From Planctomycetia bacterium (GTDB lineage Bacteria > Planctomycetota > Planctomycetia > JALXBF01 > JBGPMX01), in contig DAIOWH010000009.1 in the NCBI GenBank assembly GCA_036758585.1, positions 1,573 through 65,572 on the forward strand: a DNA stretch of 64,000 bases, read 5' to 3'. Below, piece by piece: positions 1 through 64,000 of this stretch. Position numbers and translations under genes: made by a program. Every line of letters begins with the position of its first letter. Positions within the stretch are counted from its first letter, which is position 1. The notes beneath the pieces are model-generated. The model saw nothing but the letters and a program-made list of their open reading frames with translations. It did no database searches and was not told the DNA's origin.

Positions 1-261
1 ACGGAGTCATAATTGTTCCCTGTTCCAAGAATCTCTTCGTTGAAGGGGCAGGTGCATATCGAATCCGTGATTTAGAATCAACCGAACTTCGCACACGCTT
101 TCCGGCCCCGCTTCCGACACCGGCTGGTGCAAGCTGCGAAAGCGTCGCTGCTCTGCGATGTGCCACCGCGGCACGTCGCACGCGGCAAATCAAACGCCCT
201 GACGGTGGCAACGGAGTCGCAACCGGGGTTGTGAGCTAGGCCATTGCAGCAGAGGGGAAGG

Positions 262-358
262 GGTCGGGTCTACGTTTTTTCGGATTTGGCCAGATTGGTC
301 GCTTCGCATTTCACTGACATTGGTCGGCCAAATCCGAAAAAACGTAGACCCGACCCCC
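262..358. repeat. Long near-perfect inverted repeat (about 31-bp arms gggtcgggtctacgttttttcggatttggcc / ggccaaatccgaaaaaacgtagacccgaccc, about 45-nt loop) immediately 3' of the photolyase gene; candidate bidirectional terminator or REP-like hairpin
   Basis: Read directly: arms at 262-292 and 328-358 are reverse complements. A-/T-runs sit inside the stem. It lies 24 nt beyond the photolyase stop (382) on the minus strand. Confidence 0.6.
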
Positions 359-381
359 GGCGCAAAGTGCGTCGCGCACCC

Positions 382-1902
382 CTAGTCCTGACAATTCGAG
401 AACTTCGCTTGGTACCCTTTGACCTGCAGTTTTCGCCGCGTGCTTTCGGAACTCATGTACCGCACCGTGCCGAAGATCGGTCGTTCCGGTCCCCACGGGC
501 GGTCGTAGCGGCCGAGGCACCAGAAGATGCCGGAGTAGGAATTTGGGTCGCGGCCGTCGAGGGCGTAGCGGTTGTTGAGTTCGATCATGACGTCGAGGGC
601 GTCGCGCGGCGTGGCGGTCCATTCGAGGATTTTCTTGCCCCAGAGCATGCGCAGGTAGTTGTGGATGCGGCCCTCGCGGACGAGTTGTGTTTGTGCGGCG
701 TTCCAGAGCGGATCGTGGGTCGCTGCGGCGGCGAATTCGTCGAGCGAATAGACGTACACGCGGCGGTCGCGCGTGTGCTTTTCGAGTGTTGCGCGCGACC
801 AGGCGGGCAAGGACTCGTATCGGTCGTAGTCGTCGCGGTGCGCGGTCATGTTGAAGCCGAGTTCACGCCACGTGACGAACTCGTCGAGCCACGCCTCGGC
901 CCCGCGGCTCGCGCCCCACCAGCCCTCGCGCTTGCCGCCGGTTTTCTTGGCCAGCCGTTTCGGCGACCACCGTTCGCGCGACATCAGCTCGTGAAACAGC
1001 TCGTGCGGCGAGATGTGCCCGAAGTGCAAATACGGAGACAGGCCGCTGCGAGCGTCCTCGTCGGGCTGGTTGGCGGCCTCGGTATAGTTCGCGAGGTGCC
1101 GGTCGAGGAATTGCCGCAAACGCTTTCGAGCCGCCGCCGGCCCACCGCGATAATCGACGACTTGCACCGAGTGATCAATGGGCAGCGCCGCGAGTTCAGC
1201 CGAGTCGCCATCCATCAATTTCGCGGAGACTTGCGGCCATCTCCGTACGATTTCGGCGGGCAGCGACTTGAGCGCCGGCAGCTTCAGACCCGCGAGCGGG
1301 GCTGGTTGCGGGAACTGCTCGAGATGTCGCGGAAGTTCCTTTTGCAAGAATGCTCGGAACGAAAATGCCGTCGTGAAGACTCGTTCGGTTGCGCGCAGCG
1401 GCAGCAATCCGTTAGAATCGACTCGCTCTAATCGCACCGGCAATCGCGGCCCGACGGCGGCCACCATTCGCGGCAGAAAGAACGACGGAAAATCATCGGT
1501 GACGACCACGCACGCTCGCTTGGCGAAGGCATCGAGCAGCCCTTTGTCCGCGTCCGGTGCCGGCTCGACATACGGAAAATACAACACGCCGCGATTCTTC
1601 AACGCCGCGATTCGCGCCGCGTTGTCGGCCATGCCGTCGATGACAAACCGGTGCAGCCGGTCGCTCGCCCAGCGATACCCGATCCGCAATGGCTCGAAAA
1701 TCACCAGCGGCTTCTTCAACTCGACAGCCCACTCGATCGCCCGCTGAAGGCTGAAATTCCAATGCGTCCGCCGAAACGCAATCATCCAGTACAAGACGAA
1801 TTCGCCATCGTTTCGTACCGCGGTCGCATTGCACGCGGCAATACGGATTTCAGGCACCTGGCTCACTTGGACCTCTCGGATAATCAATTCCAGTAGTTCC
1901 AA
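382..1902 (-). CDS. phr: Deoxyribodipyrimidine photolyase, class II CPD photolyase
   Basis: The 506-aa ORF has class II hallmarks: LYWMIAFRR, LSPYLHFGHIS, HDPLWNAAQ, GRIHNYLRMLWGKKILEW and C-terminal GTVRYM. It is collinear with archaeal and animal-type class II photolyases. The start is a non-ATG (TTG) codon. Confidence 0.85.
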   Translation of the reverse strand: MELLELIIREVQVSQVPEIRIAACNATAVRNDGEFVLYWMIAFRRTHWNFSLQRAIEWAVELKKPLVIFEPLRIGYRWASDRLHRFVIDGMADNAARIAALKNRGVLYFPYVEPAPDADKGLLDAFAKRACVVVTDDFPSFFLPRMVAAVGPRLPVRLERVDSNGLLPLRATERVFTTAFSFRAFLQKELPRHLEQFPQPAPLAGLKLPALKSLPAEIVRRWPQVSAKLMDGDSAELAALPIDHSVQVVDYRGGPAAARKRLRQFLDRHLANYTEAANQPDEDARSGLSPYLHFGHISPHELFHELMSRERWSPKRLAKKTGGKREGWWGASRGAEAWLDEFVTWRELGFNMTAHRDDYDRYESLPAWSRATLEKHTRDRRVYVYSLDEFAAAATHDPLWNAAQTQLVREGRIHNYLRMLWGKKILEWTATPRDALDVMIELNNRYALDGRDPNSYSGIFWCLGRYDRPWGPERPIFGTVRYMSSESTRRKLQVKGYQAKFSNCQD

Positions 1903-1993
1903 AAAAGGGGAGTCATGCGTACGGTCCTCTTCTCGATCATCGCGATGTTTGTGAAGTCGTACACGCGACCCCTTGATTGCGGCGCAGCCGCGC

Positions 1994-3967
1994 CTACGAG
2001 TTCATCCGCCAAATGCTGAAGTTCAATCCCGCCGCGAATGTGCTCCACGCCAGGTAGGGCAACATCAGTGCGGCGGCGAGTCGCGAGAATCGCCAGAATG
2101 CGGCGCCGGTCGCGACAATCGCTGCGAGTAGCATGAACAGTTCGATCAGTGCGAGGCCCGGCCGCCGCATGGCGAAGAAACAGCCGGACCAGGCGACGTT
2201 GAGCGCCAGTTGCACTCCGAACAGACCAAGCGCGCCGCGGCTCGATGACCAGTCCGCACGTCGCCACACGAGCCACGCCGCCACGGCCATGGCGAAATAG
2301 AGCGCGGACCACACCGGCCCGAACAACCAATCGGGCGGAGTCCACGCGGGTTTGGCCAGGGTCTGATACCAATCGGTCACGGATGCGGCAGTGAGCAGGC
2401 CGCCGATTCCCGCCGCGACGAAGCAGATGCCGACCGACGCGAGCAGTCCGAGAACTTGTGCGGCCACCGTGCGTCGAGCGGGTAATTCATGCGATGAGTC
2501 GTGATCCGACTCGGCTCGCGCAGCGATCCCGCGCAACATGCCGCCGAATACGACCTGGTGCAGCGGGAACACGCCGTACCAGTACGCGCGGCCGAGTAGT
2601 CCGATCGGGTCGTATTCGGCCGTTTGGCGGATGCGTGAGCCGCCGCTGTCGTTCGCAGTCACTTCGAATTCGAGCCAGGCGCGGCCGGGTAGTTTCATCT
2701 CGGCTGCCAGCCGGAGCCGGTGGCTCGGCTCGATCGCCTCGACTCGCCAGCAATCGAGCGTGTCACCGACGCGCAGATGTTCCGGATCGCGCCGGCCGCG
2801 ACGCATGCCAACACCGCCGAACAACAAGTCGATCGCACCGCGCAGCCGCCACAGCCAGTCGGCATAGTACCAGCCCGCTCGGCCGCCAATGCGCTCGATT
2901 GGACGGAAGGCGCGATCGGGCGGCACGGAAACGTCGGCGACTCGCGAATCTATCAGCCGCGATCCGAACCGGACGCCGAACCAACTGCGGTTCGGGCCGG
3001 CCGCGGACAGGGCGTCGGACCAGCGGGTTTCGGCTAGTTCCGCGTCTTCGTTGCGCATCGCCGCGGCAATCGCCTCGCGATAGCCGCACGGCCGGGTGGG
3101 GAATGCGTCGAGTGCGGATGTGTCGTTGACGATCGTCGAATGCCGCATGCTGTCGATGAGCTTCCGCCCGACCCGCGCGTAGATTGGCGTAACTAATCCA
3201 AGCCAGAGACTTGAGAGTCGCGGCGTGAGCACGGGCACCGGAATGATCCATCGACCGAGTCCGCGTTGGTTGGCGTACTCGCGCATCAGCCCGCCGTACG
3301 ACGTGCAATCCGCGCCGCCGATCTCGAAGGTGCGGCTCGCTTCCAGCGGCAGGTCCATCGCGGCGGCCAGGTACGCAATAAGGTCAGTAATCGCGATCGG
3401 CTGCGCGGGCACGGAAACCCAACGCGGGGCGACCATGACCGGCAGGCGCTCGACGAGCGACCGAATCAACTCGAAGGAGAGGCTGCCCGATCCGATCACG
3501 ATCGACGCGCGAAACTCAATCACAGGGACGCCGCTCGACCGCAGGATTTCGCCGACCTCATGACGGCTCCGCAGGTGGGCCGAGAGCTGATCGTTGCTGT
3601 CGCCGAGTCCGCCGAGGTAGATGATCCGCTTCACCCCCGCGGCCCGCGCGGCATCGCCGAAGTTGTGGGCCGCGCGCCGGTCCTCGTCCTCGAATTCGCC
3701 CGACGAACCCATCGAGTGGACCATGTAGTACGCGACGCTGACACCGGCCATCGCCGCGCGCAACGACTCCGCGTCGAGCACATCGCCTTGCACGACTTCC
3801 GTTGCCGGCCCCGCGCGATCGCGCAGGAACTCCGGCCGCCGAGCCAGGCAGCGCACGCGATGTCCAGCCATTTCAAGCGATCGGAGCAGTCGCCCGCCGA
3901 CGTAACCGGTCGCGCCCGTCACGAGAATCAATGGCGGCAGTGGGCTGATGTTGGTGTCTTGTTGCAT
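1994..3967 (-). CDS. Tripartite fusion protein: NAD(P)H-binding SDR/NmrA-like domain + DUF2867 + C-terminal TspO/MBR tryptophan-rich sensory protein
   Basis: N-terminal Rossmann motif LILVTGATGYVGGRLL. The middle region resembles DUF2867. The C-terminal 150 aa has TspO signatures (WYQTLAKPAWTPPDWLFGPVWSALYF, LNVAWS, LPYLAWSTFAAGLN) across five predicted TM helices. Confidence 0.7.
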   Translation of the reverse strand: MQQDTNISPLPPLILVTGATGYVGGRLLRSLEMAGHRVRCLARRPEFLRDRAGPATEVVQGDVLDAESLRAAMAGVSVAYYMVHSMGSSGEFEDEDRRAAHNFGDAARAAGVKRIIYLGGLGDSNDQLSAHLRSRHEVGEILRSSGVPVIEFRASIVIGSGSLSFELIRSLVERLPVMVAPRWVSVPAQPIAITDLIAYLAAAMDLPLEASRTFEIGGADCTSYGGLMREYANQRGLGRWIIPVPVLTPRLSSLWLGLVTPIYARVGRKLIDSMRHSTIVNDTSALDAFPTRPCGYREAIAAAMRNEDAELAETRWSDALSAAGPNRSWFGVRFGSRLIDSRVADVSVPPDRAFRPIERIGGRAGWYYADWLWRLRGAIDLLFGGVGMRRGRRDPEHLRVGDTLDCWRVEAIEPSHRLRLAAEMKLPGRAWLEFEVTANDSGGSRIRQTAEYDPIGLLGRAYWYGVFPLHQVVFGGMLRGIAARAESDHDSSHELPARRTVAAQVLGLLASVGICFVAAGIGGLLTAASVTDWYQTLAKPAWTPPDWLFGPVWSALYFAMAVAAWLVWRRADWSSSRGALGLFGVQLALNVAWSGCFFAMRRPGLALIELFMLLAAIVATGAAFWRFSRLAAALMLPYLAWSTFAAGLNFSIWRMNS

Positions 3968-4047
3968 TTCAGGAGTTCAGTACTTCCAACCAGTTGTCGT
4001 GGTTCGCGGAGCGAACCACGACAATCGTTCGATTTCGTCCGTAATGT

Positions 4048-5004
4048 TCACACATGGTTTCGCAGTGCCAGCTCTTTCGGGTGCGGCTTCAGATAAACTT
4101 GGCCCTTTAAATACGCCACGTCGAACAATCGCACGTAGTGGGCGACGAGAGTGACCGGCACGATTAGCGGCACCAGCCCGCCGCGGTAGTCGTGAATGCA
4201 ATCGAGCAGTTCGCGGCGCGACGCGTCGTCCAACTTGTCGCTGAAATACCCGACCATGTGCTGCAAGACATTGGTGTGCCGGCCGCGCCTGGCAAGTTTC
4301 GCCAAGGCCTCCATGAACTCGCGCTCGTAGCGTTCGCGCAGCTCGGTGCGCGGCAGCGACTTGGCCCCGGCGACGAGCCGGCCGAGTTGCTGGTACGCCG
4401 TCGGCGAGTGGGCCAGCAACACGAGCTTGTGCGACGTGTGGAACGCGACCAGGTCGCCGAGCCGCCAGCGACTGGCCCACAGCGTCTGGAGGCGGTGGTA
4501 CGCGAACACTCGTTCGATCCAGTTTTCGCGCAACCGCGGATCGCACAGCCGGCCTTCGTCTTCGATCGGCAGATTTCCAAACCGGTCCGCCAATGCCGCC
4601 GCAAACAGGCCGCGACCCGATCGCGTCACTCGACCAGGCCCGTGATGTACCCGGACCCGCTCCAAGCCGCAGCTCGGCGAGTCCTTCTTCAAGATGAACC
4701 CGCTGAGCTTTTCGCCCGCGAGTTCCTCGACCCGCCGCCGCGAGAAGTTCCGCATCGCGTCCGTGTGATCCGCCTTGCTCTCCCGGCCGACCAGACGAAT
4801 ATCCCCGCTCAGTTGCACCAAGTGAATCGCCTCGCGCGGCGTCCCCATGCCGACTTCGACTTCCGGGCACACTGGCACCCACTCGAAAAACTCGCCGAGC
4901 GTGTCGGTCAGAAACCGGTCGTGCTTGTGTCCGCCGTCGTAGCGCACCTTTGCACCCAGCAGGCACTGCGAGATGCCGATGCGAATCGCCTTACTGCTGG
5001 TCAC
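4048..5004 (-). CDS. DUF523 + DUF1722 protein (YbgA-like, photolyase-associated)
   Basis: DUF523 core IRIGISQCLLGAKVRYDGGHK...VPVCPEVEVGMGTPRE plus the C-terminal DUF1722 region. The start is likely the GTG near 5004. The six-frame ORF extends to 5253, but that 5' part overlaps the upstream hydrolase gene and has no homology. E. coli ybgA-phr adjacency is established knowledge. Confidence 0.65.
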   Translation of the reverse strand: MTSSKAIRIGISQCLLGAKVRYDGGHKHDRFLTDTLGEFFEWVPVCPEVEVGMGTPREAIHLVQLSGDIRLVGRESKADHTDAMRNFSRRRVEELAGEKLSGFILKKDSPSCGLERVRVHHGPGRVTRSGRGLFAAALADRFGNLPIEDEGRLCDPRLRENWIERVFAYHRLQTLWASRWRLGDLVAFHTSHKLVLLAHSPTAYQQLGRLVAGAKSLPRTELRERYEREFMEALAKLARRGRHTNVLQHMVGYFSDKLDDASRRELLDCIHDYRGGLVPLIVPVTLVAHYVRLFDVAYLKGQVYLKPHPKELALRNHV

Positions 5005-6415
5005 TGTCCGCCTCCTCTTGAGCAAGCGTGTCGAGCCAACGAAAGATTTCGGGCAGCGAATCAGGGACGACCAGCAAATGCTCGCAGTCGTAGAGTCGCA
5101 TTTGCACGGGTGCGCCGAGTTCCTCGAGTCGTTTGGCCACGCTGGTTGATCCGGCCTTGCCGAAATCGAGCGTGCCGGCCGCGACGAATACCGGCATGCG
5201 GGCGAGCGGCGCCAGGTCGCCGAACGACCCACCAGAGATCGCGGCGATCGCATGCACGCCTTCGGGTTTCATCTGGCCCATGCGCAATGCCGTGACCGCG
5301 CCGAGCGAGTGGCCGACCACGAAGAGCCGCCGAGCGCTCGGGGCAATGCGTTGCTGGATCGGCGTCACGATGGCCCAGAGGTCGTCCAGCGGAGTGCGAT
5401 AGCCTGGTGCGGCGAGCGCCCAGCCGCGATCCTTGCAGAGTCGCACGATCAGCCCGTCGCCGTACGCGTCGGCGAACATGTTCGCACTACCTCCAGCACC
5501 GTGCAGGGCGACGACAAGCACCTCCGCGTCCCGATCCGGCGCGTAGACGCGCACCGCGGCGGGCACTTTGGCGATGGGCACGGCGATGTAGAAATCTCCC
5601 GTGCGCGATTCGCGTGCCGGCAACTCGCTCGCGGCGGCGCGCACGAGCGATTCCGCTTCAGCGAGAAGCCGCGAGGCAGCAACATCCGTTTCGAGCGTTT
5701 CGCCACGCGCCAGCCGGCTGAGCAAATCCGCCAGGTATCGAGCCGTCGCGAGTTCGATCGGATTTCTCTCCGCCCCAGGCGACGCGAGGTCCGCCGCAAG
5801 TTGCTCCAATCGTCTTTCCAGGTCGCTTACCCGGCTGATTCCGATCGGCCACTCTCGCACGACCTCGCCCCCCGCTACGGCACGGACGGTCATCGCCCAA
5901 TCGCCCGGCTGACCCGCGGGCAATTCAACGTCATCGTCGAACGTGCCGGTGAACGGCCGGTCCATGAGTGTCGTTTCGCCAAGGGACAGGGTGAGATTCA
6001 TGGTCGGGCGATCGACGCTCGGTGCGTAGAAAATGTCGCAGTGGACGCGAATCGTCGACGGCCCCGTACTGACAACGCGCGGCGAGACGGACACGACGAT
6101 CGCGTCGGCCCAGCACTGGGCGGGCGACCGAGTCTCGCCGCGCAATACGGCGCCCGCCTCATCGAGCGATCGGGCGACACCGGCCAGGTTCATCGAAAAG
6201 AACCCGGTGACCGCGTTCTGCACGATCGGGATTGCCTCGCGCCGGCGATCCGCATCCGAACAAGCGATCCAGGCTCGTTCCATCTGCCGCGTTCGCCGAC
6301 CGAGTTCATACCGTTGAATCCCGGCCGGCAAAACCGTGCGAGCAGCCGTCTTTGCGGCATCGGCCTGTTCTTGAATCGCGGCGGTGAACGACAGGGCAAG
6401 CAACATTGTGGTCAC
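4991..6415 (-). CDS. Secreted alpha/beta-hydrolase (serine esterase/dienelactone-hydrolase-like) with N-terminal domain of unknown function
   Basis: Signal-peptide-like N-terminus. The GHSLGA nucleophile elbow lies within VVGHSLGAVTAL, and a HGAGGS oxyanion-like motif is present. It overlaps ybgA by a few nt, which suggests an operon. Confidence 0.55.
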   Translation of the reverse strand: MTTMLLALSFTAAIQEQADAAKTAARTVLPAGIQRYELGRRTRQMERAWIACSDADRRREAIPIVQNAVTGFFSMNLAGVARSLDEAGAVLRGETRSPAQCWADAIVVSVSPRVVSTGPSTIRVHCDIFYAPSVDRPTMNLTLSLGETTLMDRPFTGTFDDDVELPAGQPGDWAMTVRAVAGGEVVREWPIGISRVSDLERRLEQLAADLASPGAERNPIELATARYLADLLSRLARGETLETDVAASRLLAEAESLVRAAASELPARESRTGDFYIAVPIAKVPAAVRVYAPDRDAEVLVVALHGAGGSANMFADAYGDGLIVRLCKDRGWALAAPGYRTPLDDLWAIVTPIQQRIAPSARRLFVVGHSLGAVTALRMGQMKPEGVHAIAAISGGSFGDLAPLARMPVFVAAGTLDFGKAGSTSVAKRLEELGAPVQMRLYDCEHLLVVPDSLPEIFRWLDTLAQEEADSDQQ

Positions 6416-6484
6416 GGTTGAGTCTCACATTCATCGAGAATGCACGGCTGTCCTATCTGCTTTGCACGCGCGAGCGGTTGACGC

Positions 6485-8176
6485 TCACGTGCTTGAGACC
6501 TCCCGCAATTTCAGGTCGCCGGTCGACCGCAAAGGGGCCTTGTCCCACGACAGATCGGACGCGGGGAACAGTTCCCGAAGTCGCGCCTGCCGGAAACGGA
6601 AGATCTTGAGAACATCGCCGCGCACAACGAGTGCGTCGATCAGCCATCCGCCGGGCACGGCGTAATCGACAATGTCGCTGCAGAGCGTGCCGCCGTCAAC
6701 CGCTTCAAAAATATGCTCGTGGCGCCAGCGGCGATACGGGCCGCGCGTCTGCTCGTCCACGAAATGCCGTGGCGGCTCCCACACGCTGATGCGACTCTGC
6801 CAGCGGATCGGAACGCCGTGCAGACGAAGACGATAGTCGATGATCGTCCCGGCCTCGATGCGAATTGGCGCTGGAGTCAGCACGGCGAATTGTAGCCAGG
6901 GCGGAGTGATCGACTCCAATTGAAACGCATCCGAAAAAAAATCGAACACGCGGTCACGCGCGGCCACACCGCCGCCGGCCAACGCAACCGAATAGACGTG
7001 ACCCCAGTGATCGCGGCCGCCGCGCGGGTTGATCTTCGGCGTGCGCCCAAACTCGCCCATCCAGACCACCAGCGTCTCGTCGAGCAGTCCGCGGGCGAGC
7101 AAATCCTCGAGCAGCGCCGAGTAGGCCAAGTCCATCGGGGGCATCAGGTCCTTCTTGAGTCGCTCGGCGTTCTTCGCGTGTGTGTCCCAGGCGGGCGCCT
7201 CGGCCGTGTCGGTCTCCCAGCGTTGCCAGTTGACCTGCACCAGCGCGACGCCAGCCTCGACGAGTCGGCGAGCCAGCAGCATGCTCTGACCGAATCGGTT
7301 GCGTCCGTAGCGATCGCGCACGGCGGGCGGCTCGTCGTCGAGGTTGAACGCGCCGCGACCCTTGGCCGACCGGAGCAGGTCGAACGCCTGCTGACTAATC
7401 GAGTCCCAGTTCCGCGCGACGCCTCCGCGATCGGCCGCGTCGAGATGCCGGTTGACTGCGGTGAGCAGCGAGCGGCGTCGGTCGACGCGCAGCGCCGGCA
7501 ACTCGGCGGTCGATTCAAGTCCCGGCAACTCGAAGTCGGGTTTGTTGGGGTCGCACACGAGCAGCCACGGGTCGGCCTTGCGACCGAGCCAGCCGCCGTC
7601 CTGGCCGGGCCAGGGCAGGCGTCCGGTGTTCCAGATGTCTTCGGGCAGCGTCACCGCCGCGGGCAACGAGCCGCGCTGCGGGCGGAGTTTCCTGACGACC
7701 GCACCCAAGCAGGGCCAGTCGTTCGGGAAACCGGGTTTGGCGTTCTCGGAGTTCATCGGCGTGTGTGGGTAGCCGGTGAGCATCCAGTATCCGCCCGACG
7801 AGTGAGCGTTGTCGTTGGACGACATCGCGCGCAGGACGGCAATGTGATTGGTCAGTGCGGCGGTGCGCGGCATCAACTCGCCGACCACCAGGCCGGGTGT
7901 GGCCGACGCGATCGGTTTGAACTCGCCGCGGACCTCGGCCGGGGCATCGGGCTTAGGGTCCCAGGTTTCCTGCTGAGGCGGGCCGCCGAGCAGGAAGACG
8001 ACGATGCACGACTTGGCCCGGCCGCCCGTCGGCACGACCGCCGCCTGGGCCGCCTGTCGGCCCGCGAGCAACGACGGCAGCGACAGCCCCAGCGCACCGA
8101 GGCCGCCGACGCGCAGCCAGTCGCGTCGCGTCACGCCGTCGCACAGTCGCGTCGATCGATCTTCGATCGCAAACAT
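6485..8176 (-). CDS. DUF1501 (sulfatase-like, Tat-secreted) protein fused to a C-terminal SRPBCC/cyclase-dehydrase-like domain
   Basis: Tat motif TRRDWLRVGG. DUF1501 core ...GEFGRTPKINPRGGRDHWGHVYSVALAGGGV. The last 140 aa or so resemble SRPBCC (WQSRISVWEPPRHFVDEQTRGPYRRWRHEHIFE...GGTLCSDIVDY). Likely ATG start at about 8176 (M8 of the ORF). Confidence 0.6.
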   Translation of the reverse strand: MFAIEDRSTRLCDGVTRRDWLRVGGLGALGLSLPSLLAGRQAAQAAVVPTGGRAKSCIVVFLLGGPPQQETWDPKPDAPAEVRGEFKPIASATPGLVVGELMPRTAALTNHIAVLRAMSSNDNAHSSGGYWMLTGYPHTPMNSENAKPGFPNDWPCLGAVVRKLRPQRGSLPAAVTLPEDIWNTGRLPWPGQDGGWLGRKADPWLLVCDPNKPDFELPGLESTAELPALRVDRRRSLLTAVNRHLDAADRGGVARNWDSISQQAFDLLRSAKGRGAFNLDDEPPAVRDRYGRNRFGQSMLLARRLVEAGVALVQVNWQRWETDTAEAPAWDTHAKNAERLKKDLMPPMDLAYSALLEDLLARGLLDETLVVWMGEFGRTPKINPRGGRDHWGHVYSVALAGGGVAARDRVFDFFSDAFQLESITPPWLQFAVLTPAPIRIEAGTIIDYRLRLHGVPIRWQSRISVWEPPRHFVDEQTRGPYRRWRHEHIFEAVDGGTLCSDIVDYAVPGGWLIDALVVRGDVLKIFRFRQARLRELFPASDLSWDKAPLRSTGDLKLREVSST

Positions 8177-8429
8177 CGCGTCACTCCGCGGAGACAATCA
8201 CGCCGCCCAGCCGAGTGTATCCGATCGCCGGCTACGATCAAACTCGATGGTAGGTCGTGATACCGTTTGGCAAGCGGGGGCGTCAGCCGGCGTCAGCCCT
8301 CGGTTTTCAGCGGAGAATCGGAGGCTTCACATCCCCCGCTCGCTAGGTGGCATAACCACTCAACCGGGTTGCGGTTTGCAGGCGGGCCTGACACAATCCT
8401 GCGGGGCCGTAGGTCTGGAGGACTCTGCG

Positions 8430-9422
8430 ATGAACGGCGACGTGCGCTACGAGGCGCTCGATCGGTGGGAAAAGTTACCGAGCGGCTGGAGCTTTGTAGA
8501 AGTGGCCGCGGTGGCGACCGATTCGCGCGACCGCGTGTATGTGTTCAACCGCGGCGAACACCCGGTGATCGTGTTCGATCGCGACGGCAATTTCCTCGCG
8601 TCGTGGGGCGAGGGCGTCTTTCAACGGCCGCACGGCATTCACATCGGTCCCGACGACGCGGTGTATTGCAGCGACGACCGCGACCATACGGTGCGTAAGT
8701 TTTCGGTCGACGGCAGTCTGCTCATGACGCTCGGCGCCAGCGGCCGGCCGTCTGAGACGGGCGTGGTCGGCATCGACTATCGCACGATCCGGCGCGGCGG
8801 TCCGCCGTTCAATCTGCCGACGAACCTGGCGATCGCGCCCGACGGGCGGCTGTACGTGACCGACGGCTACGGCAACGCGCGCGTCCACTGTTTTTCGCCC
8901 GATGGGCGGCTCTTGTTTTCGTGGGGCGAGCCGGGCGACGGGCCGGGCCAATTCAATCTGCCGCACGGAATCGCCGTGGACCGTGCGGGCATAGTCTACG
9001 TCGCCGACCGCGAGAACAGCCGCGTGCAGTTGTTCTCGCCGCGCGGCGAGTTCGTGACTCAGTGGACCGACGTCGCTCGACCGATGGAGGTGTTCATCGA
9101 TGCGCGATCGGGCGGCGACGCCGACCGCGTGTTCGTGGCCGAGACCGGCTTTCGGGCCGGCCTGTTTCCGTGGATGACCGCCCCAGCGAACCCGCCGGGC
9201 GGCCGAGTCAGCGTGTTCACGCGCGAGGGCAACTTGGTCGCCCGGTGGGGCGGCGGAGACAATCCGTGCGCGCCGGGCGACTTTTTTGCGCCGCACGACA
9301 TCTGGGGCGATTCGCACGGCGACCTGTATGTCGGCGAGGTCGTCATGTCGGCCGGCGGCAATCACGGCCTGGTCTCGCCCACCTGCCACTCGCTTCAGAA
9401 GTTTGTGCGCAAGACCGCTTGA
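8430..9422 (+). CDS. NHL-repeat beta-propeller protein (peptidylglycine alpha-amidating lyase-like)
   Basis: Repeated NHL motifs (RPHGIHIGPDDAVYCSD, NLPTNLAIAPDGRLYVTDGYGNARVHCF, NLPHGIAVDRAGIVYVADRENSRVQLF). ATG at 8430 is preceded by GGAGG. The upstream part of ORF 8004.. is antisense overlap with no homology. Confidence 0.7.
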   Translation: MNGDVRYEALDRWEKLPSGWSFVEVAAVATDSRDRVYVFNRGEHPVIVFDRDGNFLASWGEGVFQRPHGIHIGPDDAVYCSDDRDHTVRKFSVDGSLLMTLGASGRPSETGVVGIDYRTIRRGGPPFNLPTNLAIAPDGRLYVTDGYGNARVHCFSPDGRLLFSWGEPGDGPGQFNLPHGIAVDRAGIVYVADRENSRVQLFSPRGEFVTQWTDVARPMEVFIDARSGGDADRVFVAETGFRAGLFPWMTAPANPPGGRVSVFTREGNLVARWGGGDNPCAPGDFFAPHDIWGDSHGDLYVGEVVMSAGGNHGLVSPTCHSLQKFVRKTA

Positions 9423-9425
9423 GCG

Positions 9426-10448
9426 TTGCAGCCCACCGTGTTGATCGTACCTGGCGTGTTGTTCCACCAGCCCGGCCCGCACGTGGACTTGCTGCGCGCG
9501 GCGGGGTTCGAGATTCGCTACCCGCGCCGGCCGGAGATGTCGACCGAGGCCGAGACGATCGAGGCGCTCGACGGCATCGACGCCACGATCGCCGGCAGCG
9601 AACCGTACAACGAGCGAGTGCTGGCGGCTGCGCCCAGGCTGCGCGTCGTCTCGCGGGCCGGCGTCGGCGTCGATCGGATCGATCTCGACGCCGTCACGCG
9701 ACACGGCGTGGTGGTCGCCATCACACCGGCGGGCAATCACGAGGCCGTGGCCGAACACACGATGGCCATGCTGCTATCGCTCGCTCGGTCGCTCGTGTCG
9801 CAGAACCGCAGCGTGCGCCAGGGCCAGTGGTCGCGCGTTCCGCTGGCACCGCTGCGCGGCAAGACGCTGGGTCTGGTGGGGCTGGGCCGCATCGGTCGCA
9901 GCGTAGCCGTCCGCGCCGCCGCGTTTCGCATGAACCTGCTGGCCTGCGAGCAGGCCCCAGACGTTGAATTCTCACGCCGGCACGCGATTGAACTGGTCGA
10001 TCTGGACGCACTGCTTGCCCGCGCCGATTTCGTTTCACTGCACGTGCCGCTTACCGACGAGACGCGCGGTCTCGTGAATCGCGCGACGCTGGCACGCATG
10101 AAGCCTGGCAGCTACCTCGTGAACACGGCTCGTGGCGGACTGGTCGTCGAGTCTGACCTGCTGGCCGCGCTCGAGTCCGGACATCTTGCAGGCGCCGGCC
10201 TCGACGTGTTCGCCGTGGAGCCGACGCCGGCCGATAATCCGCTGCTGCGCCTGGAAAACGTGCTGGTCACGCCGCACATGGGCGGCGTCGATACTCAGTC
10301 GAACGAAGACATGGCCATCCAGTCGGCCGGGAACATCGTCGATCTCGTTACGGGCAGATGGCCTGACGGCTGCGTGGTGAATGCCGCCGTGAAACAGGTA
10401 TGGTCGCAGCGCCGCCGACTCGTGGCACTGGCCGAGGTGATGAGTTAA
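9426..10448 (+). CDS. D-isomer-specific 2-hydroxyacid dehydrogenase (phosphoglycerate dehydrogenase-like)
   Basis: NAD-binding GLVGLGRIGRSVA and catalytic-region motifs (LVNTARGGLVVESDLLAAL, VFAVEP, TPHMGG). Confidence 0.8.
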   Translation: MQPTVLIVPGVLFHQPGPHVDLLRAAGFEIRYPRRPEMSTEAETIEALDGIDATIAGSEPYNERVLAAAPRLRVVSRAGVGVDRIDLDAVTRHGVVVAITPAGNHEAVAEHTMAMLLSLARSLVSQNRSVRQGQWSRVPLAPLRGKTLGLVGLGRIGRSVAVRAAAFRMNLLACEQAPDVEFSRRHAIELVDLDALLARADFVSLHVPLTDETRGLVNRATLARMKPGSYLVNTARGGLVVESDLLAALESGHLAGAGLDVFAVEPTPADNPLLRLENVLVTPHMGGVDTQSNEDMAIQSAGNIVDLVTGRWPDGCVVNAAVKQVWSQRRRLVALAEVMS

Positions 10449-10519
10449 CCTGCCCACCAAGGAACCGATCCCGCCGTCACCGACCGGCTACCAAAACCCG
10501 AGATTGGAGGTCCTTGCTC

Positions 10520-12247
10520 ATGCCGCTCCTGTGCAGTGCGTCTTGTCAGGCTCGCGGTGTCCGCCGCCGCGCAACCCGTTACGTGATTTCGGGGCTTGCG
10601 GCCGTGATGCTGTCGGCCGCGTGGCCGGCGCCGGCCCGCGCGGACGGGCCGCTGGTGTTTCGCGACGTGGGCGATGAGGCTGGGCTGTTTCCGGCGGTGA
10701 GCAAGATCGCCGGGCACGGAGTCGGCTGGGGCGACGCCGATGGCGACGGCTGGCCCGACCTCTATGTCGGTACGTTCGGCGGCGACCCGGTGCCGTATGC
10801 GTCGAAGCCCAACCAGTTCTTCCGAAACGTACGCGGCAAGTTTGTGCTCGACGAACAGCCGCACCTGCGCATCGTCGGCCGATCGAACGGGGCCGTCTTC
10901 GCCGACCTCGACAACGACGGCGACCTCGACCTGTACACGACGAACCACGCGATCGAGTACCCGGGGCAGCCGCACTTTCAGACCCCGAACGCGCTGTTCC
11001 GCAACGACGGCGGCGGCAAGTTCACCGACGTGTCGGCTGCGACAGGTGCGTGCCCGCGCGGGTTCGCCTGCCGCAGCGTCGCCGTGTTCGATGCCGACGG
11101 CGACACGCTGCTCGACCTCATCGTCGGCGAGTGTTTCTTCCAGGGCGGCACGAGCCGCTCGCGACTGTATCGCAATCTCGGCGGACTGAAGTTCGAAGAT
11201 TACACCAGCAAGGCCGGACTGCCCGACAAGGTCACCGGGTTCGGCGTGGCCGCCGGCGACGTCAACGGCGACACTTGGCCCGACCTGATGTTCGGCGGCC
11301 GGCATCACGGCAACCGGCTGTTCCTGAGCGACGGCGCCGGCAAGTTTCGCGAACTGCCCGCGGCGCACGGCAGTTTTCCGTGGACGTACAAGGACACGCC
11401 CGACGACACGACGTGCGGCGTGTGCATGGGCGATGTGAATCGCGACGGGCTCGTCGATATCGTGATCGGCTCGCACTGCGACCGGCCGTGGTACACCGGC
11501 GGTGTGGCGGTGCGGCTGTTCTTGAACCGCGGCGTCGACGGGGGCCTGCCGCGATTCGAGGACGTCACCGATTCGGTCGGACTCGTGCCGCTGCCGATGA
11601 AAAGCCCGCACGTCGAGATCCAGGACTTCGACAACGACGGCTGGCCAGACATCTATACAAGCATCGTGAAGTTCGCGGGCGGCAAGACCCATCCGGTGAT
11701 CTTCCGCGGCCGTGGCGTGAGCGGCGGCCTGCCGCAGTTTCGCGAAGAGGCGCTCGCCGTCAACGACTTCCCGACCGAGGCCGACAAGAAGGATGGCGAC
11801 GTCGGCGCGTTCTTCGCGCGGATGGAACGCGAAGGCAAGATCGTGTACACCGCCCCCGGCCCGTCGGCCGACTACGACCGCGACGGCCGGCTCGATCTGT
11901 TTCTGGCCAACTGGTGGGTGAACTCGCGCTCGCTGCTCTTGCGCAACGAAACAGCGGCGGGCAACTGGCTGCAAATCGCCGTCAACGGTCAGCCCGGCGT
12001 GAACCGCATGGGCATCGGCTCGGTGGTACGCGTCTACCCGGCCGGCAAGCTCGGCCAGCGCGACGCGCTCTTGGCCGTCCGCGAGATCGCCGTCGGCTAC
12101 GGCTACGCATCGGGCCAAGAAGCGATCGCTCACTTCGGGCTTGGCTCGCTGCCGGCGTGCGACATCGAGATTGTTCTGCCGCACGGCAAGGGCCGGCTCG
12201 AACGCAAAGCCGTGAAGGCGAATCAACTGCTCACCATTGCACCGTAA
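10520..12247 (+). CDS. CRTAC1-family FG-GAP/ASPIC-UnbV repeat protein (secreted)
   Basis: Signal peptide. Repeated Dx(D/N)xDGxxD(L/I)(Y/F) FG-GAP calcium loops (DADGDGWPDLYV, DLDNDGDLDLYTTN, DVNRDGLVDIVIGS, DFDNDGWPDIYTS, DYDRDGRLDLFLANWW). C-terminal UnbV_ASPIC motif GYGYASGQEAIAHFGLG. GGAGG precedes the ATG at 10520. Confidence 0.8.
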   Translation: MPLLCSASCQARGVRRRATRYVISGLAAVMLSAAWPAPARADGPLVFRDVGDEAGLFPAVSKIAGHGVGWGDADGDGWPDLYVGTFGGDPVPYASKPNQFFRNVRGKFVLDEQPHLRIVGRSNGAVFADLDNDGDLDLYTTNHAIEYPGQPHFQTPNALFRNDGGGKFTDVSAATGACPRGFACRSVAVFDADGDTLLDLIVGECFFQGGTSRSRLYRNLGGLKFEDYTSKAGLPDKVTGFGVAAGDVNGDTWPDLMFGGRHHGNRLFLSDGAGKFRELPAAHGSFPWTYKDTPDDTTCGVCMGDVNRDGLVDIVIGSHCDRPWYTGGVAVRLFLNRGVDGGLPRFEDVTDSVGLVPLPMKSPHVEIQDFDNDGWPDIYTSIVKFAGGKTHPVIFRGRGVSGGLPQFREEALAVNDFPTEADKKDGDVGAFFARMEREGKIVYTAPGPSADYDRDGRLDLFLANWWVNSRSLLLRNETAAGNWLQIAVNGQPGVNRMGIGSVVRVYPAGKLGQRDALLAVREIAVGYGYASGQEAIAHFGLGSLPACDIEIVLPHGKGRLERKAVKANQLLTIAP

Positions 12248-12262
12248 CACGCAGACTCACCG

Positions 12263-13588
12263 ATGCGACACACGACACGACGAGAGCATCTGGCCGAGAT
12301 GAGTTTGGGCCTCGCGGCGGTTTCGTTGGGAGGCGGCCTCGGCAGCGTGCGGGCCGCTCAGGCGCCCGCGCGGAAATGGCTGCCGGCCACAGCCTACTGT
12401 GTGCCCAAGGAGACCGCGCCCGAGGGCGAGGGCTACTTCTCGATCATCACCGGACACAACGGGCGACTCTACGTCGGCACGCACGCCAACGCCGTCAACG
12501 CCTGGCTCGTCGAGTTCGATCCCGCGAAGAAGGCGATGGCCGTCGTCGTGGACGCTCACAAGGAGATCGGCACCAACGCCAAGGGCTTTGCCTCGCAGGC
12601 CAAGATCCACACGCGAAACAACGTCGGCGCCAGCGGCAAGATCTACTTTGGCACGAAGCAAGGCTACCCGTCCGACAAGGAAAAACGCGAGGACTACCCC
12701 GGCGGCTACCCGATGGTCTACGACCCGGCCACGGGCAAGACCAAGGTGTACCCGATCCCGGTGCCGCATCACGGCATCAACAGCATCACGCCCGACGAAT
12801 CGCGCGGCATCGCCTACGTCTCAACCTGCTCGGACCACCGACCAGGGCCGGGCGAGAACTCGATCTTCTTGATCCTCGACTTGAACACCGGCAAGTACCG
12901 GACGCTGATGGACACCGAACACTTCTTCGGATTCATCGTGATCGACCATCTTGGCCGGGCCTATCACCCGATCCTCGGCGGCGACATCGCGCGCTACGAC
13001 CCGCGCACCGACAAGCTCGAGCGTCTCAAGCAGACGATCGACGGCAAACCGCCCGCGCCCGAACACCGGCTGAACCTACCCACGCCGGACCCGATCAACT
13101 GGGACATCACTCCCGACGGGAAGACGTTGTATGCCGAGCCGATGACCTGCAACGGACTGTTCAGCTACGACCTGACGGCGACCGGCGACGCGATCCCCGG
13201 CCGCAGCCTGGGCCCGCTCGTCGCCGGCGCGAAGGCGGTCGACTGCCGCGCGATGTGTGTCGGCCCCAAGGGCGACGTGTGGAGCGCGATCACCGAGGAG
13301 GGCACGCCCGAAGTGACCAACCTGCTACACCTGGTCACCTACCGCGCCGGCGACAAGTCGCCCACCGACCTCGGTTGCGTTTCGGTCCGCAACCCGGACT
13401 ACACCGAGTTCACCGGCAAGGACGGCAAGCCGCTGCCGTTTCACAGTGGCCTGGCCAAACTGGCCGACGGCACCTGGACGACACGGCACGTGATCCTCGG
13501 CGTCTCGCAGGCTCAGACCGGCAAGGTCTACGCCCTCATGCTGTGCCCGTACACACTGTTGGAGATCGAGCCGCCCGCGCGGGCGTGA
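12263..13588 (+). CDS. Hypothetical secreted protein (possible Tat signal; beta-propeller-like, no recognisable family)
   Basis: The 441-aa ORF has coding-like composition and an N-terminal RREHL...AAVSLGGG region. No motif could be assigned from sequence. Confidence 0.45.
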   Translation: MRHTTRREHLAEMSLGLAAVSLGGGLGSVRAAQAPARKWLPATAYCVPKETAPEGEGYFSIITGHNGRLYVGTHANAVNAWLVEFDPAKKAMAVVVDAHKEIGTNAKGFASQAKIHTRNNVGASGKIYFGTKQGYPSDKEKREDYPGGYPMVYDPATGKTKVYPIPVPHHGINSITPDESRGIAYVSTCSDHRPGPGENSIFLILDLNTGKYRTLMDTEHFFGFIVIDHLGRAYHPILGGDIARYDPRTDKLERLKQTIDGKPPAPEHRLNLPTPDPINWDITPDGKTLYAEPMTCNGLFSYDLTATGDAIPGRSLGPLVAGAKAVDCRAMCVGPKGDVWSAITEEGTPEVTNLLHLVTYRAGDKSPTDLGCVSVRNPDYTEFTGKDGKPLPFHSGLAKLADGTWTTRHVILGVSQAQTGKVYALMLCPYTLLEIEPPARA

Positions 13589-13593
13589 GCACT

Positions 13594-16500
13594 CTACCGC
13601 CCGATCTCGATGGCCAGCGGTTCAGTCCAGTGTTTTTGCTCGGCGGTGTAATAGAGGTACGTGCGCGAGGCGGGGCCGGTGTAGCGACCGGGCCATTCGG
13701 CGACGAGGTCGAGCTTGATCGCGACTTTCCTAGCCGGCGCGAGCGAGCGCCAGTAGCAGATCACCTCACGGGCGCGGGTTTCGTAGTAGTCGATCGTGCC
13801 GGCCTTCTTCAGTTCTTCGAGCTGGTCGGCCCGCGGCTGCAGGCCGGCGGGAAGGCCGAGGATGGCGATCGTCATTGGCTGACCACGGTCGGTTGTGTTC
13901 ACGAGTTCGGCGTGGAGCGCGACGGTGTCGCCGGCGCGGACCGCGCCGCCGGCGAGCTTGGTCGTCAGCCGGACTGGGCAGTCGGCGTGGTTGGCCGGCG
14001 TCGCAACGCGGTAGCGCACGTCGAGCGCGTAAGGCATCGCGTTGTCGCCGGTGAGCCGGATCGTTAGGTGGTTGTCGCCCGGCCGGAGCTTCGTCGCCAG
14101 GTCGGCGATGGAAATCTCGCGGTCGTGGCCGGCACCAAACGGCGCGTGGCCGATCGCTTCGCCGTCGCGGCTGACGATCAGTTCGCCGCCGCTGACTGTC
14201 TTGCGGTTCGCCTTTGAGTGTTCGACGAGCGCCTTGAGCGCGAGGATCGTCGCCTGAGTGGAACCCCAGCCGCCGCCCTGGCGATGCGCGACGATCCACT
14301 CGACGGCCTTGTCGGCGTTTTGGTGGTAGGTCGGGACCTTGAGGAACGCCAGCGCCGCCAGCGCCGTCGTTTCGGCCGTGAGCGATATTCCGCCCGACCG
14401 CGTGATCGAGCCTTCCTTGCCGTCGAGCCGCCCGTCGCCGGCCTGCGATTCGGCGAGCTTGTCGAGTAGCTCCTTCGCGGCCGCGTGCTGCCCGCCGTTC
14501 ACCGCGCTGGCCGCGGCGAGTGCGACCAGGTACGGGTCGTCCGACTTTCTGGCGAGTTCAATCACGTGCGCGATCTCCGTCGCGATGTTCTGTTCGCCCG
14601 ACTCGGTGAGCGCCCAGACGATGTAGGCGTCGGTGATGTGTGGCGGTGCGCCGCCGAAGCTATCGAGCGCCCGCGGGTTTCGCTGAAAACCGCCCTTGCC
14701 GTCGCGACGCGCCAGCAACCACGCGGCCGTCCGCTCGATCATCTGCCGATCGACCGGGTAGACTTCGGCCATGTCGCGGAACTCCATCAATCCGTACGCC
14801 GTGAGCGCCTCGTGGCCGGGATCGCCGCCGAACCATTCGTAGCCGCGCTCCTTGCACTCGTAGGCGGTCAGCTTGGCGTAGCCGTTTTTCAGAAGCTCGC
14901 GGGCGCGGCGCGTGATCTCGGGGTCCGCGACCTTGTGCTCCTGCATGTACTGCATCGTCAGCACGTTCGGATAGTTCGACGTCGACGCCTGCTCGAAGCA
15001 GCCGTACGGCTCGCGCAGGATGCTCTCGACTCCCTTCTGCAAGTCGGCAAGCGTGGACGGGAACGCGGCGAGCGAGATTTCGAGCGATCCGGGCACGATC
15101 GTGTCGGGCAGCGTCAACGTCACGCGATGGTCGCCTTCGAGCCGGCCAGCGTGCGATTGAAGCGCAGGGAAACCGGCCGGGACGACCGCGATCGTCTGCT
15201 TCTTTGCGTCGGCCAGTCGCCCGGCGGCGCCGCGGACCTCGATGTCGGCGAAGCCGCTGCGGCCGAGGACGTTCAGCGTGAAGTGCTCGCGCGATCTCGT
15301 GCCTGGTCCGAGCACGAGCGTCCGCTTCGCGTCGCCTTCGATGGCCATTTGGTCGCCGGCCGAAAGGGTGAGCGTCACCGGCAGTTCGCCGCGCGTGTCG
15401 TTGCCGATCGCGACTGGCAACTCGATGCGATCGCCGGCGTTGACCTCGAGCGGCAGCTTCGGCTCGATGGTGAACGGGATGCGCGAGACGACCTCGCCCG
15501 TGCCAACGCCGATTCGGCCCGCGCCGTTGTGCGCGTCGGCGAGCACGCGAAACGTCGTGACCGAGTCGGACAGGTCGAACCGCGCCGTCGCCCGGCCGTC
15601 GGCGTCGGTGATGAGCATCGGGTGCCAGAACACGGTCTCGGCAAAGTCGCTGCGCACGCCAGGCTCGCCGCCGCTGTGTTTGTGCGCGTACTCGCGCACG
15701 GTGAAGCGGTAGCGCTCCAGACCTAGTTGCAACCGCGCGGCCGCCCCGAAAAGATTCGCCTCGTCACCAAGCTGCTTCGCGCGGCCGAGTTCACGGCGCA
15801 GCTCGCCAAGTTGACGCAGGCCGAGTTTTTCCTGCTCAAGCGCCTCCAGCATGGCCTGCCGCTTGCCGGCCCGCGCGTCTAACTTGTCGAACCGGTTGGC
15901 GAACTTGGCCAGGAACGCATCCTCGGCTGGTTCACCCCGCAGTTTTCCCTTGAACTCTTTGTCCCAAAAGAAATTGTGGTCGGCACCTTTAGCCCAGAGC
16001 ATATTCAGCCCCGCCAGAGCTTCGTCCTTGACGCCGTCACGCCCTTCCGCGACCAACCTGACCGCTTCGGCCAATCGCTGGTGCACCTTGGCCTGCTCGG
16101 CGGCCAGTTGGTCGTTGGCCATCTTGGCCAACTCGGGTGCGGCTTTCGGACTTGCGGCCGCCGCCGGCTCCGGCTCCCTCCGGACCAAGAATCTCTCGAA
16201 CGCGGCCGATGCGAACTGGAGTGGCTGGTGCGGCTGCGGGTTCATCCAAAACAGGCCAACCAGCAGGCACGCGGTCGCGGCGGCGAGAGTCGGGACGCAG
16301 AATCGAACGGTCGGGGCCAGACGCAGCATCGTGAGCAGTACGGCGGCAACCGCAACGACGAGGCCGCCCGCTAAACTCATGGCGCCGAGCCGCTCGAGCG
16401 CCTGCTGCTGCTTGGCGGAGTGCGCGGCGAGGTGAGCTTGGTATTCACTTTGAGCGTCAGTCAGGTTGTCGAACATCGTGGGAGGCGTGATGTGGCCATC

Positions 16501-18768
16501 GAGCGACGCGAGCCGAGTCAGTTCCGCGCCGCCGGTCGCCGCGAACTGCGGGTCGCTGATCTGCGCCTCGACGAAACGTCGCCAACCCTGCGTGCCCAAG
16601 AGCAGGTCAAGCGCGGCCGGGGCCTTGGCCTCGGCCGACAGATAGAAGTCGGCCTTCTCCAGATCTTCGGGCTTCTCGACCTCGGTCGTGAGGTAGAAGT
16701 GAGTCGTCATCTGCGGTGTGTCGTCGTCGGCCATCTTCAGGAGTGCGTCGTCCACGACGGCGACGCCGAGCACGGCCGGAGTCGGCTCGCCGCGCTCGTT
16801 GGTCACCATGAGCGACACCTGCACCGGGTCGCCGGGCGAATACGACTCGCTCTCGCCGGCGACGCGCACGTCGAGCCGCCGGTCGGGGCGGCGATAGACG
16901 AGCCGCTCGGCGACCGGCCGCGGCGGCTGCGCGCTGTAGTCGAACACCGTGAGACGCACGACGCCCGCGGCCTCGGCGGCGATCGGCACGGCCAGCCGGT
17001 TCGAGCCGAGCCGCGTGACGAGCGCCTGCTGGCCGACCTGCACGCCGCGGCAGTACGCCGATGCGACCAGCGGCAGGTCCGACCTACCGGCGCGAACGTC
17101 GAGTTCGATCGAGCGACCCGGCTCGAATACGCCGGCGCCCGTGGCCAGCACCACGTGCCGCTCGGTGTTCACGTCGGGCAGACGCGGCTGGCTGATCACG
17201 TCGGCCGGCTTGGCGATCTTCAGCGAATAGGTCTCGCCCCGCTTCGGCGCGAAGGCGAACGAACCCATGCCCTTGTGCGCGGTCTCGACCTTGGCGACCT
17301 CGCGGCCCTGGCCATCGACGACGTAGCCCTCGATGTGGACCGGCTCGCCGCCGGGGTTACGCGCGACGAAGTAGACGCGGTTGTCCAAGTCGGCGACCAA
17401 GTCGCCGCCTTCGGGGAAGAAGCGGACGTCGACCTTGCCGAGGTTGATGCGAATTGTTTTGGCGATCGTCTCAGCCGCGCCGCCATCGTCCACGACGACG
17501 GCAAGCTGGGCGTCGCCCTTGTCGATCGCGGCGGGCAGTTGGAATTCAATCTGAAACGCGCCCGCCGGCCCGGCCTGCGCGGTTGCCTGGTGGACGTTTT
17601 GGCCGTCGACAGTCGCGGTGATGCGCAGTGTCGCGCCCGCCACAGCGCCGCCTTCGGCCCGGGTCGCCGCGAAGTCGGCCACGACCCGATCGCCCGGCGC
17701 GTAGCTGTCGCGAGTGAACTCGAGTTCCTTCTTGAGCCGCGGCAGTCGGTAGCGTCGGATGAAGAACGGCCGCTGCTCTTCGGGGAACGCGTCGTCGATC
17801 GCCCGCGCGACCAGCGTGAACCGGCCGCCGGCGATGTTCGGCGGGAGCTGAAACGACCCGCTGCCGACGCCGCGGTCCGTGACGCCCTCGAGTTCCGAAC
17901 CGGCCACGACGGCGCCCGATGGGTCGCGAATCTCGAAGTGAATCGGCGTCTCTTGCGGCGTGTCCAGTCCGAATCGACCCAGCGTCAGGGAGCGGTAGAA
18001 CACAGTCTCGCCCGGCTGATAGAGCGGCTTGTCGAGAGCAAGCTGAGTCACGAACCGTCGCTCGTCGACCGCGAGCTGCGAGTGCATGCGCGTCAGCTTG
18101 CCGTGGTGTACGGCGAGCACCTCGAACCGCGATCCGTTGGGCAGCGACACGTCGGGCGGCACGGCGGCGATCACCTGGCCGCTGGCATCGGTGTGTTGCG
18201 TCTTTTCGAGCAGCGTTGTGCCGTCCGGCGCGTGAACAGCGTACTGGACGTCGACATCGAGCGGCTCGCCGGTCACGGAAGTCGTCTGTACGGTGAACTG
18301 GTTGGTCAGGCCCGCGGCGACCTTGGCCGGCCCGGTCACGACTAGTCGCAGATGTTCGTCCGCAATGTCGGCGACCTGCGCGCGGTGCCGTGCGTAGCCG
18401 CTCGCGGTGATGACTACTAGTACGGCCGCGGCCAGGCCCACGACCCACTTGAGACCGCTCGCCCACACTCGCCCTCGCGACGCACTCGCTGGCAGTTCTG
18501 ACGACAGGCCACTCGCGCGGGCGGCGCTCAAGCCGGGTTCGTCGACGACCGCGCCGCCGCCATCCGGCCGAGCCAATTGCAGGCGAGGCACGTGCAATCG
18601 CGCCGCCGCCTCGAACAGCTTGGCCCGGTGCTGAGCCGCGGCATACGCGCGGGCTACATCCGGATCGCTTTCGATGCGTCGCCGCAGCGCCGCGGCCTCG
18701 TCGTCGCCCAAGAGGTCGTAGGTCAGCTCCAGCAGTTGCTGGTGCAGTTCGTCGTTGAGTTGGTTCAT
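13594..18768 (-). CDS. Anti-sigma-factor N-terminal domain + TM + MG-domain array + alpha-2-macroglobulin thioester domain (1724 aa); cognate of the adjacent ECF sigma factor
   Basis: N-terminus has an RskA/ChrR-type anti-sigma-like segment (LLELTYDLLGDDEAAALRRRIESDPDVARAY) followed by a TM helix. A long series of MG-like beta domains follows, then a mid-protein hydrophobic hairpin. The C-terminal A2M region carries the thioester motif PYGCFEQ. GGGAGA SD precedes ATG 18768. It lies 45 nt downstream of the ECF sigma gene. Confidence 0.7.
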   Translation of the reverse strand: MNQLNDELHQQLLELTYDLLGDDEAAALRRRIESDPDVARAYAAAQHRAKLFEAAARLHVPRLQLARPDGGGAVVDEPGLSAARASGLSSELPASASRGRVWASGLKWVVGLAAAVLVVITASGYARHRAQVADIADEHLRLVVTGPAKVAAGLTNQFTVQTTSVTGEPLDVDVQYAVHAPDGTTLLEKTQHTDASGQVIAAVPPDVSLPNGSRFEVLAVHHGKLTRMHSQLAVDERRFVTQLALDKPLYQPGETVFYRSLTLGRFGLDTPQETPIHFEIRDPSGAVVAGSELEGVTDRGVGSGSFQLPPNIAGGRFTLVARAIDDAFPEEQRPFFIRRYRLPRLKKELEFTRDSYAPGDRVVADFAATRAEGGAVAGATLRITATVDGQNVHQATAQAGPAGAFQIEFQLPAAIDKGDAQLAVVVDDGGAAETIAKTIRINLGKVDVRFFPEGGDLVADLDNRVYFVARNPGGEPVHIEGYVVDGQGREVAKVETAHKGMGSFAFAPKRGETYSLKIAKPADVISQPRLPDVNTERHVVLATGAGVFEPGRSIELDVRAGRSDLPLVASAYCRGVQVGQQALVTRLGSNRLAVPIAAEAAGVVRLTVFDYSAQPPRPVAERLVYRRPDRRLDVRVAGESESYSPGDPVQVSLMVTNERGEPTPAVLGVAVVDDALLKMADDDTPQMTTHFYLTTEVEKPEDLEKADFYLSAEAKAPAALDLLLGTQGWRRFVEAQISDPQFAATGGAELTRLASLDGHITPPTMFDNLTDAQSEYQAHLAAHSAKQQQALERLGAMSLAGGLVVAVAAVLLTMLRLAPTVRFCVPTLAAATACLLVGLFWMNPQPHQPLQFASAAFERFLVRREPEPAAAASPKAAPELAKMANDQLAAEQAKVHQRLAEAVRLVAEGRDGVKDEALAGLNMLWAKGADHNFFWDKEFKGKLRGEPAEDAFLAKFANRFDKLDARAGKRQAMLEALEQEKLGLRQLGELRRELGRAKQLGDEANLFGAAARLQLGLERYRFTVREYAHKHSGGEPGVRSDFAETVFWHPMLITDADGRATARFDLSDSVTTFRVLADAHNGAGRIGVGTGEVVSRIPFTIEPKLPLEVNAGDRIELPVAIGNDTRGELPVTLTLSAGDQMAIEGDAKRTLVLGPGTRSREHFTLNVLGRSGFADIEVRGAAGRLADAKKQTIAVVPAGFPALQSHAGRLEGDHRVTLTLPDTIVPGSLEISLAAFPSTLADLQKGVESILREPYGCFEQASTSNYPNVLTMQYMQEHKVADPEITRRARELLKNGYAKLTAYECKERGYEWFGGDPGHEALTAYGLMEFRDMAEVYPVDRQMIERTAAWLLARRDGKGGFQRNPRALDSFGGAPPHITDAYIVWALTESGEQNIATEIAHVIELARKSDDPYLVALAAASAVNGGQHAAAKELLDKLAESQAGDGRLDGKEGSITRSGGISLTAETTALAALAFLKVPTYHQNADKAVEWIVAHRQGGGWGSTQATILALKALVEHSKANRKTVSGGELIVSRDGEAIGHAPFGAGHDREISIADLATKLRPGDNHLTIRLTGDNAMPYALDVRYRVATPANHADCPVRLTTKLAGGAVRAGDTVALHAELVNTTDRGQPMTIAILGLPAGLQPRADQLEELKKAGTIDYYETRAREVICYWRSLAPARKVAIKLDLVAEWPGRYTGPASRTYLYYTAEQKHWTEPLAIEIGR

Positions 18769-18813
18769 GGCGTCTCCCGTGGAGTCTGCCGCGAGGGCAG
18801 TGGTTCTCGAATG

Positions 18814-19428
18814 TCATTGCGCCGCGAGCGCGGCCCTCAGTTTCGCAATCGCCAGCCGCATGCGCGTTCGCACGGTGCCGGGCGGGATGCCCAACTCGCG
18901 GCCGATCTGGTCGTAGGTCAGTCCGGCATTCTGGCGGAGCAGGAAGACGTCCTGTTCCTCGGGACGCAGGTCGCTGACGGCGCGACGGACAAGTGCGAGC
19001 TCCTCAGCGTCTTCGAGTTCAGACCGCGTGTGCCGTTCTGTGGTGACCAGCATCTCGTGCGCTCCTTCTTGCAGCAGCCGGCGACGTCGCCCGGTCGCTC
19101 GTCTCAGGTCGCGGCCCGTGTTTAGGGCGACGCGGAATATCCATGCCTTGAGGTTCTCGACTACGCTCAGTCCGTCGCGGTTGCGCCAGCACTTGACGAA
19201 AGTCTCTTGAAGTGCGTCGCGTGCGTCCTCGACATTGCCCACCAGGTGAAACAGCGTTCCGAGCAGTTCGTCCTGATAGAGCGCAAACGCTTGCACGAGC
19301 GAACGAGCAGCCTCGCCGTCGTCCGCCGCCTCGGCCCGCGGGGCTAAGCGTGTGAGCTTCATGGGCTTTGCAGATAAGACGCTGGAGGGGGGGATTTGGT
19401 TTCGCGTAACAAGATTGCCGCTACTCAC
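18814..19428 (-). CDS. ECF (sigma-70 family group IV) RNA polymerase sigma factor
   Basis: Region 2 (LVQAFALYQDELLGTLFHLVGNVEDARDALQETFVKCW) and region 4 HTH (LTYDQIGRELGIPPGTVRTRMRLAIAKL). Start may be GTG 19428 or the internal ATG at about 19362. Confidence 0.85.
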   Translation of the reverse strand: MSSGNLVTRNQIPPSSVLSAKPMKLTRLAPRAEAADDGEAARSLVQAFALYQDELLGTLFHLVGNVEDARDALQETFVKCWRNRDGLSVVENLKAWIFRVALNTGRDLRRATGRRRRLLQEGAHEMLVTTERHTRSELEDAEELALVRRAVSDLRPEEQDVFLLRQNAGLTYDQIGRELGIPPGTVRTRMRLAIAKLRAALAAQ

Positions 19429-19440
19429 TCGGGGAACGGA

Positions 19441-19575
19441 ACCACAAAGGGCACAAAGAGCACACAGGGGGATCTTCTCGTCACGATCGCTTCCTCTTTG
19501 TGTTCTTTGTGCCCCTTGTGGTTGAATCCCGATGCGCGGTTGAACCGGTGCAACGGCTCAACGGTTCAACGGTCC
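19441..19575. promoter_or_regulatory. Imperfect 26-bp inverted repeat (ccacaaagggcacaaagagcacacag / ctttgtgttctttgtgccccttgtgg) plus three tandem heptamers (CAACGGC/TCAACGGT/TCAACGGT) between the cytochrome gene 3' end and the ECF sigma start
   Basis: Read directly from sequence. Position is consistent with a terminator for the cytochrome gene and/or an operator/promoter of the ECF sigma operon. Confidence 0.4.
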
Positions 19576-19577
19576 AG

Positions 19578-21182
19578 CTATTTCGCGCCGCGGATCATTT
19601 CGCGAATGGCGGGCCAGAGTTTCTCGTCCTCGCCGGCGGGTTCGCCGTGTTCGACGTCGGCCCAACGCTCGTCGAAGTCGAATCCCGGATCGTTATCGTG
19701 ATCGTGGCAGCGCTCGCACAGGTTGTGATCCTTGGTTTGCGGTTTGGTTCGCACCAATCTGCGGGCGCGGGCGCGGTCTTCGTCGGTGGCGTCGAGGTTC
19801 AGGTATATCTTCACGTGCTCGCTGCCGGGGCCGTGGCAGTTTTCGCAGCCGTTGCCGTTGAGGTGCGCCGTGTTGGGCAGGCCGTCGTAGCCGCCGGTGT
19901 AGAAGAATCCCGTGGTATGACAACTGACACATTCGGGGTTCACGTGCTTGCCGGGGGCGATCCGCTTGCCTTGCTCTTCGTGACCGTTCACCAATGTCTC
20001 GAGTGCATGCGCGTGGCGCGTACCCTTCCAGAACTTGAACACGTTTGGATGGCACTGTTTGCACGCATCGGAGCCGAGAAAACGCAACTGCGGTCCGTCG
20101 GGGTAGGGCACCCGCGGCGCGTTTTCCACCAGTTTCAGCTCACGGTACTTTTCGATGAGATCTTCGTCGAGCAGCTTGCGAATCTCCTTGTCATGCTCAA
20201 ATCGGTCGTCGAGCGGCACGAGTTGGTAGCGCATTCGCTCGCCCTGGCTGAATACCCCGATCGCGCCGGTGTACTTGCCCTGAGCGCCGATCGTCACGAG
20301 CATGGTCTTGCCATTGTTGGCCCATTCGGCGTTGCTCGTCGGTTCGTCGGCGTCGTAGGTGTGGATGATCACGTCGAGGTCAGGGAACTTGGCGGCCAGC
20401 GCCTGGGCCTCCGAGATCGGACCGTAGAGCAGCACCACTTGCAGGTCCGAGGCCTGTTTCAGCTCGGGCAGCTTCTGCTGAAGCACGTCGGCAGGCGGCA
20501 TCCATCGCCGAATCTCAGGGTCGGCCATCTGATCTTTGTGCTTGTCACCGACCAACCCGACGACGCCTACCCGGGTGTTTCCCACTTGGCGGACGAACGC
20601 CGGGTAGACAAGTTTCTCCTTGTGCCAATCTTCGGTAATGTCCAAGTTCAAGCTGACGACGCGCGGCTCGGCTGGCCTGTCGACGTTGATCAGCATTCCC
20701 ATGAGACCGACAAAGCCGTTGCGTACGGCGATGTCTTCGGGAGCGATGTTTAACACGGTGTAGCGCATTCGTTGCATGGCTAGCAGGGCCACTTCCATTT
20801 TGGCCCCAGCCTGTTCGGCGCCGGCGACGAACTTGATGTGAGCGGTCTGCCGGCTGTGGTTGTCGAGCACGCCGCCGAGATCGAGGCAGAGCGTCGGCCA
20901 TTGCCGCTGGCTCAAGCTGCGAATGAACGTCATGCGGCGGGCGAGTCCGCCCTTTTGGAACTCAGGCGAGCAGCCGCACGGTTCGAGGTAGCCCCACTGT
21001 TGACCAGAAAAAACAATGACCGCGTCGGGCTTCGGCCAGTCGCGAAACAACTCCAGGCGCTGGTCCAGCTTGGCCGTTGGTTTCCCTTGAGGCGGGGTTG
21101 GGTTGCCGCCCGAACAGACGACGCAGGCCACTGCCGTGGCGACGATTCCAGCGAACGCGATACCAATCGAGCGAATGTACAC
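19578..21182 (-). CDS. Multiheme c-type cytochrome (4 CXXCH) with N-terminal domain of unknown function; secreted
   Basis: CKQCH, CVSCH, CENCH, CERCH in the C-terminal half. N-terminal signal anchor. Confidence 0.7.
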   Translation of the reverse strand: MYIRSIGIAFAGIVATAVACVVCSGGNPTPPQGKPTAKLDQRLELFRDWPKPDAVIVFSGQQWGYLEPCGCSPEFQKGGLARRMTFIRSLSQRQWPTLCLDLGGVLDNHSRQTAHIKFVAGAEQAGAKMEVALLAMQRMRYTVLNIAPEDIAVRNGFVGLMGMLINVDRPAEPRVVSLNLDITEDWHKEKLVYPAFVRQVGNTRVGVVGLVGDKHKDQMADPEIRRWMPPADVLQQKLPELKQASDLQVVLLYGPISEAQALAAKFPDLDVIIHTYDADEPTSNAEWANNGKTMLVTIGAQGKYTGAIGVFSQGERMRYQLVPLDDRFEHDKEIRKLLDEDLIEKYRELKLVENAPRVPYPDGPQLRFLGSDACKQCHPNVFKFWKGTRHAHALETLVNGHEEQGKRIAPGKHVNPECVSCHTTGFFYTGGYDGLPNTAHLNGNGCENCHGPGSEHVKIYLNLDATDEDRARARRLVRTKPQTKDHNLCERCHDHDNDPGFDFDERWADVEHGEPAGEDEKLWPAIREMIRGAK

Positions 21183-21213
21183 AAACGGCTCCTTCCGTTT
21201 TCCTGCGGCCTGG

Positions 21214-22341
21214 TCACTGACTAACGCTGCCTCGGACCGGAATCTTGATCAGCTTGGCAGACTCGTGCGTAGTTTCCAGTTCGATGGTGCCGCGAAAGTC
21301 GCCGCCCGGCGCCCCCGCCGGCACCTCGACGGTCAGACGATAGAAGTTCTTTGCCGATTCGGACGGCTTCAACGAAACTTTGAGGAAAGCAACGGGCACC
21401 TTGGCCACTTTGACCTCGACCGGATCGGGCGTGCGGACCTTGATGAACAGGTTCTTCGTGCCGCCTTGGTTCACCTTGACGGTTTGGAAATCTATGCGGT
21501 CGTCCGGTGTGAGGATCACGTCGCCGACCACCTGGCCGGCGACCGTGAGGTCGAGCGTCGGCCGTTCGGCGTAGTTCGTCTTGAGTGTGAGCTTGCCGCC
21601 GAACGGGCCGATCGGCAGCCCGGGTTTTACCTCCACGATCACTTTAGCGCCGCTTTTTGCTTCCATGAGGCTGAGATAGTCTGCAGTCGCCGGTTCGAAC
21701 GTCGCTGTGATCAGTTCGTTCGATGTGTCGAACCCGGTGAGTTCCAGGTTGTCCAGTTTTCTCGAATACACGTACATGCTCTGAGTGGTCGATTCGCTGC
21801 TGCGGGCTTCGTCGAACTGAACCTGAATCAGGGTCTGTTCTACGAAGGCGACAATCTTGCCCGAGACAAATGTCTCGACAATAGGCAACGCTACGTCGTT
21901 GCTCAGTATCTTGGCGCTGGTGCGAAAATCGCCCGCCCGAAGCTCTGTGTCCCACGACATTTCAACGGCGGCTGACTGGCCCGGTGGAACCCGGATCGCC
22001 TCGGTCGGCGGCAAACCCTTCTTCGGTTCCCACAACAAGTGGGCCAGCTTGACGCTCGTGCAACCACACGATGTGTTGGCGATGCGCAGCTCGAGATCCC
22101 CTTCACCCTCGTTCTTCACGTTGAAGACGTGCGTGCCTTTCTGCTGCTGGTCCATGGTTCCGAAGTCGAACTCAGTCACGTCGAGCACAGCCTTGGGCGG
22201 CGGGCCCTTGGGCGGCTTGGGTAGCTCCAACTGGCCGTTGCCAGCCGATTCGCTCGGTTCTTCGCCCGGCGAACGAAAACGCCCCCAAGCCAGAAAGGAT
22301 GCGACCGCTACAACAACAACGACGCCGACAAGTCGCTTCAT
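21214..22341 (-). CDS. DUF1573 domain protein (secreted)
   Basis: N-terminal TM/signal. DUF1573 signature FDFGTMDQQQKGTHVFNVKNEGEGDLELRIANTSCGCT. GAGGAG SD. Confidence 0.65.
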   Translation of the reverse strand: MKRLVGVVVVVAVASFLAWGRFRSPGEEPSESAGNGQLELPKPPKGPPPKAVLDVTEFDFGTMDQQQKGTHVFNVKNEGEGDLELRIANTSCGCTSVKLAHLLWEPKKGLPPTEAIRVPPGQSAAVEMSWDTELRAGDFRTSAKILSNDVALPIVETFVSGKIVAFVEQTLIQVQFDEARSSESTTQSMYVYSRKLDNLELTGFDTSNELITATFEPATADYLSLMEAKSGAKVIVEVKPGLPIGPFGGKLTLKTNYAERPTLDLTVAGQVVGDVILTPDDRIDFQTVKVNQGGTKNLFIKVRTPDPVEVKVAKVPVAFLKVSLKPSESAKNFYRLTVEVPAGAPGGDFRGTIELETTHESAKLIKIPVRGSVSQ

Positions 22342-22468
22342 ACGTCTTCTCCTCGGATCACCTCAGCCAGTATTCGGAAGATGATGGATCATGACTACGT
22401 CATTCTAATTGGGCATCAACTGCTTGCAAGGCGGGGCTCCGAATGGGGTGTATTCCCGTAGCTGCGCC

Positions 22469-22563
22469 TCGCTCGTTTAACCCGCAGCCGCAGGCGAGGT
22501 CGTGTTTGATCCGTGCAATTCGCACGATGCCGACCTCGCCTGCGGCTGCGGGTTAAGCGAGCG
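22469..22563. repeat. GC-rich palindromic repeat element, copy 1 (33-bp arms cgctcgtttaacccgcagccgcaggcgaggtcg, one mismatch; 28-nt loop with inner palindrome gtgcaattcgcac)
   Basis: Read directly. Located between the DUF1573 gene start and the O-antigen-ligase gene 3' end. Confidence 0.75.
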
Positions 22564-22634
22564 ACGAATGCAATTACGGGTATGTACCCCTGCGAATGGA
22601 CGGACGTGGCGGCGACTGGGTCGCGATGCCCTTG

Positions 22635-24899
22635 TCACCCTTGCTCCAGGGTCCCTCGTTTGTCGCGATCGAGCCGCTGCATGATCACCGCGCGTTCGTC
22701 ATTCGAGAGCTTTTTGTCCACGTGTGGCGTGCCCGCGTCCAACTCGAGCGCCCGCTGCATTTCCTGCTGGGCCGCTTCCGTGTTGCCTGCCTGCCACAGC
22801 GAGTCCGCCAGTCGAGCGTGCAGCGTCGCGCTGGTCGGATACAACTCCACGCACGCCCGGAACGAATCGGCTGCCCGGGACCACCACGCCGGCGATTGAT
22901 CGCGCCGGCCCCGCGCCGCGAACAGTTCCGCCTCGAGTCGCCGGCTTTCAAGGTCGCGCGGCGACACCTGCGCCGCCATGCGCAAGGACTCGGCGGCCAG
23001 GTCAAACTCAGACTCTGCTGTTCGACGGCGACCTGACCACCAGCGCTGGTAGTGAATACGCGACAGTTCCAGCCACGGTTCGACCCACTCGGGATCCGAT
23101 CGGGCCGCGGCCTGAAACTGGGCTTCCGCCGCCGCCAACTCGCCCTGGCTGAGCCGCCACCGCCCGACCGCCACCGCCGACTGGGCCGCAGTGACCGGCT
23201 GCAGCACCCACAGTCCGAACCACACGACCATCGCGGTTGCCGCGGCCAGCAATGCTCGCGCGCACCACGGACCACGCACCCACGGCTCGCTCGCCTCATC
23301 GCGTGCGTTCAAACCGAGGGCCAATAGTACCCAGAGACTCTGCGCGACGCCTGGCATGCCGATGCCTCCGGCGCCGAGCAGGTGGATGGCCAGGCCGAGC
23401 GCCGCAACTGCGAAGGTTCGCGGCCCTAAGGAACTGTGTCGGCCGACGACCGCCAGACTCGCCGCGGCAAGGCACCAGCCCAACGCCAGCAAACAATGGA
23501 ATATCGGCTCGAGCGGCGCGAGCACCATCGCCGCGACCCAACCGCCCGCGCCGGCCGCGGCCAGCAGACGCCAGTCGAGTTCGGTCTGACGGCTGGTGGT
23601 TGACGCGGACGATCGCCCCGCTCGCCACAGCGCGGCGAAAAGCGTGAAGACGAAGGCCGCGCCAGCGAACGCGCCGCTCGTGGCGCACAGCTCCAGCACC
23701 ATGTTGTGCGGATCGGCGATCTCTTCGCTCGATTCGGGCAGCTTATACTTCAAGTAGTGGCTGCGAAAGTTTCCCGGACCGACGCCTGCCCACAAGTGGT
23801 CGCTCACGAGATCCACTGTCGCCGTCCAGTATTGCCAGCGATAGCCCAGCGACTTGGTCGCCTGCGTCACGAGCTTGGCGTCGATCTTAGCGAGCCGCTT
23901 GGCTTCGATGAGCGCGACCGCCAGCGCAACCACAGCCATAACGGCCGCGATCGCGATCGCCCGCCGCGCTGGGCGTTGCCGCATCGTACGCACAAGAGCT
24001 GCACCACCCGCCAGAGCCAACAGCACGATTTGAACCAGACACGCGGCGTAGGCCGTGCGGCTTTGCGTCAGCACCAGGCACAACACCATCGCGAGCATAC
24101 CGACGCCACTGACGATTTCGGCGACCCACCACGCCGCACCACCCTCGCGTCTCGCCGTGGTCTCGTCGCTCGCGGACGAACGGCCTGAGTGAGTCGCACT
24201 CTCGGCGTTCGGCAGTCCCGTCGACCGACCGAACAGCCACACCAGACCGATGGGCAACCACGCGACCAGGAATCCAGCCAGCGAATTGGCCAAGGCGAAC
24301 GTCGCGAACGGTTCGTGCGACATCAGCCGATTCTTAAACGACTGCTCTTGCGGACTGCCGGGGGCGATGCCGATCGTTTCCAGCACACCGCTTGGATCGC
24401 TGAGGTATTCGGCCCGCAGCGGCTGCAGGCCCCAGAAGACCTGGTAGATCCCGTAGCTCGCCAGGCTCACAGCGGCCGCTGCCAGAATCAGCGCGAGTGC
24501 GTGCCGCGCTTCGGAGCGGCGAAAGAGCTGTCGCACAAGAAAGTACGACAGCACCAGACTGGTCCATTCGCACGCCATGATCAGCGCCGGCCGCCGCGCT
24601 TCGGCCCACGCCGCGGAGATTAGCACAGCCGCCAGCAACACCACGGCGCCCGCATCGGCGACGCACACGACGATACGCACCGGCCCACGCGCCCACTGCG
24701 ACGCGGCCCACAGAATGCCGACAACGCCCCACAGGGCAACCACGAGCAACCCACTGCCTGCGTCGGCATCCTCGCTCGGGAACAGCGGTCGAACGAGCAC
24801 CAACGCGGCGGCCACGATCGCAGCCGTACGCTCGAGTCGGTCGGCTACGCGCGCCGCGACCGCAGTCGGGTTTGGTCGTTGAGTTCGTTGGCGCCCCAC
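22635..24899 (-). CDS. O-antigen ligase (Wzy_C) family polytopic membrane protein with C-terminal TPR domain
   Basis: At least 10 TM helices. Wzy_C-like motif HNMVLELCATSGAFAGAAF. C-terminal TPR-like repeats. Confidence 0.65.
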   Translation of the reverse strand: MGRQRTQRPNPTAVAARVADRLERTAAIVAAALVLVRPLFPSEDADAGSGLLVVALWGVVGILWAASQWARGPVRIVVCVADAGAVVLLAAVLISAAWAEARRPALIMACEWTSLVLSYFLVRQLFRRSEARHALALILAAAAVSLASYGIYQVFWGLQPLRAEYLSDPSGVLETIGIAPGSPQEQSFKNRLMSHEPFATFALANSLAGFLVAWLPIGLVWLFGRSTGLPNAESATHSGRSSASDETTARREGGAAWWVAEIVSGVGMLAMVLCLVLTQSRTAYAACLVQIVLLALAGGAALVRTMRQRPARRAIAIAAVMAVVALAVALIEAKRLAKIDAKLVTQATKSLGYRWQYWTATVDLVSDHLWAGVGPGNFRSHYLKYKLPESSEEIADPHNMVLELCATSGAFAGAAFVFTLFAALWRAGRSSASTTSRQTELDWRLLAAAGAGGWVAAMVLAPLEPIFHCLLALGWCLAAASLAVVGRHSSLGPRTFAVAALGLAIHLLGAGGIGMPGVAQSLWVLLALGLNARDEASEPWVRGPWCARALLAAATAMVVWFGLWVLQPVTAAQSAVAVGRWRLSQGELAAAEAQFQAAARSDPEWVEPWLELSRIHYQRWWSGRRRTAESEFDLAAESLRMAAQVSPRDLESRRLEAELFAARGRRDQSPAWWSRAADSFRACVELYPTSATLHARLADSLWQAGNTEAAQQEMQRALELDAGTPHVDKKLSNDERAVIMQRLDRDKRGTLEQG

Positions 24900-24958
24900 A
24901 ATGATCTGCTCCTCGACGACTCCGTACTGTGCCGCATGGAATAGGGTCTGAAATCGGC

Positions 24959-25043
24959 TTCGGTCGTTTAACCCGCAGCCGCAGGCGAGGCATGGCTGGC
25001 GATTGTCGCGCCTCGCCTGCGGCTGCGGGTTAAACGAATTCGG
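24959..25043. repeat. GC-rich palindromic repeat element, copy 2 (arms ...cgtttaacccgcagccgcaggcgagg; loop catggctggcgattgtcgcg)
   Basis: Shares the 26-nt core with copy 1 at 22469-22563 in the same orientation. Together the two copies bracket the O-antigen ligase gene. Confidence 0.75.
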
Positions 25044-25067
25044 ACCCCTTTCAATGTGAAGCAGTAC

Positions 25068-26186
25068 TCAGTGATTGGGGCGGTCCTTGCGCAGTCCCGC
25101 CGATTCCAGCACCGCAACCACGCCCAAGACACACGCAACCTGAAGCAGCACGACGAGCGCCGAAAGCCCCGGCATCATCTCCGAGAGCGGATACAGGTGC
25201 AGCGAACCCAGTCCAGTAGCGAGCGTCACCAAGTGAATCGTCAGCACGGCCTGCTTGCCGGTCATCCCGAGCGCGACCAAGCGGTGCGAGAAGTGGCTCT
25301 TGTCGGCCTGGAACGGACTGCGGCCCTCACGCAGCCGGATCAGTATGACCGTGATCGAATCGTAGATCGGCACGGCCAGCACACACAGCGGCGCGGCGAT
25401 CGTGATCTCGGGCAGGTTCTGTCGCGTGAACGTGCCGACCACCGTGACGACTCCCAACATGAACCCGACGAAATTCGATCCGGCGTCGCCCATAAAGATG
25501 CTCGCCGGCGGCCAGTTGAACCACAAGAACCCGCCGAGCGCCCCCAACAACGCCAAGAGAAACCCGGCGACGAAATAGTTCCCCACCAGCGCCATCAGCA
25601 CGCAGAGCAACAACGAGCTGATCCACGCCACGCCCGCCGACAGCCCGTCCATGTTGTCCAGGAAGTTGAACGAGTTGGTCAGGCCGACAATCCACACCAC
25701 GGTGATCGCGCCGCTGATCGCTGCGGACGACAGGGGCGGCAGCAGCGTCATGTGCACTCCCCGCCAGATCAGGATCGCGACCAGTCCCGCCTCGATGGCC
25801 AGTCGCAGCATGTAGCTTAGGCCGCGGCGATCATCGACCAGGCCCATGATCATGACGATCGTGGCCACGCCCAGCACGAGCGCTACGATCGGAGCGCGAC
25901 TGAACATGCCATCGAGATGCATCGTGACAACCGCCGGCGCCCACGACCCGACCTGGACCCAGCCCTGCCGAATCGCCAGCGCGGCCAAGTAGGCCGTGCC
26001 GATGGTGAGCACAAAGGCCGCCCAGATCGCGACGCCGCCCCCCATCGGCTTGGGCACCACATGGACCTTGCGCGCGCCCGGTCGGTCGATGAGGCCCAGC
26101 CGCGGCGCGACCGTTCGCATCAGCCATGTGCCGGCCAGACTGAGCACCAGCGCGGTAAGAAAGGTGACGAGGCCGATGAGCCACAT
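25068..26186 (-). CDS. Glycosyltransferase family 4 (MraY/WecA-like) undecaprenyl-phosphate sugar-1-phosphate transferase
   Basis: 11 TM helices. Motifs DDRRGLS and NSFNFLDNMDGLSAG characteristic of the MraY/WecA superfamily. Confidence 0.8.
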   Translation of the reverse strand: MWLIGLVTFLTALVLSLAGTWLMRTVAPRLGLIDRPGARKVHVVPKPMGGGVAIWAAFVLTIGTAYLAALAIRQGWVQVGSWAPAVVTMHLDGMFSRAPIVALVLGVATIVMIMGLVDDRRGLSYMLRLAIEAGLVAILIWRGVHMTLLPPLSSAAISGAITVVWIVGLTNSFNFLDNMDGLSAGVAWISSLLLCVLMALVGNYFVAGFLLALLGALGGFLWFNWPPASIFMGDAGSNFVGFMLGVVTVVGTFTRQNLPEITIAAPLCVLAVPIYDSITVILIRLREGRSPFQADKSHFSHRLVALGMTGKQAVLTIHLVTLATGLGSLHLYPLSEMMPGLSALVVLLQVACVLGVVAVLESAGLRKDRPNH

Positions 26187-26195
26187 GGGAAGAGT

Positions 26196-26813
26196 TCAGG
26201 TATGAGACTTCGGATGAGATTCCTGGTCCTCAGGAAGCTGCTCCAACTGGAACCTCAGAGTCGGGCCTCGCAACAAGCGGAGGTATTCGGCTCGCGCCGC
26301 CTTGAAGAACTCGCGATAATCGTCGCGCCGATAGTTCGGATAAGTCCAGGGCCACGGCACGTACTCGCCCTGCTCAAACCGCAGCGTGACCTCGGCGAAT
26401 ATACCGCGCTCGAGATAGAGCCGGTGCGCCTGGTCTTTGGTCGTCGCCAACACCCACTTGCCCGCGTTCAGGTAGCCGGGATCCAAGTTCAGCGGCCGTG
26501 CGACGCCGGTTCGGGCCGACGCCCATGCACCCGTCCTGCCACTATCGCGTTCCAACTCATTGGTCGCGAGCTTGATCTCCACCAGGTCCGTGGGCGCTAT
26601 CAGTCGCTGGAACGCGAAGAACTGTTTCTTCAAGCCGGCTCCCATCGAGTCATAGTAATAATGTGTCTCGGTGAAATCGAAGGCCGGGCTGGCGAGTGCG
26701 ATCGGTCCGTAGCGATTCTGCAGGTTGTCCCGCGCCCAGCCGACCGCCTCGGGCCACCGGCTGAACGCCGCGACAATCAACATTACGCGAGCAGGTTCTT
26801 TTGGTTCGGCCAT
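26196..26813 (-). CDS. Conserved hypothetical protein (DUF4416-like)
   Basis: The ORF's real start is likely the internal ATG (MAEPKEP...) at about 26813. Aromatic-rich conserved-looking segments (HYYYDSMGAGLKKQFFAF, GEYVPWPWTYPNYRRDDY). The family assignment is from memory and uncertain. Confidence 0.4.
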   Translation of the reverse strand: MAEPKEPARVMLIVAAFSRWPEAVGWARDNLQNRYGPIALASPAFDFTETHYYYDSMGAGLKKQFFAFQRLIAPTDLVEIKLATNELERDSGRTGAWASARTGVARPLNLDPGYLNAGKWVLATTKDQAHRLYLERGIFAEVTLRFEQGEYVPWPWTYPNYRRDDYREFFKAARAEYLRLLRGPTLRFQLEQLPEDQESHPKSHT

Positions 26814-26957
26814 GATGGATACTCTCGGAATGCTTCTGGGAGACGAGCTTACACCGCCGCCCCACGCTGGCCAATGACGGCGCACCGTGCCTTGGTGGAT
26901 TCGTGCGGCGGACGTTACACTTTTGAGGCAACGTGTTGGATCGATCAGGAGGCGCTC

Positions 26958-27176
26958 ATGCGTAAGCGATACACGGTAAGCGACGGCAAGTTTGTGCTCA
27001 GCCTCGAGGAGGCTGCCGAAGGCGGTTACATCGTCACGTCCCCTCTCGATCCGGAGTTGATCACACAGGCCGAGACGATTGAGGAGGCGTTTGCCAACGC
27101 ACGAGACGTCGCGAAGGCTCTCAAGGAGTCTCGCGCGAGACTGATGCGCCGTTTGGCAGCCACCGCGACTGTGTGA
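26958..27176 (+). CDS. hicB: HicB-like (UPF0150) type II antitoxin, orphan
   Basis: 72-aa product MRKRYTVSDGKFVLSLEEAAEGGYIVTSPLDPELITQAETIEEAFANARDVAKAL matches the HicB/UPF0150 N-terminal fold pattern. CAGGAGG SD lies 6 nt upstream. No intact HicA ORF is evident on either side. Confidence 0.55.
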   Translation: MRKRYTVSDGKFVLSLEEAAEGGYIVTSPLDPELITQAETIEEAFANARDVAKALKESRARLMRRLAATATV

Positions 27177-27261
27177 GAATCGTCATGAATCGCCTGCAGT
27201 TCGAGCGCCACCTCCCCCGGCCAAGGGGATTCTGAAGAGGCCGCACGCCAGTCGAAGCTGA

Positions 27262-29007
<1,746 letters not shown>

Positions 29008-29153
29008 GGGGCGGTCCTCTCGATGTTGCGTTGCTGTTCTGCGGTCCGTCAGATCGGGCGGGATTCTAACAGAAGGTGCTGGAGACCGGGAGTCGCGTCG
29101 CTGCCGACCCAATCAGCGTGTGAGTTGATGGTCGCTGCCGTTGATCCGATCCC

Positions 29154-30014
29154 TCAGCGCTTTGGTCCGACTAATGGTTCGAGGAACTTGAACATCGCTT
29201 TGGTCGCCGGGTCGTCGGGCAGTCCGAGGTCGGCGTTGATCTTGGTGTGAGTTGTTTCGCTCGCCGCAAACACGGTGACCGGGACGTCGGCGGATTGAAG
29301 CGTGGCGCCGAGGCGTCGCGCCTGCGCGGTGACGTCGGGGTGTCCGGCGACGTGGAGAATGAGGAACGGCGGGATTCCCTTCCCCCTTGCTATGTGCGTG
29401 ACGGCGGAAAAATCAATGTGCTTCTTGGGGTCGTTACCAAACTTGACGCGGTGGCCGAATTCCGGGAGTGGCAGCCCGTGCACTGTTTGACGAATCTCGG
29501 CCGTCGTGATCATGGCCGGTATGTCGTAGGTGTCGCCGTCGACGGGCACACAGCCCTTGAGGACGTTGAACGGCACGCCCTCCGCTTTCAAGTAGCGATC
29601 GTCGATACACAGCAGGGCGGCGAGCTGGGCGCCGGCGGAATGCCCCATGACGAATATCCGCCTCGGATCACCGCCGTGCCCGGCGATGTTCTTGTGGACC
29701 CAGCCGAGCGACTTGGCGACGTCGCGGATCAGGTCGCCCATTTCCACATGAGGCAGCAGGCGGTAGTTGGTCGAAACGAAGACGAACCCGTGTTCAGTAA
29801 ACACTCGCGGCTTGATCTGAACGCTGGTCTTGTCTCCCGTCTGCCAGCCGCCGCCATGAATCCAGAACACGACGGGAAGGTTCCTCGCTTCGTCGGGCGC
29901 ATAGATGTCGAGGACTTGGCGCTCATGCGCGGGCTCGGCGTACGGGATGTTGGATTTGGGATTCTGCGCCTGAGCGACGGACACGAGCAACAGCAAGGCG
30001 ATCGCGGGTTTCAT
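29154..30014 (-). CDS. Secreted alpha/beta-hydrolase fold-3 esterase/lipase
   Basis: Signal peptide [16 protein letters not shown] from the internal ATG at about 30014, with AAGGA SD. HGGGW oxyanion motif. GHSAG nucleophile elbow. Confidence 0.75.
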
Positions 30015-30330
30015 GGCTGTCCTTTTCGGGAAACAAGGTACTTGCATCACGTTCCGTTCTATTGGGTCGCAAGCGACTCGATCTTGCGTTGCCACGGTTG
30101 CATCTCTTTCGGCGATATGTGGATGGTACCGGGCTTGCGTTTCGGGCTGGCCGTTTTATCTTTTCCGAGTGAGCAAGCGGCCGGCAACGGTCCACCGATC
30201 AGCCGGAGACCTGGTGCGGATTCCGACCAGGCGGCCCACAATCCTCCGAAACACCGACGACGCGAACGCCGGCGGCAGGTTATCTTCCGAAGTAGCGAGG
30301 GTCAACCACTGCTGCGTCTGGTGTGCGGCA

Positions 30331-30458
30331 AAATTCTATGGCGACACTAACTCGTTTAACGGCAAGCCGAAGGCGACGGCACACTGGGGTGGGGTCGGTG
30401 CGGTTCGGTTTCGCGCCGTCGCCTTCGGCTTGCCGTTAAACGAGTTGCCATAGAATGT
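30331..30458. repeat. Palindromic repeat element, variant copy 3 (about 43-bp arms ttctatggc...aactcgtttaacggcaagccgaaggcgacgg with a 6-nt indel; 36-nt loop)
   Basis: Read directly. Shares the tcgtttaac terminus and the tandem G/C hexamer organisation with copies 1 and 2, but with a different inner stem. It sits in a 515-bp non-coding stretch upstream of the SLOG-DarT-like gene. Confidence 0.7.
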
Positions 30459-30565
30459 TGCCAGACACTGCGTCTGTTGGACGTGCAATCGTACCGTTAC
30501 GGGAAAGGCGGAGTACTGATCGCCGCTGATTGGCGCTGGTCTGCAGTGCCACGGGTAGCCTGACC

Positions 30566-32050
30566 ATGACCCAAGCGAATGCTGTTGCGGACTGGCTCGC
30601 GCTGGCCGGAGTGAGTGCCGCGTCGGTGGCCGCGCAGCTTGCCGGCGGTGCGAAGTGGTTGAGCGGTGACGACGACGGGGGCCCGCCGCGATCGGTCGAT
30701 ACGAACCCACCGAGGTCGCCCGGTCATCTGGCTGACCGGCTGGAAGCCCGCCCCACGGCAGGTCGCCGCTGGCTGTGGTGTTCGCAGTCGTTGCCGATCG
30801 GTCGACGAGTGGCAGTAATGACTTCGCGCATCGCTCGGCACGTCGATCCGTACGGTGCGTGGATGAGCGGCCTACGTGAGTCGCTGCGGCGTGTGCGAGA
30901 CGAACGGGCGGTCGTAGTGACGGCGGTGGGCTGTGCCGGGCACGAGATTGTGCTGCGCGGTGCGATGCGGCAGGCGTCACCGGTCGTCCGGTTGTACTGC
31001 TGCGACGCCAATGTCGCTGCCGCGCGAACGTGGGCAAGACGGTGGTGGGCCAGTCTGGACCAACCCATCGCGGCGGGCGTCGCCGATGTTTGGATACTGC
31101 CGTCATCGAAGGCACACTCGCCCGATGAGCCGACGCAGGCCGCATTCGGTTCGGTTCCGCAGCGCGACCGGGCCGCGGTTGCGTGGGCCGACGAGGTGAT
31201 GGTGCTTGCGTTGCGCAGCGGCGGCAATCTACACGCGCTGCTGCGGCATCGCCTGACCGCCGCCCTGGGCCCGGTGGTACTGGTCGATCTTCCCGGTCTG
31301 CAATCGAAGCGTGCTCGCGACGAGCTTGTGCAACTCGGCGCCTCGCTCTGGTCTGTGCGTGGCGGGGGTGTCGACCGTGTGGAACCTGCTAAGTTCGACG
31401 GCGCCCCGCCGACCGCTTCGCCGGCGCCGATTGTGCCGGCGCCGGCGCCGACCGGCTGGCCGTATTTGACGCACTGCACGCGCGCCCGCGAGGGGCCGTG
31501 GCCGGACCAGTCGCCCGACGATTATCTCGACGGCTTGTTCGACGCGAGCGGCGACGTCGATCATTCGGCGTTGGCGACGCTCGTGCGCATTGCAACGCAG
31601 CGGCGCCTGATCGCGTCGAGTCGTACGATCCGCGGCCGGTTTGGCGTGGTGAGCTTCACAGCGGCGCCGCTTGGCGAGTTGGCGAGGCTGCGGGTGTTTC
31701 GTGCACACAGAAGCCGGTGGGACTTTGAGCCGTATGGCCTATGTGTACGCCGCGAGTGGCTGGCCCAGCGCGGTGCGCGGCCGGTGCGCTACGGCAGCGA
31801 CGACGACTGGCGATCGCTGCCCGATGCCGATCGCCCGTTCTTCCAACTCGTCCGCACCGGCGAGGGCGCGGCGCGGGGGTCGCCGATTGACTGGAGGGTC
31901 GAGGCCGAGTGGCGACACGTCGGCGACTTGGACCTGTCGGACCTGCCGGGCGGCGACGGGCTGATGTTCGCGCCGAATGAGGCGGAGGCCGCGTGCATTG
32001 CCCGAATCTCACGGTGGCCTGTGTGCGTCGCGCCGGCTGCCGAACGGTGA
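30566..32050 (+). CDS. DprA/Smf-like (SLOG Rossmann) domain protein fused to a C-terminal DarT/DUF4433-like ADP-ribosyltransferase-like domain
   Basis: The N-terminal half aligns by eye with the DprA Rossmann domain (VVTAVGCAGHEIVLRGAM ~ VVSGLARGIDAAAHRGAL; VMVLALRSGGNLHALLRH ~ VLVVEAALRSGSLITARLA). The C-terminal 200 aa carry DarT-like motifs in H...Y...E order (PYLTHCT ~ PIYHITH; FEPYG; DWRVEAEWRHVG ~ FEAEFLVHG catalytic-Glu motif). The DarT assignment is inferred from remembered motifs. The start could be TTG 30530 or ATG 30566. Confidence 0.45.
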   Translation: MTQANAVADWLALAGVSAASVAAQLAGGAKWLSGDDDGGPPRSVDTNPPRSPGHLADRLEARPTAGRRWLWCSQSLPIGRRVAVMTSRIARHVDPYGAWMSGLRESLRRVRDERAVVVTAVGCAGHEIVLRGAMRQASPVVRLYCCDANVAAARTWARRWWASLDQPIAAGVADVWILPSSKAHSPDEPTQAAFGSVPQRDRAAVAWADEVMVLALRSGGNLHALLRHRLTAALGPVVLVDLPGLQSKRARDELVQLGASLWSVRGGGVDRVEPAKFDGAPPTASPAPIVPAPAPTGWPYLTHCTRAREGPWPDQSPDDYLDGLFDASGDVDHSALATLVRIATQRRLIASSRTIRGRFGVVSFTAAPLGELARLRVFRAHRSRWDFEPYGLCVRREWLAQRGARPVRYGSDDDWRSLPDADRPFFQLVRTGEGAARGSPIDWRVEAEWRHVGDLDLSDLPGGDGLMFAPNEAEAACIARISRWPVCVAPAAER

Positions 32051-32160
32051 GGATCCTGAGGGCGTCCGTGCGCCGCAGGGACTGCCGTTGCTGTGTTTTG
32101 AGTGGCCCGCTAAAGTGGCCGCCCATCACGTTTCCAACACTTGGTCGCAGGGAGGTGTCC

Positions 32161-35043
32161 ATGTTGAATTGGCTTCGCTGGCGTCGCTTGTCGCGTCGGT
32201 TGGTCGCCTCGTCACGGCGGAACGTCACGCGGAAACGCAGCGGCATGTCGCGGCGAGCACTGCGGCACGAGGTCACTCAGTTGGAAACCCGGATGCTGCT
32301 GGCGCTGAGCGGCGTCGGCAACGAGTTTCTGATCAATGCGACGACGGCCGGGTTCCAGGCCGAGGCCGATGTGGCGACCGACAACGCGGGCAACTTTGCG
32401 GTCGCCTGGAACGACGACACGAACGTCTTCGTGCGCCGTTTTGACGTCAATGGACAGCCGCAGAGCGCCGAGACGCAACTGAGTACGGCGTCCAACGCGA
32501 ACGAGACGCACTTCAACCCATCGGTGGCCATGGACGCCGACGGCGATTTCGTTGTCGCGTGGAACCGCGACAATTTCACGGATTACGTCTATGACGTCTT
32601 TGCGCGTACCGGCGCCGGCAATGGCAATCTTGGCGCCGTCCAAACCGCGAACGCCAGCACCAGCAACGACGACCGAAATCCGGGCGTCGCGATGGATGCG
32701 GACGGCGACTTCATCGTCGCCTGGGAGCGATACAAATACGGCGCCAACCGCAATACGTACGACATCCCCGCTCGCCGGTTCACCGTCGCCGGCGCGCCGC
32801 AGGGCAACGAATCGGGGGTCGATCAGGCCGCTGCCGGCGTTCGTGTGTTCGAACCTGCGGTGGGTCGCAATGCGGTCGGCACGACGGTGATCGCGTGGAC
32901 TCAGGAGTCGGACGGCTTCGATGTGTTCGTTCGTGTGTTCGATGGTGAGGGCCAGGACCAGTTCAACGCCATAGTGGCGAACCAAACAACGGCCGGCGCG
33001 CAGGCTACTCCCTCAGTCGCCATCAATGATGACGGCACGTTCGTCGTCGTCTGGGCGGGCAACGGAGCAGGCGACGACATCGGCGTCTTTGCGCGGTTGT
33101 TTGCGGCCGACGGCACTCCTCAAGGCGGCGAGATTCTGGTGAACGGCACGACGGCTGGGAACCAGTTGCTGCCGGACGTCGCCGTCGACCCGAACCACAA
33201 CTTCGTCGTGACCTGGAACGGAAACGGGACGGGCGACGCGCTCGGAGTGTTCCTGCGGTGCTTTGACGATACGGGCCAGCCGCAGGGCGATGAGACGATC
33301 GTCAACACGACGACCACGAATGTGCAGGGCGACCCGGCGGTCGCCATCGGCGGCAATGGTGAAATCGTCGTGGTCTGGAGCGGCAACGGCGCCGGCGACG
33401 CCGACGGTGTGTTCGGCCGGTTGTTCACCAAGACGGTCGTCTCGATCGAAGCCAGCGATCCGAACGCCGCGGAGGACGGTTCGGGGACCGGCGAGTTCGT
33501 CATCAGCCGCACCGGGCGCACCACGGCGGACCTCGACGTTTTCGTGACGATCAGCGGCACGGCCACGGACGTCGTAGACTACGCTCGCACCGGCGTGTTC
33601 ACGATCCCGGCCGGGTCGACGACGACTACCATAACGATCACGCCGGTGAACGACGGCGTTCCGGAGACGGACGAGACGGTCGTGTTCACGATCGACCCCA
33701 ATGCCGCCTACACGGTGGGCGCGCCGGGGAACTCGACCGTCACCATCGACGATTCCGGCCTGATCGCACCGATCGTGTCGATCCAAGCCACCGATCCGGT
33801 TGCGAGTGAAACGGGTTCGGACACAGGCGAGTTCGTGCTCACGCGAATTGGCGCTGTCGCCTTCGACCTCGATGTTGCGGTGACGATCAGCGGCACTGCA
33901 GCCGACGGCGTCGACTACGTGAGGACCGGCATATTCACGATTCCCGCCGGATCGGCGAGCACCACGATTACGATCACCCCGGTGAATGACGGCGCCGGCG
34001 AATCGGACGAAACCGTCGTGTTCACGATTGATCCCAATGCAGCGTACACGGTCGGAGGTCCGAGCACCGCCACGGTGATCATCGGCGACGCCGGTTCGGT
34101 GACGCCAACGGTTATCATCCAGGCCACCGACCCGAACGCGAATGAGGCGGGCGGCGACGCGGGCGAGTTCGTCATCGCGCGGACGGGCGACACAACCAAT
34201 CCGCTCGTGGTGTTGGTGACGATCGGCGGCACTGCGACGGACGCGACAGATTACACTCGGACCGGCGTATTCACGATTCCAGCAGGCTCTGCCACGGTCA
34301 CGATCACGATCACGCCAACCGCCGACACCGAGGCGGAATCGGACGAGACTGTGGTGCTGACGATCGACCCGAGCGCGGGCTACAACGTGGGATCACCGAA
34401 CTCGGCTACGGTGACCATCGGCAACAACGACACCACGGGGCCAACCGTGAACGACGTCCGGTTTACGGCCGACGCCAAGCGGGTGATGACGGTGATCCTG
34501 ACCTTCAGCGAAGCGCTCGACGAAACCGAGGCCGAAGACGAGGCCAACTACGCGATCACGGTGCCCGGCAAGAAACCGCGCAACATCCCCGTGACCGCCG
34601 CTCAGTACAATGCGGCGACCTTTGAAGTGACGTTAACGCTTGGCAGCACGGCCAAGGCGGACGTGCTCAAGAAGAACGTCCGATTCAACCTCACCGTCAA
34701 TGGCACGGCGAGTGTGCAGGATGCGGCCGGCAACATCCTGGACGGCGACGAAGACGGCGACTCGGGCGGCGATTTTCACGGCGGGTTCATCGTGGGGAAC
34801 AAGATCAACTACATCGACAACGACGGCGACAAGGTATCGCTGAAACTCAAGGGGCCGGGCGAGATGCAGATCTGGCTGACGCCGGCGGCCGGGGCCCGGC
34901 GCCTACGTTTCGTTGGCACGACCGCCGCGAACACGGTCCTGAGCGGCAAGGTAGCCGGCGCGGGCGACGGCGCTACGACCATCGACGACTCCATCGGTCT
35001 CAACACCGTCCAAGACAACCTTCCCGACACGTTTACGATCTGA
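32161..35043 (+). CDS. Large secreted repeat protein: planctomycete-type N-terminal motif (LETRMLLAL), about 8 degenerate beta-propeller-like DADGDF(V/I)V(A/V)W repeats, 4 Calx-beta domains, C-terminal Ca-binding Asp-rich region
   Basis: GGGAGG SD before ATG 32161. Calx-beta units (DYxRTGxFTIPAGS..ITITPVNDG..DETVV(F/L)TID) are repeated four times with high nucleotide identity. DNDGD/DGDEDGD loops sit near the C-terminus. Confidence 0.7.
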   Translation: MLNWLRWRRLSRRLVASSRRNVTRKRSGMSRRALRHEVTQLETRMLLALSGVGNEFLINATTAGFQAEADVATDNAGNFAVAWNDDTNVFVRRFDVNGQPQSAETQLSTASNANETHFNPSVAMDADGDFVVAWNRDNFTDYVYDVFARTGAGNGNLGAVQTANASTSNDDRNPGVAMDADGDFIVAWERYKYGANRNTYDIPARRFTVAGAPQGNESGVDQAAAGVRVFEPAVGRNAVGTTVIAWTQESDGFDVFVRVFDGEGQDQFNAIVANQTTAGAQATPSVAINDDGTFVVVWAGNGAGDDIGVFARLFAADGTPQGGEILVNGTTAGNQLLPDVAVDPNHNFVVTWNGNGTGDALGVFLRCFDDTGQPQGDETIVNTTTTNVQGDPAVAIGGNGEIVVVWSGNGAGDADGVFGRLFTKTVVSIEASDPNAAEDGSGTGEFVISRTGRTTADLDVFVTISGTATDVVDYARTGVFTIPAGSTTTTITITPVNDGVPETDETVVFTIDPNAAYTVGAPGNSTVTIDDSGLIAPIVSIQATDPVASETGSDTGEFVLTRIGAVAFDLDVAVTISGTAADGVDYVRTGIFTIPAGSASTTITITPVNDGAGESDETVVFTIDPNAAYTVGGPSTATVIIGDAGSVTPTVIIQATDPNANEAGGDAGEFVIARTGDTTNPLVVLVTIGGTATDATDYTRTGVFTIPAGSATVTITITPTADTEAESDETVVLTIDPSAGYNVGSPNSATVTIGNNDTTGPTVNDVRFTADAKRVMTVILTFSEALDETEAEDEANYAITVPGKKPRNIPVTAAQYNAATFEVTLTLGSTAKADVLKKNVRFNLTVNGTASVQDAAGNILDGDEDGDSGGDFHGGFIVGNKINYIDNDGDKVSLKLKGPGEMQIWLTPAAGARRLRFVGTTAANTVLSGKVAGAGDGATTIDDSIGLNTVQDNLPDTFTI

Positions 35044-35419
35044 TCGCCTCGGCGGCACTTCGCCGGGTCGTAGACGTAAGGCTCGCTCGCCGTTTGATCG
35101 GCTCCGGCGATTCCTCGCGGGCGATTCTCGACCGCGCCGTACGGCCATCCGCTTGGTCTTTCTCGCGGGCCGGGTTGAGACAGAAAGCCGAGCGCCAAGA
35201 CGATGCGGCACACGCTCGCGGCTTTCTGCCTAACCACGTCGAGTTGAAGCAGGAATCGGCTCACCGCAAACGCGCACGGTGTCGCGCGATGAAACAACGC
35301 CTGGTGCACGAGTCGGCTTCCGTGTGATGCCGCCGCCGATTCTGCTTAACTCGACGTTGGGCGATTGCCGTCGCGTTTCTCGGTCTCGTCCGACATAATC
35401 ATGCAAAGGAGGACACATC

Positions 35420-36700
35420 ATGGCGACCACTTGGAACGACCCACGATCCACAACTTCTCTGACGTCACAAGCCGTCGACGAGGTTTTCGCTGGCTCTTGC
35501 GCAATTAAGGAGCCAACGCCCGCAGCAGATCAACAAGCTGTTGGCGAACGCACTCGACCTTCGCCTGAGATTGACACTCACCCCGTCCAAGCCGAAAAAG
35601 CACACAATCTCGCCAGGCGACGGCGACCCTGGGACGATGATGCCTCCATTGGGGGCATCTGGGCACGCCGGGTCTGGCTTGGCGCTGGCCTGGCGATTGC
35701 GGGCTTTTTCTTTCTGAAGGCAATTCCTGGTTCGCCGCTCCGTGGTCGCCCGAACACGATTGCCACTCGCGCTGTGACTGCAGGCACAGCGGCAGTTACG
35801 AGAACGACAACCAAGGCGATCGAGACGATTGATCTGTTTGATCGCGTTGCTGGCCAGAACCCGCTACTGACGCACGATGAGAGGCGTGATGTTGTTGAGC
35901 CAGATCCAGCGACCTGGAGAGCGCTGCGTTTGGAAATGACGAAAGAGAATGGGCGGCCACTGCGAATTCGACTGGCTCGACCGATGAAGTGGATAGCGAC
36001 AGTCGATGCAGAGGAGGGTAAGAGTTTCTTTCTCGACCTTCCTGAAATGGGTGCGGTTGGCCAGGCTCATGTCGTGTCCGTCGGCCCGACGCCACCACTG
36101 AAACCGGGCAAGGGTGCCATTATCACAGGTGTGTTCGAACACGAGGCGGACGAAAACACGCGAATCCTCAAGGTCGAGTTCTCGGGTGGTGTAGTGGTCC
36201 ATGGCGTGACGGAGAACCATCTGTTCTGGTCCGAAGACCGCCAGGCGTTCATCCAGGTGGGTGCTCTCAGAGAAGGAGAACGCGTCCGCACTGGCGACGA
36301 TACAGCCACTGTTGTTTCGCTGAGCTCTCGCCCGGCCCGGCCGGGCGAACTCCTGAATAATCTGGAAGTCCACGGCGAACACGTTTACCGAGTAACAGCG
36401 TCTGGGATCCTCGTGCACAACAGTTGCGCTGACATTCTTACGCCCGGTGGGAAGCCTATCGGGGTGCCGGGCAGTAGCCCCGCAATCCGCGAACTCCCGG
36501 GAGGCGCCAAGGCGGCACAAGACATGTTCGATGAATTGGCCAAGGGCGCGAAAGACATTACACCGCCCGGCTATCCAGGCAAGCTCGTGGAAGTACCCGA
36601 GGGCGGTGTCGTGGGCATTAGACCGTCATCCAAGAGCGGCCCTCCAACCATTGACGTGAACGTGCCCGGAATCCCGATCAAGAAGATCAAATTCCCCTAG
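35420..36700 (+). CDS. Polymorphic-toxin-like protein: N-terminal TM anchor + Hint (Hedgehog/intein) domain + about 95-aa C-terminal toxin-like domain of unknown family
   Basis: Hint signatures (TENHLFWSEDRQAFIQVGALREGERVRT; NLEVHGEHVYRV...GILVHNSC). The C-terminal tail follows the HNS junction. Strong AAAGGAGGA SD lies 7 nt upstream. Local GC is about 55% against about 68% in flanking genes. Confidence 0.7.
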   Translation: MATTWNDPRSTTSLTSQAVDEVFAGSCAIKEPTPAADQQAVGERTRPSPEIDTHPVQAEKAHNLARRRRPWDDDASIGGIWARRVWLGAGLAIAGFFFLKAIPGSPLRGRPNTIATRAVTAGTAAVTRTTTKAIETIDLFDRVAGQNPLLTHDERRDVVEPDPATWRALRLEMTKENGRPLRIRLARPMKWIATVDAEEGKSFFLDLPEMGAVGQAHVVSVGPTPPLKPGKGAIITGVFEHEADENTRILKVEFSGGVVVHGVTENHLFWSEDRQAFIQVGALREGERVRTGDDTATVVSLSSRPARPGELLNNLEVHGEHVYRVTASGILVHNSCADILTPGGKPIGVPGSSPAIRELPGGAKAAQDMFDELAKGAKDITPPGYPGKLVEVPEGGVVGIRPSSKSGPPTIDVNVPGIPIKKIKFP

Positions 36701-36709
36701 GAGCACACA

Positions 36710-37102
36710 ATGAAAGCCGACATGCTCCAATACCAGGAGCTACTTAAACACCTGATTAGAGAAGCAGCAGAGGACGAGGTCGGTCTCTGGTACGTCGTTC
36801 GATGTGTTCGTGACGACCTGCACGTCACGGAGTCTTCGGAGGCCCGTCGAATCAGCATGAGCTTGGTTCGGGACTTACTCGGCTCAGGCGAAGTCCAAGC
36901 GGCGTCCCATAACTACCCTCACTCGCTGTACAAGCCCTGGTCTCTTACCGACAACGAAGTAATCGCACGTATCAATGAAGAGTGGGACAAACTTGGAAGG
37001 GACCCCAACATCGCAGAGGTTGTCGTTTTCGTCGGCAAGGAGAAGAATGGTGATGTGCTCGCCCAACAAGCGGCTGCAGCTGATTCGGCGGGCAGTCGTT
37101 AA
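36710..37102 (+). CDS. Putative cognate immunity protein (130 aa, no recognisable family)
   Basis: It starts 10 nt after the toxin stop, with AGGAG SD and similarly low GC (about 53%). Small, acidic and cytoplasmic, which is the typical toxin-immunity arrangement. Function is inferred from context only. Confidence 0.5.
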   Translation: MKADMLQYQELLKHLIREAAEDEVGLWYVVRCVRDDLHVTESSEARRISMSLVRDLLGSGEVQAASHNYPHSLYKPWSLTDNEVIARINEEWDKLGRDPNIAEVVVFVGKEKNGDVLAQQAAAADSAGSR

Positions 37103-37303
37103 CCATTCCGAGCTTATTTCGGTGTTCGAGAGCTTTTCGCGCGATCTGGCGTCGAGCGTAATTCGGGCCCGCCGAACCGCTGAGCCGTAGCGTTGGGTGG
37201 ACTGCCGTATCGTTCAGATCCGCTCGCACGGGTGTTCTGGAGCGTGGCGCATCATCTTGGCCCAGCTAGCTCAGTCATCCATCGTTCGGACTTGAGGCTA
37301 CCA

Positions 37304-40153
37304 ATGACTGTGGTCGGTGATTCGCCACGCGCCCCGACAGGGCGGCTCGTTCTAACCGCATATGTGCTTCACTCGCTGAGCAGCTTGATGCACGAGGTGG
37401 TCTGGATCAAGTTGTTGGCCGCCATTTTCGGGATGAATCTGGTGGCACTGGCAACTGTCATGGCGATGTTCGTGTCCGGGTTGGCGTTGGGCAGCGGCCT
37501 GGTGAGCTGCGCCGCACGGTGGTGGAGAATCTCGCCGTCGCTGTGGTTTGGTCTCATTCAAGCACTCTTGGGTGGTTGGGCCGTGGCGACGCCTCACATT
37601 CTTCGTGGGTTGGACCGCGTGTATGTTGCGCTAGCGTCACCGGAAGAAACTACCGTCCACTGCCTGATACGCCTTGCCGGCGTATCTTGCGCGATACTCT
37701 TGCCTTCTGCGCTCATCGGGGCGGTATTTCCACTGTTATCGTGTTACTCGTCACAGCTATCTCAAACCGCTGGCCAAGGGCCCGTGCGCCTCTATGCATT
37801 GGGGTTGATTTCATCTGCGCTCGGTTCGTTCATCACGCCGCTGTGGGTCATTCCGAGTCTTGGCATCGCCGCGTCATCGTGGGCTGCAGGCACAATAAAC
37901 CTGCTACTCGCCGGCGGGGCGTGTCTATTGAGCAAACCGGCTGGCTTGCTCTCAGCGACTGAACCAGGCATGGGTTACTCCAGGTCGAATAGCGCCGCCT
38001 GGGTAGCGTTTGTGATTGGTTTTTCACTGTTTGCCGTCGAGATTATCGGCGCGAAGGCAATATGGCTCATCGTCGATAGTACGGCGTATGCTGAGGGAAT
38101 CTTGTTTGGCGCGGTGCTCACATCGATGGCGGCTGGCGGGTTGGTGCAATTGTGGGCAGACCGACGGCGCATCTCTGCTTGCCAGGTGATCGCCTTGTCA
38201 CTTCTGTTGGCGGCGCTAGCACAGGGGCTGATGATTCCTACATCGGCTTGGCTGGCATCGACGTTCCACGAGTCGTGCAGACGGTTCGCGTGGATAACGT
38301 CGTCCGCAGTCGGATTCGGCATAGCGGAGGCGATGCTGGTCTTCGTGATGCTCGGCCCGTCGATGCTCGGCCATGGCATGGCGTTCTCGGGCTTGTGCAA
38401 GATGGCGACTGAGACGGGCAGCGGATTCACGTCGACGGTAGGTAGGTTGTATGGATGGAACAATGCTGGCGCCGTCCTGGGAGCGGTGGTTTCGGCGACC
38501 GTGCTGATTCCCGCATCGGGACTAACGCGGAGCCTGGCAACCGTAACGCTGGTGCTTCTTTGCGCGTGCGTCGTTGTTGCTGTTGGAATCGTACCGAGGT
38601 CAAGAGTTCGGTCTGGCATCCTCTACTCTTGTCTGTTGGTTGGGATCCTGGTGTGCCATTGGGGATGGGCGGGGGACATTACGTTTCGGTATGCAGCGGC
38701 GGGTCCAGGAAAGTCCATCCTGTTGCACCACGAAGACGCGAGTGGGATTGTCGAAGTTTGGGAGGATCGCGGAAACGGTTCGCGAGTTTTGAAATCAAGC
38801 CGGTTGAGGCAGGAGGGTGGCACGCTGCCGTCACACTTGAGAATGCAGCGCATGCAGGGACAACTGCCCCAGTTGCTGCACCCTGGCCCTCGGCAGGTAC
38901 TGGTGGTAGGGTTGGGCACTGGAATAAGTCTGAGCGGTCTTGTCAGCGGCAACGACGTGACGTGCGTTGAAGTGTCGAGTGGCGTCATCGCTGCGGAGGA
39001 GTTTTTCCGGCCGTTCAACGGCAACATCATCGGTCGCGGCGCGGTGAGACTCGTACAGCAAGACGGCCGTGACTATATCAAGTTGGCACGCAATCAGTAC
39101 GATCTGATCGTTCAGGACGTCTTCTTTCCATACCAGCCGGGCGTGTCCAACCTGTACAGCGTCGAGCATTTCCAACGGTGCCGAGACCGGCTCACTGCAG
39201 ACGGCGTCATGGCCCAATGGCTCTGCGTAAACCAGGTGAGCACCCAGGACCTCAAGACGCTGGTTCGGACGTTTTGCAGCGTTTTTCCACATACAACGCT
39301 GTGGCGGGATGAAATCTACTTGTTGCTGTGGGGAACACCCCGCGAGTTTCGGACGAATCGGGAGACGTTGATCGACCGCATCGCTTCGCGAGTAGACCCG
39401 GCGGCAGGCCCGTTGCCGGATGCCTCGGACTTGCTGACGCGGTTCGTTTGCGACGAACGTGCGGCAACCCGCTGGTCGTCAGGCGCAAAAATGAATACGG
39501 ACGACAACGCGATTATTGAATTCCGGACACCGCTTCACATTGCCCAGTTGAATAGCCCAGAACTTGCACTGCAGAATCTACGCGAGCTTCGACAGATGAT
39601 GCAGCCGGTGGCGACTGTAGTGACCCGGTTGGACGCTGCCGCCGGAGACGACGTGCTCGACAACATTCAACAAGCCGCCGAGAGTTACCTTGATGGTTCG
39701 ATAGCGCTTCTCGAAGGGGACACAATAGCGACGCGACGACGATTCACGAGGGCTTGGCGGATGAATCCTTCGAACTTGGCGGCCCGTGACTGGGTGGTGA
39801 ACGACATCCTGTTTCGATGCCAAGCACATTGGAAGACGGGCAACCTCGTTTCGGCAACTGAGGTTCTCGATGAAGCAGAGGATGTCGTACAGGACTCTGC
39901 CATTGAAATGGCTCGAGCCAATCTATTGGTTGCGCGCGGGCTAAACCAGGATGCTGAAGCTGCGTATCACGAGATCCTACGGAAGGAACCAGGCATGACG
40001 CGCGCCCGCGTGCAACTGGGGATTCTGCTCTTTGATGCAGGTCGAATAGAACAGGCGCAGGAGACCTTCAGACGCGGGATCGAACTTGCTCCGCACGATC
40101 CTGATCTCCAGTTGGGGTTGGAACGGTGCCGTGTGGTACTGCGGACACACTAG
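37304..40153 (+). CDS. Fused polytopic membrane (MFS-like) domain + spermidine-synthase-like (SpeE fold) domain + C-terminal TPR repeats
   Basis: About 12 TM helices. SpeE-like motifs (VLVVGLGTGISLSG, DLIVQDVFFP, LYSVEHFQRCRDRLTADGVMAQW). TPR tail. The start is uncertain, since the ORF opens at 37193 with TTG. Confidence 0.65.
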   Translation: MTVVGDSPRAPTGRLVLTAYVLHSLSSLMHEVVWIKLLAAIFGMNLVALATVMAMFVSGLALGSGLVSCAARWWRISPSLWFGLIQALLGGWAVATPHILRGLDRVYVALASPEETTVHCLIRLAGVSCAILLPSALIGAVFPLLSCYSSQLSQTAGQGPVRLYALGLISSALGSFITPLWVIPSLGIAASSWAAGTINLLLAGGACLLSKPAGLLSATEPGMGYSRSNSAAWVAFVIGFSLFAVEIIGAKAIWLIVDSTAYAEGILFGAVLTSMAAGGLVQLWADRRRISACQVIALSLLLAALAQGLMIPTSAWLASTFHESCRRFAWITSSAVGFGIAEAMLVFVMLGPSMLGHGMAFSGLCKMATETGSGFTSTVGRLYGWNNAGAVLGAVVSATVLIPASGLTRSLATVTLVLLCACVVVAVGIVPRSRVRSGILYSCLLVGILVCHWGWAGDITFRYAAAGPGKSILLHHEDASGIVEVWEDRGNGSRVLKSSRLRQEGGTLPSHLRMQRMQGQLPQLLHPGPRQVLVVGLGTGISLSGLVSGNDVTCVEVSSGVIAAEEFFRPFNGNIIGRGAVRLVQQDGRDYIKLARNQYDLIVQDVFFPYQPGVSNLYSVEHFQRCRDRLTADGVMAQWLCVNQVSTQDLKTLVRTFCSVFPHTTLWRDEIYLLLWGTPREFRTNRETLIDRIASRVDPAAGPLPDASDLLTRFVCDERAATRWSSGAKMNTDDNAIIEFRTPLHIAQLNSPELALQNLRELRQMMQPVATVVTRLDAAAGDDVLDNIQQAAESYLDGSIALLEGDTIATRRRFTRAWRMNPSNLAARDWVVNDILFRCQAHWKTGNLVSATEVLDEAEDVVQDSAIEMARANLLVARGLNQDAEAAYHEILRKEPGMTRARVQLGILLFDAGRIEQAQETFRRGIELAPHDPDLQLGLERCRVVLRTH

Positions 40154-40284
40154 CATCCCGTACACCACGAGACCCGGCAGCAGGCGAGCAACCGGGCCTG
40201 CAGGCGCCATCGTGGCGGTGTGCGCCGAGACGGCAGTTGGCGCTAGAGTAGGTATTCCGCCGACCGTTTGGAGTCCTTGCGTTC

Positions 40285-41397
40285 ATGATCGGGAATAGGC
40301 GCGGCGATCATAGAATCAACAAGGGTGTCCTTGTCGTCGGTGCTGGGGTTTAGTGGCCTTACCAGCGCCCTCTGCCTGGGACGGAGCGGCTTTCAAGTCA
40401 CGGTCATTGCGGACCGGTTTGCACCTCGGGTCACATCCGTTGTTGCCGGCGCTCTTTGGGAATGGCCGCCTGCCGCTTGTGGCATGCATCACGTCCCCGC
40501 TGCCCTGGAGCGGTCCAAGGCTTGGTGCGAAGCATCGTATCAGACCTTCTCTGACCTCTCTCGCGATCCCAAGACGGGTGTCTTTCTCAGACCTGTGACG
40601 TTCTATTTCAAGCGCCCCGTTCTGGATGACCCGCGGCAGCGCGACAAGATGAACGAACTTAGGACCAGAGTCGTTCAATTCAGACATGATCAGTCCATCA
40701 TCGGCGAGAACGGCATCAGTACCCGGCTAGGCTTCCGAGACGCGTACACTCACCTGGCGCCCATGATCGATACGGACGTGTATATGGGGTGGCTGTTCGA
40801 AGGGCTCAGCGAGTCGGCTGCCGCATTGTTGAGAAGAGGGTTCACGGAGCACTCCACCAACATGAGTCATCTCTGGCGGCAGAGTTCGACGCCGCGGTGA
40901 TCGTGAACTGCACAGGCCTCGGCGCCAGGGAACTCGTTGAGGAGTCTGTCTATCCGGTTCGCGGTGCGATCCTTCGCGTTCGGAACGACGGACGGGCGAT
41001 TCCGCACATTGCTCAGGCACATTGTGTCTCCGCCGAGGACGAGTCCCAAGGCTTCATTTTTGTTGTGCCGCGTGGCAACGACAAGCTGGTGCTCGGTGGC
41101 TTCGCGGAACCGAACCAGTGGAATCTCGACATAGGCATGGACAACTACGCACCGATCCGGGACACATTTCGTCGCTGTGTGGAGTTCATGCCGATCCTCG
41201 GCAACGCCGTGCTCGACGGCGCGGAACCGGTTCGGGTCGGCCTGCGTCCGTTCCGTCACCAGGGCGTCCGTCTGGAGCACGAGGCAGGCACGCGCGTCAT
41301 TCATAACTATGGCCACGGCGGCTCGGGCGTTACCCTGTCGTGGGGCTGTGCCCTCGAAGTGGTGCAACGAGTGCGCCAAGCACTTGCGCCTTCTTGA
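40285..41397 (+). pseudogene. D-amino-acid oxidase (DAO) family FAD-dependent oxidoreductase, disrupted by two frameshifts
   Basis: Three collinear frame segments: MIGNRRGDHRINKGVLVVGAGV* (GXGXXG); then ...SGLTSALCLGRSGFQVTVIADRFAPRVTSVVAGALWEW...YMGWLFEGLSE; then RVGCRIVEKRV...DAAVIVNCTGLGAREL...VIHNYGHGGSGVTLSWGCALEV. Each is strongly DAO-like and close to eukaryotic DAO. A +1 insertion in a T-run lies near 40349 and a -1 deletion near 40813. Confidence 0.7.
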
Positions 41398-41413
41398 AGA
41401 GTGAGTAGGAGTA

Positions 41414-42049
41414 ATGATGAAACAGTTCAGGATCATGCTGGTTGCGATGGTATTGGTGGCGGTGGCCGGCGGCGTGGTGATATGGAACCGGGGCGCTGCT
41501 GGGAGGATCGGGGCCTCCGCGCCAATAACCGGAAACGAGTCTGACATGCCCGCTTCGTCCAGCGGCCCAACCGTCGCCGACCCGAATGCTGCGTTCATCG
41601 ACCTGACGCAAATCGCGGATGGTGGTATTGGTATAGCGATCCAATTCATGGGTGATGACCCAACATCCCTGCGCGAACTGCGAGAAGCAGTCGAGGCGCG
41701 TGGATCCCGCGCTCTCGCCGAGTTTCAGACGAAATACGAACAGCTTCAGCGACTCCCGGACGCCCCGTTGGCCTCGAAGGTTCAACTGCGGTTCCAAATA
41801 GGCACCCTGTTGGTATACGAGGGCCGTTTGGACGAGGCAGTGTCTACGTTCGAGGAACTTCTGGAACTCGGCCAGTCGTCGCCGGCTCAGCCGCGACAGA
41901 TTGCCACGCTTCACGCCCTGGTGGGGATCGTCGCGCTGCGCCAAGGTGAGGTTGAGAACTGCATCGAGTGTTCCATGTCATCGAGTCGTCGAGTCACCGC
42001 TAACCGGGATGTTGAGTCCACTGGGCAGTTGCTCGTGTCTATTGTGTGA
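41414..42049 (+). CDS. Hypothetical membrane-anchored protein with TPR-like helical repeats
   Basis: The 211-aa ORF has an N-terminal TM segment and helical repeat composition. No specific family assigned. Confidence 0.45.
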   Translation: MMKQFRIMLVAMVLVAVAGGVVIWNRGAAGRIGASAPITGNESDMPASSSGPTVADPNAAFIDLTQIADGGIGIAIQFMGDDPTSLRELREAVEARGSRALAEFQTKYEQLQRLPDAPLASKVQLRFQIGTLLVYEGRLDEAVSTFEELLELGQSSPAQPRQIATLHALVGIVALRQGEVENCIECSMSSSRRVTANRDVESTGQLLVSIV

Positions 42050-42258
42050 AACGAGCCGTAGCAAGCGAGCTACCCGGACCAACGTCGGGCAGGTAACCGA
42101 AACCAGTCAGAATCGGTCGACTCGGAGTCCGGCGATTCAGCCGTCGCCCTGCAAGAACTGCCGACTCGCGGAACTCGATGCTGCTAGCTTGAGAACACGT
42201 TTTCTGACAGGATAATGCGGAGTTTCTGTGAAGAGCCGAACGGTTTGGAGCAGCTTCC

Positions 42259-44289
42259 GTGTCTATCCAACGCCAGATTGTTCTTGTCCTTGCTGTGCTG
42301 GCCATCGTGGTCGCTGTGGTCAACCACAAGGTCCTGCGGGGGTGGGCACGTATTTCGCAACCAGCATCGTCGGTCACACCGTGGCGCCCTCCGGGGTATG
42401 TGGGTGATGAGAGTTGTGCGGGTTGCCATGCAGATATCGCGAAGAGCTACGCGCGTTGTGAGATGGCGAATTCTTGGGGCTTGGTTTCTGAGTCAAGACA
42501 CGTCGAACCACCGGCGACTGTCCACGACAACAAGTCGGGAATGTCCTATGAGATGCAATGGCGCGAAGACCGGTTGTTTGTGCGTGAGTTTCGATTGAAC
42601 AACAACGGGGAAGAGATTCATAGTTTGGAGGTCGAGGCCACACACCATATTGGTTCCGGTAGGCATGGACGCGCCTACGCGACCAACTCCGACGGCTACC
42701 TAACGAAGATACCGGTTGGCTGGTATGCGGATTTTTCCAAATGGGACATGGGGCCGGGTTACGAAACAACGAATCTGCGCTTCGACCGCCCGATCATTCC
42801 GGAATGTGTCGGGTGTCACGGTTCGTTCCCTTCTTTCATTGCCGGGACCGAAAACAAGTATCGCCAGCCGCTACCGGGGCAAGTTGGATGCGAGCGGTGC
42901 CACGGTCCCGGCGCTGATCACGTGGCCGCGCGTGCCAAAGACCCCGCAGCCGCCGAGACTCGCGGTGATGGCGACCCTACGATCGTCAATCCTGCCCGAT
43001 TGCCCGTAGAGCTCGCTCAAGACGTTTGCCTGCAATGCCATTTGCAGGCCGAGATCATGGTGGATCAGCCCGGTGTCGGGCTGATTGATTATCGACCGGG
43101 ACAGCGGCTGCGCGACTTTCGCAGCTATTTCTTCAGTGGCGACCAGGATCCCGCCAAGCCCGCGTCCGTTGGACACGTTCCGCGATCGCACTTGAGCCGC
43201 TGTTATGTCGAAAGTGGCGGCAAGATGACCTGCTTCAGTTGCCATGATGTGCATCGTGCGCTGGACGAGATTCCCGCTGGCTTCTACAACAACGCCTGTT
43301 TGAACTGTCATGGCGAGCGCGGTTGTTCGAGGTCCCTTGCCGCCGGCGAGGCGCCTCTGGGAGACTGCGTGAAATGCCACATGCCACGAGTCGCCAGCGG
43401 AGACATTGGTCATGCGGTGACCACGGAGCATTGGATTCGTCGCGACGCCACGCAGGGCGCCTTGGTAGAGACAACCAAGGCAGCGGCGAGCAGCCCACCC
43501 CGAGGTTTTTTCGGCGATGAGGCGGATGGTCAGATCGGAGCTGCGATCGTTCGGTCGGTCGCCCATCGCTCCGATCCCCAGACGCTTCGGACGGCTTGCG
43601 AGTTGCTGGAAACCGCAGTGAATCGGCAACCAGAGGCGTTGTCGTGGCGTATTGATCTGGCGACCGGTTACTTCCACGCGGGTCGATTCGCCGATGCGAT
43701 ACGTTTGCTGGAGCATGTAACGCGCGTTCAGCCGGACTCCACGGAGGCCTGGGACCTGCTAGGACAGAGCTATGGAAGTCTTGGTCAGTTTGACCGATCT
43801 GTAGAATCATTTGAACAGGCGATTCGTCGTCAGCCGGACTATGCCGGAGCGGACTTCAAGCTTGCGTTGTTGTACTTGCGCCAGGATCGCATGGACAAGT
43901 TGCTGGACGCTTCACGACGATACTTCGAGCGACACCCGGACAATCCGAGAGTACTGGGACTTGTCGCCCAGGCCCAGTACACCTTCGCACGACAACCGAG
44001 AGTCGCGCTTGCCACGCTGGAACGAGCGAGGGGGCTGGACCCTAGTCTCGTAGCGTTATCCTTGCTCGAAGCCCGAATCGCCTCCGAGTTGGGTGACGAG
44101 CGGGTTGCTGAGGGGGCGTTGCGGAGGGCCCTGGATGTGCAGCCCGACCTTGTGCCGGCGTACTTGCAACTTGGTACGCTCTTGGTCCGTCAGCGCCGCC
44201 TTGACGACGCACGAAAGGTACTGATGGAGGCCCTGAAACTACAGCCGGCCAACGCCGAGATTCACCGGATGATACAACAACTCCGATGA
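42259..44289 (+). CDS. Multiheme cytochrome c (7 CXXCH) fused to C-terminal TPR repeats
   Basis: CAGCH, CVGCH, CERCH, CLQCH, CFSCH, CLNCH, CVKCH. N-terminal signal anchor. C-terminal 250 aa are TPR-like. Confidence 0.8.
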   Translation: MSIQRQIVLVLAVLAIVVAVVNHKVLRGWARISQPASSVTPWRPPGYVGDESCAGCHADIAKSYARCEMANSWGLVSESRHVEPPATVHDNKSGMSYEMQWREDRLFVREFRLNNNGEEIHSLEVEATHHIGSGRHGRAYATNSDGYLTKIPVGWYADFSKWDMGPGYETTNLRFDRPIIPECVGCHGSFPSFIAGTENKYRQPLPGQVGCERCHGPGADHVAARAKDPAAAETRGDGDPTIVNPARLPVELAQDVCLQCHLQAEIMVDQPGVGLIDYRPGQRLRDFRSYFFSGDQDPAKPASVGHVPRSHLSRCYVESGGKMTCFSCHDVHRALDEIPAGFYNNACLNCHGERGCSRSLAAGEAPLGDCVKCHMPRVASGDIGHAVTTEHWIRRDATQGALVETTKAAASSPPRGFFGDEADGQIGAAIVRSVAHRSDPQTLRTACELLETAVNRQPEALSWRIDLATGYFHAGRFADAIRLLEHVTRVQPDSTEAWDLLGQSYGSLGQFDRSVESFEQAIRRQPDYAGADFKLALLYLRQDRMDKLLDASRRYFERHPDNPRVLGLVAQAQYTFARQPRVALATLERARGLDPSLVALSLLEARIASELGDERVAEGALRRALDVQPDLVPAYLQLGTLLVRQRRLDDARKVLMEALKLQPANAEIHRMIQQLR

Positions 44290-44323
44290 AGCTCTGTTGC
44301 ATGACCTGATTCCGAGAGGGCAG

Positions 44324-45544
44324 ATGAAAAAAACGCTTTGTGCCAGTATGTGCCTGGCCCTGGTCGGAGCTTGGTGGTACGTACGGTTTCATGCTGCAAC
44401 GCCGGACTCTGCGGCAGACGTGCCTCATGTACCCCCTGTTGCTGGTGGCTACGAGGTTTTGTCGCCGAACGGGGCAGATCCGAATGAGTACGTTGGTTTT
44501 CAGGCATGCGCCCCGTGCCATGATTCAATCTGCAAAGCACAGAACGCCAGCCACATGGCGAATTCTCTCAAGACTGTTGCCGAGTATCAGCAGGAGAAGG
44601 GGGTGCTGCCCCCCGCCAAGTTTTACGACGAACAGAACGATATCCGATATGAAGTCGTCGCATCGGGGGACCAACTCTACCTCAGCGCCGCGTGGCGGGG
44701 ACGGTCCGCGCAGGCGCCATTTACCTACGTCCTCGGTTCTGGCCTTCAGGGCCTGTCGTTTCTCCACGAGCGGGGTCCGCAGGACTTTCAAGAATTGCGC
44801 CTGAGCTTCTACACGAAGGCTCGCGAATGGGACTTCACCGGCGCCCAAGAGGACGTACGGCCGGAGAGTATGGAACAGGTTCTTGGAAGCATAGAACCAG
44901 GACGAGGCATGCGCTGTCTGCGATGCCACTCCACGTTATTGGTGCATGACGGAACTAAGCTCATGCGTAACGAGTCGCGGTTTGGCGTAACGTGCGAGCG
45001 ATGCCATGGTCCGGGTCGGGCGCACGTACAGGCCGCGTGGCGAGGGCAGCACGTACCGATTGGCGACCGACCATTCGAACGGGCCATGCAAGCAGCCAGG
45101 AGCGCTACGGAATTCCGAGAAGCGGCATCCCGTCGAGATTCCGTAGTCTGTGGGGAGTGTCACGGAAACGATGCGTTGAGCCCGAACGTTCCCGACTTCT
45201 ATCTTTCTCGATTCCCAATCGCCGCATTGCCGCAGAGCAAGTGTTACCGCCAGAGCCTGGGGAAACTGCTTTGCACGGATTGCCACGACCCGCATTCCAA
45301 TGCGGAGCACGATGATATGAGTCGCTACGTACGAGTGTGCTTGGTATGTCATGGAACGAAAAACGCCGACACGAAGACCGGCTCAGCCCATCTGGTACCG
45401 CCTCCGGTCAGAAACTCGTGTACCGTTAATCCCGACGACGGCTGCATCGGCTGTCACATGCCGAAACGCGAACCCGTCTATCGGGGGATATTCACGCACC
45501 ACCGCATCGCTATTCATGCATCGGACGAATCAAATGATCCGTAG
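44324..45544 (+). CDS. Multiheme cytochrome c (7 CXXCH), paralog without TPR tail
   Basis: CAPCH, CLRCH, CERCH, CGECH, CTDCH, CLVCH, CIGCH. Signal peptide from ATG 44324, with GAGAGGG SD. Confidence 0.8.
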   Translation: MKKTLCASMCLALVGAWWYVRFHAATPDSAADVPHVPPVAGGYEVLSPNGADPNEYVGFQACAPCHDSICKAQNASHMANSLKTVAEYQQEKGVLPPAKFYDEQNDIRYEVVASGDQLYLSAAWRGRSAQAPFTYVLGSGLQGLSFLHERGPQDFQELRLSFYTKAREWDFTGAQEDVRPESMEQVLGSIEPGRGMRCLRCHSTLLVHDGTKLMRNESRFGVTCERCHGPGRAHVQAAWRGQHVPIGDRPFERAMQAARSATEFREAASRRDSVVCGECHGNDALSPNVPDFYLSRFPIAALPQSKCYRQSLGKLLCTDCHDPHSNAEHDDMSRYVRVCLVCHGTKNADTKTGSAHLVPPPVRNSCTVNPDDGCIGCHMPKREPVYRGIFTHHRIAIHASDESNDP

Positions 45545-45588
45545 CTCCTGTCGCACACGGACGGCGCTGCTCGAATGCCAGTGACTCG

Positions 45589-47538
45589 ATGCTTGGTTTC
45601 CCAATGAACCCACGCGTACGCAACTCCGTCTCCTTTGTTGCCCTGCTGGTGCTTGGGTTGTCTGGCGTCCTTATTGTGCGGTTCGTTCGGGATCCGAGGA
45701 TCGACAACGACATTCGTGGCGGCGGCCAACCAGCCGTCGGGCTGGGCTATGTCGGTATGGCTCAGTGTCGGGTCTGTCACAGTGCCATTGCAGCCAGCTA
45801 CGCGAAGACCGGCATGGGCCGCTCGTTTGGCCCTGTTGATCCCGAAACAGAGACCGGAGATTTCACCGAGAACAACCAGTATCACTGGGAGGCACGCGAC
45901 CGCCGTTACGAGATGAAGCAGGAAGGCAATGACTTGTTCATGACGGCTTTCAGTGTCGACTTCAGAGGGCGTCGCGAGCGCGAGCGACAAGAACGGATCA
46001 CGCACTGGTTGGGTTCCGGTGAGCGCATGCGCGGTTACCTGAGCTTGCAAGGAAGTCGATATCGTTTGCTCCACCTGGCTTGGTACGGTCCGCGAAACGA
46101 ATGGGCGCCGTTTGCGATGCGCGAATCAGGGGCTCCCGCGGACGACTGGGTCGGATACAACTGTTTCTACTGTCACGCCAGCTATCCGCGTAACGCGATT
46201 GGGGCGAAGTCGATTGCCGAGGTCGATCATCGTTCGGATGCGTTGCAGCTAGGCGCGATCGATTGCGAGCGTTGCCACGGTCCGGGCGAACAACATGTCC
46301 GGCTGGCTCAAAACCTATCCGAAGCGGCGGCGATCCGCGCCGCCATCGTCAATCCTGCCCGTTTGCCGCTGGAGCGGCAGCTCGACGTCTGCGGCCAATG
46401 CCATCTTGAACCGACCACACAGTTCCCAGTGCATCGACTCATCGCTGCTCAAAAGAGCCCCTTCAGCTTTCGGCCCGGCGACCGCCTCGACGACCATTTC
46501 GTGATCTTCGACTTCGACGATCCAGACATGCACCATGACGAAGACACGGACATCGTCAATCAAAGCTACCTCTTGGTTCAGTCTGCGTGTTTTCAACAGA
46601 GCGATGGCCGCATGACATGCACTACGTGCCACGATCCGCACCACACACCTCCGCCCGAGGAGCGTGCCGCCTACTTTCGGGGGAAATGCATGAATTGCCA
46701 CGCACTTGGTGACTGCACTGCCCCCGACCTCAACCACGAGTCGCTCGCGGGCAGCGATTGCGCGAACTGCCACATGACTCCAACCTACGCCGTAGACGCA
46801 GTCCGCGCCCTGGTCCACCGACACAAGATCGAACGCCGGCCAATCTCCAACCGTGATACTTCGCCCGAACAAAGACTCGCCCACACGCAGCGAGTCTATG
46901 CCGCTGGCGCCAACCGTACACGCCTCAAGCTGTACCTGGAACATCCGGACCTGTTGCCGGAGGACCGAGCGGCATGGCTCGCACTTGGGCGACTACACAA
47001 CTCCTATGCCGGCGATGGACCGACGGAGTTGCAAGGTGCAATAGATCGCAGCGGCATCGTCAACGACCCAGAGACCCGTCTGCTTCTTGGCCAGCTCCAC
47101 CTCACTCGGAGGAATCCGATCGCAGCTCGAACCGAGTTCAAGCGTGCGCTGCGCATCGCCCCGGCTTTCTCGTCTGCGACCGTGGGGCTGGCCCAAGCTG
47201 AGCTGCTCGCAGGCAACTCGTCTCGCGCAATCGAGTTGTTCCGTCAAGTACTCGCACAGCGCCCCCTGAATCTAGCGGCGCGGCAGGGGTTAGCCGACGC
47301 GTATCGGGCGATGAAAGACGAGCGGGGCACGCAGGACGCTTACGCCGCATGGCAGGCGGCACTTGACCATCACCTTGACATCGAATCGGCCACTCAGTTG
47401 GCCTACTGGCTGAATCAGGCGGGTCGAAGGCAGGAGGCTGTCACGTTCCTGCGCGCCGCCCTACGGGTCAATCCAAACGATGCAGCGGCCCAGACCGGTC
47501 TGGAAAGGTTGCTGCGCGAGTATCCTGACCTGCGCTGA
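45589..47538 (+). CDS. Multiheme cytochrome c (7 CXXCH) fused to C-terminal TPR repeats, paralog
   Basis: CRVCH, CFYCH, CERCH, CGQCH, CTTCH, CMNCH, CANCH. TPR tail. Confidence 0.8.
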   Translation: MLGFPMNPRVRNSVSFVALLVLGLSGVLIVRFVRDPRIDNDIRGGGQPAVGLGYVGMAQCRVCHSAIAASYAKTGMGRSFGPVDPETETGDFTENNQYHWEARDRRYEMKQEGNDLFMTAFSVDFRGRRERERQERITHWLGSGERMRGYLSLQGSRYRLLHLAWYGPRNEWAPFAMRESGAPADDWVGYNCFYCHASYPRNAIGAKSIAEVDHRSDALQLGAIDCERCHGPGEQHVRLAQNLSEAAAIRAAIVNPARLPLERQLDVCGQCHLEPTTQFPVHRLIAAQKSPFSFRPGDRLDDHFVIFDFDDPDMHHDEDTDIVNQSYLLVQSACFQQSDGRMTCTTCHDPHHTPPPEERAAYFRGKCMNCHALGDCTAPDLNHESLAGSDCANCHMTPTYAVDAVRALVHRHKIERRPISNRDTSPEQRLAHTQRVYAAGANRTRLKLYLEHPDLLPEDRAAWLALGRLHNSYAGDGPTELQGAIDRSGIVNDPETRLLLGQLHLTRRNPIAARTEFKRALRIAPAFSSATVGLAQAELLAGNSSRAIELFRQVLAQRPLNLAARQGLADAYRAMKDERGTQDAYAAWQAALDHHLDIESATQLAYWLNQAGRRQEAVTFLRAALRVNPNDAAAQTGLERLLREYPDLR

Positions 47539-49396
47539 CCAAACGAGCTGGTGAGGGAATGCTCTGAACCATACGTGGTTGCAGGCCCTCGACAAGTCGG
47601 AGCCATCCTTCCCCCGCTACGTCGTCCCATTCATCGATGCGACCAGACGGCCAGTGAACGATCAGTTTGTCCACGGACTTATCCGTTCCAAGGCCGAGCA
47701 GGATTCTCCGGTCACTGGCCGACTGGTAGCTTCCCCCACCGGTGACTTCTCGTACTAATCTGCGTTCCTCAACTCCGTCATTGTTCAGCATGGCCTCCAC
47801 GCGAACGTTGACGCCATTGCGATTCGACTCGCGCCCCGCAAACTCCAGCATCAGGACGTGCTGGGAATCTCGCGTTTCATTGTGCAGCACAGCAGTCGGC
47901 ACATAGTGGTGGACCACGGCGATGTCGGTCCTGCCATCGTTGTCAAAGTCACCAAACGCGGCGCCACGTCCTATCCATTTTTCAGCGAAGTACGAACCTG
48001 CCAGATGCGCTACGTTGGTGAATCGACCGAGTCCCGTGTTGCGCAGGAGCGTAGGGGGCATAAGGTCCGGGACCGACCCCGGACCTTTCGCCAGGTAGCC
48101 GTTCGTGGCAAACAGATCGAGCCAGCCGTCATTGTCGTAGTCGAGAAAGGCCGTGCCCCATCCCATCGAAGCCCGAGTCACCGCGGTGATGCCTGTTACT
48201 CGACTGGCGTCGCCAAACCCGGCCTGACCTAGGTTGCGATACAACGTCAGGTATTCGAGGTAGAAATTGGTGACGCCCAAATCCAACAAGCCGTCCCCGT
48301 CGTAGTCCCCGCAGGCAATTCCCATGCTGGCCTGCGAAAGTCCCTCGGCGTTTAGTGCCGCGCCCCACTCGACGGCCTTGTCTTCAAGGCGAAGTGACGG
48401 CCCACGAGCCAGTGCGTCTCTTGGGGCGTCGCCGGCCAAGTTGTGCAGCAGCGTATTTGGCTCCGCGTCATTGGCGATGTAGATGTCCGGTCGACGATCG
48501 CTGTCAAAGTCTGAGATGACGATTCCGAGGGCCTTGCCTGGTGGGACGTTCATTTCCGCGGCGATGTCGTAGAACGTGCCATCGGTCATGTTGAGCAGGA
48601 CCACCTGGGGTAGCGGTCCAAACTTCCTGGGCCCACAATAACTCGGCTGTTCGCCCTTGCCGTCGAGACACTGCGGAGCCGTCTTGGGGTCGAAATCAGT
48701 GTAATTGCATACACAGAGATCGAGTGCACCATCGAGATTCAAATCTCCAAACCCACAACTGGAACTCCACAATCGGGAATCGGCCGCGGCCTCGACGGTC
48801 ACATTGCTGAACGTCCCGTCGCCGCGGTTGCGATACAGGACATTCGATCCGTAACATGTGACGTAGAGATCATCGAACCCGTCGTTGTCATAGTCGCCTA
48901 CTCCACAACCTTGGCCATAGCCGTTGTGTCCCACATTCGCTGCTTGGGTTACGTTGTGAAACCCGCCCTCGCCGTTCCTATACAATTGCGATGTATGGCT
49001 GAAGTCCTTCGGGTTTTCGGGTAGCTGGCAACCGTTGACGAGGTACAGATCGAGTCGCCCGTCGCCGTCGAAGTCAATCCAAGCCGCGCCGCCTCCGTTG
49101 ACCTCGGGCACCCAGAACTGTCCGCTCTCGCCTCGGAAAAAGGTGAAGTCGATTCCCAACGCGTGGGCGATGTCCGCAAAACTTGGCGGCGGGAATCGGA
49201 CAGTTTCTGGCCGGCCATTGCTGGTCTCTGGAACCTCACGGCCCGGCGGAATTGGTTCAGAAACGCGGCTGCCCATCAGACCGACGCCGACCGAAGGGGC
49301 AGCGGACCTGGTCCGGAGCAACTTCCAAGACGCAACGGAAGAGAGTGCCGTCAACACGACCGCGGTTCCGAGTACGCCGAGTCGCCTCCCCGACAT
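47468..49396 (-). CDS. CRTAC1-family FG-GAP/ASPIC-UnbV repeat protein (secreted)
   Basis: Signal peptide. FG-GAP Ca loops (DFDGDGRLDLYLVN, DYDNDGFDDLYVTCYGSN, DYDGDGLLDLGVTNFY, DYDNDGWLDLFATNGY). UnbV_ASPIC C-terminus (GGGSYQSASDRRILLGLG). The 3' end overlaps the convergent cytochrome gene by about 70 nt. Confidence 0.8.
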   Translation of the reverse strand: MSGRRLGVLGTAVVLTALSSVASWKLLRTRSAAPSVGVGLMGSRVSEPIPPGREVPETSNGRPETVRFPPPSFADIAHALGIDFTFFRGESGQFWVPEVNGGGAAWIDFDGDGRLDLYLVNGCQLPENPKDFSHTSQLYRNGEGGFHNVTQAANVGHNGYGQGCGVGDYDNDGFDDLYVTCYGSNVLYRNRGDGTFSNVTVEAAADSRLWSSSCGFGDLNLDGALDLCVCNYTDFDPKTAPQCLDGKGEQPSYCGPRKFGPLPQVVLLNMTDGTFYDIAAEMNVPPGKALGIVISDFDSDRRPDIYIANDAEPNTLLHNLAGDAPRDALARGPSLRLEDKAVEWGAALNAEGLSQASMGIACGDYDGDGLLDLGVTNFYLEYLTLYRNLGQAGFGDASRVTGITAVTRASMGWGTAFLDYDNDGWLDLFATNGYLAKGPGSVPDLMPPTLLRNTGLGRFTNVAHLAGSYFAEKWIGRGAAFGDFDNDGRTDIAVVHHYVPTAVLHNETRDSQHVLMLEFAGRESNRNGVNVRVEAMLNNDGVEERRLVREVTGGGSYQSASDRRILLGLGTDKSVDKLIVHWPSGRIDEWDDVAGEGWLRLVEGLQPRMVQSIPSPARLVSAGQDTRAATFPDRSGPLHRLD

Positions 49397-49416
49397 GACA
49401 AGTTCCTCGCAGCGGT

Positions 49417-50781
49417 CTAGAGTTCGGTTAGGTGACTGGCTGGGCTGTGGGGCGGTTTCGGCAACGCTCCTGGGCCAAGAGGAATCAGCTTCAGGAGTGG
49501 CATCGGCGGCGCCTTGCTACCCTGACCAAGCGCGAATCGTGCCCACTCACGAGCCAAAAGGGGCATTCCCGTCTTCACACATATCTCTGCCAACTCCTGG
49601 CATTCGTCGGGGGTGGGCCGCGAACGGCGTAGCGTGACGTCCTCAAACAACGTCAAGCGTCTCTCCTCCACCTTGCGCAACCCGTCGGCGGCTTGGTCAT
49701 GCCGCTCCGAGTCTTCTCTTTCGCCCAACCTTCTCAGCGCCCTGCCGAGCTGGAAATGCGCTTGCCGGTCCCAGGGATAACGTTCTAGCGCTTTGCGACA
49801 CGTGGTCGCGCTTGCCTGGTACTCGCCCAGATCGTACTGAGCGCGAGCACGGTACGTCCAAAGCTCGGCGAAGTCTTCCCATGCGTGCGGCAATTCCCGT
49901 AGCGCCTCGGAAGCGGCGTCGGCGTCTCCCAACTCATACAGGCACCAAATCCAAAAAGACCGCGTGCGCACGTCTAGCGGTTGCCGCCTCAAGCATTGCT
50001 CGATGAGTGCTCGCCCCTCGCCGGTACGGCCAAGTTGAATCAAGTATCTGCCAAGAGCGAGCCGAGCCTGGTCGTCATTGGAGTCTTGTCGAACGAACTT
50101 CTCCAGCGTAGCTACGCCAGATTCGGGGGCCGTGCGGTTGAACGCCAACCCCATCAGCGCCACCAACAGCGGTTTCGAGTCCTCGTCCAGCGGCGGCCAG
50201 GCGCGGTACATTGCCCACAGGAGTTCCTCTGCCTCGCGCCAACGTTCCTCCAACAGGTATATGTTCAACAGGTCGCCCTGAGCACGTTGCTTGATGCGAT
50301 TGCGATCAGTCGCCTGGCAGAGTGCGATACAGTCCTTCAGGACACGTTCAGACTCAAGGCCATGGAATGCCTCCCGCAGCGATTGCCCAATACGCAGCAA
50401 TGCCTCGGGACCGTGCGCTGAATCGCGTGGAACTTGCTGCAACGAATGGATACAAGCTTCAAGGTCGTTCAAGTTTGATTGAGCACGCGCCAGCAACATC
50501 CAGCCTTCGGCGTCCTGCGGTCGGGAACGCAGGTACGCCGATAGGTGCGCAGCCGCCGCCACCCATTGTTCGCCATCCAAGGCAGACCGACCACGGGCCA
50601 ATGATTGGCCGGCCGTCCAGCGGAACACCATCAGCGCGCTCATGCCGGCGCCGACGATCACCACAAACACCAGCAACACGACTCGCACGGGCGACAGTAC
50701 ACCTCTGCCGTTCAGCCCATTCGGATCGTCTTGGCGGGACGCACTGGTCACAGCTTCCCCTGATCGCGGCGCGCACTCCAT
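49417..50781 (-). CDS. Membrane-anchored TPR-repeat protein
   Basis: TM helix (VVLLVFVVIVGAGMSALMVF) followed by TPR repeats. The start is ambiguous (50850, 50781 or 50643), and the likeliest start overlaps the upstream TPR gene. Confidence 0.6.
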   Translation of the reverse strand: MECAPRSGEAVTSASRQDDPNGLNGRGVLSPVRVVLLVFVVIVGAGMSALMVFRWTAGQSLARGRSALDGEQWVAAAAHLSAYLRSRPQDAEGWMLLARAQSNLNDLEACIHSLQQVPRDSAHGPEALLRIGQSLREAFHGLESERVLKDCIALCQATDRNRIKQRAQGDLLNIYLLEERWREAEELLWAMYRAWPPLDEDSKPLLVALMGLAFNRTAPESGVATLEKFVRQDSNDDQARLALGRYLIQLGRTGEGRALIEQCLRRQPLDVRTRSFWIWCLYELGDADAASEALRELPHAWEDFAELWTYRARAQYDLGEYQASATTCRKALERYPWDRQAHFQLGRALRRLGEREDSERHDQAADGLRKVEERRLTLFEDVTLRRSRPTPDECQELAEICVKTGMPLLAREWARFALGQGSKAPPMPLLKLIPLGPGALPKPPHSPASHLTEL

Positions 50782-50800
50782 ACCAGTTTCCAACCTCCGT

Positions 50801-52138
50801 TCACTCGGCGCGACCTTCCAAACCAGCAGATGGGGCCACTCCGTCGCCACGACGAATTTCGCCCTTCATGAGCATGCGGACATAGTTGAGCAACTCCCGA
50901 ACACGCGCCGAATCGGGTCGTACGGCACTCAACTCTTGAAGCAGTACCTCGGCCTCTCGGTAGTTGCCCTGGTCGATCGCAGTCTGTGCGTTTACCAGGG
51001 TCGCCCCGAGGGGAGACCGCCGCGCAAACTCGTCGATCGCGGCTTTTTCAACTTGTTCACGCCGCAGTCGATCAGCCTCTTCGTAGTGTTTCTTGGCTTC
51101 ATCGGGTTTCCCATTGACGGAATACGCGATTGCCAGCGTGCTGTGCAGAATCATCGTAGATGGGCATTCTTTTTCCAGTTTCTGAAGAATCTCCAGCGCG
51201 CGGGCCGGGCGCCCGTGGTGCATTTCCATCTGCGCGATCCGCCCCTTCAAGTCACATTGATGCGGGTTGATCGCCAGAGACTTGTCCCAGTAGCCACGCG
51301 CCGCGTCTGCGTCACCCAGGTCCAGGCTTATTGTGCCGAGCAGACTGAGTGCTCGCGCGCTCGCAGGGTGAGTTTTCAAGAACTGCTCAATGTGGGTTCT
51401 CGCACGGTGTGGTTGACCACGGCCTATCAGCGTCTCGGCCAGAAGCATGTACACTGTCTCTGGGGTGTTGCCTTGAGGCAGGCTGGAGGCCGATGGGTCA
51501 AGCTCTACGACCTTCTCCAGGTGCACGATTGCCTGTTCGGACCGCCCCTGGTGCAGATGAAGCAGTCCGGTCAGGAACTGACCTACGGCGGCCTGGCTTG
51601 ACTCGTTGACGAGCCGAGTCGCCATGGCGGTGGCGTCATCGACTCGGCCCTCGCGAAGAAGCAGCACCGCCAAGTGTTTAATTGCGTCCCAGTTGTCACT
51701 ATCGATTTCGACAAGACGCTCGTATACCGGAGCAGCGCGGGAATACCACTTGGCGCTTAGGAGCATGTTTCCACGCCATGCCAGGTCCTCAGCCGACAGC
51801 GGAACCCGCGAGAATAGGCGTTCCGCTTCTTCAAACTGTCCTATCGAGCCGAAACACCTCGCAAGAAGCACGATCGCACGACTGTCATTCGGGTGCTCGC
51901 GCAGGTGGGCTTTGGTCAGTGCAATCGCCTCACCCCATCGTTCGTTGGCAGCCGCGCGCCTTGCTTCACGAACTAACCGCGCGCCGTGCCAGTACCAAGC
52001 AACAGCGAACGATGCCAACAACAATGACACCGCAACAACTACGCGAGCAGGAAAGCGCCGGAGAATAGACGCTGGACCGTTCATCGGGTCTAGGGTCTCC
52101 TCAACTTCGCAAACAGGGTGAAACTCGGAAACCATCAA
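50801..52138 (-). CDS. Membrane-anchored TPR-repeat protein
   Basis: N-terminal TM (VVVAVSLLLASFAVAWYW) then about 8 TPR units. Confidence 0.65.
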   Translation of the reverse strand: MMVSEFHPVCEVEETLDPMNGPASILRRFPARVVVAVSLLLASFAVAWYWHGARLVREARRAAANERWGEAIALTKAHLREHPNDSRAIVLLARCFGSIGQFEEAERLFSRVPLSAEDLAWRGNMLLSAKWYSRAAPVYERLVEIDSDNWDAIKHLAVLLLREGRVDDATAMATRLVNESSQAAVGQFLTGLLHLHQGRSEQAIVHLEKVVELDPSASSLPQGNTPETVYMLLAETLIGRGQPHRARTHIEQFLKTHPASARALSLLGTISLDLGDADAARGYWDKSLAINPHQCDLKGRIAQMEMHHGRPARALEILQKLEKECPSTMILHSTLAIAYSVNGKPDEAKKHYEEADRLRREQVEKAAIDEFARRSPLGATLVNAQTAIDQGNYREAEVLLQELSAVRPDSARVRELLNYVRMLMKGEIRRGDGVAPSAGLEGRAE

Positions 52139-52185
52139 GAACCTACTCGATTCCAGGACAACTTTCGAGACGCCTGCCCCTCATT

Positions 52186-52251
52186 AGCGTAGTGCAGGCG
52201 GCCCGCCTGCAATGTCGTCAAAGAAGCCGCAGGCGAGCCGCCTGCACTACG
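52186..52251. repeat. Compound palindrome (cgtagtgcaggcgg...ccgcctgcactacg with inner palindromes gcaggcgg/cccgcctgc and gccgcaggcgagccgcctgc) in the divergent intergenic region
   Basis: Read directly. Shares the GCCGCAGGCGAG core with repeat copies 1 and 2. Confidence 0.6.
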
Positions 52252-52362
52252 ACTTCCTTGAAAGGCTGGTGGGCGGTTTTCTTGTTGACAAACCTTGTCA
52301 GGGATACAGACAATACCTGCCATGAGATTCACCCAGAAGCACTCTGTAAGGAGGAGAACGCG

Positions 52363-52635
52363 ATGAAGCACGCTATGTTATTGATCATTGTATCGTGTGT
52401 GCTTGCTGTTTCCGGTTGTGAAAGCGCGAGCACCTCGACCGCCCCCTCGAAGCCTGCGGCCACACCGGGACCCGTTGGTCCACCGCAAGGAGCCGAGGTG
52501 GGCAAGGCTGGAGATCCTGGAACTGCGATGCCAGCCATGACTGGTGGTGCGACTGCCGAACAGCAGGAGATGGCGAAGAAGTATGGTGCCGGTGGAGTTG
52601 GTGCGGCCGGCCCTCAACCACCAGCGACGAAATAG
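52363..52635 (+). CDS. Small Pro/Gly/Ala-rich lipoprotein
   Basis: Signal peptide with lipobox LAVSGC. AAGGAGGAG SD. 90 aa. Confidence 0.55.
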   Translation: MKHAMLLIIVSCVLAVSGCESASTSTAPSKPAATPGPVGPPQGAEVGKAGDPGTAMPAMTGGATAEQQEMAKKYGAGGVGAAGPQPPATK

Positions 52636-52688
52636 TATGAAACAGGCGTTTTTTTCTGGGGTTTCATTTTTCCAACGGAGGACGAAAC

Positions 52689-53807
52689 ATGACAATTCGA
52701 AAACAATGGAATGGGTTCACGCTGATTGAGTTGTTGGTTGTCATCGCCATTATCGCCGTGCTGATCGCGTTGCTCTTGCCTGCCGTACAGATGGCTCGCG
52801 AGGCGGCCCGGCGAAGTCAATGCCGTAACAACATGAAGCAGATTGGCCTCGCCCTCGCCAACTACCACGACACGCACGGTGTATTTCCGATGGCACGGGT
52901 CCAGCCGTGGAGCTATCCCGGCGGTGCCCAGGCTGGAAACATTGCGAGCCAGAACGTACTGCTACTGCCATTCATGGACCAGCAGGCTCTGTACAACTCA
53001 TTCAACAATGACGCGGGATGGTATCAGTCTGGGCCCTGGGGCGGGTGGGTCGGCTCTGGCCCGGGCGGTGGTGGCCAGGGTGGCTGGGGCGTGCAGGACG
53101 CCGCGAATATCACCGCTGTCTGCACACCAATCGACACGTTCATGTGTCCATCCGATCCGGTAGGAGGTAGGACCCCGGGTCAGCAGTACGGCAACTCAAG
53201 TTATGCGGTGAATGCCGGCCGCCGCGCGGGGAACATGGGGCACTGGGGTTATGTCAGTGTGCCACCCGACAGCCGTCCCGGCATCGCTCAGTATGTGGAG
53301 GTCGGCTGGCGACAAAAGTGCTTTAGTTCGGCTGATATTAGCGATGGCTTGAGCAACACCGCAGCGTTTGCCGAATGGCGAAAGGGCAACGGCGATTCAA
53401 ACCTGACGCCAGATGACTTTGGCAAGCCCAACGGAGCTGTGTGGCATTTGAACACGGGGGCTTCGTGGGGAGGAACGGCGGGGTGGGATGCAAACGAGCG
53501 CGAGTGTAACGGAACGGATCCCCATACCCCAGCAGGCTACTGGCCACATCAAGGGTATTTCTGGGCGTATGGAGCGGGCGCACATACCTTCTACACGCAC
53601 GACGCGGCTCCGAACAAGAACAGTTGCTTGGCGAGTGGTTGGTGGGATGTTTCTGTACTAGCAAACGCCAGCAGTTACCATCCGGGCGGTGTAAACGTGC
53701 TGATGGCCGATGGCGCAGTGCGAAGCGTGGGCGACACCATTGCGCGTGATGTTTGGGCCGGAATAGGTACGTCCAACGGAAAGGAAGTCATTCCCGACGA
53801 GTTCTAA
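52689..53807 (+). CDS. DUF1559 (H-X9-DG) protein with prepilin-type N-terminal cleavage/methylation domain
   Basis: N-terminal [26 protein letters not shown]. The DUF1559 body is typical of Planctomycetota. GGAGG SD. Confidence 0.85.
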
Positions 53808-53820
53808 GACCGATCAAGAA

Positions 53821-55545
53821 ATGCGAGACTGTCGATCAGATCCCGTTGCGACCTGGGTGGTCGCAACGGGATTGTTTTTGTTATATGTGTTGATGTGGAG
53901 TTCGCCCTCGTGTGGTGGCGATGGATCTGTGCAGTTTCGTAACGTGTCGTCCGAATCGGGCCTGCAATACTCTTACTTCAACGACTTTCGACCGGGTAGG
54001 TTTCTGTTGCCCGAGATGATGGGCGGTGGCGCCGCGTGGATCGACTTCGACGGAGATGGTTGGCAGGACATCTACTTCGTCAACGGCACTCAACTACCTC
54101 CCGGCTTGGAAGGCCCTACGCACACTTCAAAGGTGTTTCGCAATACCAGCCCCGGCCGCTTCGACGACGTCACAGCGCTAGCCGAAGTGGGTCACATGGG
54201 CTATGGGCAGGGTTGTGCTGTCGGCGATGTCGACAACGACGGCTTTGACGATCTGTATGTCACCTGCTACGGCAGCAACACGCTGTACCGGAATCTAGGT
54301 GACGGCACTTTTGGCAACACTACCTCCATAGCCAACGTCTCAGGCAGCGCACGTTGGTACTCTAGTTGTGCGTTTGGTGATCTCGATCGTGACGGAGCGT
54401 TGGACCTGTACGCTACGGCCTACATGAAAGTTCCGCTGACCGACGACACTGTCTGCGTGCATGACGTGACGAAGAAACGAGTCTATTGCGGACCGGCGCG
54501 TTATGAAGCCGAACCTCACACGTTGTATCGCAATCGAGGCGACGGTGCGTTCTTGGATGTCACGCAAGACGCCGGTTGCACCGCGCGAAATGGCCGGGGC
54601 CTGGCCGTCTGTATCGCGGACCTCGACGACGACAGTTGGCCCGACGTTTACGTGGCCAACGACATGAGCGTTTGCTTCCTGTATCACAACAAGACTGGCG
54701 ATAGTAATGATGGCCGCGCCCGTAAGCTGCGATTGCACGAGACCGGCGTCCTGGCAGGTGCCGCATTGTCGGGTGACGGATCGGGTATTGCGGGAATGGG
54801 TATTGCATGCGGCGACCTCGACGGGTCCGGCCGGCTAGGCATGTTCGTTACGAACTACTATGGCCTGCCCAACATCATGTTCCGCAACCTCGGCGGTCTG
54901 TTGTTCGTCGATGATAGTGCGCGGGCTGGGCTGGCCAGACCTAGTTTGCCGCTGCTTGGGTTTGGGACGGGACTGTTGGATTGTGAAAACGACGGCTGGC
55001 TCGATCTGGTAGTCGCCAACGGCCATGTTCTGGGGCCTACTCATGATCCATTCGCAATGAAACCGCAACTCTTCAGTAACCAAGGCAAGGGAAGGTTTGC
55101 AGACATTAGCGATAGTTCCGGGCAGTATTTTCAGGACACCTGGGTTGGCCGCGGTGTGGCGATCGCAGACTATGACAACGATGGCGCAAGCGATTTCCTA
55201 ACGGTGCACCAGTTTCGCCCTACGGCGCTGTTGCACAACCTGACTCGGTCGCGGGGACACTACATTCGGTTGGTACTGGTGGCCAGGGAGTCGAACCGAA
55301 ACGCGGTAAACACTCGCGTTTGGATTGAAGCGGATGGACGAACTCGGATGCACGAAGTCGTTGGAGGCGGCAGCTATCTGTCGGCGTCGGATCGTCGCGT
55401 GCTGGTGGGTCTTGGCGGACACGAGCGTGCGGACGTATTGCGCGTGCGCTGGCCATCCGGTCGAAACGATGTGTGGCAGAATCTGGCTGGCGACCGGAGT
55501 TGGATGCTGGTCGAAGGACAGCCGCCGCGCGAAATGCACCCGTAA
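53821..55545 (+). CDS. CRTAC1-family FG-GAP/ASPIC-UnbV repeat protein (secreted)
   Basis: FG-GAP loops (DFDGDGWQDIYFVN, DVDNDGFDDLYVTCYGSN, DLDRDGALDLYAT, DLDDDSWPDVYVAND). UnbV_ASPIC C-terminus. The start is ambiguous, at 53821 (gives a signal peptide) or about 53894. Confidence 0.75.
   Translation: MRDCRSDPVATWVVATGLFLLYVLMWSSPSCGGDGSVQFRNVSSESGLQYSYFNDFRPGRFLLPEMMGGGAAWIDFDGDGWQDIYFVNGTQLPPGLEGPTHTSKVFRNTSPGRFDDVTALAEVGHMGYGQGCAVGDVDNDGFDDLYVTCYGSNTLYRNLGDGTFGNTTSIANVSGSARWYSSCAFGDLDRDGALDLYATAYMKVPLTDDTVCVHDVTKKRVYCGPARYEAEPHTLYRNRGDGAFLDVTQDAGCTARNGRGLAVCIADLDDDSWPDVYVANDMSVCFLYHNKTGDSNDGRARKLRLHETGVLAGAALSGDGSGIAGMGIACGDLDGSGRLGMFVTNYYGLPNIMFRNLGGLLFVDDSARAGLARPSLPLLGFGTGLLDCENDGWLDLVVANGHVLGPTHDPFAMKPQLFSNQGKGRFADISDSSGQYFQDTWVGRGVAIADYDNDGASDFLTVHQFRPTALLHNLTRSRGHYIRLVLVARESNRNAVNTRVWIEADGRTRMHEVVGGGSYLSASDRRVLVGLGGHERADVLRVRWPSGRNDVWQNLAGDRSWMLVEGQPPREMHP
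53842..53886 (+). terminator. Candidate intrinsic terminator: 12-bp GC stem (cccgttgcgacc / ggtcgcaacggg), 5-nt loop, followed by a U-tract (attgtttttgttatat)
   Basis: Read directly. Lies 35 nt after the DUF1559 stop, but inside the annotated 5' end (signal-peptide region) of the next ASPIC ORF. Confidence 0.5.
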
Positions 55546-55569
55546 CGCTGGTCTTCCGAACGGAAAAAC

Positions 55570-56778
55570 ATGTCCAGACGCTGGCCTATCTTGCTGGCAC
55601 TCACCCTAGCCGTCGGCGGCGCCGGCGCGTGGTGGACCGTACGCAGCCAGGTCTGGACCTGGCAGGCGGAGCGGGCCATGCGCGCGGGTCGTTGGAACGA
55701 CGCTTGGGACCTTTCACAGAAACTCTTGGCAAGAGACTCGGAAGACGGGTTGGCACATATGGCAATGGCCGGCGCCCTATCCGCTCGGGGCGAGTTTCAC
55801 GTGGCGCTGACGCAGCTTCGACTCGTTGCCGGCGATTCTTCCTGGGCCAGTCGCGCCGCTCGGCGGGAAGGCGAAATACTCTTGCTGCTTGATCGCGCTT
55901 CAGAGGCGGAGACTGCGCTTAGACGTTGTGTAGATCTATGCCCAAGAGACTCCGAAGATTCCATCGTCTCCCGAATACTGTTGGTAAAAATCTACCGGTG
56001 GCTGGGTCGTCAGTTCGACGCGATGTCGCTCCTTGAGTATCTCTACCGGGACGGCGAGACATCCGGTGACGTCGCAACGCGGGTCGCTTCTTTGGTCCAG
56101 ATGTTTCTTGTCGAGTATGGCGAACATGATCCAAAGGCGAGAGCGACGATGTTGCGACGTTTTGTGGCCAACGATCCACAGTATGTTGCCGCGCGAGTGG
56201 CTTTGGCTCAGCAGGAGTTTCCCAACGGCGACCTTGGCTCAGCCCTGCAAGAGTTACAGCTGTGTCTGCAAGCGTCACCGCAAGACGTGGAGTGTCGCCA
56301 ATACCTTTTGGAGTACGGACTGCACGTTGCCGGCGCCGAACCTCGCTCGTTGGAGCCGCTGCTTGATGGGTGGCCTGCAGAGAGGCGAGGTTTCCAGTAC
56401 TATCGACTGCTCGGTGAGCTTCGTCTTCGTCAGGAACGCCTGGATGATGCCATCAGTGCGTTCCGTGACGCCAACAAGATTCGTCCCGACCAGATTGGAG
56501 TTCGCCACCAGCACGGCATGGCACTGATGCGCCAAGGCCGCGAGACCGAGGCCAACCAGGAGTTGCGCAGGACGGAGGAGCTAAGGAGGGCGTTGGACTA
56601 CGAGCGAGTGAAACGGCTTTTCGACGGCATTCCGAAACACATCGAGATGGGAAGGGTGGGTTCGGCCGACGCCCCGATGCTGCGCAGACTGGGCAGCTTC
56701 TACGAAGAGATTGGCCGCCGAGATCTTACCCAGCGCTGGTTACGAGAGGCCGACCGACTGAAGTCTGGGCATCGTTAG
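55570..56778 (+). CDS. Membrane-anchored TPR-repeat protein
   Basis: N-terminal TM (WPILLALTLAVGGAGAWW) followed by TPR repeats. Confidence 0.65.
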   Translation: MSRRWPILLALTLAVGGAGAWWTVRSQVWTWQAERAMRAGRWNDAWDLSQKLLARDSEDGLAHMAMAGALSARGEFHVALTQLRLVAGDSSWASRAARREGEILLLLDRASEAETALRRCVDLCPRDSEDSIVSRILLVKIYRWLGRQFDAMSLLEYLYRDGETSGDVATRVASLVQMFLVEYGEHDPKARATMLRRFVANDPQYVAARVALAQQEFPNGDLGSALQELQLCLQASPQDVECRQYLLEYGLHVAGAEPRSLEPLLDGWPAERRGFQYYRLLGELRLRQERLDDAISAFRDANKIRPDQIGVRHQHGMALMRQGRETEANQELRRTEELRRALDYERVKRLFDGIPKHIEMGRVGSADAPMLRRLGSFYEEIGRRDLTQRWLREADRLKSGHR

Positions 56779-56791
56779 TGATTGTGCAGCG

Positions 56792-58870
56792 TCACTCGGG
56801 AGTCTCGCGAAGTCGCCTAATTCGTTCGCGCAGCCCCGGCAACGTGGGTGCTTCGTGATTTACTCGCTCAAGCAGCTCGCATGCCTCAATCAGGTTCCCC
56901 TCCTTCTCGTGCAGTTCGGCTGCTTCCATGAGCAAATCCAGTCGCCGCGGGTTGATCCGCAGAGCCTGATTGTAGGCCGCGATGGCATCCGTGCGGCGCC
57001 CCTCACGAATGTACATGAAAGCCAGACTGGTATGAGCGTCGATTGCATCAGGATTGATCGCAAGCGACTTGCCGATCGTTTCCACCGCCCTCGACAAGTT
57101 CTGATCGCTGATGTAGTAGCACATACCAAGTTGGATGAGCGCCGTGGCATCATAGGGGTTACGAGCGAGCACTTCCCCCAAGAGTTGAACGGAGTTCTCA
57201 ACTTGATCTTCTCGCATGTGGAGCGCCGCGAGCCGGCGATAGGCAGGCAAGTAGTCTGGCCATTGGCGAATCGATTGTTGATACATGCGTTTGGCGACGT
57301 CGAACAATCCGACCGCCTCATACGCATCGCCAGAAAACGCGAGAGCTTTTTCCAAGTCGACAGATTCTGCAGCTCGCTCGTAGTTGCGGGCGGCGGCCAG
57401 CATGTCGCCCAGGTGGAACTGGGCTACTCCCAACACAAACCATGTCTCATAGTCTTGCGGATCTTGCTTCGAGGTTCCGCGCAAGATGTCGGCCGCCTTC
57501 CGCAGAGTCCCTATCGAACGGTCGCCGGGATGTTGATCGAAGTAACGGATCTGGGCGATCGCCCAAGACCGTTGGCTCTGCGTTTGCGAGTCTTTACGTG
57601 GCCAGTAACCAACCAGCTTGGGGGAATCGTGTTCGACCGGGGTCGCTGAGTCCGTTGTCCTCTGTGGCAGGTTCGCTTGCGGTTTTCGAATCCAATGGTC
57701 GGTGAATACGACGTGGGCGATGTCGGCAACCTTGGCGCGCGGCATGTGGCATTCCACGCAATCGTCGCTGCTCGACGCGTCGGCTAGGCCTCCGCAATCA
57801 GCTCGCTCGTGGCAATTCAGGCAACGCTCTATGTAGTGGCGTCTTGGGACTTCCTTCAGCGGTAGGTGCGGATCATGGCAATAGTCGCAGGTCATGTGTC
57901 CCCTTGTCGGACCCTCGGTCCAGCATCGGCTCTGAGCTGTTCGCGGCCCGTGACTCGCAAACCCGAACTTCTCAGTGCTGGAATTCTGAATCAGGAAGTC
58001 CTCGCGAAAGTCGGCTAGCCGCATTCCGGGTCGGAAATCGGCCATCATTCTTCCCTTCCTCGCGAACTGGGCATCGGGAATCAAGTGGCATTGCAAGCAG
58101 ATGTCGTTCTTCCGTGGATGGTCCAGGCGCTCTGGGTTCACAATGGTTCGGTCGGTGTCGCCGTCAAGCACTGGCCTGCGTCGCCGTTCGCGTACATGAC
58201 GCTCACCGGGTCCGTGACATTGCTCGCACCCCAAACCTTGTTCCGGCAGGAAGGCATAACGGTTTTGCGACCCCTGGACATATGACACCCTGCCGGCATG
58301 ACATGCCAAGCACTCGTGGGGGATAGGACGGTCAAACCGTAGGTTCATCTCCTTGTACCCAGGACTCAGGTCCCAAATTCCGGCATCGGTGTAGATTCCA
58401 ATGGGCATTGCCGTGAGGTAACCGTTTGCGTCGGTGACAAACCCCTTCCCATGCGATCCCGAACCTATCGCATAGCGCGCCTGCCGAACTAGGCTGTGAA
58501 CCTTGCGGTCCGTTTCATCGTGACGGAATTCCTCCTGAAAGTACCGCCCATCTTCGACGAAAGCCCGGTAGGAGAAATCTCGACGCGCGTCGTGAACTGT
58601 GCTTTTCTCCCAACCGTCAGTAGCCATCTCCTCAGGTGTCAGTGCATGCCATGATCTTCCCATCTCGCTCCGCTTGAACTGGGCGTAAATACGATCATGG
58701 CACTCCGAACAGGCCTCGTCGCCCACATAAGCGACCAGAGGATCCCAGTTGGTGAATTCGCTTTGTTCGCCCGCCCCCTGCGCGAGCCACCAGACTACGG
58801 GACAACACCCGAGCGTTGCCACTGCGAGGAGTATGAACCTAGACCAACTCTTGTTCGTAGAAAGGCCCAT
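56792..58870 (-). CDS. Multiheme cytochrome c (7 CXXCH) fused to C-terminal TPR repeats, paralog
   Basis: CSECH, CLACH, CEQCH, CLQCH, CDYCH, CLNCH, CVECH. TPR tail. Likely start at the internal ATG (MGLSTNKSW...), which gives a signal peptide. Confidence 0.75.
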   Translation of the reverse strand: MGLSTNKSWSRFILLAVATLGCCPVVWWLAQGAGEQSEFTNWDPLVAYVGDEACSECHDRIYAQFKRSEMGRSWHALTPEEMATDGWEKSTVHDARRDFSYRAFVEDGRYFQEEFRHDETDRKVHSLVRQARYAIGSGSHGKGFVTDANGYLTAMPIGIYTDAGIWDLSPGYKEMNLRFDRPIPHECLACHAGRVSYVQGSQNRYAFLPEQGLGCEQCHGPGERHVRERRRRPVLDGDTDRTIVNPERLDHPRKNDICLQCHLIPDAQFARKGRMMADFRPGMRLADFREDFLIQNSSTEKFGFASHGPRTAQSRCWTEGPTRGHMTCDYCHDPHLPLKEVPRRHYIERCLNCHERADCGGLADASSSDDCVECHMPRAKVADIAHVVFTDHWIRKPQANLPQRTTDSATPVEHDSPKLVGYWPRKDSQTQSQRSWAIAQIRYFDQHPGDRSIGTLRKAADILRGTSKQDPQDYETWFVLGVAQFHLGDMLAAARNYERAAESVDLEKALAFSGDAYEAVGLFDVAKRMYQQSIRQWPDYLPAYRRLAALHMREDQVENSVQLLGEVLARNPYDATALIQLGMCYYISDQNLSRAVETIGKSLAINPDAIDAHTSLAFMYIREGRRTDAIAAYNQALRINPRRLDLLMEAAELHEKEGNLIEACELLERVNHEAPTLPGLRERIRRLRETPE

Positions 58871-59177
58871 GTTCGTCAGTCGTACGGGTGTGTGAAATAA
58901 CACACGGAACTTGTCAAACCGCAAGCCGCAGACGAGCGCGTTGTTGGATCGTGCACAACGTCGAAACGGCCGAAACGCGCGCTTGCGGCCATGACGAGTT
59001 GCCACAGAATCTTGCCAGACAGCCGCACCGTCGCCACTTGCACGACATCCAACTGCCTTGTAGCATGGCGGTCACTGTTATCATCTAGTTCCTGTTGCTG
59101 GTTTGCAACTCGCCTGTCGTCATGGGGATGGGGACAACGCGACGTTGCCGCCGAGCGCCTTCTTCAGGAATACGAAC

Positions 59178-60968
59178 ATGGGAAGGACTAAGTTCCCTCC
59201 TGCCGTGACGCTCGTTGTCCTTGCGATTCTCGTAGGTGCGCTGTTGGGAACGGCTTCCGCCTTCCTCATGCGCTCGCAGTCGCAGGCAGTACACAGCGTA
59301 GCGGCACCTGACACCACCTCCAAGTCACCCGATCTCTCGCCACCTGCAGAACCGATTGCGCTTCCTGAAGCTGATCGCCAGCTTATTTGGGACGCAGAAC
59401 ATCACGCATTGGAATTGTCCAGGAGAGCCATCCCTCAGCTAACCCGCGCACTTAAGGAGCGTAATCTCGACGCATTGCTGGGTCAGTTTGCGGGCGAGTT
59501 TGAAGGCTCCCTGCCAAGTCTCGAGAATAGCGCGTCGCGGAGCCACGGTCCCCTTCATACCCGGGTCTATTCCGCAAGTCCGGAATTGGGCACGACTGAC
59601 TCCGAAGAATTCTGCCATGCACTCTTACGACTAATAGCTTCGTTTGAAAGAGTCGACGGCGCACAGTTGGCGGTCACGGAGTTTCGACCCGAGTCGCAGT
59701 CGTCCACTGAGCCTTGCTGGGGTGGACGCTGGAAGTTGCGACTATGGGGAACAACGGTGGATAGCCCTTGCGAATTCGTCATGGATGGTACTTTCCGCGT
59801 CGCATCGGTGGAACCCGAGGCCCTTGCCTCGGACGGCTGGCTCTTGGCGTGGAACAGTTCGGAGGGCGAAATGCGAACGGCGGAGGCGCCCCTCATGCGG
59901 CAGGCTGCCGACCAGTTTGGATTCGCCGTCGAGGACCTATTTGACTCCTGGCAGTTCACCAGTGGACCTCCGCCCGTCATTTCGGGGGGCGTCTTTGTAT
60001 CAGATTACGACGGCGATGGACGCCCAGATGTTCTTGTTTCGGACATTCTGAGGGGCAACATGTTGTACCGAGCGGCCACCGATGGGACCGTCTCAGAGGT
60101 GGCAGCGCTCGCAGGGGTCTCGCCTATCATAGAATCTGGCAGACCTGTCATGTGGTTCGACTTTGACAACGATGGATTCGACGACCTCTTGATGGGAAAG
60201 GTACTCCTCAAGAACTGTGGTACCGGCGAGTTTGCGGATGGAGCGTCAAGCCTTGGTGTGAGCAACCTGCCAGTGGCATCGGGGTACGTAGTGGCCGATT
60301 ACGACAACGATGGATTGTTGGACTTCTATCTCGCGCGCGCCTCGGGCGGACCGAAATCCGGTCCCGGGAAACGAAGCTCGTGGCTCCGAGACGAGACCGG
60401 CCCCGGAAACCAATTGTGGCGGAACTGCGAAGGGAGCTTCGAAGACGTGACCGCCGACACCAATGCATCTGCCGGTCGCAGGTCCACGTTTACCGCTGCA
60501 TGGCTTCACGCCGACGCCGACCCACTCATTGACTTGGCCGTCATTGACGAGTTTGGCGCTCCTGTCCTGCTGCGCAACCTGGGCGGCAGTTTTGAACAAC
60601 GCCCGCTGACGGACGGGTTTGGGGGGTTCTGCATGGGGATCGCGACGGGTGATCTCGATAGCGACGGCCAAACAGACTTGTACATGGCTAACATGTACTC
60701 GAAGGCGGGCAATCGGATATTCGCAAATCTCAGAGAAGATGTGTACCCAAACGAAGTGTATAGCAAGCTCATGGAGTTTACGCGAGGTAACGAAATCCAA
60801 CGCAACTTGGGGAACGGCAAGTTCGAGAAGAAGGGTCTTGCTGCCCGAGTCAACGATGTAGGATGGGCCTACGGACCGGCGATGTTTGACGTGGACAATG
60901 ATGGCCGCTTGGACTTGTACTCGCCAGCCGGATTCCAGAGTATCTCGCGCGACGAACCCGATGGCTGA
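59178..60968 (+). CDS. CRTAC1-family FG-GAP/ASPIC protein, N-terminal part, terminated by an in-frame TGA
   Basis: Signal peptide from ATG 59178. FG-GAP loops (DYDGDGRPDVLVSD, DFDNDGFDDLLMG, DYDNDGLLDFYLA, DLDSDGQTDLYMANMY). The stop TGA at 60966-60968 is in frame with the downstream UnbV_ASPIC ORF. Confidence 0.65.
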   Translation: MGRTKFPPAVTLVVLAILVGALLGTASAFLMRSQSQAVHSVAAPDTTSKSPDLSPPAEPIALPEADRQLIWDAEHHALELSRRAIPQLTRALKERNLDALLGQFAGEFEGSLPSLENSASRSHGPLHTRVYSASPELGTTDSEEFCHALLRLIASFERVDGAQLAVTEFRPESQSSTEPCWGGRWKLRLWGTTVDSPCEFVMDGTFRVASVEPEALASDGWLLAWNSSEGEMRTAEAPLMRQAADQFGFAVEDLFDSWQFTSGPPPVISGGVFVSDYDGDGRPDVLVSDILRGNMLYRAATDGTVSEVAALAGVSPIIESGRPVMWFDFDNDGFDDLLMGKVLLKNCGTGEFADGASSLGVSNLPVASGYVVADYDNDGLLDFYLARASGGPKSGPGKRSSWLRDETGPGNQLWRNCEGSFEDVTADTNASAGRRSTFTAAWLHADADPLIDLAVIDEFGAPVLLRNLGGSFEQRPLTDGFGGFCMGIATGDLDSDGQTDLYMANMYSKAGNRIFANLREDVYPNEVYSKLMEFTRGNEIQRNLGNGKFEKKGLAARVNDVGWAYGPAMFDVDNDGRLDLYSPAGFQSISRDEPDG

Positions 60969-60989
60969 CCGTGCATCTGGCAAGCTGCC

Positions 60990-61604
60990 GTGTCGCAGCC
61001 GTACAACCGAGCAGCCCAATTGCCGCCGCTCGGCGAACTGGATGGCGAAATCGGCGAGTTCTGGATCGGAAACCCTTGGGGATTCCATGGCGAGCGGAAG
61101 AACCTCAGTTGTTATGAGCGCAATCGCCTGTTCGTCAATGACGGTGACCTTCGGTTCTACGATGCCTCCTATTTGAGCGGTACCGACAGCGAGGGAGATG
61201 GCCGCTCAAGCGTCGCCGCCGACCTGAATCGGGACGGAATGCTCGAACTCATTGTGCGCCAAGTCGGGGGCGGAAGCCTGCTGGTCTTCGAGAATCAATT
61301 CCCACGCAAGCGGTTCCTGACCGTGCTCCTCCGGGGTATTCAGAGCAATCGAGCGGGCGTCGGCGCAACCGTGATGCTAAAAGCAGGTGGACAGGTGCAA
61401 ACACGTGAAATGTTCCCTGCGAATTCCTTCATGTCGCAATCGCCGAGCGAAGTTCACTTCGGGTTAGGTGAGGCGGAGGTTGTCGAACAGTTGAGAGTAC
61501 ATTGGCCGTCTGGCGTGATTCAGGAGTTCCACAATCTGCCATCCGACAAGATTCTGCTCATCCAAGAGTCATACGACTCGCCGCACATCATCGCAGCCCG
61601 TTGA
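60990..61604 (+). CDS. UnbV_ASPIC C-terminal domain fragment (same frame as the preceding ORF; one gene interrupted by TGA)
   Basis: 60990-59103 is divisible by 3. Its UnbV_ASPIC C-terminal domain follows the FG-GAP repeats, as in intact paralogs. Confidence 0.55.
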   Translation: MSQPYNRAAQLPPLGELDGEIGEFWIGNPWGFHGERKNLSCYERNRLFVNDGDLRFYDASYLSGTDSEGDGRSSVAADLNRDGMLELIVRQVGGGSLLVFENQFPRKRFLTVLLRGIQSNRAGVGATVMLKAGGQVQTREMFPANSFMSQSPSEVHFGLGEAEVVEQLRVHWPSGVIQEFHNLPSDKILLIQESYDSPHIIAAR

Positions 61605-61621
61605 AGGCGTTCGGTGTGATC

Positions 61622-63388
61622 ATGAGGCAAGTCAGTTCGACGGGTTCTCAGTCGCCCGCTCCACGGGTTCTGCCCTCTCCCATGCTCCTATGGTTTTGCG
61701 GCTTTTGCGTCTCGTGCGCGCGCGTCCCGGCTCCGGTGTCCCGCGCACCAAGCCTCGTGCCTCAGCCTCACGCAAGTACAACGGCGCCGGCCTCGATATT
61801 CTTTACGGACGCGACCGATAACACGGGGCTGAACTGGAGACATGTGAGTGGAACGACGTCCGAAAAACACTTCCCGTCTGCGAATGGTTCGGGCCTAGCC
61901 GTCTTGGACTACGACGGCGACGGTTGGATGGACCTCTATCTTGTCACATCATGCTTCCTGTCAACAAAAGTCGGGATTGATCCGCGGAACGCGGTCTGGC
62001 GCAACCGATCGCAAACGGTTTTCGAGGACGTTACCGTCTCGACCGGACTTGGTGTCGGTGGGTTTGGCCAAGGAGTTGCGGTCGCTGATTTCAACAACGA
62101 TGGATTCCAGGATGTGTACCTGCCCCGATACGGGATGAACGCACTGTTCCGCAATAGCGGCGACGGGACGTTTGTCGACTGCACTGAGGAATCGCAAGCC
62201 GGCGCTTCCACCTGGGGAGTTAGTGCGGCATTCTTCGACTACGACGAGGACGGTAACCTGGATTTGTACGTTGCCAACTATGGAAAATGGTCCGTTGACA
62301 CCAGTGAATTCTGTGGCGATAAAGCGCGAGGTATCCGTATGTACTGCTCTCCACAATCGGTGCCTCCCGAATCACACGTTCTGTTCCACAATACGGGAGT
62401 CGGCGTTTTTGAGGATGTGACTGGCAGTATGGGAATAGACCGCACCGATGGCCGTGGGCAGGGGGTGGTGGCTGCCGACCTCAACGCAGATGGTCATTGC
62501 GACCTCTACGTGGCCAATGACCTCGGCCCAAACTTCCTCTTCATTAACGATGGGCAGGGGAGGTTACTGGACCAAACGGACACCTCCGGTGCAGCATATA
62601 ACGAGATCGGACGCGCCGAAGCGAGCATGGGCGTCGATGCCGGGGACGTTCGTGGCGACGGCAGGGTGAGCCTCTTTGTCACAAACTTCGAGGATGAACA
62701 TAACACGCTCTACGACAGCCTCGGCAGCGGCTTGTTTCAGGATGTTAGTTCCATGTCCGGCGTGGCTGCCGGGAGCATTCCGTACGTGGGTTGGGGCGCC
62801 GCGCTGGAGGATCTCGACAACGACGGCTGGCTTGATATCTTCGTCGCCAACGGCCATGTAGACGACAACCTCCACGACTTCGGTCGCAGTAGCCCTCATG
62901 AGCAACCGGCGGTTATTTGGCGCAATCGCGGCAGAGGGGCTTTCGATGTGGTGCGCGAGGGAGCCGGGGAGTATTTCCTGACTCGCCACTCGAGCCGCGG
63001 GGTCGCCTTCGGCGACCTCGACAACGACGGCGACATTGACCTGGCCATCTCGCACAAGGATGCGCGCCCGACCGTGCTGCGAAACGATTCATGCCAACGC
63101 GAAGCCAGCAAGGACAACGGTTGGATTCAGTTAAGGCTCGTGGGAATCTGCCAAAACCGCGATGCAATTGGGACCGCGGTGGAGGTGCATCTCGATGACC
63201 AACGGCTGCACAGGCAGATTCGAGGCGGAAAGAGTTATGCGTCCGCACACGACTACCGGCTGACTGTCGGAACGGGCAAGGCGCAGAAGATCGACCGACT
63301 GGTCGTCCGGTGGCCCGGCGGCAAGACGACGGGGGCGGTCCCGCCCAAGCTACGATCGACCGTTACGGTCCGCGAGCCGATCGACTAG
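61622..63388 (+). CDS. CRTAC1-family FG-GAP/ASPIC-UnbV repeat protein (secreted)
   Basis: Signal peptide (MLLWFCGFCVSCA). FG-GAP loops (DYDGDGWMDLYLVT, DFNNDGFQDVYLPRYG, DYDEDGNLDLYVANYG, DLNADGHCDLYVAND, DLDNDGWLDIFVANGH, DLDNDGDIDLAISH). UnbV_ASPIC C-terminus. Confidence 0.8.
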   Translation: MRQVSSTGSQSPAPRVLPSPMLLWFCGFCVSCARVPAPVSRAPSLVPQPHASTTAPASIFFTDATDNTGLNWRHVSGTTSEKHFPSANGSGLAVLDYDGDGWMDLYLVTSCFLSTKVGIDPRNAVWRNRSQTVFEDVTVSTGLGVGGFGQGVAVADFNNDGFQDVYLPRYGMNALFRNSGDGTFVDCTEESQAGASTWGVSAAFFDYDEDGNLDLYVANYGKWSVDTSEFCGDKARGIRMYCSPQSVPPESHVLFHNTGVGVFEDVTGSMGIDRTDGRGQGVVAADLNADGHCDLYVANDLGPNFLFINDGQGRLLDQTDTSGAAYNEIGRAEASMGVDAGDVRGDGRVSLFVTNFEDEHNTLYDSLGSGLFQDVSSMSGVAAGSIPYVGWGAALEDLDNDGWLDIFVANGHVDDNLHDFGRSSPHEQPAVIWRNRGRGAFDVVREGAGEYFLTRHSSRGVAFGDLDNDGDIDLAISHKDARPTVLRNDSCQREASKDNGWIQLRLVGICQNRDAIGTAVEVHLDDQRLHRQIRGGKSYASAHDYRLTVGTGKAQKIDRLVVRWPGGKTTGAVPPKLRSTVTVREPID

Positions 63389-64000
63389 CGGGCCGGGCAC
63401 ATCATGCCCCGTCCGCGTTGCCAGCGCGAGCGCGACGTTGCAGCCGCTGGTGAAGGCATCGATGTCGAGGCGTTCGTTCACGGTGTGTACGTTCTGCTGG
63501 CCGGCTCCGAGAGTGACCGTGGGAAGGCCGCGGGCGGAGAGCCAGTTGGCGTCGAGGCCGCCGTTGGAAATCTTCAGTTTTGGTTCCATGCCCACGGCGC
63601 GAATAGCCCGCTGCGCTTCGACCACCGACGGCTCGCTCTCCGCGAGATGAAACGACTCGTAGTGCAGTTCGGCGTCGAACCGCTTGATCCGGCCGGAAAC
63701 GCCGGCTCGGTTCTGGACTCGCTTCGCCGCGTCGTCGAAGGCGTCGCGGAAGGCATCGACGATCTTCTTGCGAAACTTCGGGTCGTGGCTGCGCGCCTCG
63801 GCCCGCAGCGTCACCAGCGGCGTCACGACGTTCGTCGCCTCGCCACCCGAGATCACGCCGATGTTGCTCGTGCCGTGCGATGCGCCCTTCTCCACCAGCC
63901 CGTGCCAGCCGTCGCACGCCAGGTTCGTGATGGCGAGTGCGGCTATGGCGATCGCGCTTGTGCCCATCTCGGGCGCGACGCCCGCGTGACTGGCGACTCC
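63350..64000 (-). CDS. Peptidase M20 family metallohydrolase, C-terminal part (gene continues beyond window end)
   Basis: M20 dimerisation and C-terminal catalytic-domain-like sequence (GGEATNVVTPLVTLRAEARS...; TVNERLDIDAF). The ORF is open to the window edge. Confidence 0.55.
   Translation of the reverse strand, partial: GVASHAGVAPEMGTSAIAIAALAITNLACDGWHGLVEKGASHGTSNIGVISGGEATNVVTPLVTLRAEARSHDPKFRKKIVDAFRDAFDDAAKRVQNRAGVSGRIKRFDAELHYESFHLAESEPSVVEAQRAIRAVGMEPKLKISNGGLDANWLSARGLPTVTLGAGQQNVHTVNERLDIDAFTSGCNVALALATRTGHDVPGPLVDRLADRNGRS

Follow-up and report, generated by a model that had tools for sequence, protein, structure and literature searches.

A planctomycetal ECF sigma factor encoded with an anti-sigma/alpha-2-macroglobulin-like fusion protein: a candidate protease-sensing module

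We describe a gene pair that probably turns protease attack on the bacterial envelope into gene expression. The first gene encodes an ECF sigma factor and the second a protein in which an anti-sigma domain is fused, across the membrane, to an array of MG domains and a thioester domain (TED) of the alpha-2-macroglobulin (A2M)/complement type. Our preferred reading, to which we assign a probability of about 0.55, is that the two form a self-induced ECF sigma/anti-sigma module in which a complement/A2M-type part senses proteases and is resupplied by its own induction. Thioester proteins of this type are known as protease traps and opsonins, and the anti-sigma factors of ECF sigma factors are known with many sensor domains. 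A full-text literature search found no report linking an A2M or macroglobulin protein to an anti-sigma factor or an ECF sigma factor.

The gene pair and its promoter

The analysis covered a 64-kb stretch of DNA (the window), in which the following features make up the locus.

18814..19362, minus strand: ECF (group 4) sigma-70 factor, 182 aa from the ATG at 19362; the longest ORF starts from the GTG at 19428
13594..18768, minus strand: anti-sigma/A2M/complement-like thioester fusion protein, 1,724 aa, starting 45 nt past the sigma stop
19376..19403, minus strand: predicted ECF-type promoter of the sigma/anti-sigma operon, GAAACC-N16-CGTCTT
19440..19523, minus strand: long stable RNA hairpin that separates the sigma promoter from the cytochrome gene upstream

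Both genes were confirmed as minus-strand ORFs, that of the fusion protein running uninterrupted through 13594..18768 and the longest sigma ORF spanning 18814..19428 (204 aa). An earlier, sequence-only reading of this DNA had called the upstream product an ECF sigma factor, and the profile searches bear this out. It contains sigma-2 and sigma-4 domains only, is of ECF (group 4) size, matches Pfam Sigma70_r2 (39.5 bits) and r4_2 (49.2 bits) above both cutoffs, and scores 85 bits against TIGR02937 (cutoff 42.9). No NCBIfam subfamily or equivalog was reached at its cutoff, TIGR02989 (the Rhodopirellula/Verrucomicrobium family) giving 72 bits, below its cutoff of 124.6. Every related anti-sigma gene has an orthologue of the sigma factor (E 1e-22 to 1e-63) upstream of it.

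The promoter has an AAC-type −35 and a CGT-type −10 element, as ECF promoters do: GAAACC at 19403..19398 and, after a 16-nt spacer, CGTCTT at 19381..19376, with the ATG at 19362 following 13 nt past CGTCTT. At 26 of 28 loci the form AAWCC-N16-CGTCT(T) lies in front of the sigma gene, 13–20 nt ahead of an ATG. In its strict form the motif is present at 9 of the 28 (shuffle mean 0.04), and 15 of its 16 matches in 397 kb of related loci fall at the sigma-promoter position. Because this promoter and its spacing to the ATG are conserved, 19362 is the likelier start of the sigma gene than 19428. The conserved ECF-type promoter on the sigma gene also makes it probable that the operon is autoregulated, with the sigma factor itself driving 19376..19403. 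Further upstream, the intergenic RNA (156 nt) is predicted to fold at −70.4 kcal/mol (z-score −6.4), and the hairpin within it is probably a transcript boundary. The other neighbours in the window are a multihaem cytochrome, a 441-aa ORF with no Pfam match, and an FG-GAP protein.

More than 100 full-length homologues of the fusion protein, at 40–81% identity and from different assemblies and sources, are encoded as the same single ORF. A co-oriented sigma gene lies directly upstream at all 27 planctomycetal loci of this TED-containing long form for which upstream DNA is present, so the pairing, which the sequence-only reading had suggested surveying in Planctomycetota genomes, is conserved across the phylum. 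The gap between the two genes ranges from a 4-nt overlap to 173 nt at 21 of these loci and at the remaining six is not measurable from the longest ORFs. Given the number of homologues and the pairing at every locus with upstream DNA, the gene pair is not a chance association. No other neighbour gene besides the sigma gene is conserved near the long-form loci. A profile of the anti-sigma domain retrieved 673 clusters at 50% identity, and family members come from Pirellulales, Planctomycetales, Gemmatales and one MAG labelled Brocadiaceae. By these searches the architecture is widespread and not a one-off.

Architecture and membrane topology of the fusion protein

From the N-terminus, the parts of the protein follow in the order anti-sigma domain, TM1, MG1–MG6, TM hairpin, variable segment, MG7, TED and C-terminal MG domain.

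18589..18768, minus strand: predicted cytoplasmic class I anti-sigma domain, residues 1–60, helices 3–16, 22–34 and 36–57
18388..18456, minus strand: predicted TM1, residues about 105–127, N-in/C-out
16564..18354, minus strand: predicted periplasmic MG-domain array, residues 139–735, MG1 to the first half of MG6
16240..16401, minus strand: predicted TM hairpin, TM2 (about 790–814), a 10-aa Arg-rich cytoplasmic loop and TM3 (about 821–843)
15709..16239, minus strand: fast-evolving, largely disordered, predicted periplasmic segment, residues 844–1020 (about 180 aa), the proposed bait
15367..15636, minus strand: second half of MG6 and start of MG7 (Pfam A2M, 1045–1134, 59.5 bits)
14221..15048, minus strand: TED, residues 1241–1516 (Pfam TED_complement, 105.7 bits, E 3e-30)
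14989..15003, minus strand: thioester motif GCFEQ, residues 1256–1260
13633..13944, minus strand: C-terminal MG8/MG10-like (receptor-binding-domain-like) domain, residues 1609–1712

The N-terminus had been read as an RskA/ChrR-type anti-sigma domain. Pfam gave no anti-sigma match in the first 131 aa of the window protein, and its identity as an anti-sigma domain therefore rests on orthologues and structure. The zinc-binding motif is absent as well, RRRIESDPDVARA standing at the positions aligned to HxxxCxxC. Four homologues (P0115, L009, L027 and L035) have the canonical HxxxCxxC at the aligned positions, a motif that defines the ZAS subclass and not the whole of class I. The full-length orthologue P0115 passes Pfam zf-HC2 (35.7 bits, cutoff 22.2), and weak zf-HC2 matches occur in 3 of 40 family members. 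When a profile of the N-termini was run against the PDB, RskA was the sole full-domain match, at a sub-threshold E of 0.36. The AF2 model is a small bundle of three helices (pLDDT 91.7) with the anti-sigma fold, for which the best Foldseek match is RskA complexed with SigK. The anti-sigma domain of the earlier reading thus stands on its fold and on the zinc motif in orthologues, although the window copy has no Pfam match. Giving up the assignment for want of a profile match, as had been proposed, is too strict a test, because orthologues carry HxxxCxxC, one of them passes zf-HC2, and the profile of the N-termini has RskA as its sole full-domain match, if below threshold. On sequence and model, we regard the domain as a zinc-less derivative of the ZAS type of class I anti-sigma domains, and we infer that it binds the sigma factor.

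The MG array and the GCFEQ thioester motif had both been claimed from the sequence. Pfam finds MG2 at 244–332 (69 bits), A2M_BRD at 548–679, and A2M and TED_complement as listed, and by Foldseek the fold matches C3, C4, C5, CD109 and A2M at E 1e-40 to 1e-30. In the AF2 model of residues 1–1200 (pLDDT 81.6) the array consists of beta-sandwiches (pLDDT 87–97), and the region also takes in a conserved helical linker ending in LLLGTQGWRRF. With phmmer, the E-values were 2.5e-28 for CD109, 1.6e-22 for human A2M and 1.3e-8 for YfhM, the alignment to human A2M reaching query residue 1710. P1254, G1256, C1257, F1258, E1259 and Q1260 are invariant among 28 sequences, and of 118 homologues that reach 1,400 aa or more, 113 carry GCxEQ. 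GCFEQ is a predicted site of thioester formation. The C-terminal MG region is highly conserved, with Pfam matches that are sub-threshold only (bMG10, 20.9 bits, cutoff 26.2; A2M_recep, 18.3 bits, cutoff 21.7).

The TM helix after the anti-sigma domain and the hydrophobic hairpin in mid-protein, which had also been noticed earlier, are both found by hydropathy, which gives TM segments at about 108–126, 794–812 and 823–841, and in the model. TM1 is preceded by a disordered cytoplasmic linker (residues 61–104) and has a Kyte-Doolittle peak of 1.98 and an AF2 helix at 102–138; its residue A114 is conserved at 90% or more. TM2 and TM3 peak at 2.35 and 1.95, with AF2 helices at 769–814 and 821–842. 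The region ahead of TM1 carries a net charge of +2.5 (44 sequences), the hairpin loop +2.0 and the segment past TM3 −0.66. The topology predicted from these data has the N-terminus and the hairpin loop inside and both large parts outside. The hairpin is kept in more than 100 homologues, is present in nearly all long and short forms (the latter described below), and is absent from the secreted group B relatives, which have signal or lipobox-like N-termini. Conservation of the TM segments and of the anti-sigma domain is clearly above that of the linkers, which suggests a role beyond anchoring. We know of no other TM hairpin in the activation segment of a member of the A2M/TEP/complement superfamily.

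The segment that follows the hairpin has the lowest column identity in the protein (0.24, against 0.66–0.72 in the flanking regions) and is 42% identical to that of the closest homologue, where the flanks are 80–94% identical. The span from GWRRF to RFxVRxYAH, which contains it, varies from 225 to 392 aa across homologues, and pLDDT falls below 50 at residues 844–888 and 925–966. Residues 1032–1039 align just past the bait of human A2M (730) and past the ANA domain of C3 (764), and on this alignment the variable segment occupies the A2M bait/C3 anaphylatoxin position inside MG6. It is a candidate bait, and we infer that proteases cleave it; it could also be merely a disordered linker.

Proposed mechanism and alternatives

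A short sister form of about 750–1,360 aa bears directly on how such a protein might signal. It stops after MG6, lacks the TED and the thioester, and retains the anti-sigma domain, the TM hairpin and the variable segment. Alignments of short forms reach query residues 1082–1104, with the ending ..DAHxxGRLGS.. at about residue 1095, and the same upstream sigma arrangement and promoter were found at all four short-form loci. Some sigma-coupled members therefore have no thioester, and signalling in the family, as judged from these relatives, needs no thioester. What the two forms appear to have in common is an MG ring that is anchored twice in the membrane and carries a bait-like tether. The sequence-only reading had coupled protease capture to release of the sigma factor; in that specific form the proposal is weakened, because the TED-less sister group, a large one, has the same sigma factor, promoter, anti-sigma domain, hairpin and variable segment. 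Since these relatives have every other part, a trigger shared by both forms, if there is one, is less likely to be covalent capture than a cut or a rearrangement at the bait-like segment.

We favor the following sequence of events for the self-induced module. At rest, the anti-sigma domain would hold the sigma factor at the membrane. The exposed bait-like segment would be cut by an endopeptidase in the periplasm, either a foreign one or the cell's own, and the MG ring would then rearrange on a large scale, as it does in other members of the A2M family. In the long form the rearrangement would also bare the thioester, so that the protease is captured. The rearranged or cleaved protein would become unstable, and the sigma factor would be set free, most likely through regulated intramembrane proteolysis of the RseA, RsiW and RsiV kind, or alternatively through a conformational change relayed by the three-helix TM bundle. 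The freed sigma factor would transcribe at least its own operon, by which the used-up trap is replaced, and its targets may include genes at other places in the genome. After bait cleavage the 650-aa MG1–MG6 part stays joined to TM1, so the cut alone would not turn TM1 into a standard substrate for a site-2 protease, and a further step is called for.

A bolder version, which we offer tentatively and would expect to fail somewhat more readily than to hold, makes the A2M-type protein itself a transmembrane receptor, in which proteolysis of a membrane-tethered bait releases an ECF sigma factor, by way of the fused anti-sigma domain and the bundle of three TM helices, in a self-contained planctomycetal circuit resembling innate immunity. 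The release might come about if the cut left TM3 with a short stub on the outside, in an orientation that site-2 proteases accept. On this version the short form would act purely as a protease sensor, and the long form would be sensor and trap in one. If this is true, the protein would be the first signal transducer of the A2M family, beyond the role of inhibitor or opsonin.

The alternative that fares best, though we consider it unlikely, is a sensor of something other than proteases, in which the MG ring, whether or not a TED is present, binds another ligand or partner in the periplasm or envelope, a bundle of TM1, TM2 and TM3 relays the event, and the variable segment is a tether. The short form agrees with it in retaining ring, hairpin and sigma factor despite the missing TED, the TM3 pattern of conserved small residues, WxPALxAAxACLxxG, points to specific helix packing, and fast evolution is typical of disordered linkers too. 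However, the corresponding segment is the site of proteolytic activation in every characterised member of the superfamily (PMC5764988), the thioester motif of the long form is invariant, and Pfam shows no ligand-binding domain other than MG and TED.

Less probable again is a pure homeostat, mainly a protease trap that protects the envelope, whose anti-sigma domain titrates the sigma factor one-to-one so that the stock of intact trap stays constant. The sigma factor would control its own operon only, and there would be no broader stress response. The sigma and anti-sigma genes are indeed the only conserved gene pair, the promoter motif is essentially operon-only both in the 64-kb window and in related flanks totalling 397 kb, where no further regulon came to light, and the invariant thioester motif would suit a trap. 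That motif search covered flanking DNA, however, and a regulon elsewhere in the genome is possible; moreover, the short form keeps the circuit although it has no trap to restock.

We think it very improbable that the N-terminal domain has decayed into a relic without sigma binding, in which case the sigma factor would drive expression of a membrane-anchored A2M and would itself be controlled by other means. Loss of the zinc ligands in the window copy and in most Pirellulales copies would fit such decay, as would the lack of a significant Pfam match in the window sequence. Yet column identity is 0.58 in the domain against 0.28 in the following linker, seven of its residues are invariant or nearly so (E14, Y17, L19, L20, L28, I32 and A39), and its profile retrieves proteins of the fusion family only. 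Zinc-less class I domains such as those of RskA and MucA, its best structural matches, are functional, and the sigma stop and fusion-gene start codons overlap by 4 nt at nine loci. Finally, there is next to no chance that assembly or gene calling fused two separate genes, one for a small anti-sigma factor and one for an A2M: the fusion gene is broken into two or three ORFs at some related loci (L003, L005 and L028), but these copies come from three MAGs and are most simply frameshifts, and the artefact is contradicted by the unbroken window ORF and the more than 100 independent single-ORF homologues.

Should the protease-sensing mechanism hold, it would provide a direct molecular route from extracellular proteolysis to bacterial transcription, and the A2M family would gain a new membrane topology in which a TM hairpin sits within the bait insertion. 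The promoter, sigma factor and anti-sigma factor would also make up a set, possibly protease-gated, with potential as an orthogonal switch.

Comparison with known systems

The N-terminal helical domain and the N-in TM helix are like those of the class I pairs RskA–SigK, RsiW–SigW, RslA–SigL, ChrR–SigE and MucA–AlgU, as is the position of the gene directly after an ECF sigma gene, autoregulated in those pairs and probably so here. These anti-sigma factors are the best structural matches of the N-terminal domain. In known class I members, release comes about by successive action of DegS or PrsW and a site-2 protease, or by redox or metal signals. Unlike these, the window copy has no zinc ligands, its extracytoplasmic part consists of 1,600 aa of A2M-type domains, and it re-enters the membrane twice. 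In RsiV–SigV of Firmicutes, which senses lysozyme, the outer domain engages the attacking enzyme, and sigma release and a protective response follow. The analogy is functional only: the folds are unrelated, the enzyme is lysozyme and not a protease, and there is no covalent capture.

Eukaryotic CD109, alpha-2-macroglobulin, A2ML1, TEP1 and C3/C4/C5 are the best matches in sequence and fold, and have in common with the fusion protein a TED of the TED_complement type; their activation segment is inserted in MG6 at the place of its candidate bait. The fusion protein differs from them in being bacterial, in having three TM segments, a CFEQ instead of a CGEQ motif, and a TM hairpin inside the bait/ANA insertion, and in its fused transcription-control domain. 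In sequence it stands much nearer to CD109 and human A2M than to YfhM, and the greater likeness of this clade to CD109 and A2M than to the enterobacterial A2Ms raises an evolutionary question.

Among bacteria, a 2018 paper recognizes two types of A2M only, the PBP1c-linked type I and type II of the Mag operon (PMC5764988). Type I proteins (ECAM/YfhM of E. coli and Sa-A2M of Salmonella) are lipoproteins encoded with PBP1c, in which bait cleavage leads to rearrangement and covalent capture (PMC5764988). The fusion protein resembles them as a predicted periplasmic, inner-membrane-attached, monomer-type MG array with a bait-like region and a CxEQ TED, and Foldseek matches it to them at E 1e-31 to 1e-36. 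The contrast drawn in the sequence-only reading is nevertheless a real one: the protein is anchored by a TM helix and a hairpin and has no lipoprotein signal peptide, it carries a cytoplasmic anti-sigma domain, and it is encoded with an ECF sigma factor and not with pbpC, no PBP gene adjoining it among its neighbours in the window. The TED-less short form is comparable to the type II protein MagD of the Mag complex, which is held at the inner membrane and has no thioester while retaining a bait (PMC5764988). MagD, in contrast to the short form, still has a TED-like region, relies on another protein, MagB, for its anchoring, and belongs to a six-gene operon without a sigma factor.

The gene pair and its promoter

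The two genes of the module and the recognizable parts of the longer product are as follows.

18814..19428, minus strand: ECF sigma gene, longest ORF, 204 aa
13594..18768, minus strand: anti-sigma/A2M-like ORF, 1,724 aa
residues 244-332: MG2 (Pfam)
residues 548-679: A2M_BRD (Pfam)
residues 1045-1134: A2M (Pfam)
residues 1241-1516: TED_complement, the thioester domain (Pfam, 105.7 bits, E 3e-30)
14989..15003, minus strand, residues 1256-1260: thioester motif GCFEQ (from sequence)
residues 1609-1712: bMG10 and A2M_recep (Pfam, both weak)

The short protein is an ECF sigma factor, with Pfam matches to Sigma70_r2 and r4 and a TIGR02937 match of 85 bits (cutoff 42.9). Hydropathy of the long protein gives three membrane segments, at residues ~108-126 (TM1), 794-812 and 823-841, the last two forming a hairpin (TM2 and TM3). 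The sequence-only reading, which described an ECF sigma gene beside a long A2M-type gene with an MG array, a GCFEQ thioester and a mid-protein hydrophobic hairpin, is confirmed as an observation in all structural details, and its interpretation is supported at the level of architecture. The middle region of the long protein has no Pfam match, NCBIfam likewise adds none for the N-terminal and middle regions, and no second copy of either gene was found in the window.

One genome per species was scanned for homologous loci, and the 80 loci obtained fall into two groups. Group A (27 loci) comes from Pirellulales, Planctomycetaceae, Gemmataceae, Zavarzinella, and one MAG labelled Brocadiaceae; its proteins have 1,630-2,030 aa, with one TM helix around residue 100-130 and the TM hairpin around residue 800-950. 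In all 27, the gene directly upstream is an orthologue of the window sigma in the same orientation (phmmer E 1e-22 to 1e-59), so the survey bears out that the pairing is conserved across Planctomycetota. The gap between the two genes, measured for 21 of the 27, runs from a 4-nt stop/start overlap up to 173 nt; the other 6 give no measure, their gene being split into several ORFs or their longest ORF extending into the sigma gene. Neither a search with the genes that flank the module in the window nor all-against-all clustering revealed another conserved gene in the flanks of the 27 loci. Apparently conserved flank ORFs were rejected as neighbours, being only shadow ORFs of the two module genes. 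The sigma gene and the anti-sigma/A2M gene make up the whole module.

Group B comes from Myxococcota, Bacteroidota, Burkholderiales, and some Planctomycetota. Its proteins have 1,350-1,770 aa (mostly 1,400-1,550 aa) and signal-peptide or lipobox-like N-termini. They lack the hairpin, and their genes have no sigma orthologue immediately before them; at five loci some ECF sigma nearby gives just a weak match (E 5e-8 to 2e-4). In two group B loci of Undibacterium spp. (L055, 5698-12118, and L059), a secreted, hairpin-less A2M-like gene precedes an ECF sigma (Pfam r2 and r4, E 1e-12 to 1e-14) whose longest ORF overlaps the end of the A2M-like gene; next comes a 435-aa ORF, with a 4-nt overlap between the sigma stop and its start. 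Such an arrangement may be an unfused version of the A2M, sigma and anti-sigma linkage.

In three MAG loci (L003, L005, L028), two or three overlapping ORFs stand in place of a single anti-sigma-A2M gene, most likely through frameshift errors and not real splits. Two MAG contigs labelled 'uncultured Alcaligenaceae' (L019, L044) carry a Gemmataceae-like pair, and a third with that label (L060) is truncated, with just the C-terminal portion of the A2M gene left; the label suggests mis-binning or a wrong taxonomic assignment.

Upstream of the sigma gene, 26 of 28 loci have the motif AAWCC-N16-CGTCT(T), with the ATG 13-20 nt after CGTC. The strict form occurs in 9 of the 28 upstream regions, against a shuffle mean of 0.04, and 15 of its 16 matches in 397 kb of group A loci are at this single position. 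Autoregulated ECF operons usually bear this signature. The promoter and its surroundings in the window are listed here.

19403..19398, minus strand: GAAACC, conserved promoter motif
19381..19376, minus strand: CGTCTT, conserved promoter motif
19362, minus strand: ATG of the sigma gene
19440..19523, minus strand: larger hairpin, stem ~35 bp
19539..19570, minus strand: second hairpin, like the larger one within the ~150 nt that separate the sigma promoter from the stop of the cytochrome gene
19578..21182, minus strand: multihaem cytochrome (Cytochrome_C554, E 3e-18)
21214..22341, minus strand: DUF1573 / Ig-like protein
22635..24899, minus strand: Wzy_C (O-antigen-ligase-type) protein with TPR repeats
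12263..13588, plus strand: 441-aa ORF, no Pfam match, convergent, ending 5 nt from the A2M-like gene stop
10400..12247, plus strand: FG-GAP / ASPIC-UnbV repeat protein, before the 441-aa ORF

The conserved promoter-to-ATG spacing places the sigma start at 19362, giving a protein of 182 aa. A further strict match in the window, at 38733..38759 (minus strand), was rejected: it is antisense within a 986-aa ORF, and ~1.2 matches are expected in the window by chance. The region between the cytochrome and sigma genes folds at -70 kcal/mol (z-score -6.4), and its larger hairpin stands between the module operon and the upstream cytochrome gene. These intergenic hairpins could represent a terminator or some repeat element; a scan of 13300..19700 for sigma-70 promoters and intrinsic terminators found none above shuffle level. 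None of the cytochrome, DUF1573 and Wzy_C genes is kept beside the module in other genomes. The G+C content is ~0.62-0.69 in positions 1..34000 of the window and lower, ~0.57-0.62, in 36000..64000.

The N-terminal anti-sigma domain

An RskA/ChrR-type anti-sigma domain had been read at the N-terminus from sequence. The window copy itself did not yield this assignment to Pfam, which has no match in its N-terminal 131 aa. Under the refuting condition set in the sequence-only reading this would count against the claim; in favour of it are the conservation of the domain, the zinc motif of some orthologues, structure prediction and a sub-threshold profile match to RskA. Across the family, the first 60 residues have the consensus LLELxYDLLxxxEAAxLRxRIxSDPxVAxAYAE, with no or almost no variation at E14, Y17, L19, L20, L28, I32, and A39. 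The full-length orthologue P0115 begins MKTCQEF..LYGLLEDAEAAELERHLAGCPLCRR, the canonical zinc anti-sigma (ZAS) motif at the aligned positions, and matches zf-HC2 in Pfam at 35.7 bits (cutoff 22.2, E 9e-9); the full zinc-binding motif C...HxxxCxxC is also present in three Gemmataceae-type loci (L009, L027, L035). Since some full-length orthologues have the ZAS motif at aligned positions, we regard the window copy as a zinc-less descendant of a ZAS-type domain.

Residues 1-68 were modeled by AlphaFold (pLDDT 91.7) as three helices, 3-16, 22-34, and 36-56. Foldseek ranks RskA in complex with SigK first for this model (probability 0.92, TM-score 0.55), and gives TM-scores of 0.58-0.60 for RsiW, MucA, and ChrR and 0.38 for PupR, which is listed too. 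When a profile of 40 N-termini was compared with PDB sequences, the only whole-domain match was RskA, at a sub-threshold E of 0.36. The individual scores are modest because the domain is small, but despite the Pfam miss for the window copy they point the same way, to an anti-sigma domain. Taken as an anti-sigma factor, the long protein is class I by its fold and ancestry.

In six Gemmataceae-type loci (L009, L019, L027, L035, L044, L053), TM1 and the first MG domain are separated by an additional 60-80 aa of charged, coiled-coil-like sequence, at residues ~120-200. In a Frigoriglobus MAG (L016, 5368-10653), a hairpin-type A2M protein has a different cytoplasmic N-terminus without the LLELxYDLL motif. 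No orthologous sigma was found upstream of that gene; the ORF there (4310-5272) is sigma-like by eye, its only Pfam match being to Sigma70_r4 at E 0.005.

The macroglobulin part and a form without the thioester domain

Compared with PDB sequences by phmmer, the long protein matches CD109 (E 2.5e-28) and human A2M (1.6e-22) best, then A2ML1, TEP1, and C3, with E. coli YfhM/ECAM behind (E 1.3e-8). The AlphaFold model of residues 1-1200 (pLDDT 81.6, pTM 0.73) retrieves C3, C4, C5, CD109, A2ML1, and ECAM in Foldseek at E 1e-40 to 1e-30. The phmmer alignments resume at query residues 1032-1039, facing residue 730 of human A2M and 764 of C3. On established domain maps of these two proteins, the positions directly follow the bait region and the anaphylatoxin domain, respectively; the stretch 736-1030 therefore fills the activation-segment insertion in MG6. 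It begins with a helical lead-in and TM2 (inside AF2 helix 769-814); a loop of 10 residues, two of them Arg, leads to TM3 (AF2 helix 821-842), and a segment of ~180 aa, the least conserved in the protein, follows. TM3 has a conserved small-residue pattern and TM1 a conserved Ala pair. In group B the same position holds a plain low-complexity segment of 120-220 aa.

Column identity in the ~180-aa segment is 0.24, against 0.66-0.72 in the flanks, and the span from GWRRF to RFxVRxYAH varies from 225 to 392 aa across homologues. Even relative to an orthologue of 81% identity the segment is only 42% identical, with flanks at 80-94%, and much of it is disordered in the model (pLDDT <50 at 844-888 and 925-966). 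This divergence, length variation and predicted disorder would fit bait-like behaviour. In 44 sequences the stretch before TM1 carries a net charge of +2.5, the hairpin loop one of +2.0 and the stretch following TM3 one of -0.66; these counts fit a topology with the N-terminus and hairpin loop inside and both large parts in the periplasm, where protease sensing had been proposed. Additional Pfam domains occur in four long-form homologues of 2,000-2,530 aa: P0049 has PF07596; P0082, P0084, and P0085 have PF12951 (autotransporter-associated beta-strand repeats). A long-form gene is also present in Rhodopirellula baltica (L042).

A profile of the anti-sigma domain was run against 1.84 billion representative proteins; this exhaustive search replaced a word-indexed search with the same profile, which gave only 12 short fragments. 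It gave 673 matches with E no higher than 1e-3, of which 367 had E no higher than 1e-10. In all ten matched proteins that were scanned, MG2 lies at residue ~230-385, so this type of anti-sigma domain appears to be confined to MG proteins. Among the best 150 of the 673 matches, ~50 have only 750-1,360 aa. They align only to window residue ~1082-1104 and mostly end soon after ..DAHxxGRLGS... Where they stop, they cover the first 53 positions of Pfam A2M, which we read as the second half of MG6. Among the short forms, 41 were checked: all possess TM1 and one or more of the hairpin helices, and all lack both GCxEQ and a TED; in the long form the thioester motif GCFEQ is invariant across 28 sequences.

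That these proteins are contig-end fragments was rejected on their common aligned end and conserved motif, and because the four looked up are complete genes (L081, 4001-7474; L082, 3001-7005; L083, 3001-5892; L085, 2378-5761), with a further called gene of normal size after the stop in L082 and L085. In all four, an ECF sigma gene in the same orientation comes first; its product of 179-190 aa matches the window sigma as closely as long-form sigmas do (E 1e-55 to 1e-63), and the gene has the promoter motif of the long-form loci upstream. The short form is thus an anti-sigma domain, TM1, and a complete MG1-MG6 ring with the hairpin-plus-variable insertion, and nothing further. Three of the four loci also have a second ECF sigma divergently upstream, followed in L081 and L082 by a Ser/Thr protein kinase gene (regions L081, 893-3192; L082, 1-2276; L085, 858-1502), so that an ECF-plus-kinase arrangement adjoins the sigma/MG-anti-sigma pair in those two.

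Possible mechanism and relation to known systems

By analogy with the parent families, the anti-sigma domain would sequester the sigma factor until an endopeptidase cleaves the variable segment, which is exposed; rearrangement of the MG ring would follow, and in the long form the thioester would capture the protease. The altered protein would be removed, most likely by the regulated intramembrane proteolysis that RseA, RsiW, and RsiV undergo, or reshaped, and the freed sigma would induce at least its own operon and so replace the spent protein. Cleavage of the bait alone leaves MG1-MG6 on TM1, so either further trimming or a conformational route via the TM bundle would be needed. The small-residue pattern of TM3 and the Ala pair of TM1 offer hints on this gap. 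Ala-rich degrons are exposed by site-2 cleavage in RseA and RsiW, and the Ala pair recalls them. The coupling of protease capture to sigma release put forward in the sequence-only reading is a plausible hypothesis, with one modification: the short form has everything but the TED, so covalent capture cannot be the common trigger across the family.

Full-text literature searches combining macroglobulin with anti-sigma, ECF, sigma-factor or Rhodopirellula topics returned no relevant report, and a search for A2M/MG2 with anti-sigma returned no paper linking them. A macroglobulin-type sensor is absent from the main text of the ECF reclassification paper, whose supplementary tables could hold a bare gene-context listing. 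In the literature searched, we found no report of an anti-sigma factor with this sensor domain.

[quoted passage not shown] The window protein fits neither: unlike type I it has no lipoprotein signal and no PBP1c neighbour, and unlike type II it has no mag operon at its locus. In sequence it is nearer to CD109 and A2M. The module newly joins two well-known parts, in a membrane topology that is new for the A2M family.

Follow-up and report, generated by a model that had tools for sequence, protein, structure and literature searches.

A DprA-like domain fused to an ADP-ribosyltransferase-fold domain in a large protein family of the Planctomycetota

The locus and its upstream region

In this study, a gene encoding a fusion protein of 494 aa with DprA-like and ADP-ribosyltransferase (ART)-like parts was located at positions 30566..32050 on the forward strand of a 64-kb stretch of DNA, which is referred to below as the window. 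The deposited product begins with the ATG at 30566 (P0001, 100% identity; coordinates rechecked), and the earliest possible start is a TTG at 30530, from which the longest ORF (30530..32050, +) would give 506 aa. Residue numbering throughout starts at this TTG and not at the ATG. The first-pass annotation had described a fusion gene of this kind, without a local antitoxin and with a palindrome upstream, and the observation was confirmed overall. Its product length of 495 aa was also judged right, and the three motifs that it quoted were located at ORF residues 311 (PYLTHCT), 399 (FEPYG) and 454 (DWRVEAEWRHVG). Its start coordinate of 30331, however, falls within the upstream hairpin and outside the gene. 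The GC content of the fusion gene matches that of the surrounding DNA.

The full-length structure model had a pLDDT of 85.3 and a pTM of 0.85, and the following four parts could be delimited on the forward strand: a variable N-terminal extension (residues 13-89; 30566..30796), a DprA-type Rossmann domain of the SLOG superfamily (residues 90-285; 30797..31384), a low-complexity linker rich in Pro and Ala (residues 286-305; 31385..31444) and an ART-fold domain (residues 306-506; 31445..32047). The extension, which was defined from the family alignment, the pLDDT profile and the extension lengths, is modelled with lower confidence; 80 of the 249 family members lack it, and in 135 it reaches at least 60 aa. 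The linker was recognized from linker statistics and from a dip in pLDDT at about residues 281-290, and the median length of the wider interval between the domains (residues 276-311) is 39 aa in the family.

A divergent esterase gene (29154..30095, reverse strand), assigned by its Pfam esterase domains, is the upstream neighbor. According to the ORF list, the intergenic space between the two genes is 470 bp (30096..30565) and not the 515-bp leader proposed earlier, and the closest orthologues have an upstream space of only 40-300 bp. This region contains a long hairpin, or palindrome (30320..30469), identified by its fold energy and repeat counts. Its left (30349..30380) and right (30415..30446) arms, found by repeat search, are perfect over 32 nt, being 100% complementary, and about 42 bases are paired in each once a 6-nt bulge is allowed for, so that the palindrome reported with 43-bp arms is real. 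The DNA fold energy was -64.7 kcal/mol (z = -13.2); in a comparison with shuffles, 0 of 100 matched and no shuffle gave two matches. Moreover, the 25-nt arm had at least 120 exact occurrences in metagenome contigs, and 118 of 129 repeat copies were intergenic. The Logan contig L001 begins inside the right arm, which represents an assembly break. The arm was not found at the other family loci or in the closest orthologues, and an Rfam scan of the leader returned only a chance sRNA match (E 0.6). A role of the palindrome as a regulatory element of the target gene was therefore rejected, as the element is a dispersed repeat that is missing upstream of other members. The palindrome is an unrelated dispersed repeat that does not belong to the apparatus of the target gene, and the leader architecture that had been called unusual is incidental, since the repeat is unlinked to the family and the closest orthologues lack a long leader.

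The DprA-like N-terminal domain

The N-terminal domain adopts the extended Rossmann fold of the DprA type. Its best structural match was ShosA, a DprA-like antitoxin, and structures of the DprA family scored higher (13.4 and 11.3) than the SLOG domain of ThsA (6.4). The domain is basic, with a pI of 10.6 in the target protein, and the family median is 9.0 versus 6.3 for the C-terminal domain. An hhalign comparison with a profile of five DprA sequences gave 170 collinear columns (E 0.0012, probability 19%), in which the GSR, PxRN/DR, RSG and LPG motifs were paired. No match to PF02481 (DprA/Smf) was obtained from Pfam or NCBIfam with the whole protein or its N-terminal half. Thus, of the DprA/SLOG assignment that had been proposed for this domain, the fold was borne out and a family-level profile match was not.

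The signature ssDNA-binding motifs of DprA are 'G-S/T/A-R', whose arginine is Arg52 in Helicobacter pylori DprA, and 'F/L/Y-x-x-R-N/D' (PMC3950713). The counterpart of the former is Ser99-Arg100 (30824..30829, +), which aligns to the GSR of Smf/DprA; among the members with a residue at the site, position 99 is Ser in 233 of 235 and position 100 is Arg in 223 of 235. The motif is present in the family as [S/M/T]-S-R, with loss of the glycine. The latter has its counterpart in Pro210-x-Arg212-Asp213-Arg214 (31157..31171, +), aligned to the PRRNR of Smf and present as [I/V/L/T]-P-x-R-D, in which Asp213 is conserved in 249/249, Pro210 in 224/249, Arg214 in 194/249 and Arg212 in 167/249 (67%). Furthermore, Arg229-x-x-Gly232 (31214..31225, +; Arg229 in 243/249, Gly232 in 239/249) lies opposite the 'RSGS' loop in the alignment with DprA and differs from the LOG motif PGGxGTxxE of the PF03641 clade, which was not present in the domain. 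These comparisons suggested that the residues of the DprA ssDNA pocket (Ser-Arg and Pro-x-Arg-Asp) are largely retained. Since the glycine of the first motif is lost and Arg212 is found in only 67% of members, binding of ssDNA by this domain cannot be taken for granted. In other proteins, the ligands of SLOG domains are nucleotides and not DNA. Two further features set the protein apart from its nearest relatives, as follows: the DML1/winged-helix C-terminal domain of DprA/Smf is absent and an ART domain stands in its place; and ShosA is paired with a separate PRTase toxin, whereas the enzyme is fused in cis in the target protein.

The ART-fold C-terminal domain

The C-terminal domain showed the split beta-sheet core of the ART superfamily together with the His of motif I, a candidate S-x-S/T of motif II and the [Q/E]-x-E of motif III. 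Motif I is His315-x-Thr317-Arg318 (31472..31483, +) at the end of strand beta-1; His315 and Thr317 are conserved in 249/249 members, Arg318 in 248/249 and Thr314 in 163/249. Motif III is Glu458-x-Glu460-Trp461-Arg462 (31901..31915, +) at the start of strand beta-5, which begins at residue 460 in the model; Glu458 and Glu460 are each present in 248/249 and Arg462 in 249/249, and Glu460 is the predicted catalytic glutamate. The His and Glu motifs pointed out in the first-pass annotation therefore lie at invariant positions. The Tyr of FEPYG, which had been taken as the tyrosine of an H-Y-E signature, was not supported in this role, as only 202 of the 249 members have Tyr there and 43 have Phe; the invariant Tyr is Tyr421 (249/249). 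The FEPYG residue moreover lies before beta-3, and for motif II the Ser/Cys-x-Thr of the preceding strand is a better candidate. This stretch, Ser375-Phe376-Thr377 (31652..31660, +), occupies the second core strand, which is followed by a helix. Residue 375 is Ser in 179 and Cys in 69 members, and residue 377 is Thr in 226 and Ser in 23 (n = 249). By its position, Ser/Cys375-x-Thr377 is a candidate for ART motif II, comparable to S63 of DarT1 (PMC11543638) and to the S-T-S of R-S-E transferases. In addition, a near-invariant insert specific to the family, His393-x-x-Arg396-Trp-Asp398-Phe399 (31706..31726, +), precedes strand beta-3 (His393 in 245, Arg396 in 240, Trp in 246, Asp398 in 248 and Phe399 in 241 of 249) and is a candidate contact for the substrate or NAD. 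Catalytic inertness of the domain is unlikely, because His315, the Glu-x-Glu pair and a dozen further polar residues are invariant across members that share at most 50% identity.

The nearest solved folds of the C-terminal domain were DarT structures, with Tpt1 also among the nearest and scabin lower in the list; the structural alignments to DarT had 12-18% identity. Sequence comparisons did not extend this likeness to the DarT family. Pfam, NCBIfam and PADLOC profiles found nothing at E<=10 in the whole protein or either half, the PADLOC DarT models did not match the target protein, and PF14487 (gathering score 22.5 bits) had no match at E<=10 in the whole protein, its C-terminal half or 35 C-terminal domains of the family. 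As a positive control, four plasmid DarTs, from the comparison genes recovered by tblastn on plasmids, scored 53-67 bits on PF14487. When a profile of the C-terminal domain was compared with the PDB, no DarT chain was matched, and phmmer and profile searches of PDB sequences returned only noise (7tmv_A, E 0.44; HisF, E>1). An hhalign comparison with an alignment of eight DarT1 sequences covered 15 columns, all in the beta-1 motif, at an E-value of 0.074 and a probability of 0.8%, which is not significant; the stretch YLTHCTR of the target was paired with YLVHFTR of DarT1. A forced global alignment to DarT was meaningless and gave no residue mapping. The absence of a significant DUF4433 profile match, which the first-pass annotation had itself named as its test, together with the high scores of genuine DarTs, indicates that the C-terminal domain is DarT-like in fold and not a member of the DarT family. 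Homology to DarT rests on the fold and one short motif. Judged by sequence models at accepted thresholds, neither domain of the fusion protein is placed in DprA or DarT.

In DarT, motif I reads T-H-x-D-N; the target family has the T-H (Thr314 in 163/249, His315 in 249/249) and an invariant T-R in place of D-N. DarT1 has H-F-T-R/x at this site, compared with His315-x-Thr317-Arg318. At motif III, Q150-A-E152 of DarT1 stands against Glu458-x-Glu460, and the HxxRWDFEP insert is absent from DarT. The catalytic glutamate is E160 in DarT2 and E152 in DarT1, the NAD-loop arginine is R51/R52 (with Asp54 in DarT1), and the residues H119/N104 of the ARTT loop coordinate the base (PMC11543638). Arg353 and Arg368 of the target are candidate counterparts of the NAD-loop arginine.

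By sequence, AbiGi (PF10899) appears to be the nearest family of the C-terminal domain, below threshold. It was the only recurrent Pfam family, matching 11 of the 35 domains (best E 2.4e-4), and members examined individually scored 11.7-12.7 bits against a cutoff of 22.4 bits. The matches consisted of two collinear stretches, one over the FEPYG/beta-3 region and one over the DW-x-x-E-x-EWR motif, and the stretch Glu458-Arg462 matched positions 125-142 of the AbiGi profile. AbiGi has been placed among the ART-like families, as a relative of DarT and DUF2971 (PMC12522546). Unlike the fused target domain, AbiGi is a stand-alone component of lactococcal AbiG abortive infection. Among phage proteins, family phrog_13416 (function unassigned) matched 32 of the 35 domains, and the matches from a fold search of the viral BFVD were weak (TM 0.33-0.40) and limited to uncharacterised proteins of phages.

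Family, gene neighborhood and possible function

The fusion protein belongs to a large, previously unnamed family that is confined to Planctomycetota and is not represented in Pfam, NCBIfam or PADLOC. At E<=1e-3 the family comprised 2,450 representatives, each of a cluster at 50% identity; in reference genomes, at least 389 loci were found, all of Planctomycetota. All 150 family matches listed span both domains; the joining of a DprA-type and an ART-fold domain by a linker of about 40 residues is a fixed architecture. The conservation counts given above were taken from an alignment of 249 members, the Pfam survey covered 35 C-terminal domains, and the clustering of neighbors covered 84 homologous loci. 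The gene is chromosomal, usually single-copy and phylum-wide.

Pfam analysis of the ten flanking genes (22.6 to 42.0 kb of the window) revealed proS, esterase, Wzy_C, GT4 and Calx-beta, and no macrodomain or NADAR. PADLOC found no DarG, DarT, AbiG or Thoeris match among 63 long ORFs of the window, which excluded a defence-island context. Clustering of the neighbors at the 84 loci yielded no conserved neighbor, with no family in more than 11 of the 84, and excluded a conserved antitoxin or partner gene; the neighbors were unrelated between clades, and synteny was found only within clades. The reported lack of a DarG macrodomain or NADAR gene nearby was thus corroborated at all three levels. The description as a toxin without an antitoxin was nevertheless the wrong frame, because the family is chromosomal and phylum-wide with ordinary, variable gene contexts and is not a mobile toxin-antitoxin module. 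In the earlier reading of the locus as a DprA/DarT fusion, the His and Glu motifs and the missing local antitoxin were supported, and the membership in DarT, the significance of the leader and the framing as a toxin were not.

The explanation that we favor, with about an even chance of being right, is a self-contained chromosomal NAD+-dependent transferase that is guided to single-stranded nucleic acid. The C-terminal domain would be an active, NAD+-consuming transferase, and the DprA-like domain would bind single-stranded nucleic acid and present it to the ART domain. The substrate would be ssDNA, which would be ADP-ribosylated, and less probably ssRNA or a nucleic-acid end. The role may be that of an enzyme with internal regulation that serves DNA metabolism or a stress response, and not that of the toxin of a toxin-antitoxin pair; a self-contained, regulated enzyme is suggested by a gene that is chromosomal, usually single-copy and phylum-wide and has no accompanying reversing enzyme. 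A reversing hydrolase could be encoded beyond the 64-kb window. A narrower version, which is unlikely, holds that the protein is a nucleic-acid ADP-ribosyltransferase encoded by a fixed housekeeping gene, in which the DprA-like domain would capture ssDNA, and possibly RecA. The ADP-ribosylation of ssDNA would then belong to the phylum's own regulated replication, recombination or uptake of DNA, with no adjacent eraser, and would serve neither as a toxin nor in defence.

Several other explanations should be weighed against the guided transferase. The protein might indeed be a toxin of the DarT type, or an effector against phages, that blocks replication by ADP-ribosylating a base in ssDNA; either a distantly encoded antitoxin or the fused DprA-like domain itself, in the manner of ShosA/ShosT, would restrain it. 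The DarT structures as nearest folds, the membership of AbiGi in an abortive-infection system, the phage family shared by most of the C-terminal domains and the match of the N-terminal domain to ShosA, an antitoxin that requires binding of ssDNA and RecA, are all in keeping with such a toxin. It is nonetheless unlikely, since neither Pfam nor PADLOC gives a DarT match, while real DarTs score 53-67 bits on PF14487. DarT is mobile and has a DarG or NADAR partner and AbiGi occurs in a two-gene arrangement with AbiGii, whereas neither DarG, NADAR nor an AbiGii-like gene adjoins the target or its relatives at the 84 loci. Moreover, the contexts are ordinary and clade-specific, the GC content of the gene is that of its surroundings, and the family is spread through one phylum and restricted to it, unlike mobile defence genes. 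It is quite unlikely that the N-terminal domain acts instead as a SLOG-type sensor of ADP-ribose, a cADPR isomer or NAD+ (compare ThsA and TRPM2) that switches the ART, with a target that may not be nucleic acid. The SIR2-SLOG protein ThsA of Thoeris does resemble the target in joining a SLOG-superfamily Rossmann domain to an NAD+-utilising domain; however, DprA-family structures score higher, the conserved residues align to the motifs of the DprA ssDNA pocket, the LOG motif is absent, and no signal-producing partner such as a TIR protein or a cyclase is conserved at the 84 loci.

The remaining explanations concern the substrate. An enzyme resembling Tpt1/KptA would act with NAD+ on the phosphate ends of nucleic acids and not on bases, by removal of 2'-phosphates or by ADP-ribose capping of 5' or 3' phosphates, and the DprA-like domain would recruit it to single-stranded ends. 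Such an enzyme is improbable here, as the Glu-x-Glu at beta-5 is typical of transferases with a catalytic Glu, whereas Tpt1 falls in the H-H-h clade (PMC12522546), in which this motif is missing. In addition, Tpt1/KptA has an N-terminal winged-helix domain that the target family does not have, and no RNA-repair or ligase neighbors are conserved at the 84 loci. As a class, ARTs also modify proteins and small molecules, or merely hydrolyse NAD+. The ART domain could accordingly act on a protein or small molecule or be an NADase, with the DprA-like domain placing the protein on DNA or mediating dimerisation, or the whole could be an inert structural protein. Most characterised ARTs modify proteins, the fold does not reveal the substrate, and no significant sequence similarity links the domain to ARTs that modify nucleic acid. 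This group of explanations was given a low probability all the same, because the nearest folds, DarT and Tpt1, act on nucleic acid, and the invariant polar residues of the active site argue against an inert protein.

To our knowledge, bacterial DNA ADP-ribosylation is known only from toxins that are paired with antitoxins (DarTG) or secreted. The target family differs from DarT in being chromosomal, partnerless, found in one phylum and fused to a DprA-like domain. Whatever its function, the family merits a definition of its own, and it would strengthen the tie between the poorly understood AbiGi family and the ART superfamily. Should the protein prove active on nucleic acid, it would be a natural case of the targeting of an ART in cis by a DprA module, and the ADP-ribosylation of DNA or RNA would reach beyond conflict systems into the normal physiology of the Planctomycetota.

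The fusion gene and its protein family

The open reading frame of the DprA-like/ADP-ribosyltransferase (ART)-like fusion protein extends on the plus strand from TTG 30530 to 32050, and the deposited product (P0001, 494 aa), which starts at ATG 30566, is 100% identical to it. Residues were numbered from TTG 30530, and the three motifs quoted in the first-pass annotation were located at residues 311, 399 and 454. The gene start proposed there, 30331, falls inside the upstream hairpin and outside the gene. The GC content of the region was 0.66 versus 0.62-0.65 in the flanks, an ordinary composition for this high-GC window. The earliest start of the downstream 1016-aa Calx-beta ORF, GTG 31993, gives a 58-nt overlap with the end of the gene (31993-32050); public gene calls differ on this start, which retains the 58-nt overlap in L001, a Logan contig with the fusion gene, and lies 195 nt downstream in the public locus L002.

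A word-indexed search recovered 127 relatives, each annotated as 'hypothetical' and free of Pfam domains, including WP_010586011.1 of Schlesneria paludicola, and an exhaustive profile search yielded 2,450 cluster representatives at E<=1e-3, of which 1,409 also passed E<=1e-30. Both domains were spanned in 150 of the 150 matches listed among these 2,450 representatives. When each species was represented by a single genome, at least 389 loci contained a relative, and the titled records among the loci listed were all from Planctomycetota (Schlesneria, Planctomicrobium, Pirellulaceae, Blastopirellula, 'Anammoximicrobium' and others). Two paralogues (L059 and L071) were present in one Pirellulaceae MAG (assembly JAYGDG01); the other sampled genomes each had a single family locus among the matches listed. 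Of 249 members, 80 had the short form, which lacks an N-terminal extension, and 135 the long form, in which the extension reaches at least 60 aa; the median interdomain linker was 39 aa.

An AlphaFold2 model of the full-length protein, built from an alignment of 44 family sequences, was confident (pLDDT 85.3, pTM 0.85). In structure comparisons it scored highest against ShosA, a DprA-like antitoxin (8zva; 13.4, 213 residues aligned), followed by the DprA of S. pneumoniae (11.3), a MoCo carrier (10.3), the DprA of H. pylori (10.1) and of R. palustris (9.3), LOG proteins (7.5-8.7), TRPM2 (8.3), YpsA (7.8) and the SLOG domain of ThsA (6.4). The C-terminal half independently matched DarT structures (7.0-7.4) and Tpt1 (6.4). 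A model of the C-domain only (residues 298-506; pLDDT 92.7) matched the DarT of Thermus (7.8) and M. tuberculosis (7.5), E. coli DarT1 (7.3), Thermosipho DarTG (7.3), yeast Tpt1 (6.5), SopF (5.3) and DUF952 (5.2), with OspC3, Rhs toxins, pertussis toxin, scabin, PARPs and others ranked lower; ADP-ribosyltransferases made up about 50 of the 60 matches listed. The rankings of the two models render both predicted fold assignments secure, and the earlier calls of a DprA-type domain and a DarT-like ART fold were correct, with ShosA and DprA at the top for the N-terminal half and DarT for the C-terminal half.

Sequence relationships and predicted active-site residues

No match at E<=10 was obtained in Pfam, PADLOC or NCBIfam with the whole protein or with either half alone, and phmmer and profile searches of all PDB sequences gave only noise; the C-domain therefore showed no significant profile match to DUF4433, the check that the first-pass annotation had proposed for its DarT/DUF4433 reading. 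The N-domain profile aligned with E. coli Smf alone without significance and collinearly across the entire Rossmann domain, and with a profile of five DprA sequences (Smf, 3maj, 3uqz, ShosA and 4ljk) over 170 columns (hhalign, E 0.0012, probability 19%). The latter alignment paired RVAVMTSR with LAVVGSR, GCAGHEI with LARGIDG, PQRDR with PRRNR, LRSGG with LRSGS, and LVDLPG...LGA with FALPGP...QGA. Wang et al. defined the ssDNA signature motifs of DprA as 'G-S/T/A-R' (Arg52) and 'F/L/Y-x-x-R-N/D' (Arg143/Asn144) and set them against the LOG motif PGGxGTxxE (PMC3950713). In the present family, motif 1 reads [S/M/T]-S-R (S99 in 233 and R100 in 223 of 235 members) and motif 2 reads [I/V/L/T]-P-x-R-D (P210 in 224, R212 in 167 and D213 in all of 249), and the LOG motif was absent. 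Moreover, a basic N-domain (median pI 9.0; 10.6 in the target protein) is paired with a near-neutral C-domain (6.3). These retained motifs and the basic charge make it plausible, at the level of sequence, that the N-domain still binds ssDNA.

For comparison of the C-domain with DarT, the N-terminal motif was confirmed on PDB chains, and eight full DarT domains were taken from plasmids. The residues invariant in these eight domains are those of the published DarT1 catalytic set, namely R52, D54, S63, M71/F72, N104 and E152 (PMC11543638). Genuine DarTs scored 53-67 bits on PF14487. The C-domain profile aligned with the eight DarTs only at the beta-1 motif (15 columns, E 0.074, probability 0.8%), where YLTHCTR of the C-domain corresponds to YLVHFTR of DarT, and a forced global alignment was meaningless. 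Long N-terminal extensions are present in several of the plasmid DarT proteins (total length 296-846 aa), such as L209 (Acinetobacter soli pAS645-2), L213 (Rhizobium leguminosarum p2), L212 and L214 (Deinococcus sp. QL22); they showed no significant Pfam domain in the three scanned. Several plasmid DarT genes, extended or not, are directly followed by a 'hypothetical protein' gene of about 225-245 aa, which is possibly the cognate antitoxin.

The only Pfam family matched recurrently was AbiGi (PF10899), in 3 of 44 full-length members and 11 of 35 isolated C-domains (best E 2.4e-4). The matches covered two collinear stretches, FEPYG/beta-3 and DW-x-x-E-x-EWR, at 11.7-12.7 bits, below the cutoff of 22.4. 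AbiGi is classed as a known ART-like family related to DUF2971 and DarT (2025 survey, PMC12522546), and the AbiG mechanism was still listed as unexplained in a 2026 review (PMC13064643). In addition, the phage family phrog_13416, of unknown function, matched 32 of 35 C-domains (window 31421-32047; best E 7.5e-5), so related domains occur in phage genomes. The C-domain has the DarT fold and a motif I resembling that of DarT, yet judged by sequence lies outside the DarT family; it represents an ART family of its own, proximal to AbiGi.

Conservation was counted over 249 members, many at 50% identity or less. H315, T317, W324, Y421 and R462 were found in all 249, R318, D398, W455, E458 and E460 in 248 each, Q439 in 247, W397 in 246, H393 in 245, R368 in 241, and R353 and R396 in 240 each; position 375 was Ser in 179 and Cys in 69, and position 377 was Thr in 226 and Ser in 23. 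In the modelled C-domain, beta-1 terminates at H315, the next core strand carries S375-F-T377 and leads into a helix, and beta-5 begins with E458-x-E460. The modelled motif order is thus the canonical ART I, II, III, with a Ser-type motif II, similar to S63 of DarT1, and a [Q/E]-x-E motif III, similar to Q150-A-E152. By position, S375-F-T377 would be motif II and E460 the predicted catalytic Glu. The Tyr of FEPYG, earlier read as the tyrosine of an H-Y-E series, is kept in 202 of 249 members, is replaced by Phe in 43 and sits before beta-3, and therefore is probably not that residue.

The palindrome in the leader

The intergenic region upstream (30096-30565, 470 bp) is bordered by divergent genes. 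The palindrome reported in it is real: its arms (30349-30380 and 30415-30446) are perfect over 32 nt, which 0 of 100 shuffles matched. Around a 6-nt bulge, each arm reaches about 42 paired bases, and the hairpin folds at -64.7 kcal/mol (z -13.2). Rfam gave no match for the palindrome or leader. The hairpin repeat (window 30320-30469) consists of the arm core TCGTTTAACGGCAAGCCGAAGGCGAC, a loop of 9-51 nt and the reverse complement. Exact matches to a 25-nt piece of the arm were present in 120 or more metagenomic stretches (L089-L208), including six contigs of one assembly; these metagenomes were of many origins, with several copies per assembly. Among 129 copies, 72 were palindromic (loops 9-51 nt, mode 17-18), 118 were intergenic, favouring gene starts (57) no more than stops (64), and 15 lay at contig ends. 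Public assemblies tend to break at the repeat. The Logan contig L001 starts inside the right arm, its position 1 being window position ~30440.

The outer ends of the perfect arms, GTTTAAC (30352-30358) and GTTAAAC (30437-30443), agree with the integron attC R''/R' core consensus, RYYYAAC / GTTRRRY; however, the palindrome pairs perfectly, without extrahelical bases, and the copies are dispersed rather than arrayed, which would speak against an attC site. The palindrome behaves like a dispersed repeat of the REP/MITE type; it may be a REP, a MITE, a protein-binding site or another kind of element. Within the 1.05 Mb that surround 84 other members of the family, occurrences of the arm were confined to the same organism and to two positions that are remote and unrelated. 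The leader architecture described as 'unusual' is thus incidental, the repeat being dispersed, intergenic and unlinked to the family of the fusion protein. In the AT-rich contigs Ga0316208/Ga0316209 (L089-L092, L107, L111, L114, L129, L134 and L142), the 25-nt arm is non-palindromic and lies inside a longer conserved unit (...GACTGCGTCAACAGGTTTGCTTTATTTTGAAGGTGCCGAACCGCGAATAAACGTGAATTTTCGCGAATTAATTTTCAG...), so the arm sequence itself, beyond the hairpin alone, seems to be the conserved module.

Genomic setting and proposed function

The genes flanking the fusion gene in the window encode Wzy_C, GT4, prolyl-tRNA synthetase, an esterase, the Calx-beta protein and a spermine-synthase/TPR protein; among them was no macrodomain or NADAR gene, as the first-pass annotation had noted. 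Among 63 window ORFs of at least ~190 aa, PADLOC detected no DarG, DarT, AbiG or Thoeris component; its matches were limited to the 'PrimPol' model in two ORFs (best E 3.9e-7) and to the candidate families PDC-M71B and PDC-M16B in one ORF each. A 1724-aa ORF lies about 12 kb upstream (13594-18768, minus strand). In the two closest relatives (64-70% identity), a cob(I)alamin adenosyltransferase gene precedes the family gene at a distance of 40-300 bp, and the neighbours of three distant homologues were unrelated. All-against-all clustering within 5 kb found no ORF family in more than 11 of 84 loci, a maximum that reflects within-clade synteny only. Because the neighbours vary and no such defence component, Macro or NADAR gene was found, the target is a stand-alone chromosomal gene outside a defence island or two-gene module.

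In the literature searched, no description of a DprA-ART or DprA-DarT fusion was found, and no curated model in Pfam, PADLOC or NCBIfam covers the family. Both folds are already known, as is the concept of linking a SLOG domain to a domain that utilises NAD+; what is new is the ART family itself, its fixed union with a new domain partner and its atypical, non-mobile, partner-less genomic setting.

The analysis shows the two folds and their constant fusion, invariance of the ART triad, retention of the DprA pocket residues and the lack of a partner gene. Beyond this, we infer a function in which the C-domain would transfer ADP-ribose at the expense of NAD+, and single-stranded nucleic acid, provided by the DprA-like domain, would serve as the substrate or as a platform. 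Regulation would be internal to the protein, and the cell would either tolerate its product or undo it with an enzyme whose gene lies elsewhere. Competing explanations would make the protein a true toxin or an effector of defence, a SLOG-ART effector gated by a ligand, an end-modifying enzyme similar to Tpt1, or an ART with protein targets or NAD+-hydrolysing activity. For the proposed modification of single-stranded nucleic acid, a further connection can be considered, as DprA loads RecA. DarT lesions are repaired via RecF-dependent recombination and nucleotide excision repair (PMC7003065), and ShosA requires both ssDNA binding and RecA binding (PMC12961424). By analogy with these systems, and speculatively, the DprA-like domain may link the modification to RecA loading.

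Follow-up and report, generated by a model that had tools for sequence, protein, structure and literature searches.

Paralogous copies of a cytochrome, propeller and TPR gene set in a planctomycete, with a probable selenoprotein among the propellers

The multiheme cytochromes OcwA (the nonaheme cell-surface reductase of Thermincola potens, PDB 6I5B), OmhA, MccA and c554 belong to an NrfA-related clade (PMC6703420; PMC9250108), and OcwA and MccA are known to have a beta-sheet insert separating heme 1 from heme 2 (PMC6703420). CRTAC1 (vertebrate cartilage acidic protein 1, PDB 9ETN) and bacterial UnbV, the E4 protein of enediyne cassettes, have in common an FG-GAP propeller, DxDxDG calcium loops and a C-terminal UnbV_ASPIC domain. 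Precedents exist for heme proteins coupled to propellers: in non-anammox taxa, a CRTAC1-family gene lies between hydrazine-synthase homologues, which are c-type heme proteins coupled there to a secreted propeller (PMC12758564), and in the Tenderia uet multiheme cluster the partners are NHL propellers (10.1101/2022.05.06.490989). ASPIC/UnbV-FG-GAP selenoprotein candidates have also been listed in two Porphyra-associated planctomycetes (Kim et al. 2016, PMC4807772, Table S9).

We analysed a stretch of 64,000 nucleotides from a Planctomycetia bacterium (hereafter the window), in which 22 kb of planctomycete-type genome carry several copies of a three-part gene set: a heptaheme cytochrome with a TPR tail, a Ca-binding CRTAC1-like propeller and a membrane TPR anchor. 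Compared to the hydrazine synthase and uet systems, the heme families, the gene order and the taxa differ, and no TPR anchors are reported there. The three-part module itself appears to be undescribed.

Layout of the array

All 12 genes that the first-pass annotation had placed in an array were recovered with Pfam. The array comprises 4 heptaheme cytochromes, 4-5 FG-GAP/ASPIC propellers, 4 TM-anchored TPR proteins and one DUF1559 gene (Table 1). Motif counts and Pfam both agree with the earlier description of cyt1 to cyt3 as tandem seven-heme paralogues, two of them TPR-tailed: each of the four cytochromes has exactly seven CXXCH motifs, and three of the four (all except cyt2) end in a TPR tail. 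The tprX gene, annotated on the source contig as a 210-aa gene, lies 209 bp upstream of cyt1, beyond the limits first given to the array, and is probably an extra member. The convergent cyt3 and asp1 genes overlap by 71 bp at their 3′ ends, tpr1 precedes asp1 by 20 bp on the same strand, and the DUF1559 gene lies 13 bp upstream of asp2. Likely true starts are an ATG near 58870 for cyt4, at 59178 for asp3, and at 61622 for asp4, 18 bp past the asp3 stop.

Table 1. Features of the array, with positions in the window
Feature	Position	Strand	Description
tprX	41414-42049	+	N-terminal TM helix and TPR repeats (Pfam TPR_12 and related); hydrophobic N-terminus in translation
cyt1	42259-44289	+	7 CXXCH; TM helix, OcwA-like heptaheme domain (modelled; residues ~40-396), C-terminal TPR tail
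cyt2	44297-45544	+	7 CXXCH; no TPR tail; Pfam matches to cytochrome families only
cyt3	45589-47538	+	7 CXXCH; heptaheme cytochrome-TPR, divergent paralogue
asp1	47468-49396	-	N-terminal anchor helix, FG-GAP beta-propeller, C-terminal UnbV_ASPIC (Pfam)
tpr1	49417-50850	-	TM-anchored TPR protein (Pfam)
tpr2	50801-52138	-	TM-anchored TPR protein (Pfam, translation); leads the tpr2-tpr1-asp1 run
DUF1559 gene	52689-53807	+	Pseudopilin-like, N_methyl and SBP_bac_10 (Pfam)
asp2	53821-55545	+	CRTAC1/ASPIC-UnbV propeller protein (Pfam)
tpr3	55570-56778	+	TM-anchored TPR protein (Pfam); downstream of asp2
cyt4	56792-59005	-	7 CXXCH (Pfam); heptaheme cytochrome-TPR, divergent from asp3
asp3	59103-61604	+	Probable single gene read through an in-frame TGA; FG-GAP and UnbV_ASPIC
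Candidate SECIS hairpin	60983-61000	+	RNAalifold consensus of five homologues
asp4	61502-63388	+	CRTAC1/ASPIC-UnbV propeller protein (Pfam)

Pairwise identities are 24-34% among the cytochromes (cyt2 versus cyt1, 24%) and 36-47% among the ASPIC proteins (asp2 versus asp1, 47%; asp4 versus asp1 and asp2, 36-38%), meaning that the paralogues are old and do not stem from recent duplication. As a reference for ASPIC density we used a Rhodopirellula genome, taken to be about 8 Mb. Its ASPIC/UnbV proteins form a single paralogue family of 11 (PMC4807772 supplement), and at this density, which may not be that of the host, ∼0.03 copies are expected per 22 kb, against the 4-5 seen. The array exceeds chance.

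Two genes outside the array had also been counted as members. The supposed cytochrome at 19.6 kb (19578-21182, minus strand) was rejected from the heptaheme family: it has four hemes and an UshA-like phosphoesterase, is unrelated, and matches NCBIfam NF041198 with 216 bits, under the model cut-off of 275 bits. The gene at 10.5 kb (10400-12247) does encode an ASPIC protein, but a distant one (24-27% identity); it sits 30 kb from the array in an unrelated context.

Cytochromes, propellers and TPR anchors

In profile searches, the best PDB match of the cytochrome domain was OcwA (6i5b, E 1.5×10−19), followed by MtrA, OmhA, c554, MccA and NrfA. The AF2 model of cyt1 (pLDDT 90.3; TM helix 2-32, beta-sheet domain 73-164) aligned with OcwA at E 1×10−8 and TM 0.54/0.45. 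This match extends to the beta-sheet insert separating the first two hemes, and identity in the structural alignment is just 15-16%. The domain, which also has a tetraheme stretch resembling that of c554 (Pfam Cytochrome_C554), is OcwA-like in sequence and in predicted fold, and is placed in the OcwA/OmhA/MccA/c554 clade. Unlike OcwA, the array cytochromes have seven hemes instead of nine, and members of their family begin with a TM helix (in Bacteroidota, with a lipoprotein-like signal), have a TPR solenoid of ∼250-290 aa in place of the C-terminal three-helix bundle, and occur in diderms (Planctomycetota, Bacteroidota, Rhodothermales, Marinimicrobia, Gemmatimonadota, Acidobacteriota). Like cyt2, some relatives lack a TPR tail (e.g. 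P0025, P0128).

A partial profile likeness (E 5.7×10−14) was found to 6R2Q chain A (333 residues), labelled cystathionine beta-synthase in the search, which we take to be MtrA, and NCBIfam decaheme models matched the array cytochromes with scores under their cut-offs. One could propose from such likenesses that the array encodes a conduit for extracellular electron transfer, akin to Mtr/porin-cytochrome systems or OcwA-type reductases, with propellers as NHL-like stabilisers, since the best solved relatives are OcwA, a terminal metal reductase, MtrA and OmhA (PMC6703420; PMC9250108), and NHL beta-propeller genes accompany the multihemes of the uet cluster. We find this quite unlikely. Compared to MtrA/DmsE periplasmic decahemes, the array proteins have seven hemes, a TM anchor and a TPR tail, the anchor being to the cytoplasmic membrane; between 41 and 64 kb there is no porin-like beta-barrel nor a second, surface cytochrome, all scanned ORFs of at least 150 aa being assigned elsewhere; and aerobic-type Bacteroidota commonly carry a lone member of the family in a housekeeping context.

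On the propeller side, the AF2 model of asp1 (pLDDT 89.1) gave murine CRTAC1 (9etn) as top Foldseek match (E 3×10−26, TM 0.63/0.73), followed by GlcNAc-binding fungal lectins, rhamnogalacturonan lyase and integrins, and asp1 has invariant DxDxDG-type loops. Homologues are named 'CRTAC1 family protein' at NCBI and 'enediyne biosynthesis protein E4' at JGI. An EGF-like domain is a feature of CRTAC1, but Pfam matched none in the array propellers, and no enediyne PKS genes lie near the array, in contrast to the setting of UnbV. The array propellers also differ from CRTAC1 and UnbV in being membrane-anchored and in their genetic partners, which are TPR anchors (as neighbours or as fusions) and in certain clades also a heptaheme cytochrome. 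No cofactor-binding or redox motif was found in asp1, asp2 and asp4, apart from a single invariant pair of Cys residues resembling a disulfide, and these canonical ASPIC proteins may serve for binding alone.

Among the 120 best asp1 homologues, about 18 are TPR-ASPIC fusions of 830-1017 aa, in which two of the three module parts are therefore physically linked. The tpr1 protein aligns over ∼390 aa with the first 400 residues of fusions of 970-1000 aa (E 1×10−22), and asp1 aligns with the C-terminal part of the same proteins, colinear with tpr1; judged from these alignments, tpr1 and asp1 are the split form of the fusion. Similarly, the full length of tpr3 aligns with the N-terminal part of one fusion (P0278). 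No cytochrome-ASPIC fusion was seen among the 150 best cytochrome family representatives. As to whether the TPR proteins could be CcmI/CycH/NrfG-like apocytochrome chaperones maturing the adjoining multihemes, Pfam TPR_CcmH_CycH does score 57.1 bits on cyt1 and 57.6 bits on tpr2, above its 42-bit cut-off, and JGI labels some homologues CcmH/NrfG. Generic TPR families nevertheless outscore this model on the same residues, the array has no ccm or nrf heme-lyase gene, and the pairing and fusion partner of the TPR genes is ASPIC, not the cytochromes, so that we hold a chaperone role to be highly improbable.

Linkage of the three gene types in relatives

Linkage was measured around 179 cytochrome domains from two public collections (80 GTDB loci and 80 metagenome loci). 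An ASPIC gene was immediately adjacent to 18 of the 94 non-Bacteroidota-type cytochrome genes, whereas none of the 85 Bacteroidota-type genes had one within 10 kb (Fisher p = 4×10−6). Adjacency reached 6/7 in the ASPIC-coupled clade that unites cyt1, cyt4 and the cytochromes of locus L084, and 4/6 and 4/9 in two other clades, with 30-40% identity between the three. In the 22 loci where both genes are present, the nearest ASPIC lay within 300 bp in 15 cases, against 5.6±1.7 under the null (a value reached by 0 of 20,000 permutations), and 12 of these 15 close pairs were on the same strand.

The usual order is TPR, ASPIC, cytochrome-TPR on one strand, sometimes with a 14-bp overlap. This three-gene core is found in L094 (with the overlap, and a further TPR gene behind) beside unrelated putA and CdiI-like genes upstream. 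L084 reads DUF1559, ASPIC, cytochrome, cytochrome, ASPIC (14-bp overlap), TPR, TPR, TPR-ASPIC fusion; L086 and L096 read Sec-type FG-GAP gene, TPR, ASPIC, TPR, ASPIC, cytochrome-TPR, all on one strand; and L088, from a T9SS-bearing organism as judged by Por_Secre_tail matches of the neighbours, reads ASPIC, ASPIC, cytochrome-TPR. The nearest cyt1/cyt4 relatives on other contigs have the same gene set in varying order. Unlike its relatives, the window has cyt1-3 and cyt4 on the strand opposite to their nearest ASPIC. DUF1559 genes are near the module in L084 and also in L043, L050 and L181. A fourth component is possible and weakly supported; the proximity could be due to chance, because the family is very abundant in Planctomycetota.

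The first-pass proposal of a recurrent functional unit is borne out by the adjacency, the loci of relatives and the fusions, but only for some cytochrome clades: ASPIC linkage is enriched there, and is absent from all 85 Bacteroidota-type members, from Taibaiella and acidobacterial loci and from some planctomycete loci. Most cytochrome-TPR genes have no ASPIC neighbour and lie among housekeeping genes, and the cytochrome therefore has a propeller-independent function. Could three lineage-expanded families simply have come together by tandem duplication and chance? Planctomycetes have ASPIC, TPR and DUF1559 genes in multiple copies (PMC4807772 supplement), another ASPIC gene occurs 30 kb away in an unrelated context, and ASPIC density at more than 2.5 kb from a cytochrome is just twofold below that beside it, a ratio due to ASPIC genes coming in arrays, so that regional clustering and strict pairing are not fully separable. 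Against this, adjacency, strand bias, overlapping frames and gene order recur across clades of 30-40% identity from unrelated samples, the L094 core stands beside unrelated genes, and TPR-ASPIC fusions are common. Abundance with no enrichment for adjacency is not what the permutations show among the 22 loci, and the absence of any functional unit is disfavoured as very unlikely.

The asp3 gene and the proposed role of the module

The ORF at 59103-60968, first described as an ASPIC gene, does have FG-GAP repeats, but the UnbV_ASPIC domain lies in the next ORF (60990-61604). Both are in the same frame, parted by a single TGA (60966-60968), and probably form one gene of 833 codons with a selenocysteine. 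The order is anchor helix, N-terminal domain of ∼230 aa (no family match), FG-GAP repeats, TGA, last blade, UnbV_ASPIC. The TGA stands in the motif EPDG-U-PC-IW (conserved form PDG-U-x-C), and identical TGA and motif are found in L086, L096, L177 and L181; database clusters are broken at the same point (44 downstream-part, 12 upstream-part). A candidate bacterial SECIS starts 15 nt past the UGA, with a 6-bp stem and a CGUG(G/U)C loop, and in two of the five sequences both partners of one stem pair are exchanged, from C-G to U-A (RNAalifold). Because the TGA motif is conserved, a hairpin follows it and one homologue adjoins selB/selA/selD, asp3 is probably a selenoprotein, a trait that sets it apart from CRTAC1 and UnbV.

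The candidates of Kim et al. share the domain description of asp3, are two adjacent genes split at a UGA and have a predicted SECIS; the sel operon and transglutaminase-core gene of their strain P2 match the context of the L177 homologue (PMC4807772). These are supplementary-table candidates only, likened to asp3 by description and not by sequence, and that paper gives neither a motif nor the extent of the family, and reports neither covariation in the hairpin nor any link to cytochrome-TPR clusters.

A non-redox role also has to be weighed: TPR and ASPIC proteins could form an envelope complex that binds ligands or glycans or serves adhesion or uptake. The cytochrome-TPR would then be just a co-located or co-regulated general periplasmic electron carrier, with no electron transfer to propellers. 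The lectin, lyase and integrin matches of asp1, the occurrence of fusions of ASPIC with TPR and not with the cytochrome, the TonB-receptor-like outer-membrane barrels upstream of the module in L151, L152 and L173 or near it in L093, and the autonomy of the cytochrome family in Bacteroidota all fit such a complex. Same-strand ASPIC-cytochrome pairs with overlapping stop and start in several distant clades, typical of co-made subunits, and a Sec-x-Cys propeller paralogue in the same clusters (window, L086, L096) argue against it, and we consider it possible but doubtful.

We hold with middling confidence that the array consists of paralogous copies of a conserved three-part envelope module, a periplasmic redox complex with docked propellers. 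A redox role is plausible, given that the cytochrome fold resembles that of OcwA and that one propeller has a Sec-x-Cys motif. The parts would be a TPR protein anchored in the cytoplasmic membrane, a Ca-binding seven-bladed CRTAC1/ASPIC propeller making one unit with it (fused in many organisms), and a heptaheme c-type cytochrome from the OcwA/OmhA/MccA/c554 lineage, itself membrane-anchored and with its own TPR tail, all three presumably facing the periplasm. For docking, as for the substrate and the direction and partner of the electron flow, we infer the following: TPR solenoids would serve as docking platforms keeping propellers at the membrane, the cytochrome tail would dock on the same kind of propeller, and electrons would pass along the seven-heme chain between the membrane side and whichever substrate or redox centre the propeller holds. 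The selenocysteine-x-cysteine pair of asp3 would be the kind of centre able to accept or donate such electrons. The conserved neighbourhood yielded neither a quinol-oxidising partner nor a terminal enzyme. The array encodes neither a signalling output domain nor an outer-membrane conduit, which makes sensing and classical extracellular electron transfer weaker versions of the redox proposal. The module and its probable selenoprotein propeller point to an unstudied redox machine of the cell envelope.

Gene content of the array

ORF listing and Pfam scans bore out the gene list that the first-pass annotation had drawn up for the 22-kb array: heptaheme cytochrome genes (cyt1 to cyt4), FG-GAP/ASPIC propeller genes of the CRTAC1 type (asp1 to asp4) and TM-anchored TPR genes (tpr1 to tpr3). 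Each of the four cytochromes contains exactly seven CXXCH motifs, as had been claimed, and the TPR tail is absent from cyt2. In asp3, the first ORF has FG-GAP repeats, and the UnbV_ASPIC domain lies only in the ORF that follows. Two outlying members had also been proposed. The ASPIC gene near 10.5 kb is real (asp0, at 10.4 kb), but it is distant, adjoins a 2-hydroxyacid dehydrogenase gene and has no TPR gene beside it. The supposed cytochrome at 19.6 kb belongs to a different family, being a UshA-like phosphoesterase with a C-terminal tetraheme c554-type domain. Of the NCBIfam models, 'UshA-like (seleno)protein' scores highest on it (216 bits, for a cut-off of 275), and it has PCGC where the UshA_like_PCGU family, judged by the model name, has PCGU.

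Genes of the array and other features of the window
Feature	Position	Strand	Basis	Remarks
NHL-repeat beta-propeller protein	8004-9422	+		high-GC part
Alpha-2-macroglobulin, bacterial	13594-18768	-		1,724 aa; high-GC part
UshA-like phosphoesterase	19578-21182	-		C-terminal tetraheme c554-type domain
O-antigen-ligase-like protein	22635-24899	-		polytopic, ends in TPR tail
Spermidine-synthase-like protein	37193-40153	+		polytopic, ends in TPR tail
FAD-dependent oxidoreductase (DAO)	40325-40900 and 40789-41397	+		two overlapping ORFs
tprX, fourth TM-TPR gene	41414-42049			directly upstream of cyt1
cyt1	42259-44289	+	ORF listing, Pfam
cyt2	44297-45544	+	ORF listing, Pfam	no TPR tail
cyt3	45589-47538	+	ORF listing, Pfam
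asp1	47468-49396	-	ORF listing, Pfam	converges on cyt1-cyt3
tpr1	49417-50850	-	ORF listing, Pfam	converges on cyt1-cyt3
tpr2	50801-52138	-	ORF listing, Pfam	converges on cyt1-cyt3
90-aa ORF	52363-52635	+		no Pfam family on record
DUF1559 gene	52689-53807	+	ORF listing, Pfam
asp2	53821-55545	+	ORF listing, Pfam
tpr3	55570-56778	+	ORF listing, Pfam
cyt4	56792-59005	-	ORF listing, Pfam	divergent from asp3
asp3	59103-61604	+	ORFs 59103-60968 and 60990-61604	one frame across a TGA
asp4	61502-63388	+	ORF listing, Pfam

All array proteins begin with a hydrophobic helix, seen in the models at residues 2-32 of cyt1 and 6-32 of asp1. Since c-type heme is attached outside the cytoplasm and no second TM segment lies between, the heme domains and TPR tails must be periplasmic. 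Pairwise identities among the window paralogues are 24-34% for the cytochromes and 36-47% for the ASPICs, and these paralogues are old.

Several other features of the region were recorded. The genes cyt3 and asp1 converge and share 71 bp at their 3′ ends (47468-47538). Between tpr2 and the DUF1559 gene, which diverge, there is a gap of 550 bp, and it holds the 90-aa ORF, as called on the source contig. The G+C content falls from ~64-69% (2-34 kb) to ~58-61% (36-62 kb), with the change at ~35000-36000; the entire array is in the lower-GC part, which may be an acquired island or mere regional variation. One DAO ORF corresponds to the N-terminal half of the Pfam model and the other to the C-terminal half; the split is a frameshift, which means either a pseudogene or an error of assembly. 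Two polytopic membrane proteins also end in a TPR tail, a feature that seems to recur among the envelope proteins of this genome. The alpha-2-macroglobulin and NHL propeller genes appear unrelated to the array.

The heptaheme cytochromes and their gene neighbours

All seven CXXCH motifs are invariant or nearly so across 101 homologues, and so are M69, H221, H332, H391, M375 and H385. The OcwA/OmhA/MccA/c554 clade is marked by one or two penta-coordinated catalytic hemes with distal His-His motifs; in the present family, by a count on the sequence, the models being without hemes, the conserved His and Met residues would suffice for six-coordination of all seven hemes. A profile search of the PDB returned OcwA (6I5B) first (E 1.5e-19), and further down OmhA (3.4e-12), c554 (1.1e-8) and MccA (2e-6), with NrfA after them; the identities of 6I5B and 6QVM were obtained by look-up. 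The second match, chain A of 6R2Q (333 residues), is labelled cystathionine beta-synthase, and we take it to be MtrA. An AlphaFold model of the cytochrome domain (pLDDT 90.3, pTM 0.83) has an OcwA-like fold: OcwA was the best Foldseek match (E 1e-8, probability 1.00, TM 0.54/0.45), and MccA a weak one. Hemes 1 and 2 are separated in the model by a beta-sheet domain at residues 73-164, which is the insert common to OcwA (residues 75-156) and MccA (PMC6703420). With its heme sites and their conserved ligands, its likeness in sequence and fold, and this insert, the heptaheme domain as modelled belongs to the OcwA/OmhA/MccA/c554 clade. It departs from OcwA in several respects. OcwA has nine hemes and a C-terminal three-helix bundle, whereas cyt1 to cyt4 have seven hemes, the cytochrome domain has a TM anchor, and a TPR solenoid replaces the bundle; there are no long helices at the end of the modelled domain, and TPR repeats come next.

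The family is large and its architecture fixed. Clustering at 90% identity gives 1,950 clusters or more among 8,000 candidates scored, and at 50% identity there are ~1,470 heptaheme-TPR representatives with E ≤1e-30, nearly all of 580-790 aa. Databases name these proteins only 'tetratricopeptide repeat protein' or, generically, PilF, TadD or CcmH/NrfG. NCBIfam holds no specific model for the cytochrome-TPR proteins, the ASPICs or the read-through asp3, and its decaheme models score 42-64 bits on the cytochromes, against cut-offs of 192-325. The superfamily review PMC9250108 does not mention the family.

The first-pass annotation had suggested that cytochrome-TPR and ASPIC genes form a recurrent unit. 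We examined their linkage in three samples. Among 80 loci from GTDB species genomes, an ASPIC gene was found within 10 kb in 3 of the 7 planctomycete loci and in 0 of the 73 loci from Bacteroidota, Rhodothermales, Marinimicrobia and other non-planctomycetes. The neighbours of the Bacteroidota-type cytochromes are housekeeping genes (YceG, TyrRS, SOD, HtrA, an ABC transporter), and since nothing else is conserved there, these loci give no functional clue.

The second sample consisted of the contigs of the closest cytochrome homologues. That of P0016 reads DUF1559, ASPIC, cytochrome, cytochrome, ASPIC (with a 14-bp overlap onto a cytochrome), TPR, TPR and finally a TPR-ASPIC fusion of 949 aa. 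Those of P0004 and P0008 carry, all on one strand, FG-GAP, TPR, ASPIC, TPR, ASPIC and cytochrome-TPR genes. On the P0009 contig, TPR, ASPIC and cytochrome-TPR genes (14-bp overlap) are followed by another TPR gene, and the genes upstream, putA and a CdiI-like one, are unrelated. P0019 is preceded by two ASPICs; from Por_Secre_tail matches in neighbouring genes, its organism is taken to have a type IX secretion system. Two ASPICs lie 5.5 kb from P0013, and no ASPIC link was seen at the loci of one planctomycete, an acidobacterium and Taibaiella. Where the genes are linked, they recur in the order TPR, ASPIC, cytochrome-TPR, and this conserved gene set is often translationally coupled.

The third sample, 80 metagenome loci, holds relatives only 30-40% identical to the cyt1 clade and served as a broad sample; ASPIC genes were present in 13, immediately adjacent in ~10 of them. 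All 179 cytochrome domains were then clustered, adjacency meaning an ASPIC within 500 bp. Adjacent ASPICs were found for 6/7 members of the cyt1/cyt4 clade, 4/6 of a soil clade (cluster 1) and 4/9 of cluster 4 (a Pirellulales MAG with freshwater and marine metagenome contigs); the Isosphaeraceae/Gemmataceae clade (n=20) had 1 adjacent and 4 nearby. Overall the figure is 18/94, versus 0/85 in the Bacteroidota-type group (Fisher p = 4e-6). ASPIC density is twofold higher near the cytochrome than far from it (0.64 versus 0.33 per 10 kb), a comparison that is confounded because ASPICs come in arrays, and a within-locus permutation was used instead. In 15 of the 22 loci holding both genes the nearest ASPIC is at most 300 bp away, where 5.6 ± 1.7 are expected, and none of 20,000 shuffles reached 15; the proposed co-occurrence is upheld, in certain clades, as an excess of adjacency. 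The two genes share a strand in 12 of these 15 close pairs. The length of the TPR tail does not differ with ASPIC coupling (median 256 versus 246 aa, p = 0.84).

A search for further conserved partners in the 22 ASPIC-positive loci gave none beyond cytochrome, ASPIC, TPR and DUF1559. The exceptions were shadow ORFs on the antisense strand and, in three soil loci that are related to each other, an outer-membrane barrel. This large barrel is TonB-receptor-like (CarboxypepD_reg + OMP_b-brl_4) and lies upstream of the TPR-ASPIC-cytochrome set (L151, 5865-9584; L152; L173); L093 has a Plug-domain receptor near the set (13615-15885). Such genes possibly tie the module to uptake across the outer membrane. 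Tandem cytochrome-TPR pairs also occur with no ASPIC neighbour (L036, L066, L074 (Rhodothermales), L063, L120), meaning that the repeated duplication of this gene in tandem does not depend on its link to the propeller.

The propeller proteins and a probable selenoprotein

Pfam FG-GAP_3 matches the window propellers with E values of 1e-29 to 1e-42, and the Asp and Gly columns of the DxDxDG calcium loops are invariant in the ASPIC alignment. UnbV_ASPIC exceeds its Pfam cut-off in asp1, asp2, asp4 and asp0, and in asp3 it is present only on read-through of the TGA at 60966. The AF2 model of the asp1 propeller (pLDDT 89.1) has the CRTAC1 fold, matching murine CRTAC1 (9etn_A), the sole PDB sequence match, with E 3e-26 and TM 0.63/0.73 over 591 columns; fungal GlcNAc lectins, rhamnogalacturonan lyase and integrin alpha chains come next. 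The conserved residues of the asp1 type are the calcium loops and one Cys pair, with no evident cofactor motif among conserved ASPIC residues. Homologues, of which at least 7,978 were matched among 8,000 candidates scored, are named 'CRTAC1 family protein' (Planctomycetes, Pirellulales) or else 'enediyne biosynthesis protein E4', the latter being UnbV. From these names and from the DUF1559 gene, the source organism is taken to be planctomycete-like.

Some 18 of the 120 top-scoring homologues of asp1 measure 830-1017 aa and combine TPR repeats at the N-terminus with an ASPIC part at the C-terminus. The full length of tpr1 aligns with the first ~400 residues of these TPR-ASPIC fusions (E 1e-22) and asp1 with their C-terminal halves, so that tpr1-asp1, with the same strand and order and a 20-bp gap, corresponds to a split fusion; tpr3 likewise aligns with the fusion P0278. 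We take TPR and ASPIC to be a single unit, and such a fusion is a classical sign of physical association.

These pairings bear on whether the TPR proteins might be cytochrome-maturation factors of the CcmI/CycH/NrfG type. Both cyt1 and tpr2 do clear the cut-off of PF23914 (TPR_CcmH_CycH), yet generic TPR families outscore it on the same residues and no ccm or nrf genes are found in the array or related loci; a maturation role does not fit, because the TPR proteins pair with ASPIC.

The two ORFs of asp3, the second of 204 aa, are in frame and separated by a single TGA (60966-60968) in the context EPDG-U-PC-IWQAAV. We consider asp3 a probable selenoprotein of the FG-GAP/ASPIC family. This recoded-UGA signature with its U-x-C motif is conserved as PDG-U-x-C-x-W in five loci (the window, L086, L096, L177 and L181), with synonymous or third-position codon differences beside the TGA, including in the codons just after it. 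A query spanning the junction retrieved 44 clusters (42-100% identity), all of them ORFs of 170-220 aa that start just past the TGA point, and 12 clusters that stop there (11 ending in PDG, one in PDE): the Sec-type gene was split by gene callers in every database entry examined. No Cys form was seen at the Sec position among 85 matches, and the loop is absent from ordinary ASPICs; the nearest non-Sec relative has Gly (PMC4807772, Table S9).

Fifteen nt after the UGA lies a candidate SECIS hairpin (60983-61000) with a 6-bp stem and the loop CGUG(G/U)C. One C-G pair is changed to U-A on both sides in 2 of the 5 sequences, and two sequences have one mismatched pair each. As single-sequence folds are no better than shuffles, the hairpin lends modest support to recoding; Rfam at gathering thresholds gave no match anywhere in the 64-kb window. 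Within the window no Sec-insertion machinery was found, and the only tRNA is tRNA-Ser(GCT). At L177-L180 (8021-15908), the Sec-type gene adjoins selB, a transglutaminase-core gene, selA, selD and a 52-aa mini-ORF of the Rdx family, an unusual form of the sel operon described for a Rhodopirellula strain (PMC4807772). The Sec-type gene comes first in the TPR/ASPIC/cytochrome cluster of L086 and L096, and is divergent from cyt4 in the window.

The idea of an FG-GAP/ASPIC selenoprotein is not new, one paralogue type having earlier been listed as a candidate, without follow-up since. It is absent from a 2026 review and a 2025 prediction paper on prokaryotic selenoproteins, and our literature searches found no main-text description of an FG-GAP selenoprotein.

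A possible role for the module

We regard the module, i.e. TPR anchor, ASPIC propeller and heptaheme cytochrome-TPR, as very probably a real functional unit. In the mechanism that we propose, TPR solenoids would dock propellers on the outer side of the cytoplasmic membrane, the cytochrome would dock to a propeller through the TPR tail that it carries itself, and the heme chain would exchange electrons with something held by the propeller, perhaps a selenenylsulfide centre in the Sec form. Electron flow between cytochrome and propeller is put forward tentatively, and we rather doubt it; the combined statement, a functional unit with such a flow, strikes us as evenly balanced. We think it less likely than not that the module represents an unrecognised class of periplasmic oxidoreductase complexes, in which the propellers, including the U-x-C Sec form, would be catalytic or substrate-holding and connected to the membrane through a seven-heme cytochrome dedicated to them.

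The chief rival reading is a complex for binding or uptake that has no redox role and simply accompanies a general electron carrier. The lectin-like relatives of the propeller speak for it, as do the outer-membrane barrels that lie upstream of the module (the three soil loci) or close to it (L093), the fact that the Bacteroidota cytochrome is autonomous, and the lack of any cytochrome-ASPIC fusion among the 150 best representatives (393-854 aa). Classical extracellular electron transfer through an Mtr-type porin-cytochrome conduit is unlikely, because neither an outer-membrane beta-barrel or porin gene nor a surface cytochrome gene is found at 41-64 kb. Redox sensing is unlikely too, as no output domain is present.

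The component families are already known as sequence families; the literature gave no description of the heptaheme-TPR family as such, or of the three-part module. The nearest analogies are other pairings of periplasmic heme proteins with propellers: hydrazine-synthase homologues flank a CRTAC1-family gene (PMC12758564), and NHL propellers occur in multiheme clusters (10.1101/2022.05.06.490989).

Heptaheme-TPR cytochromes, bacterial CRTAC1/UnbV propellers and TPR anchors are three large families with no assigned function, and as parts of a conserved unit they each gain a setting that can be tested. The unit ties a relative of metal- and nitrite-reducing cytochromes to the propeller family of vertebrate cartilage and of enediyne gene cassettes, and the probable periplasmic selenoprotein offers experimenters a point of entry. 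Should the redox reading hold, the module would be a new envelope electron route in planctomycetes and other soil and water bacteria; if it does form a class of oxidoreductases, this would be the first biochemical role for the bacterial CRTAC1/UnbV family.
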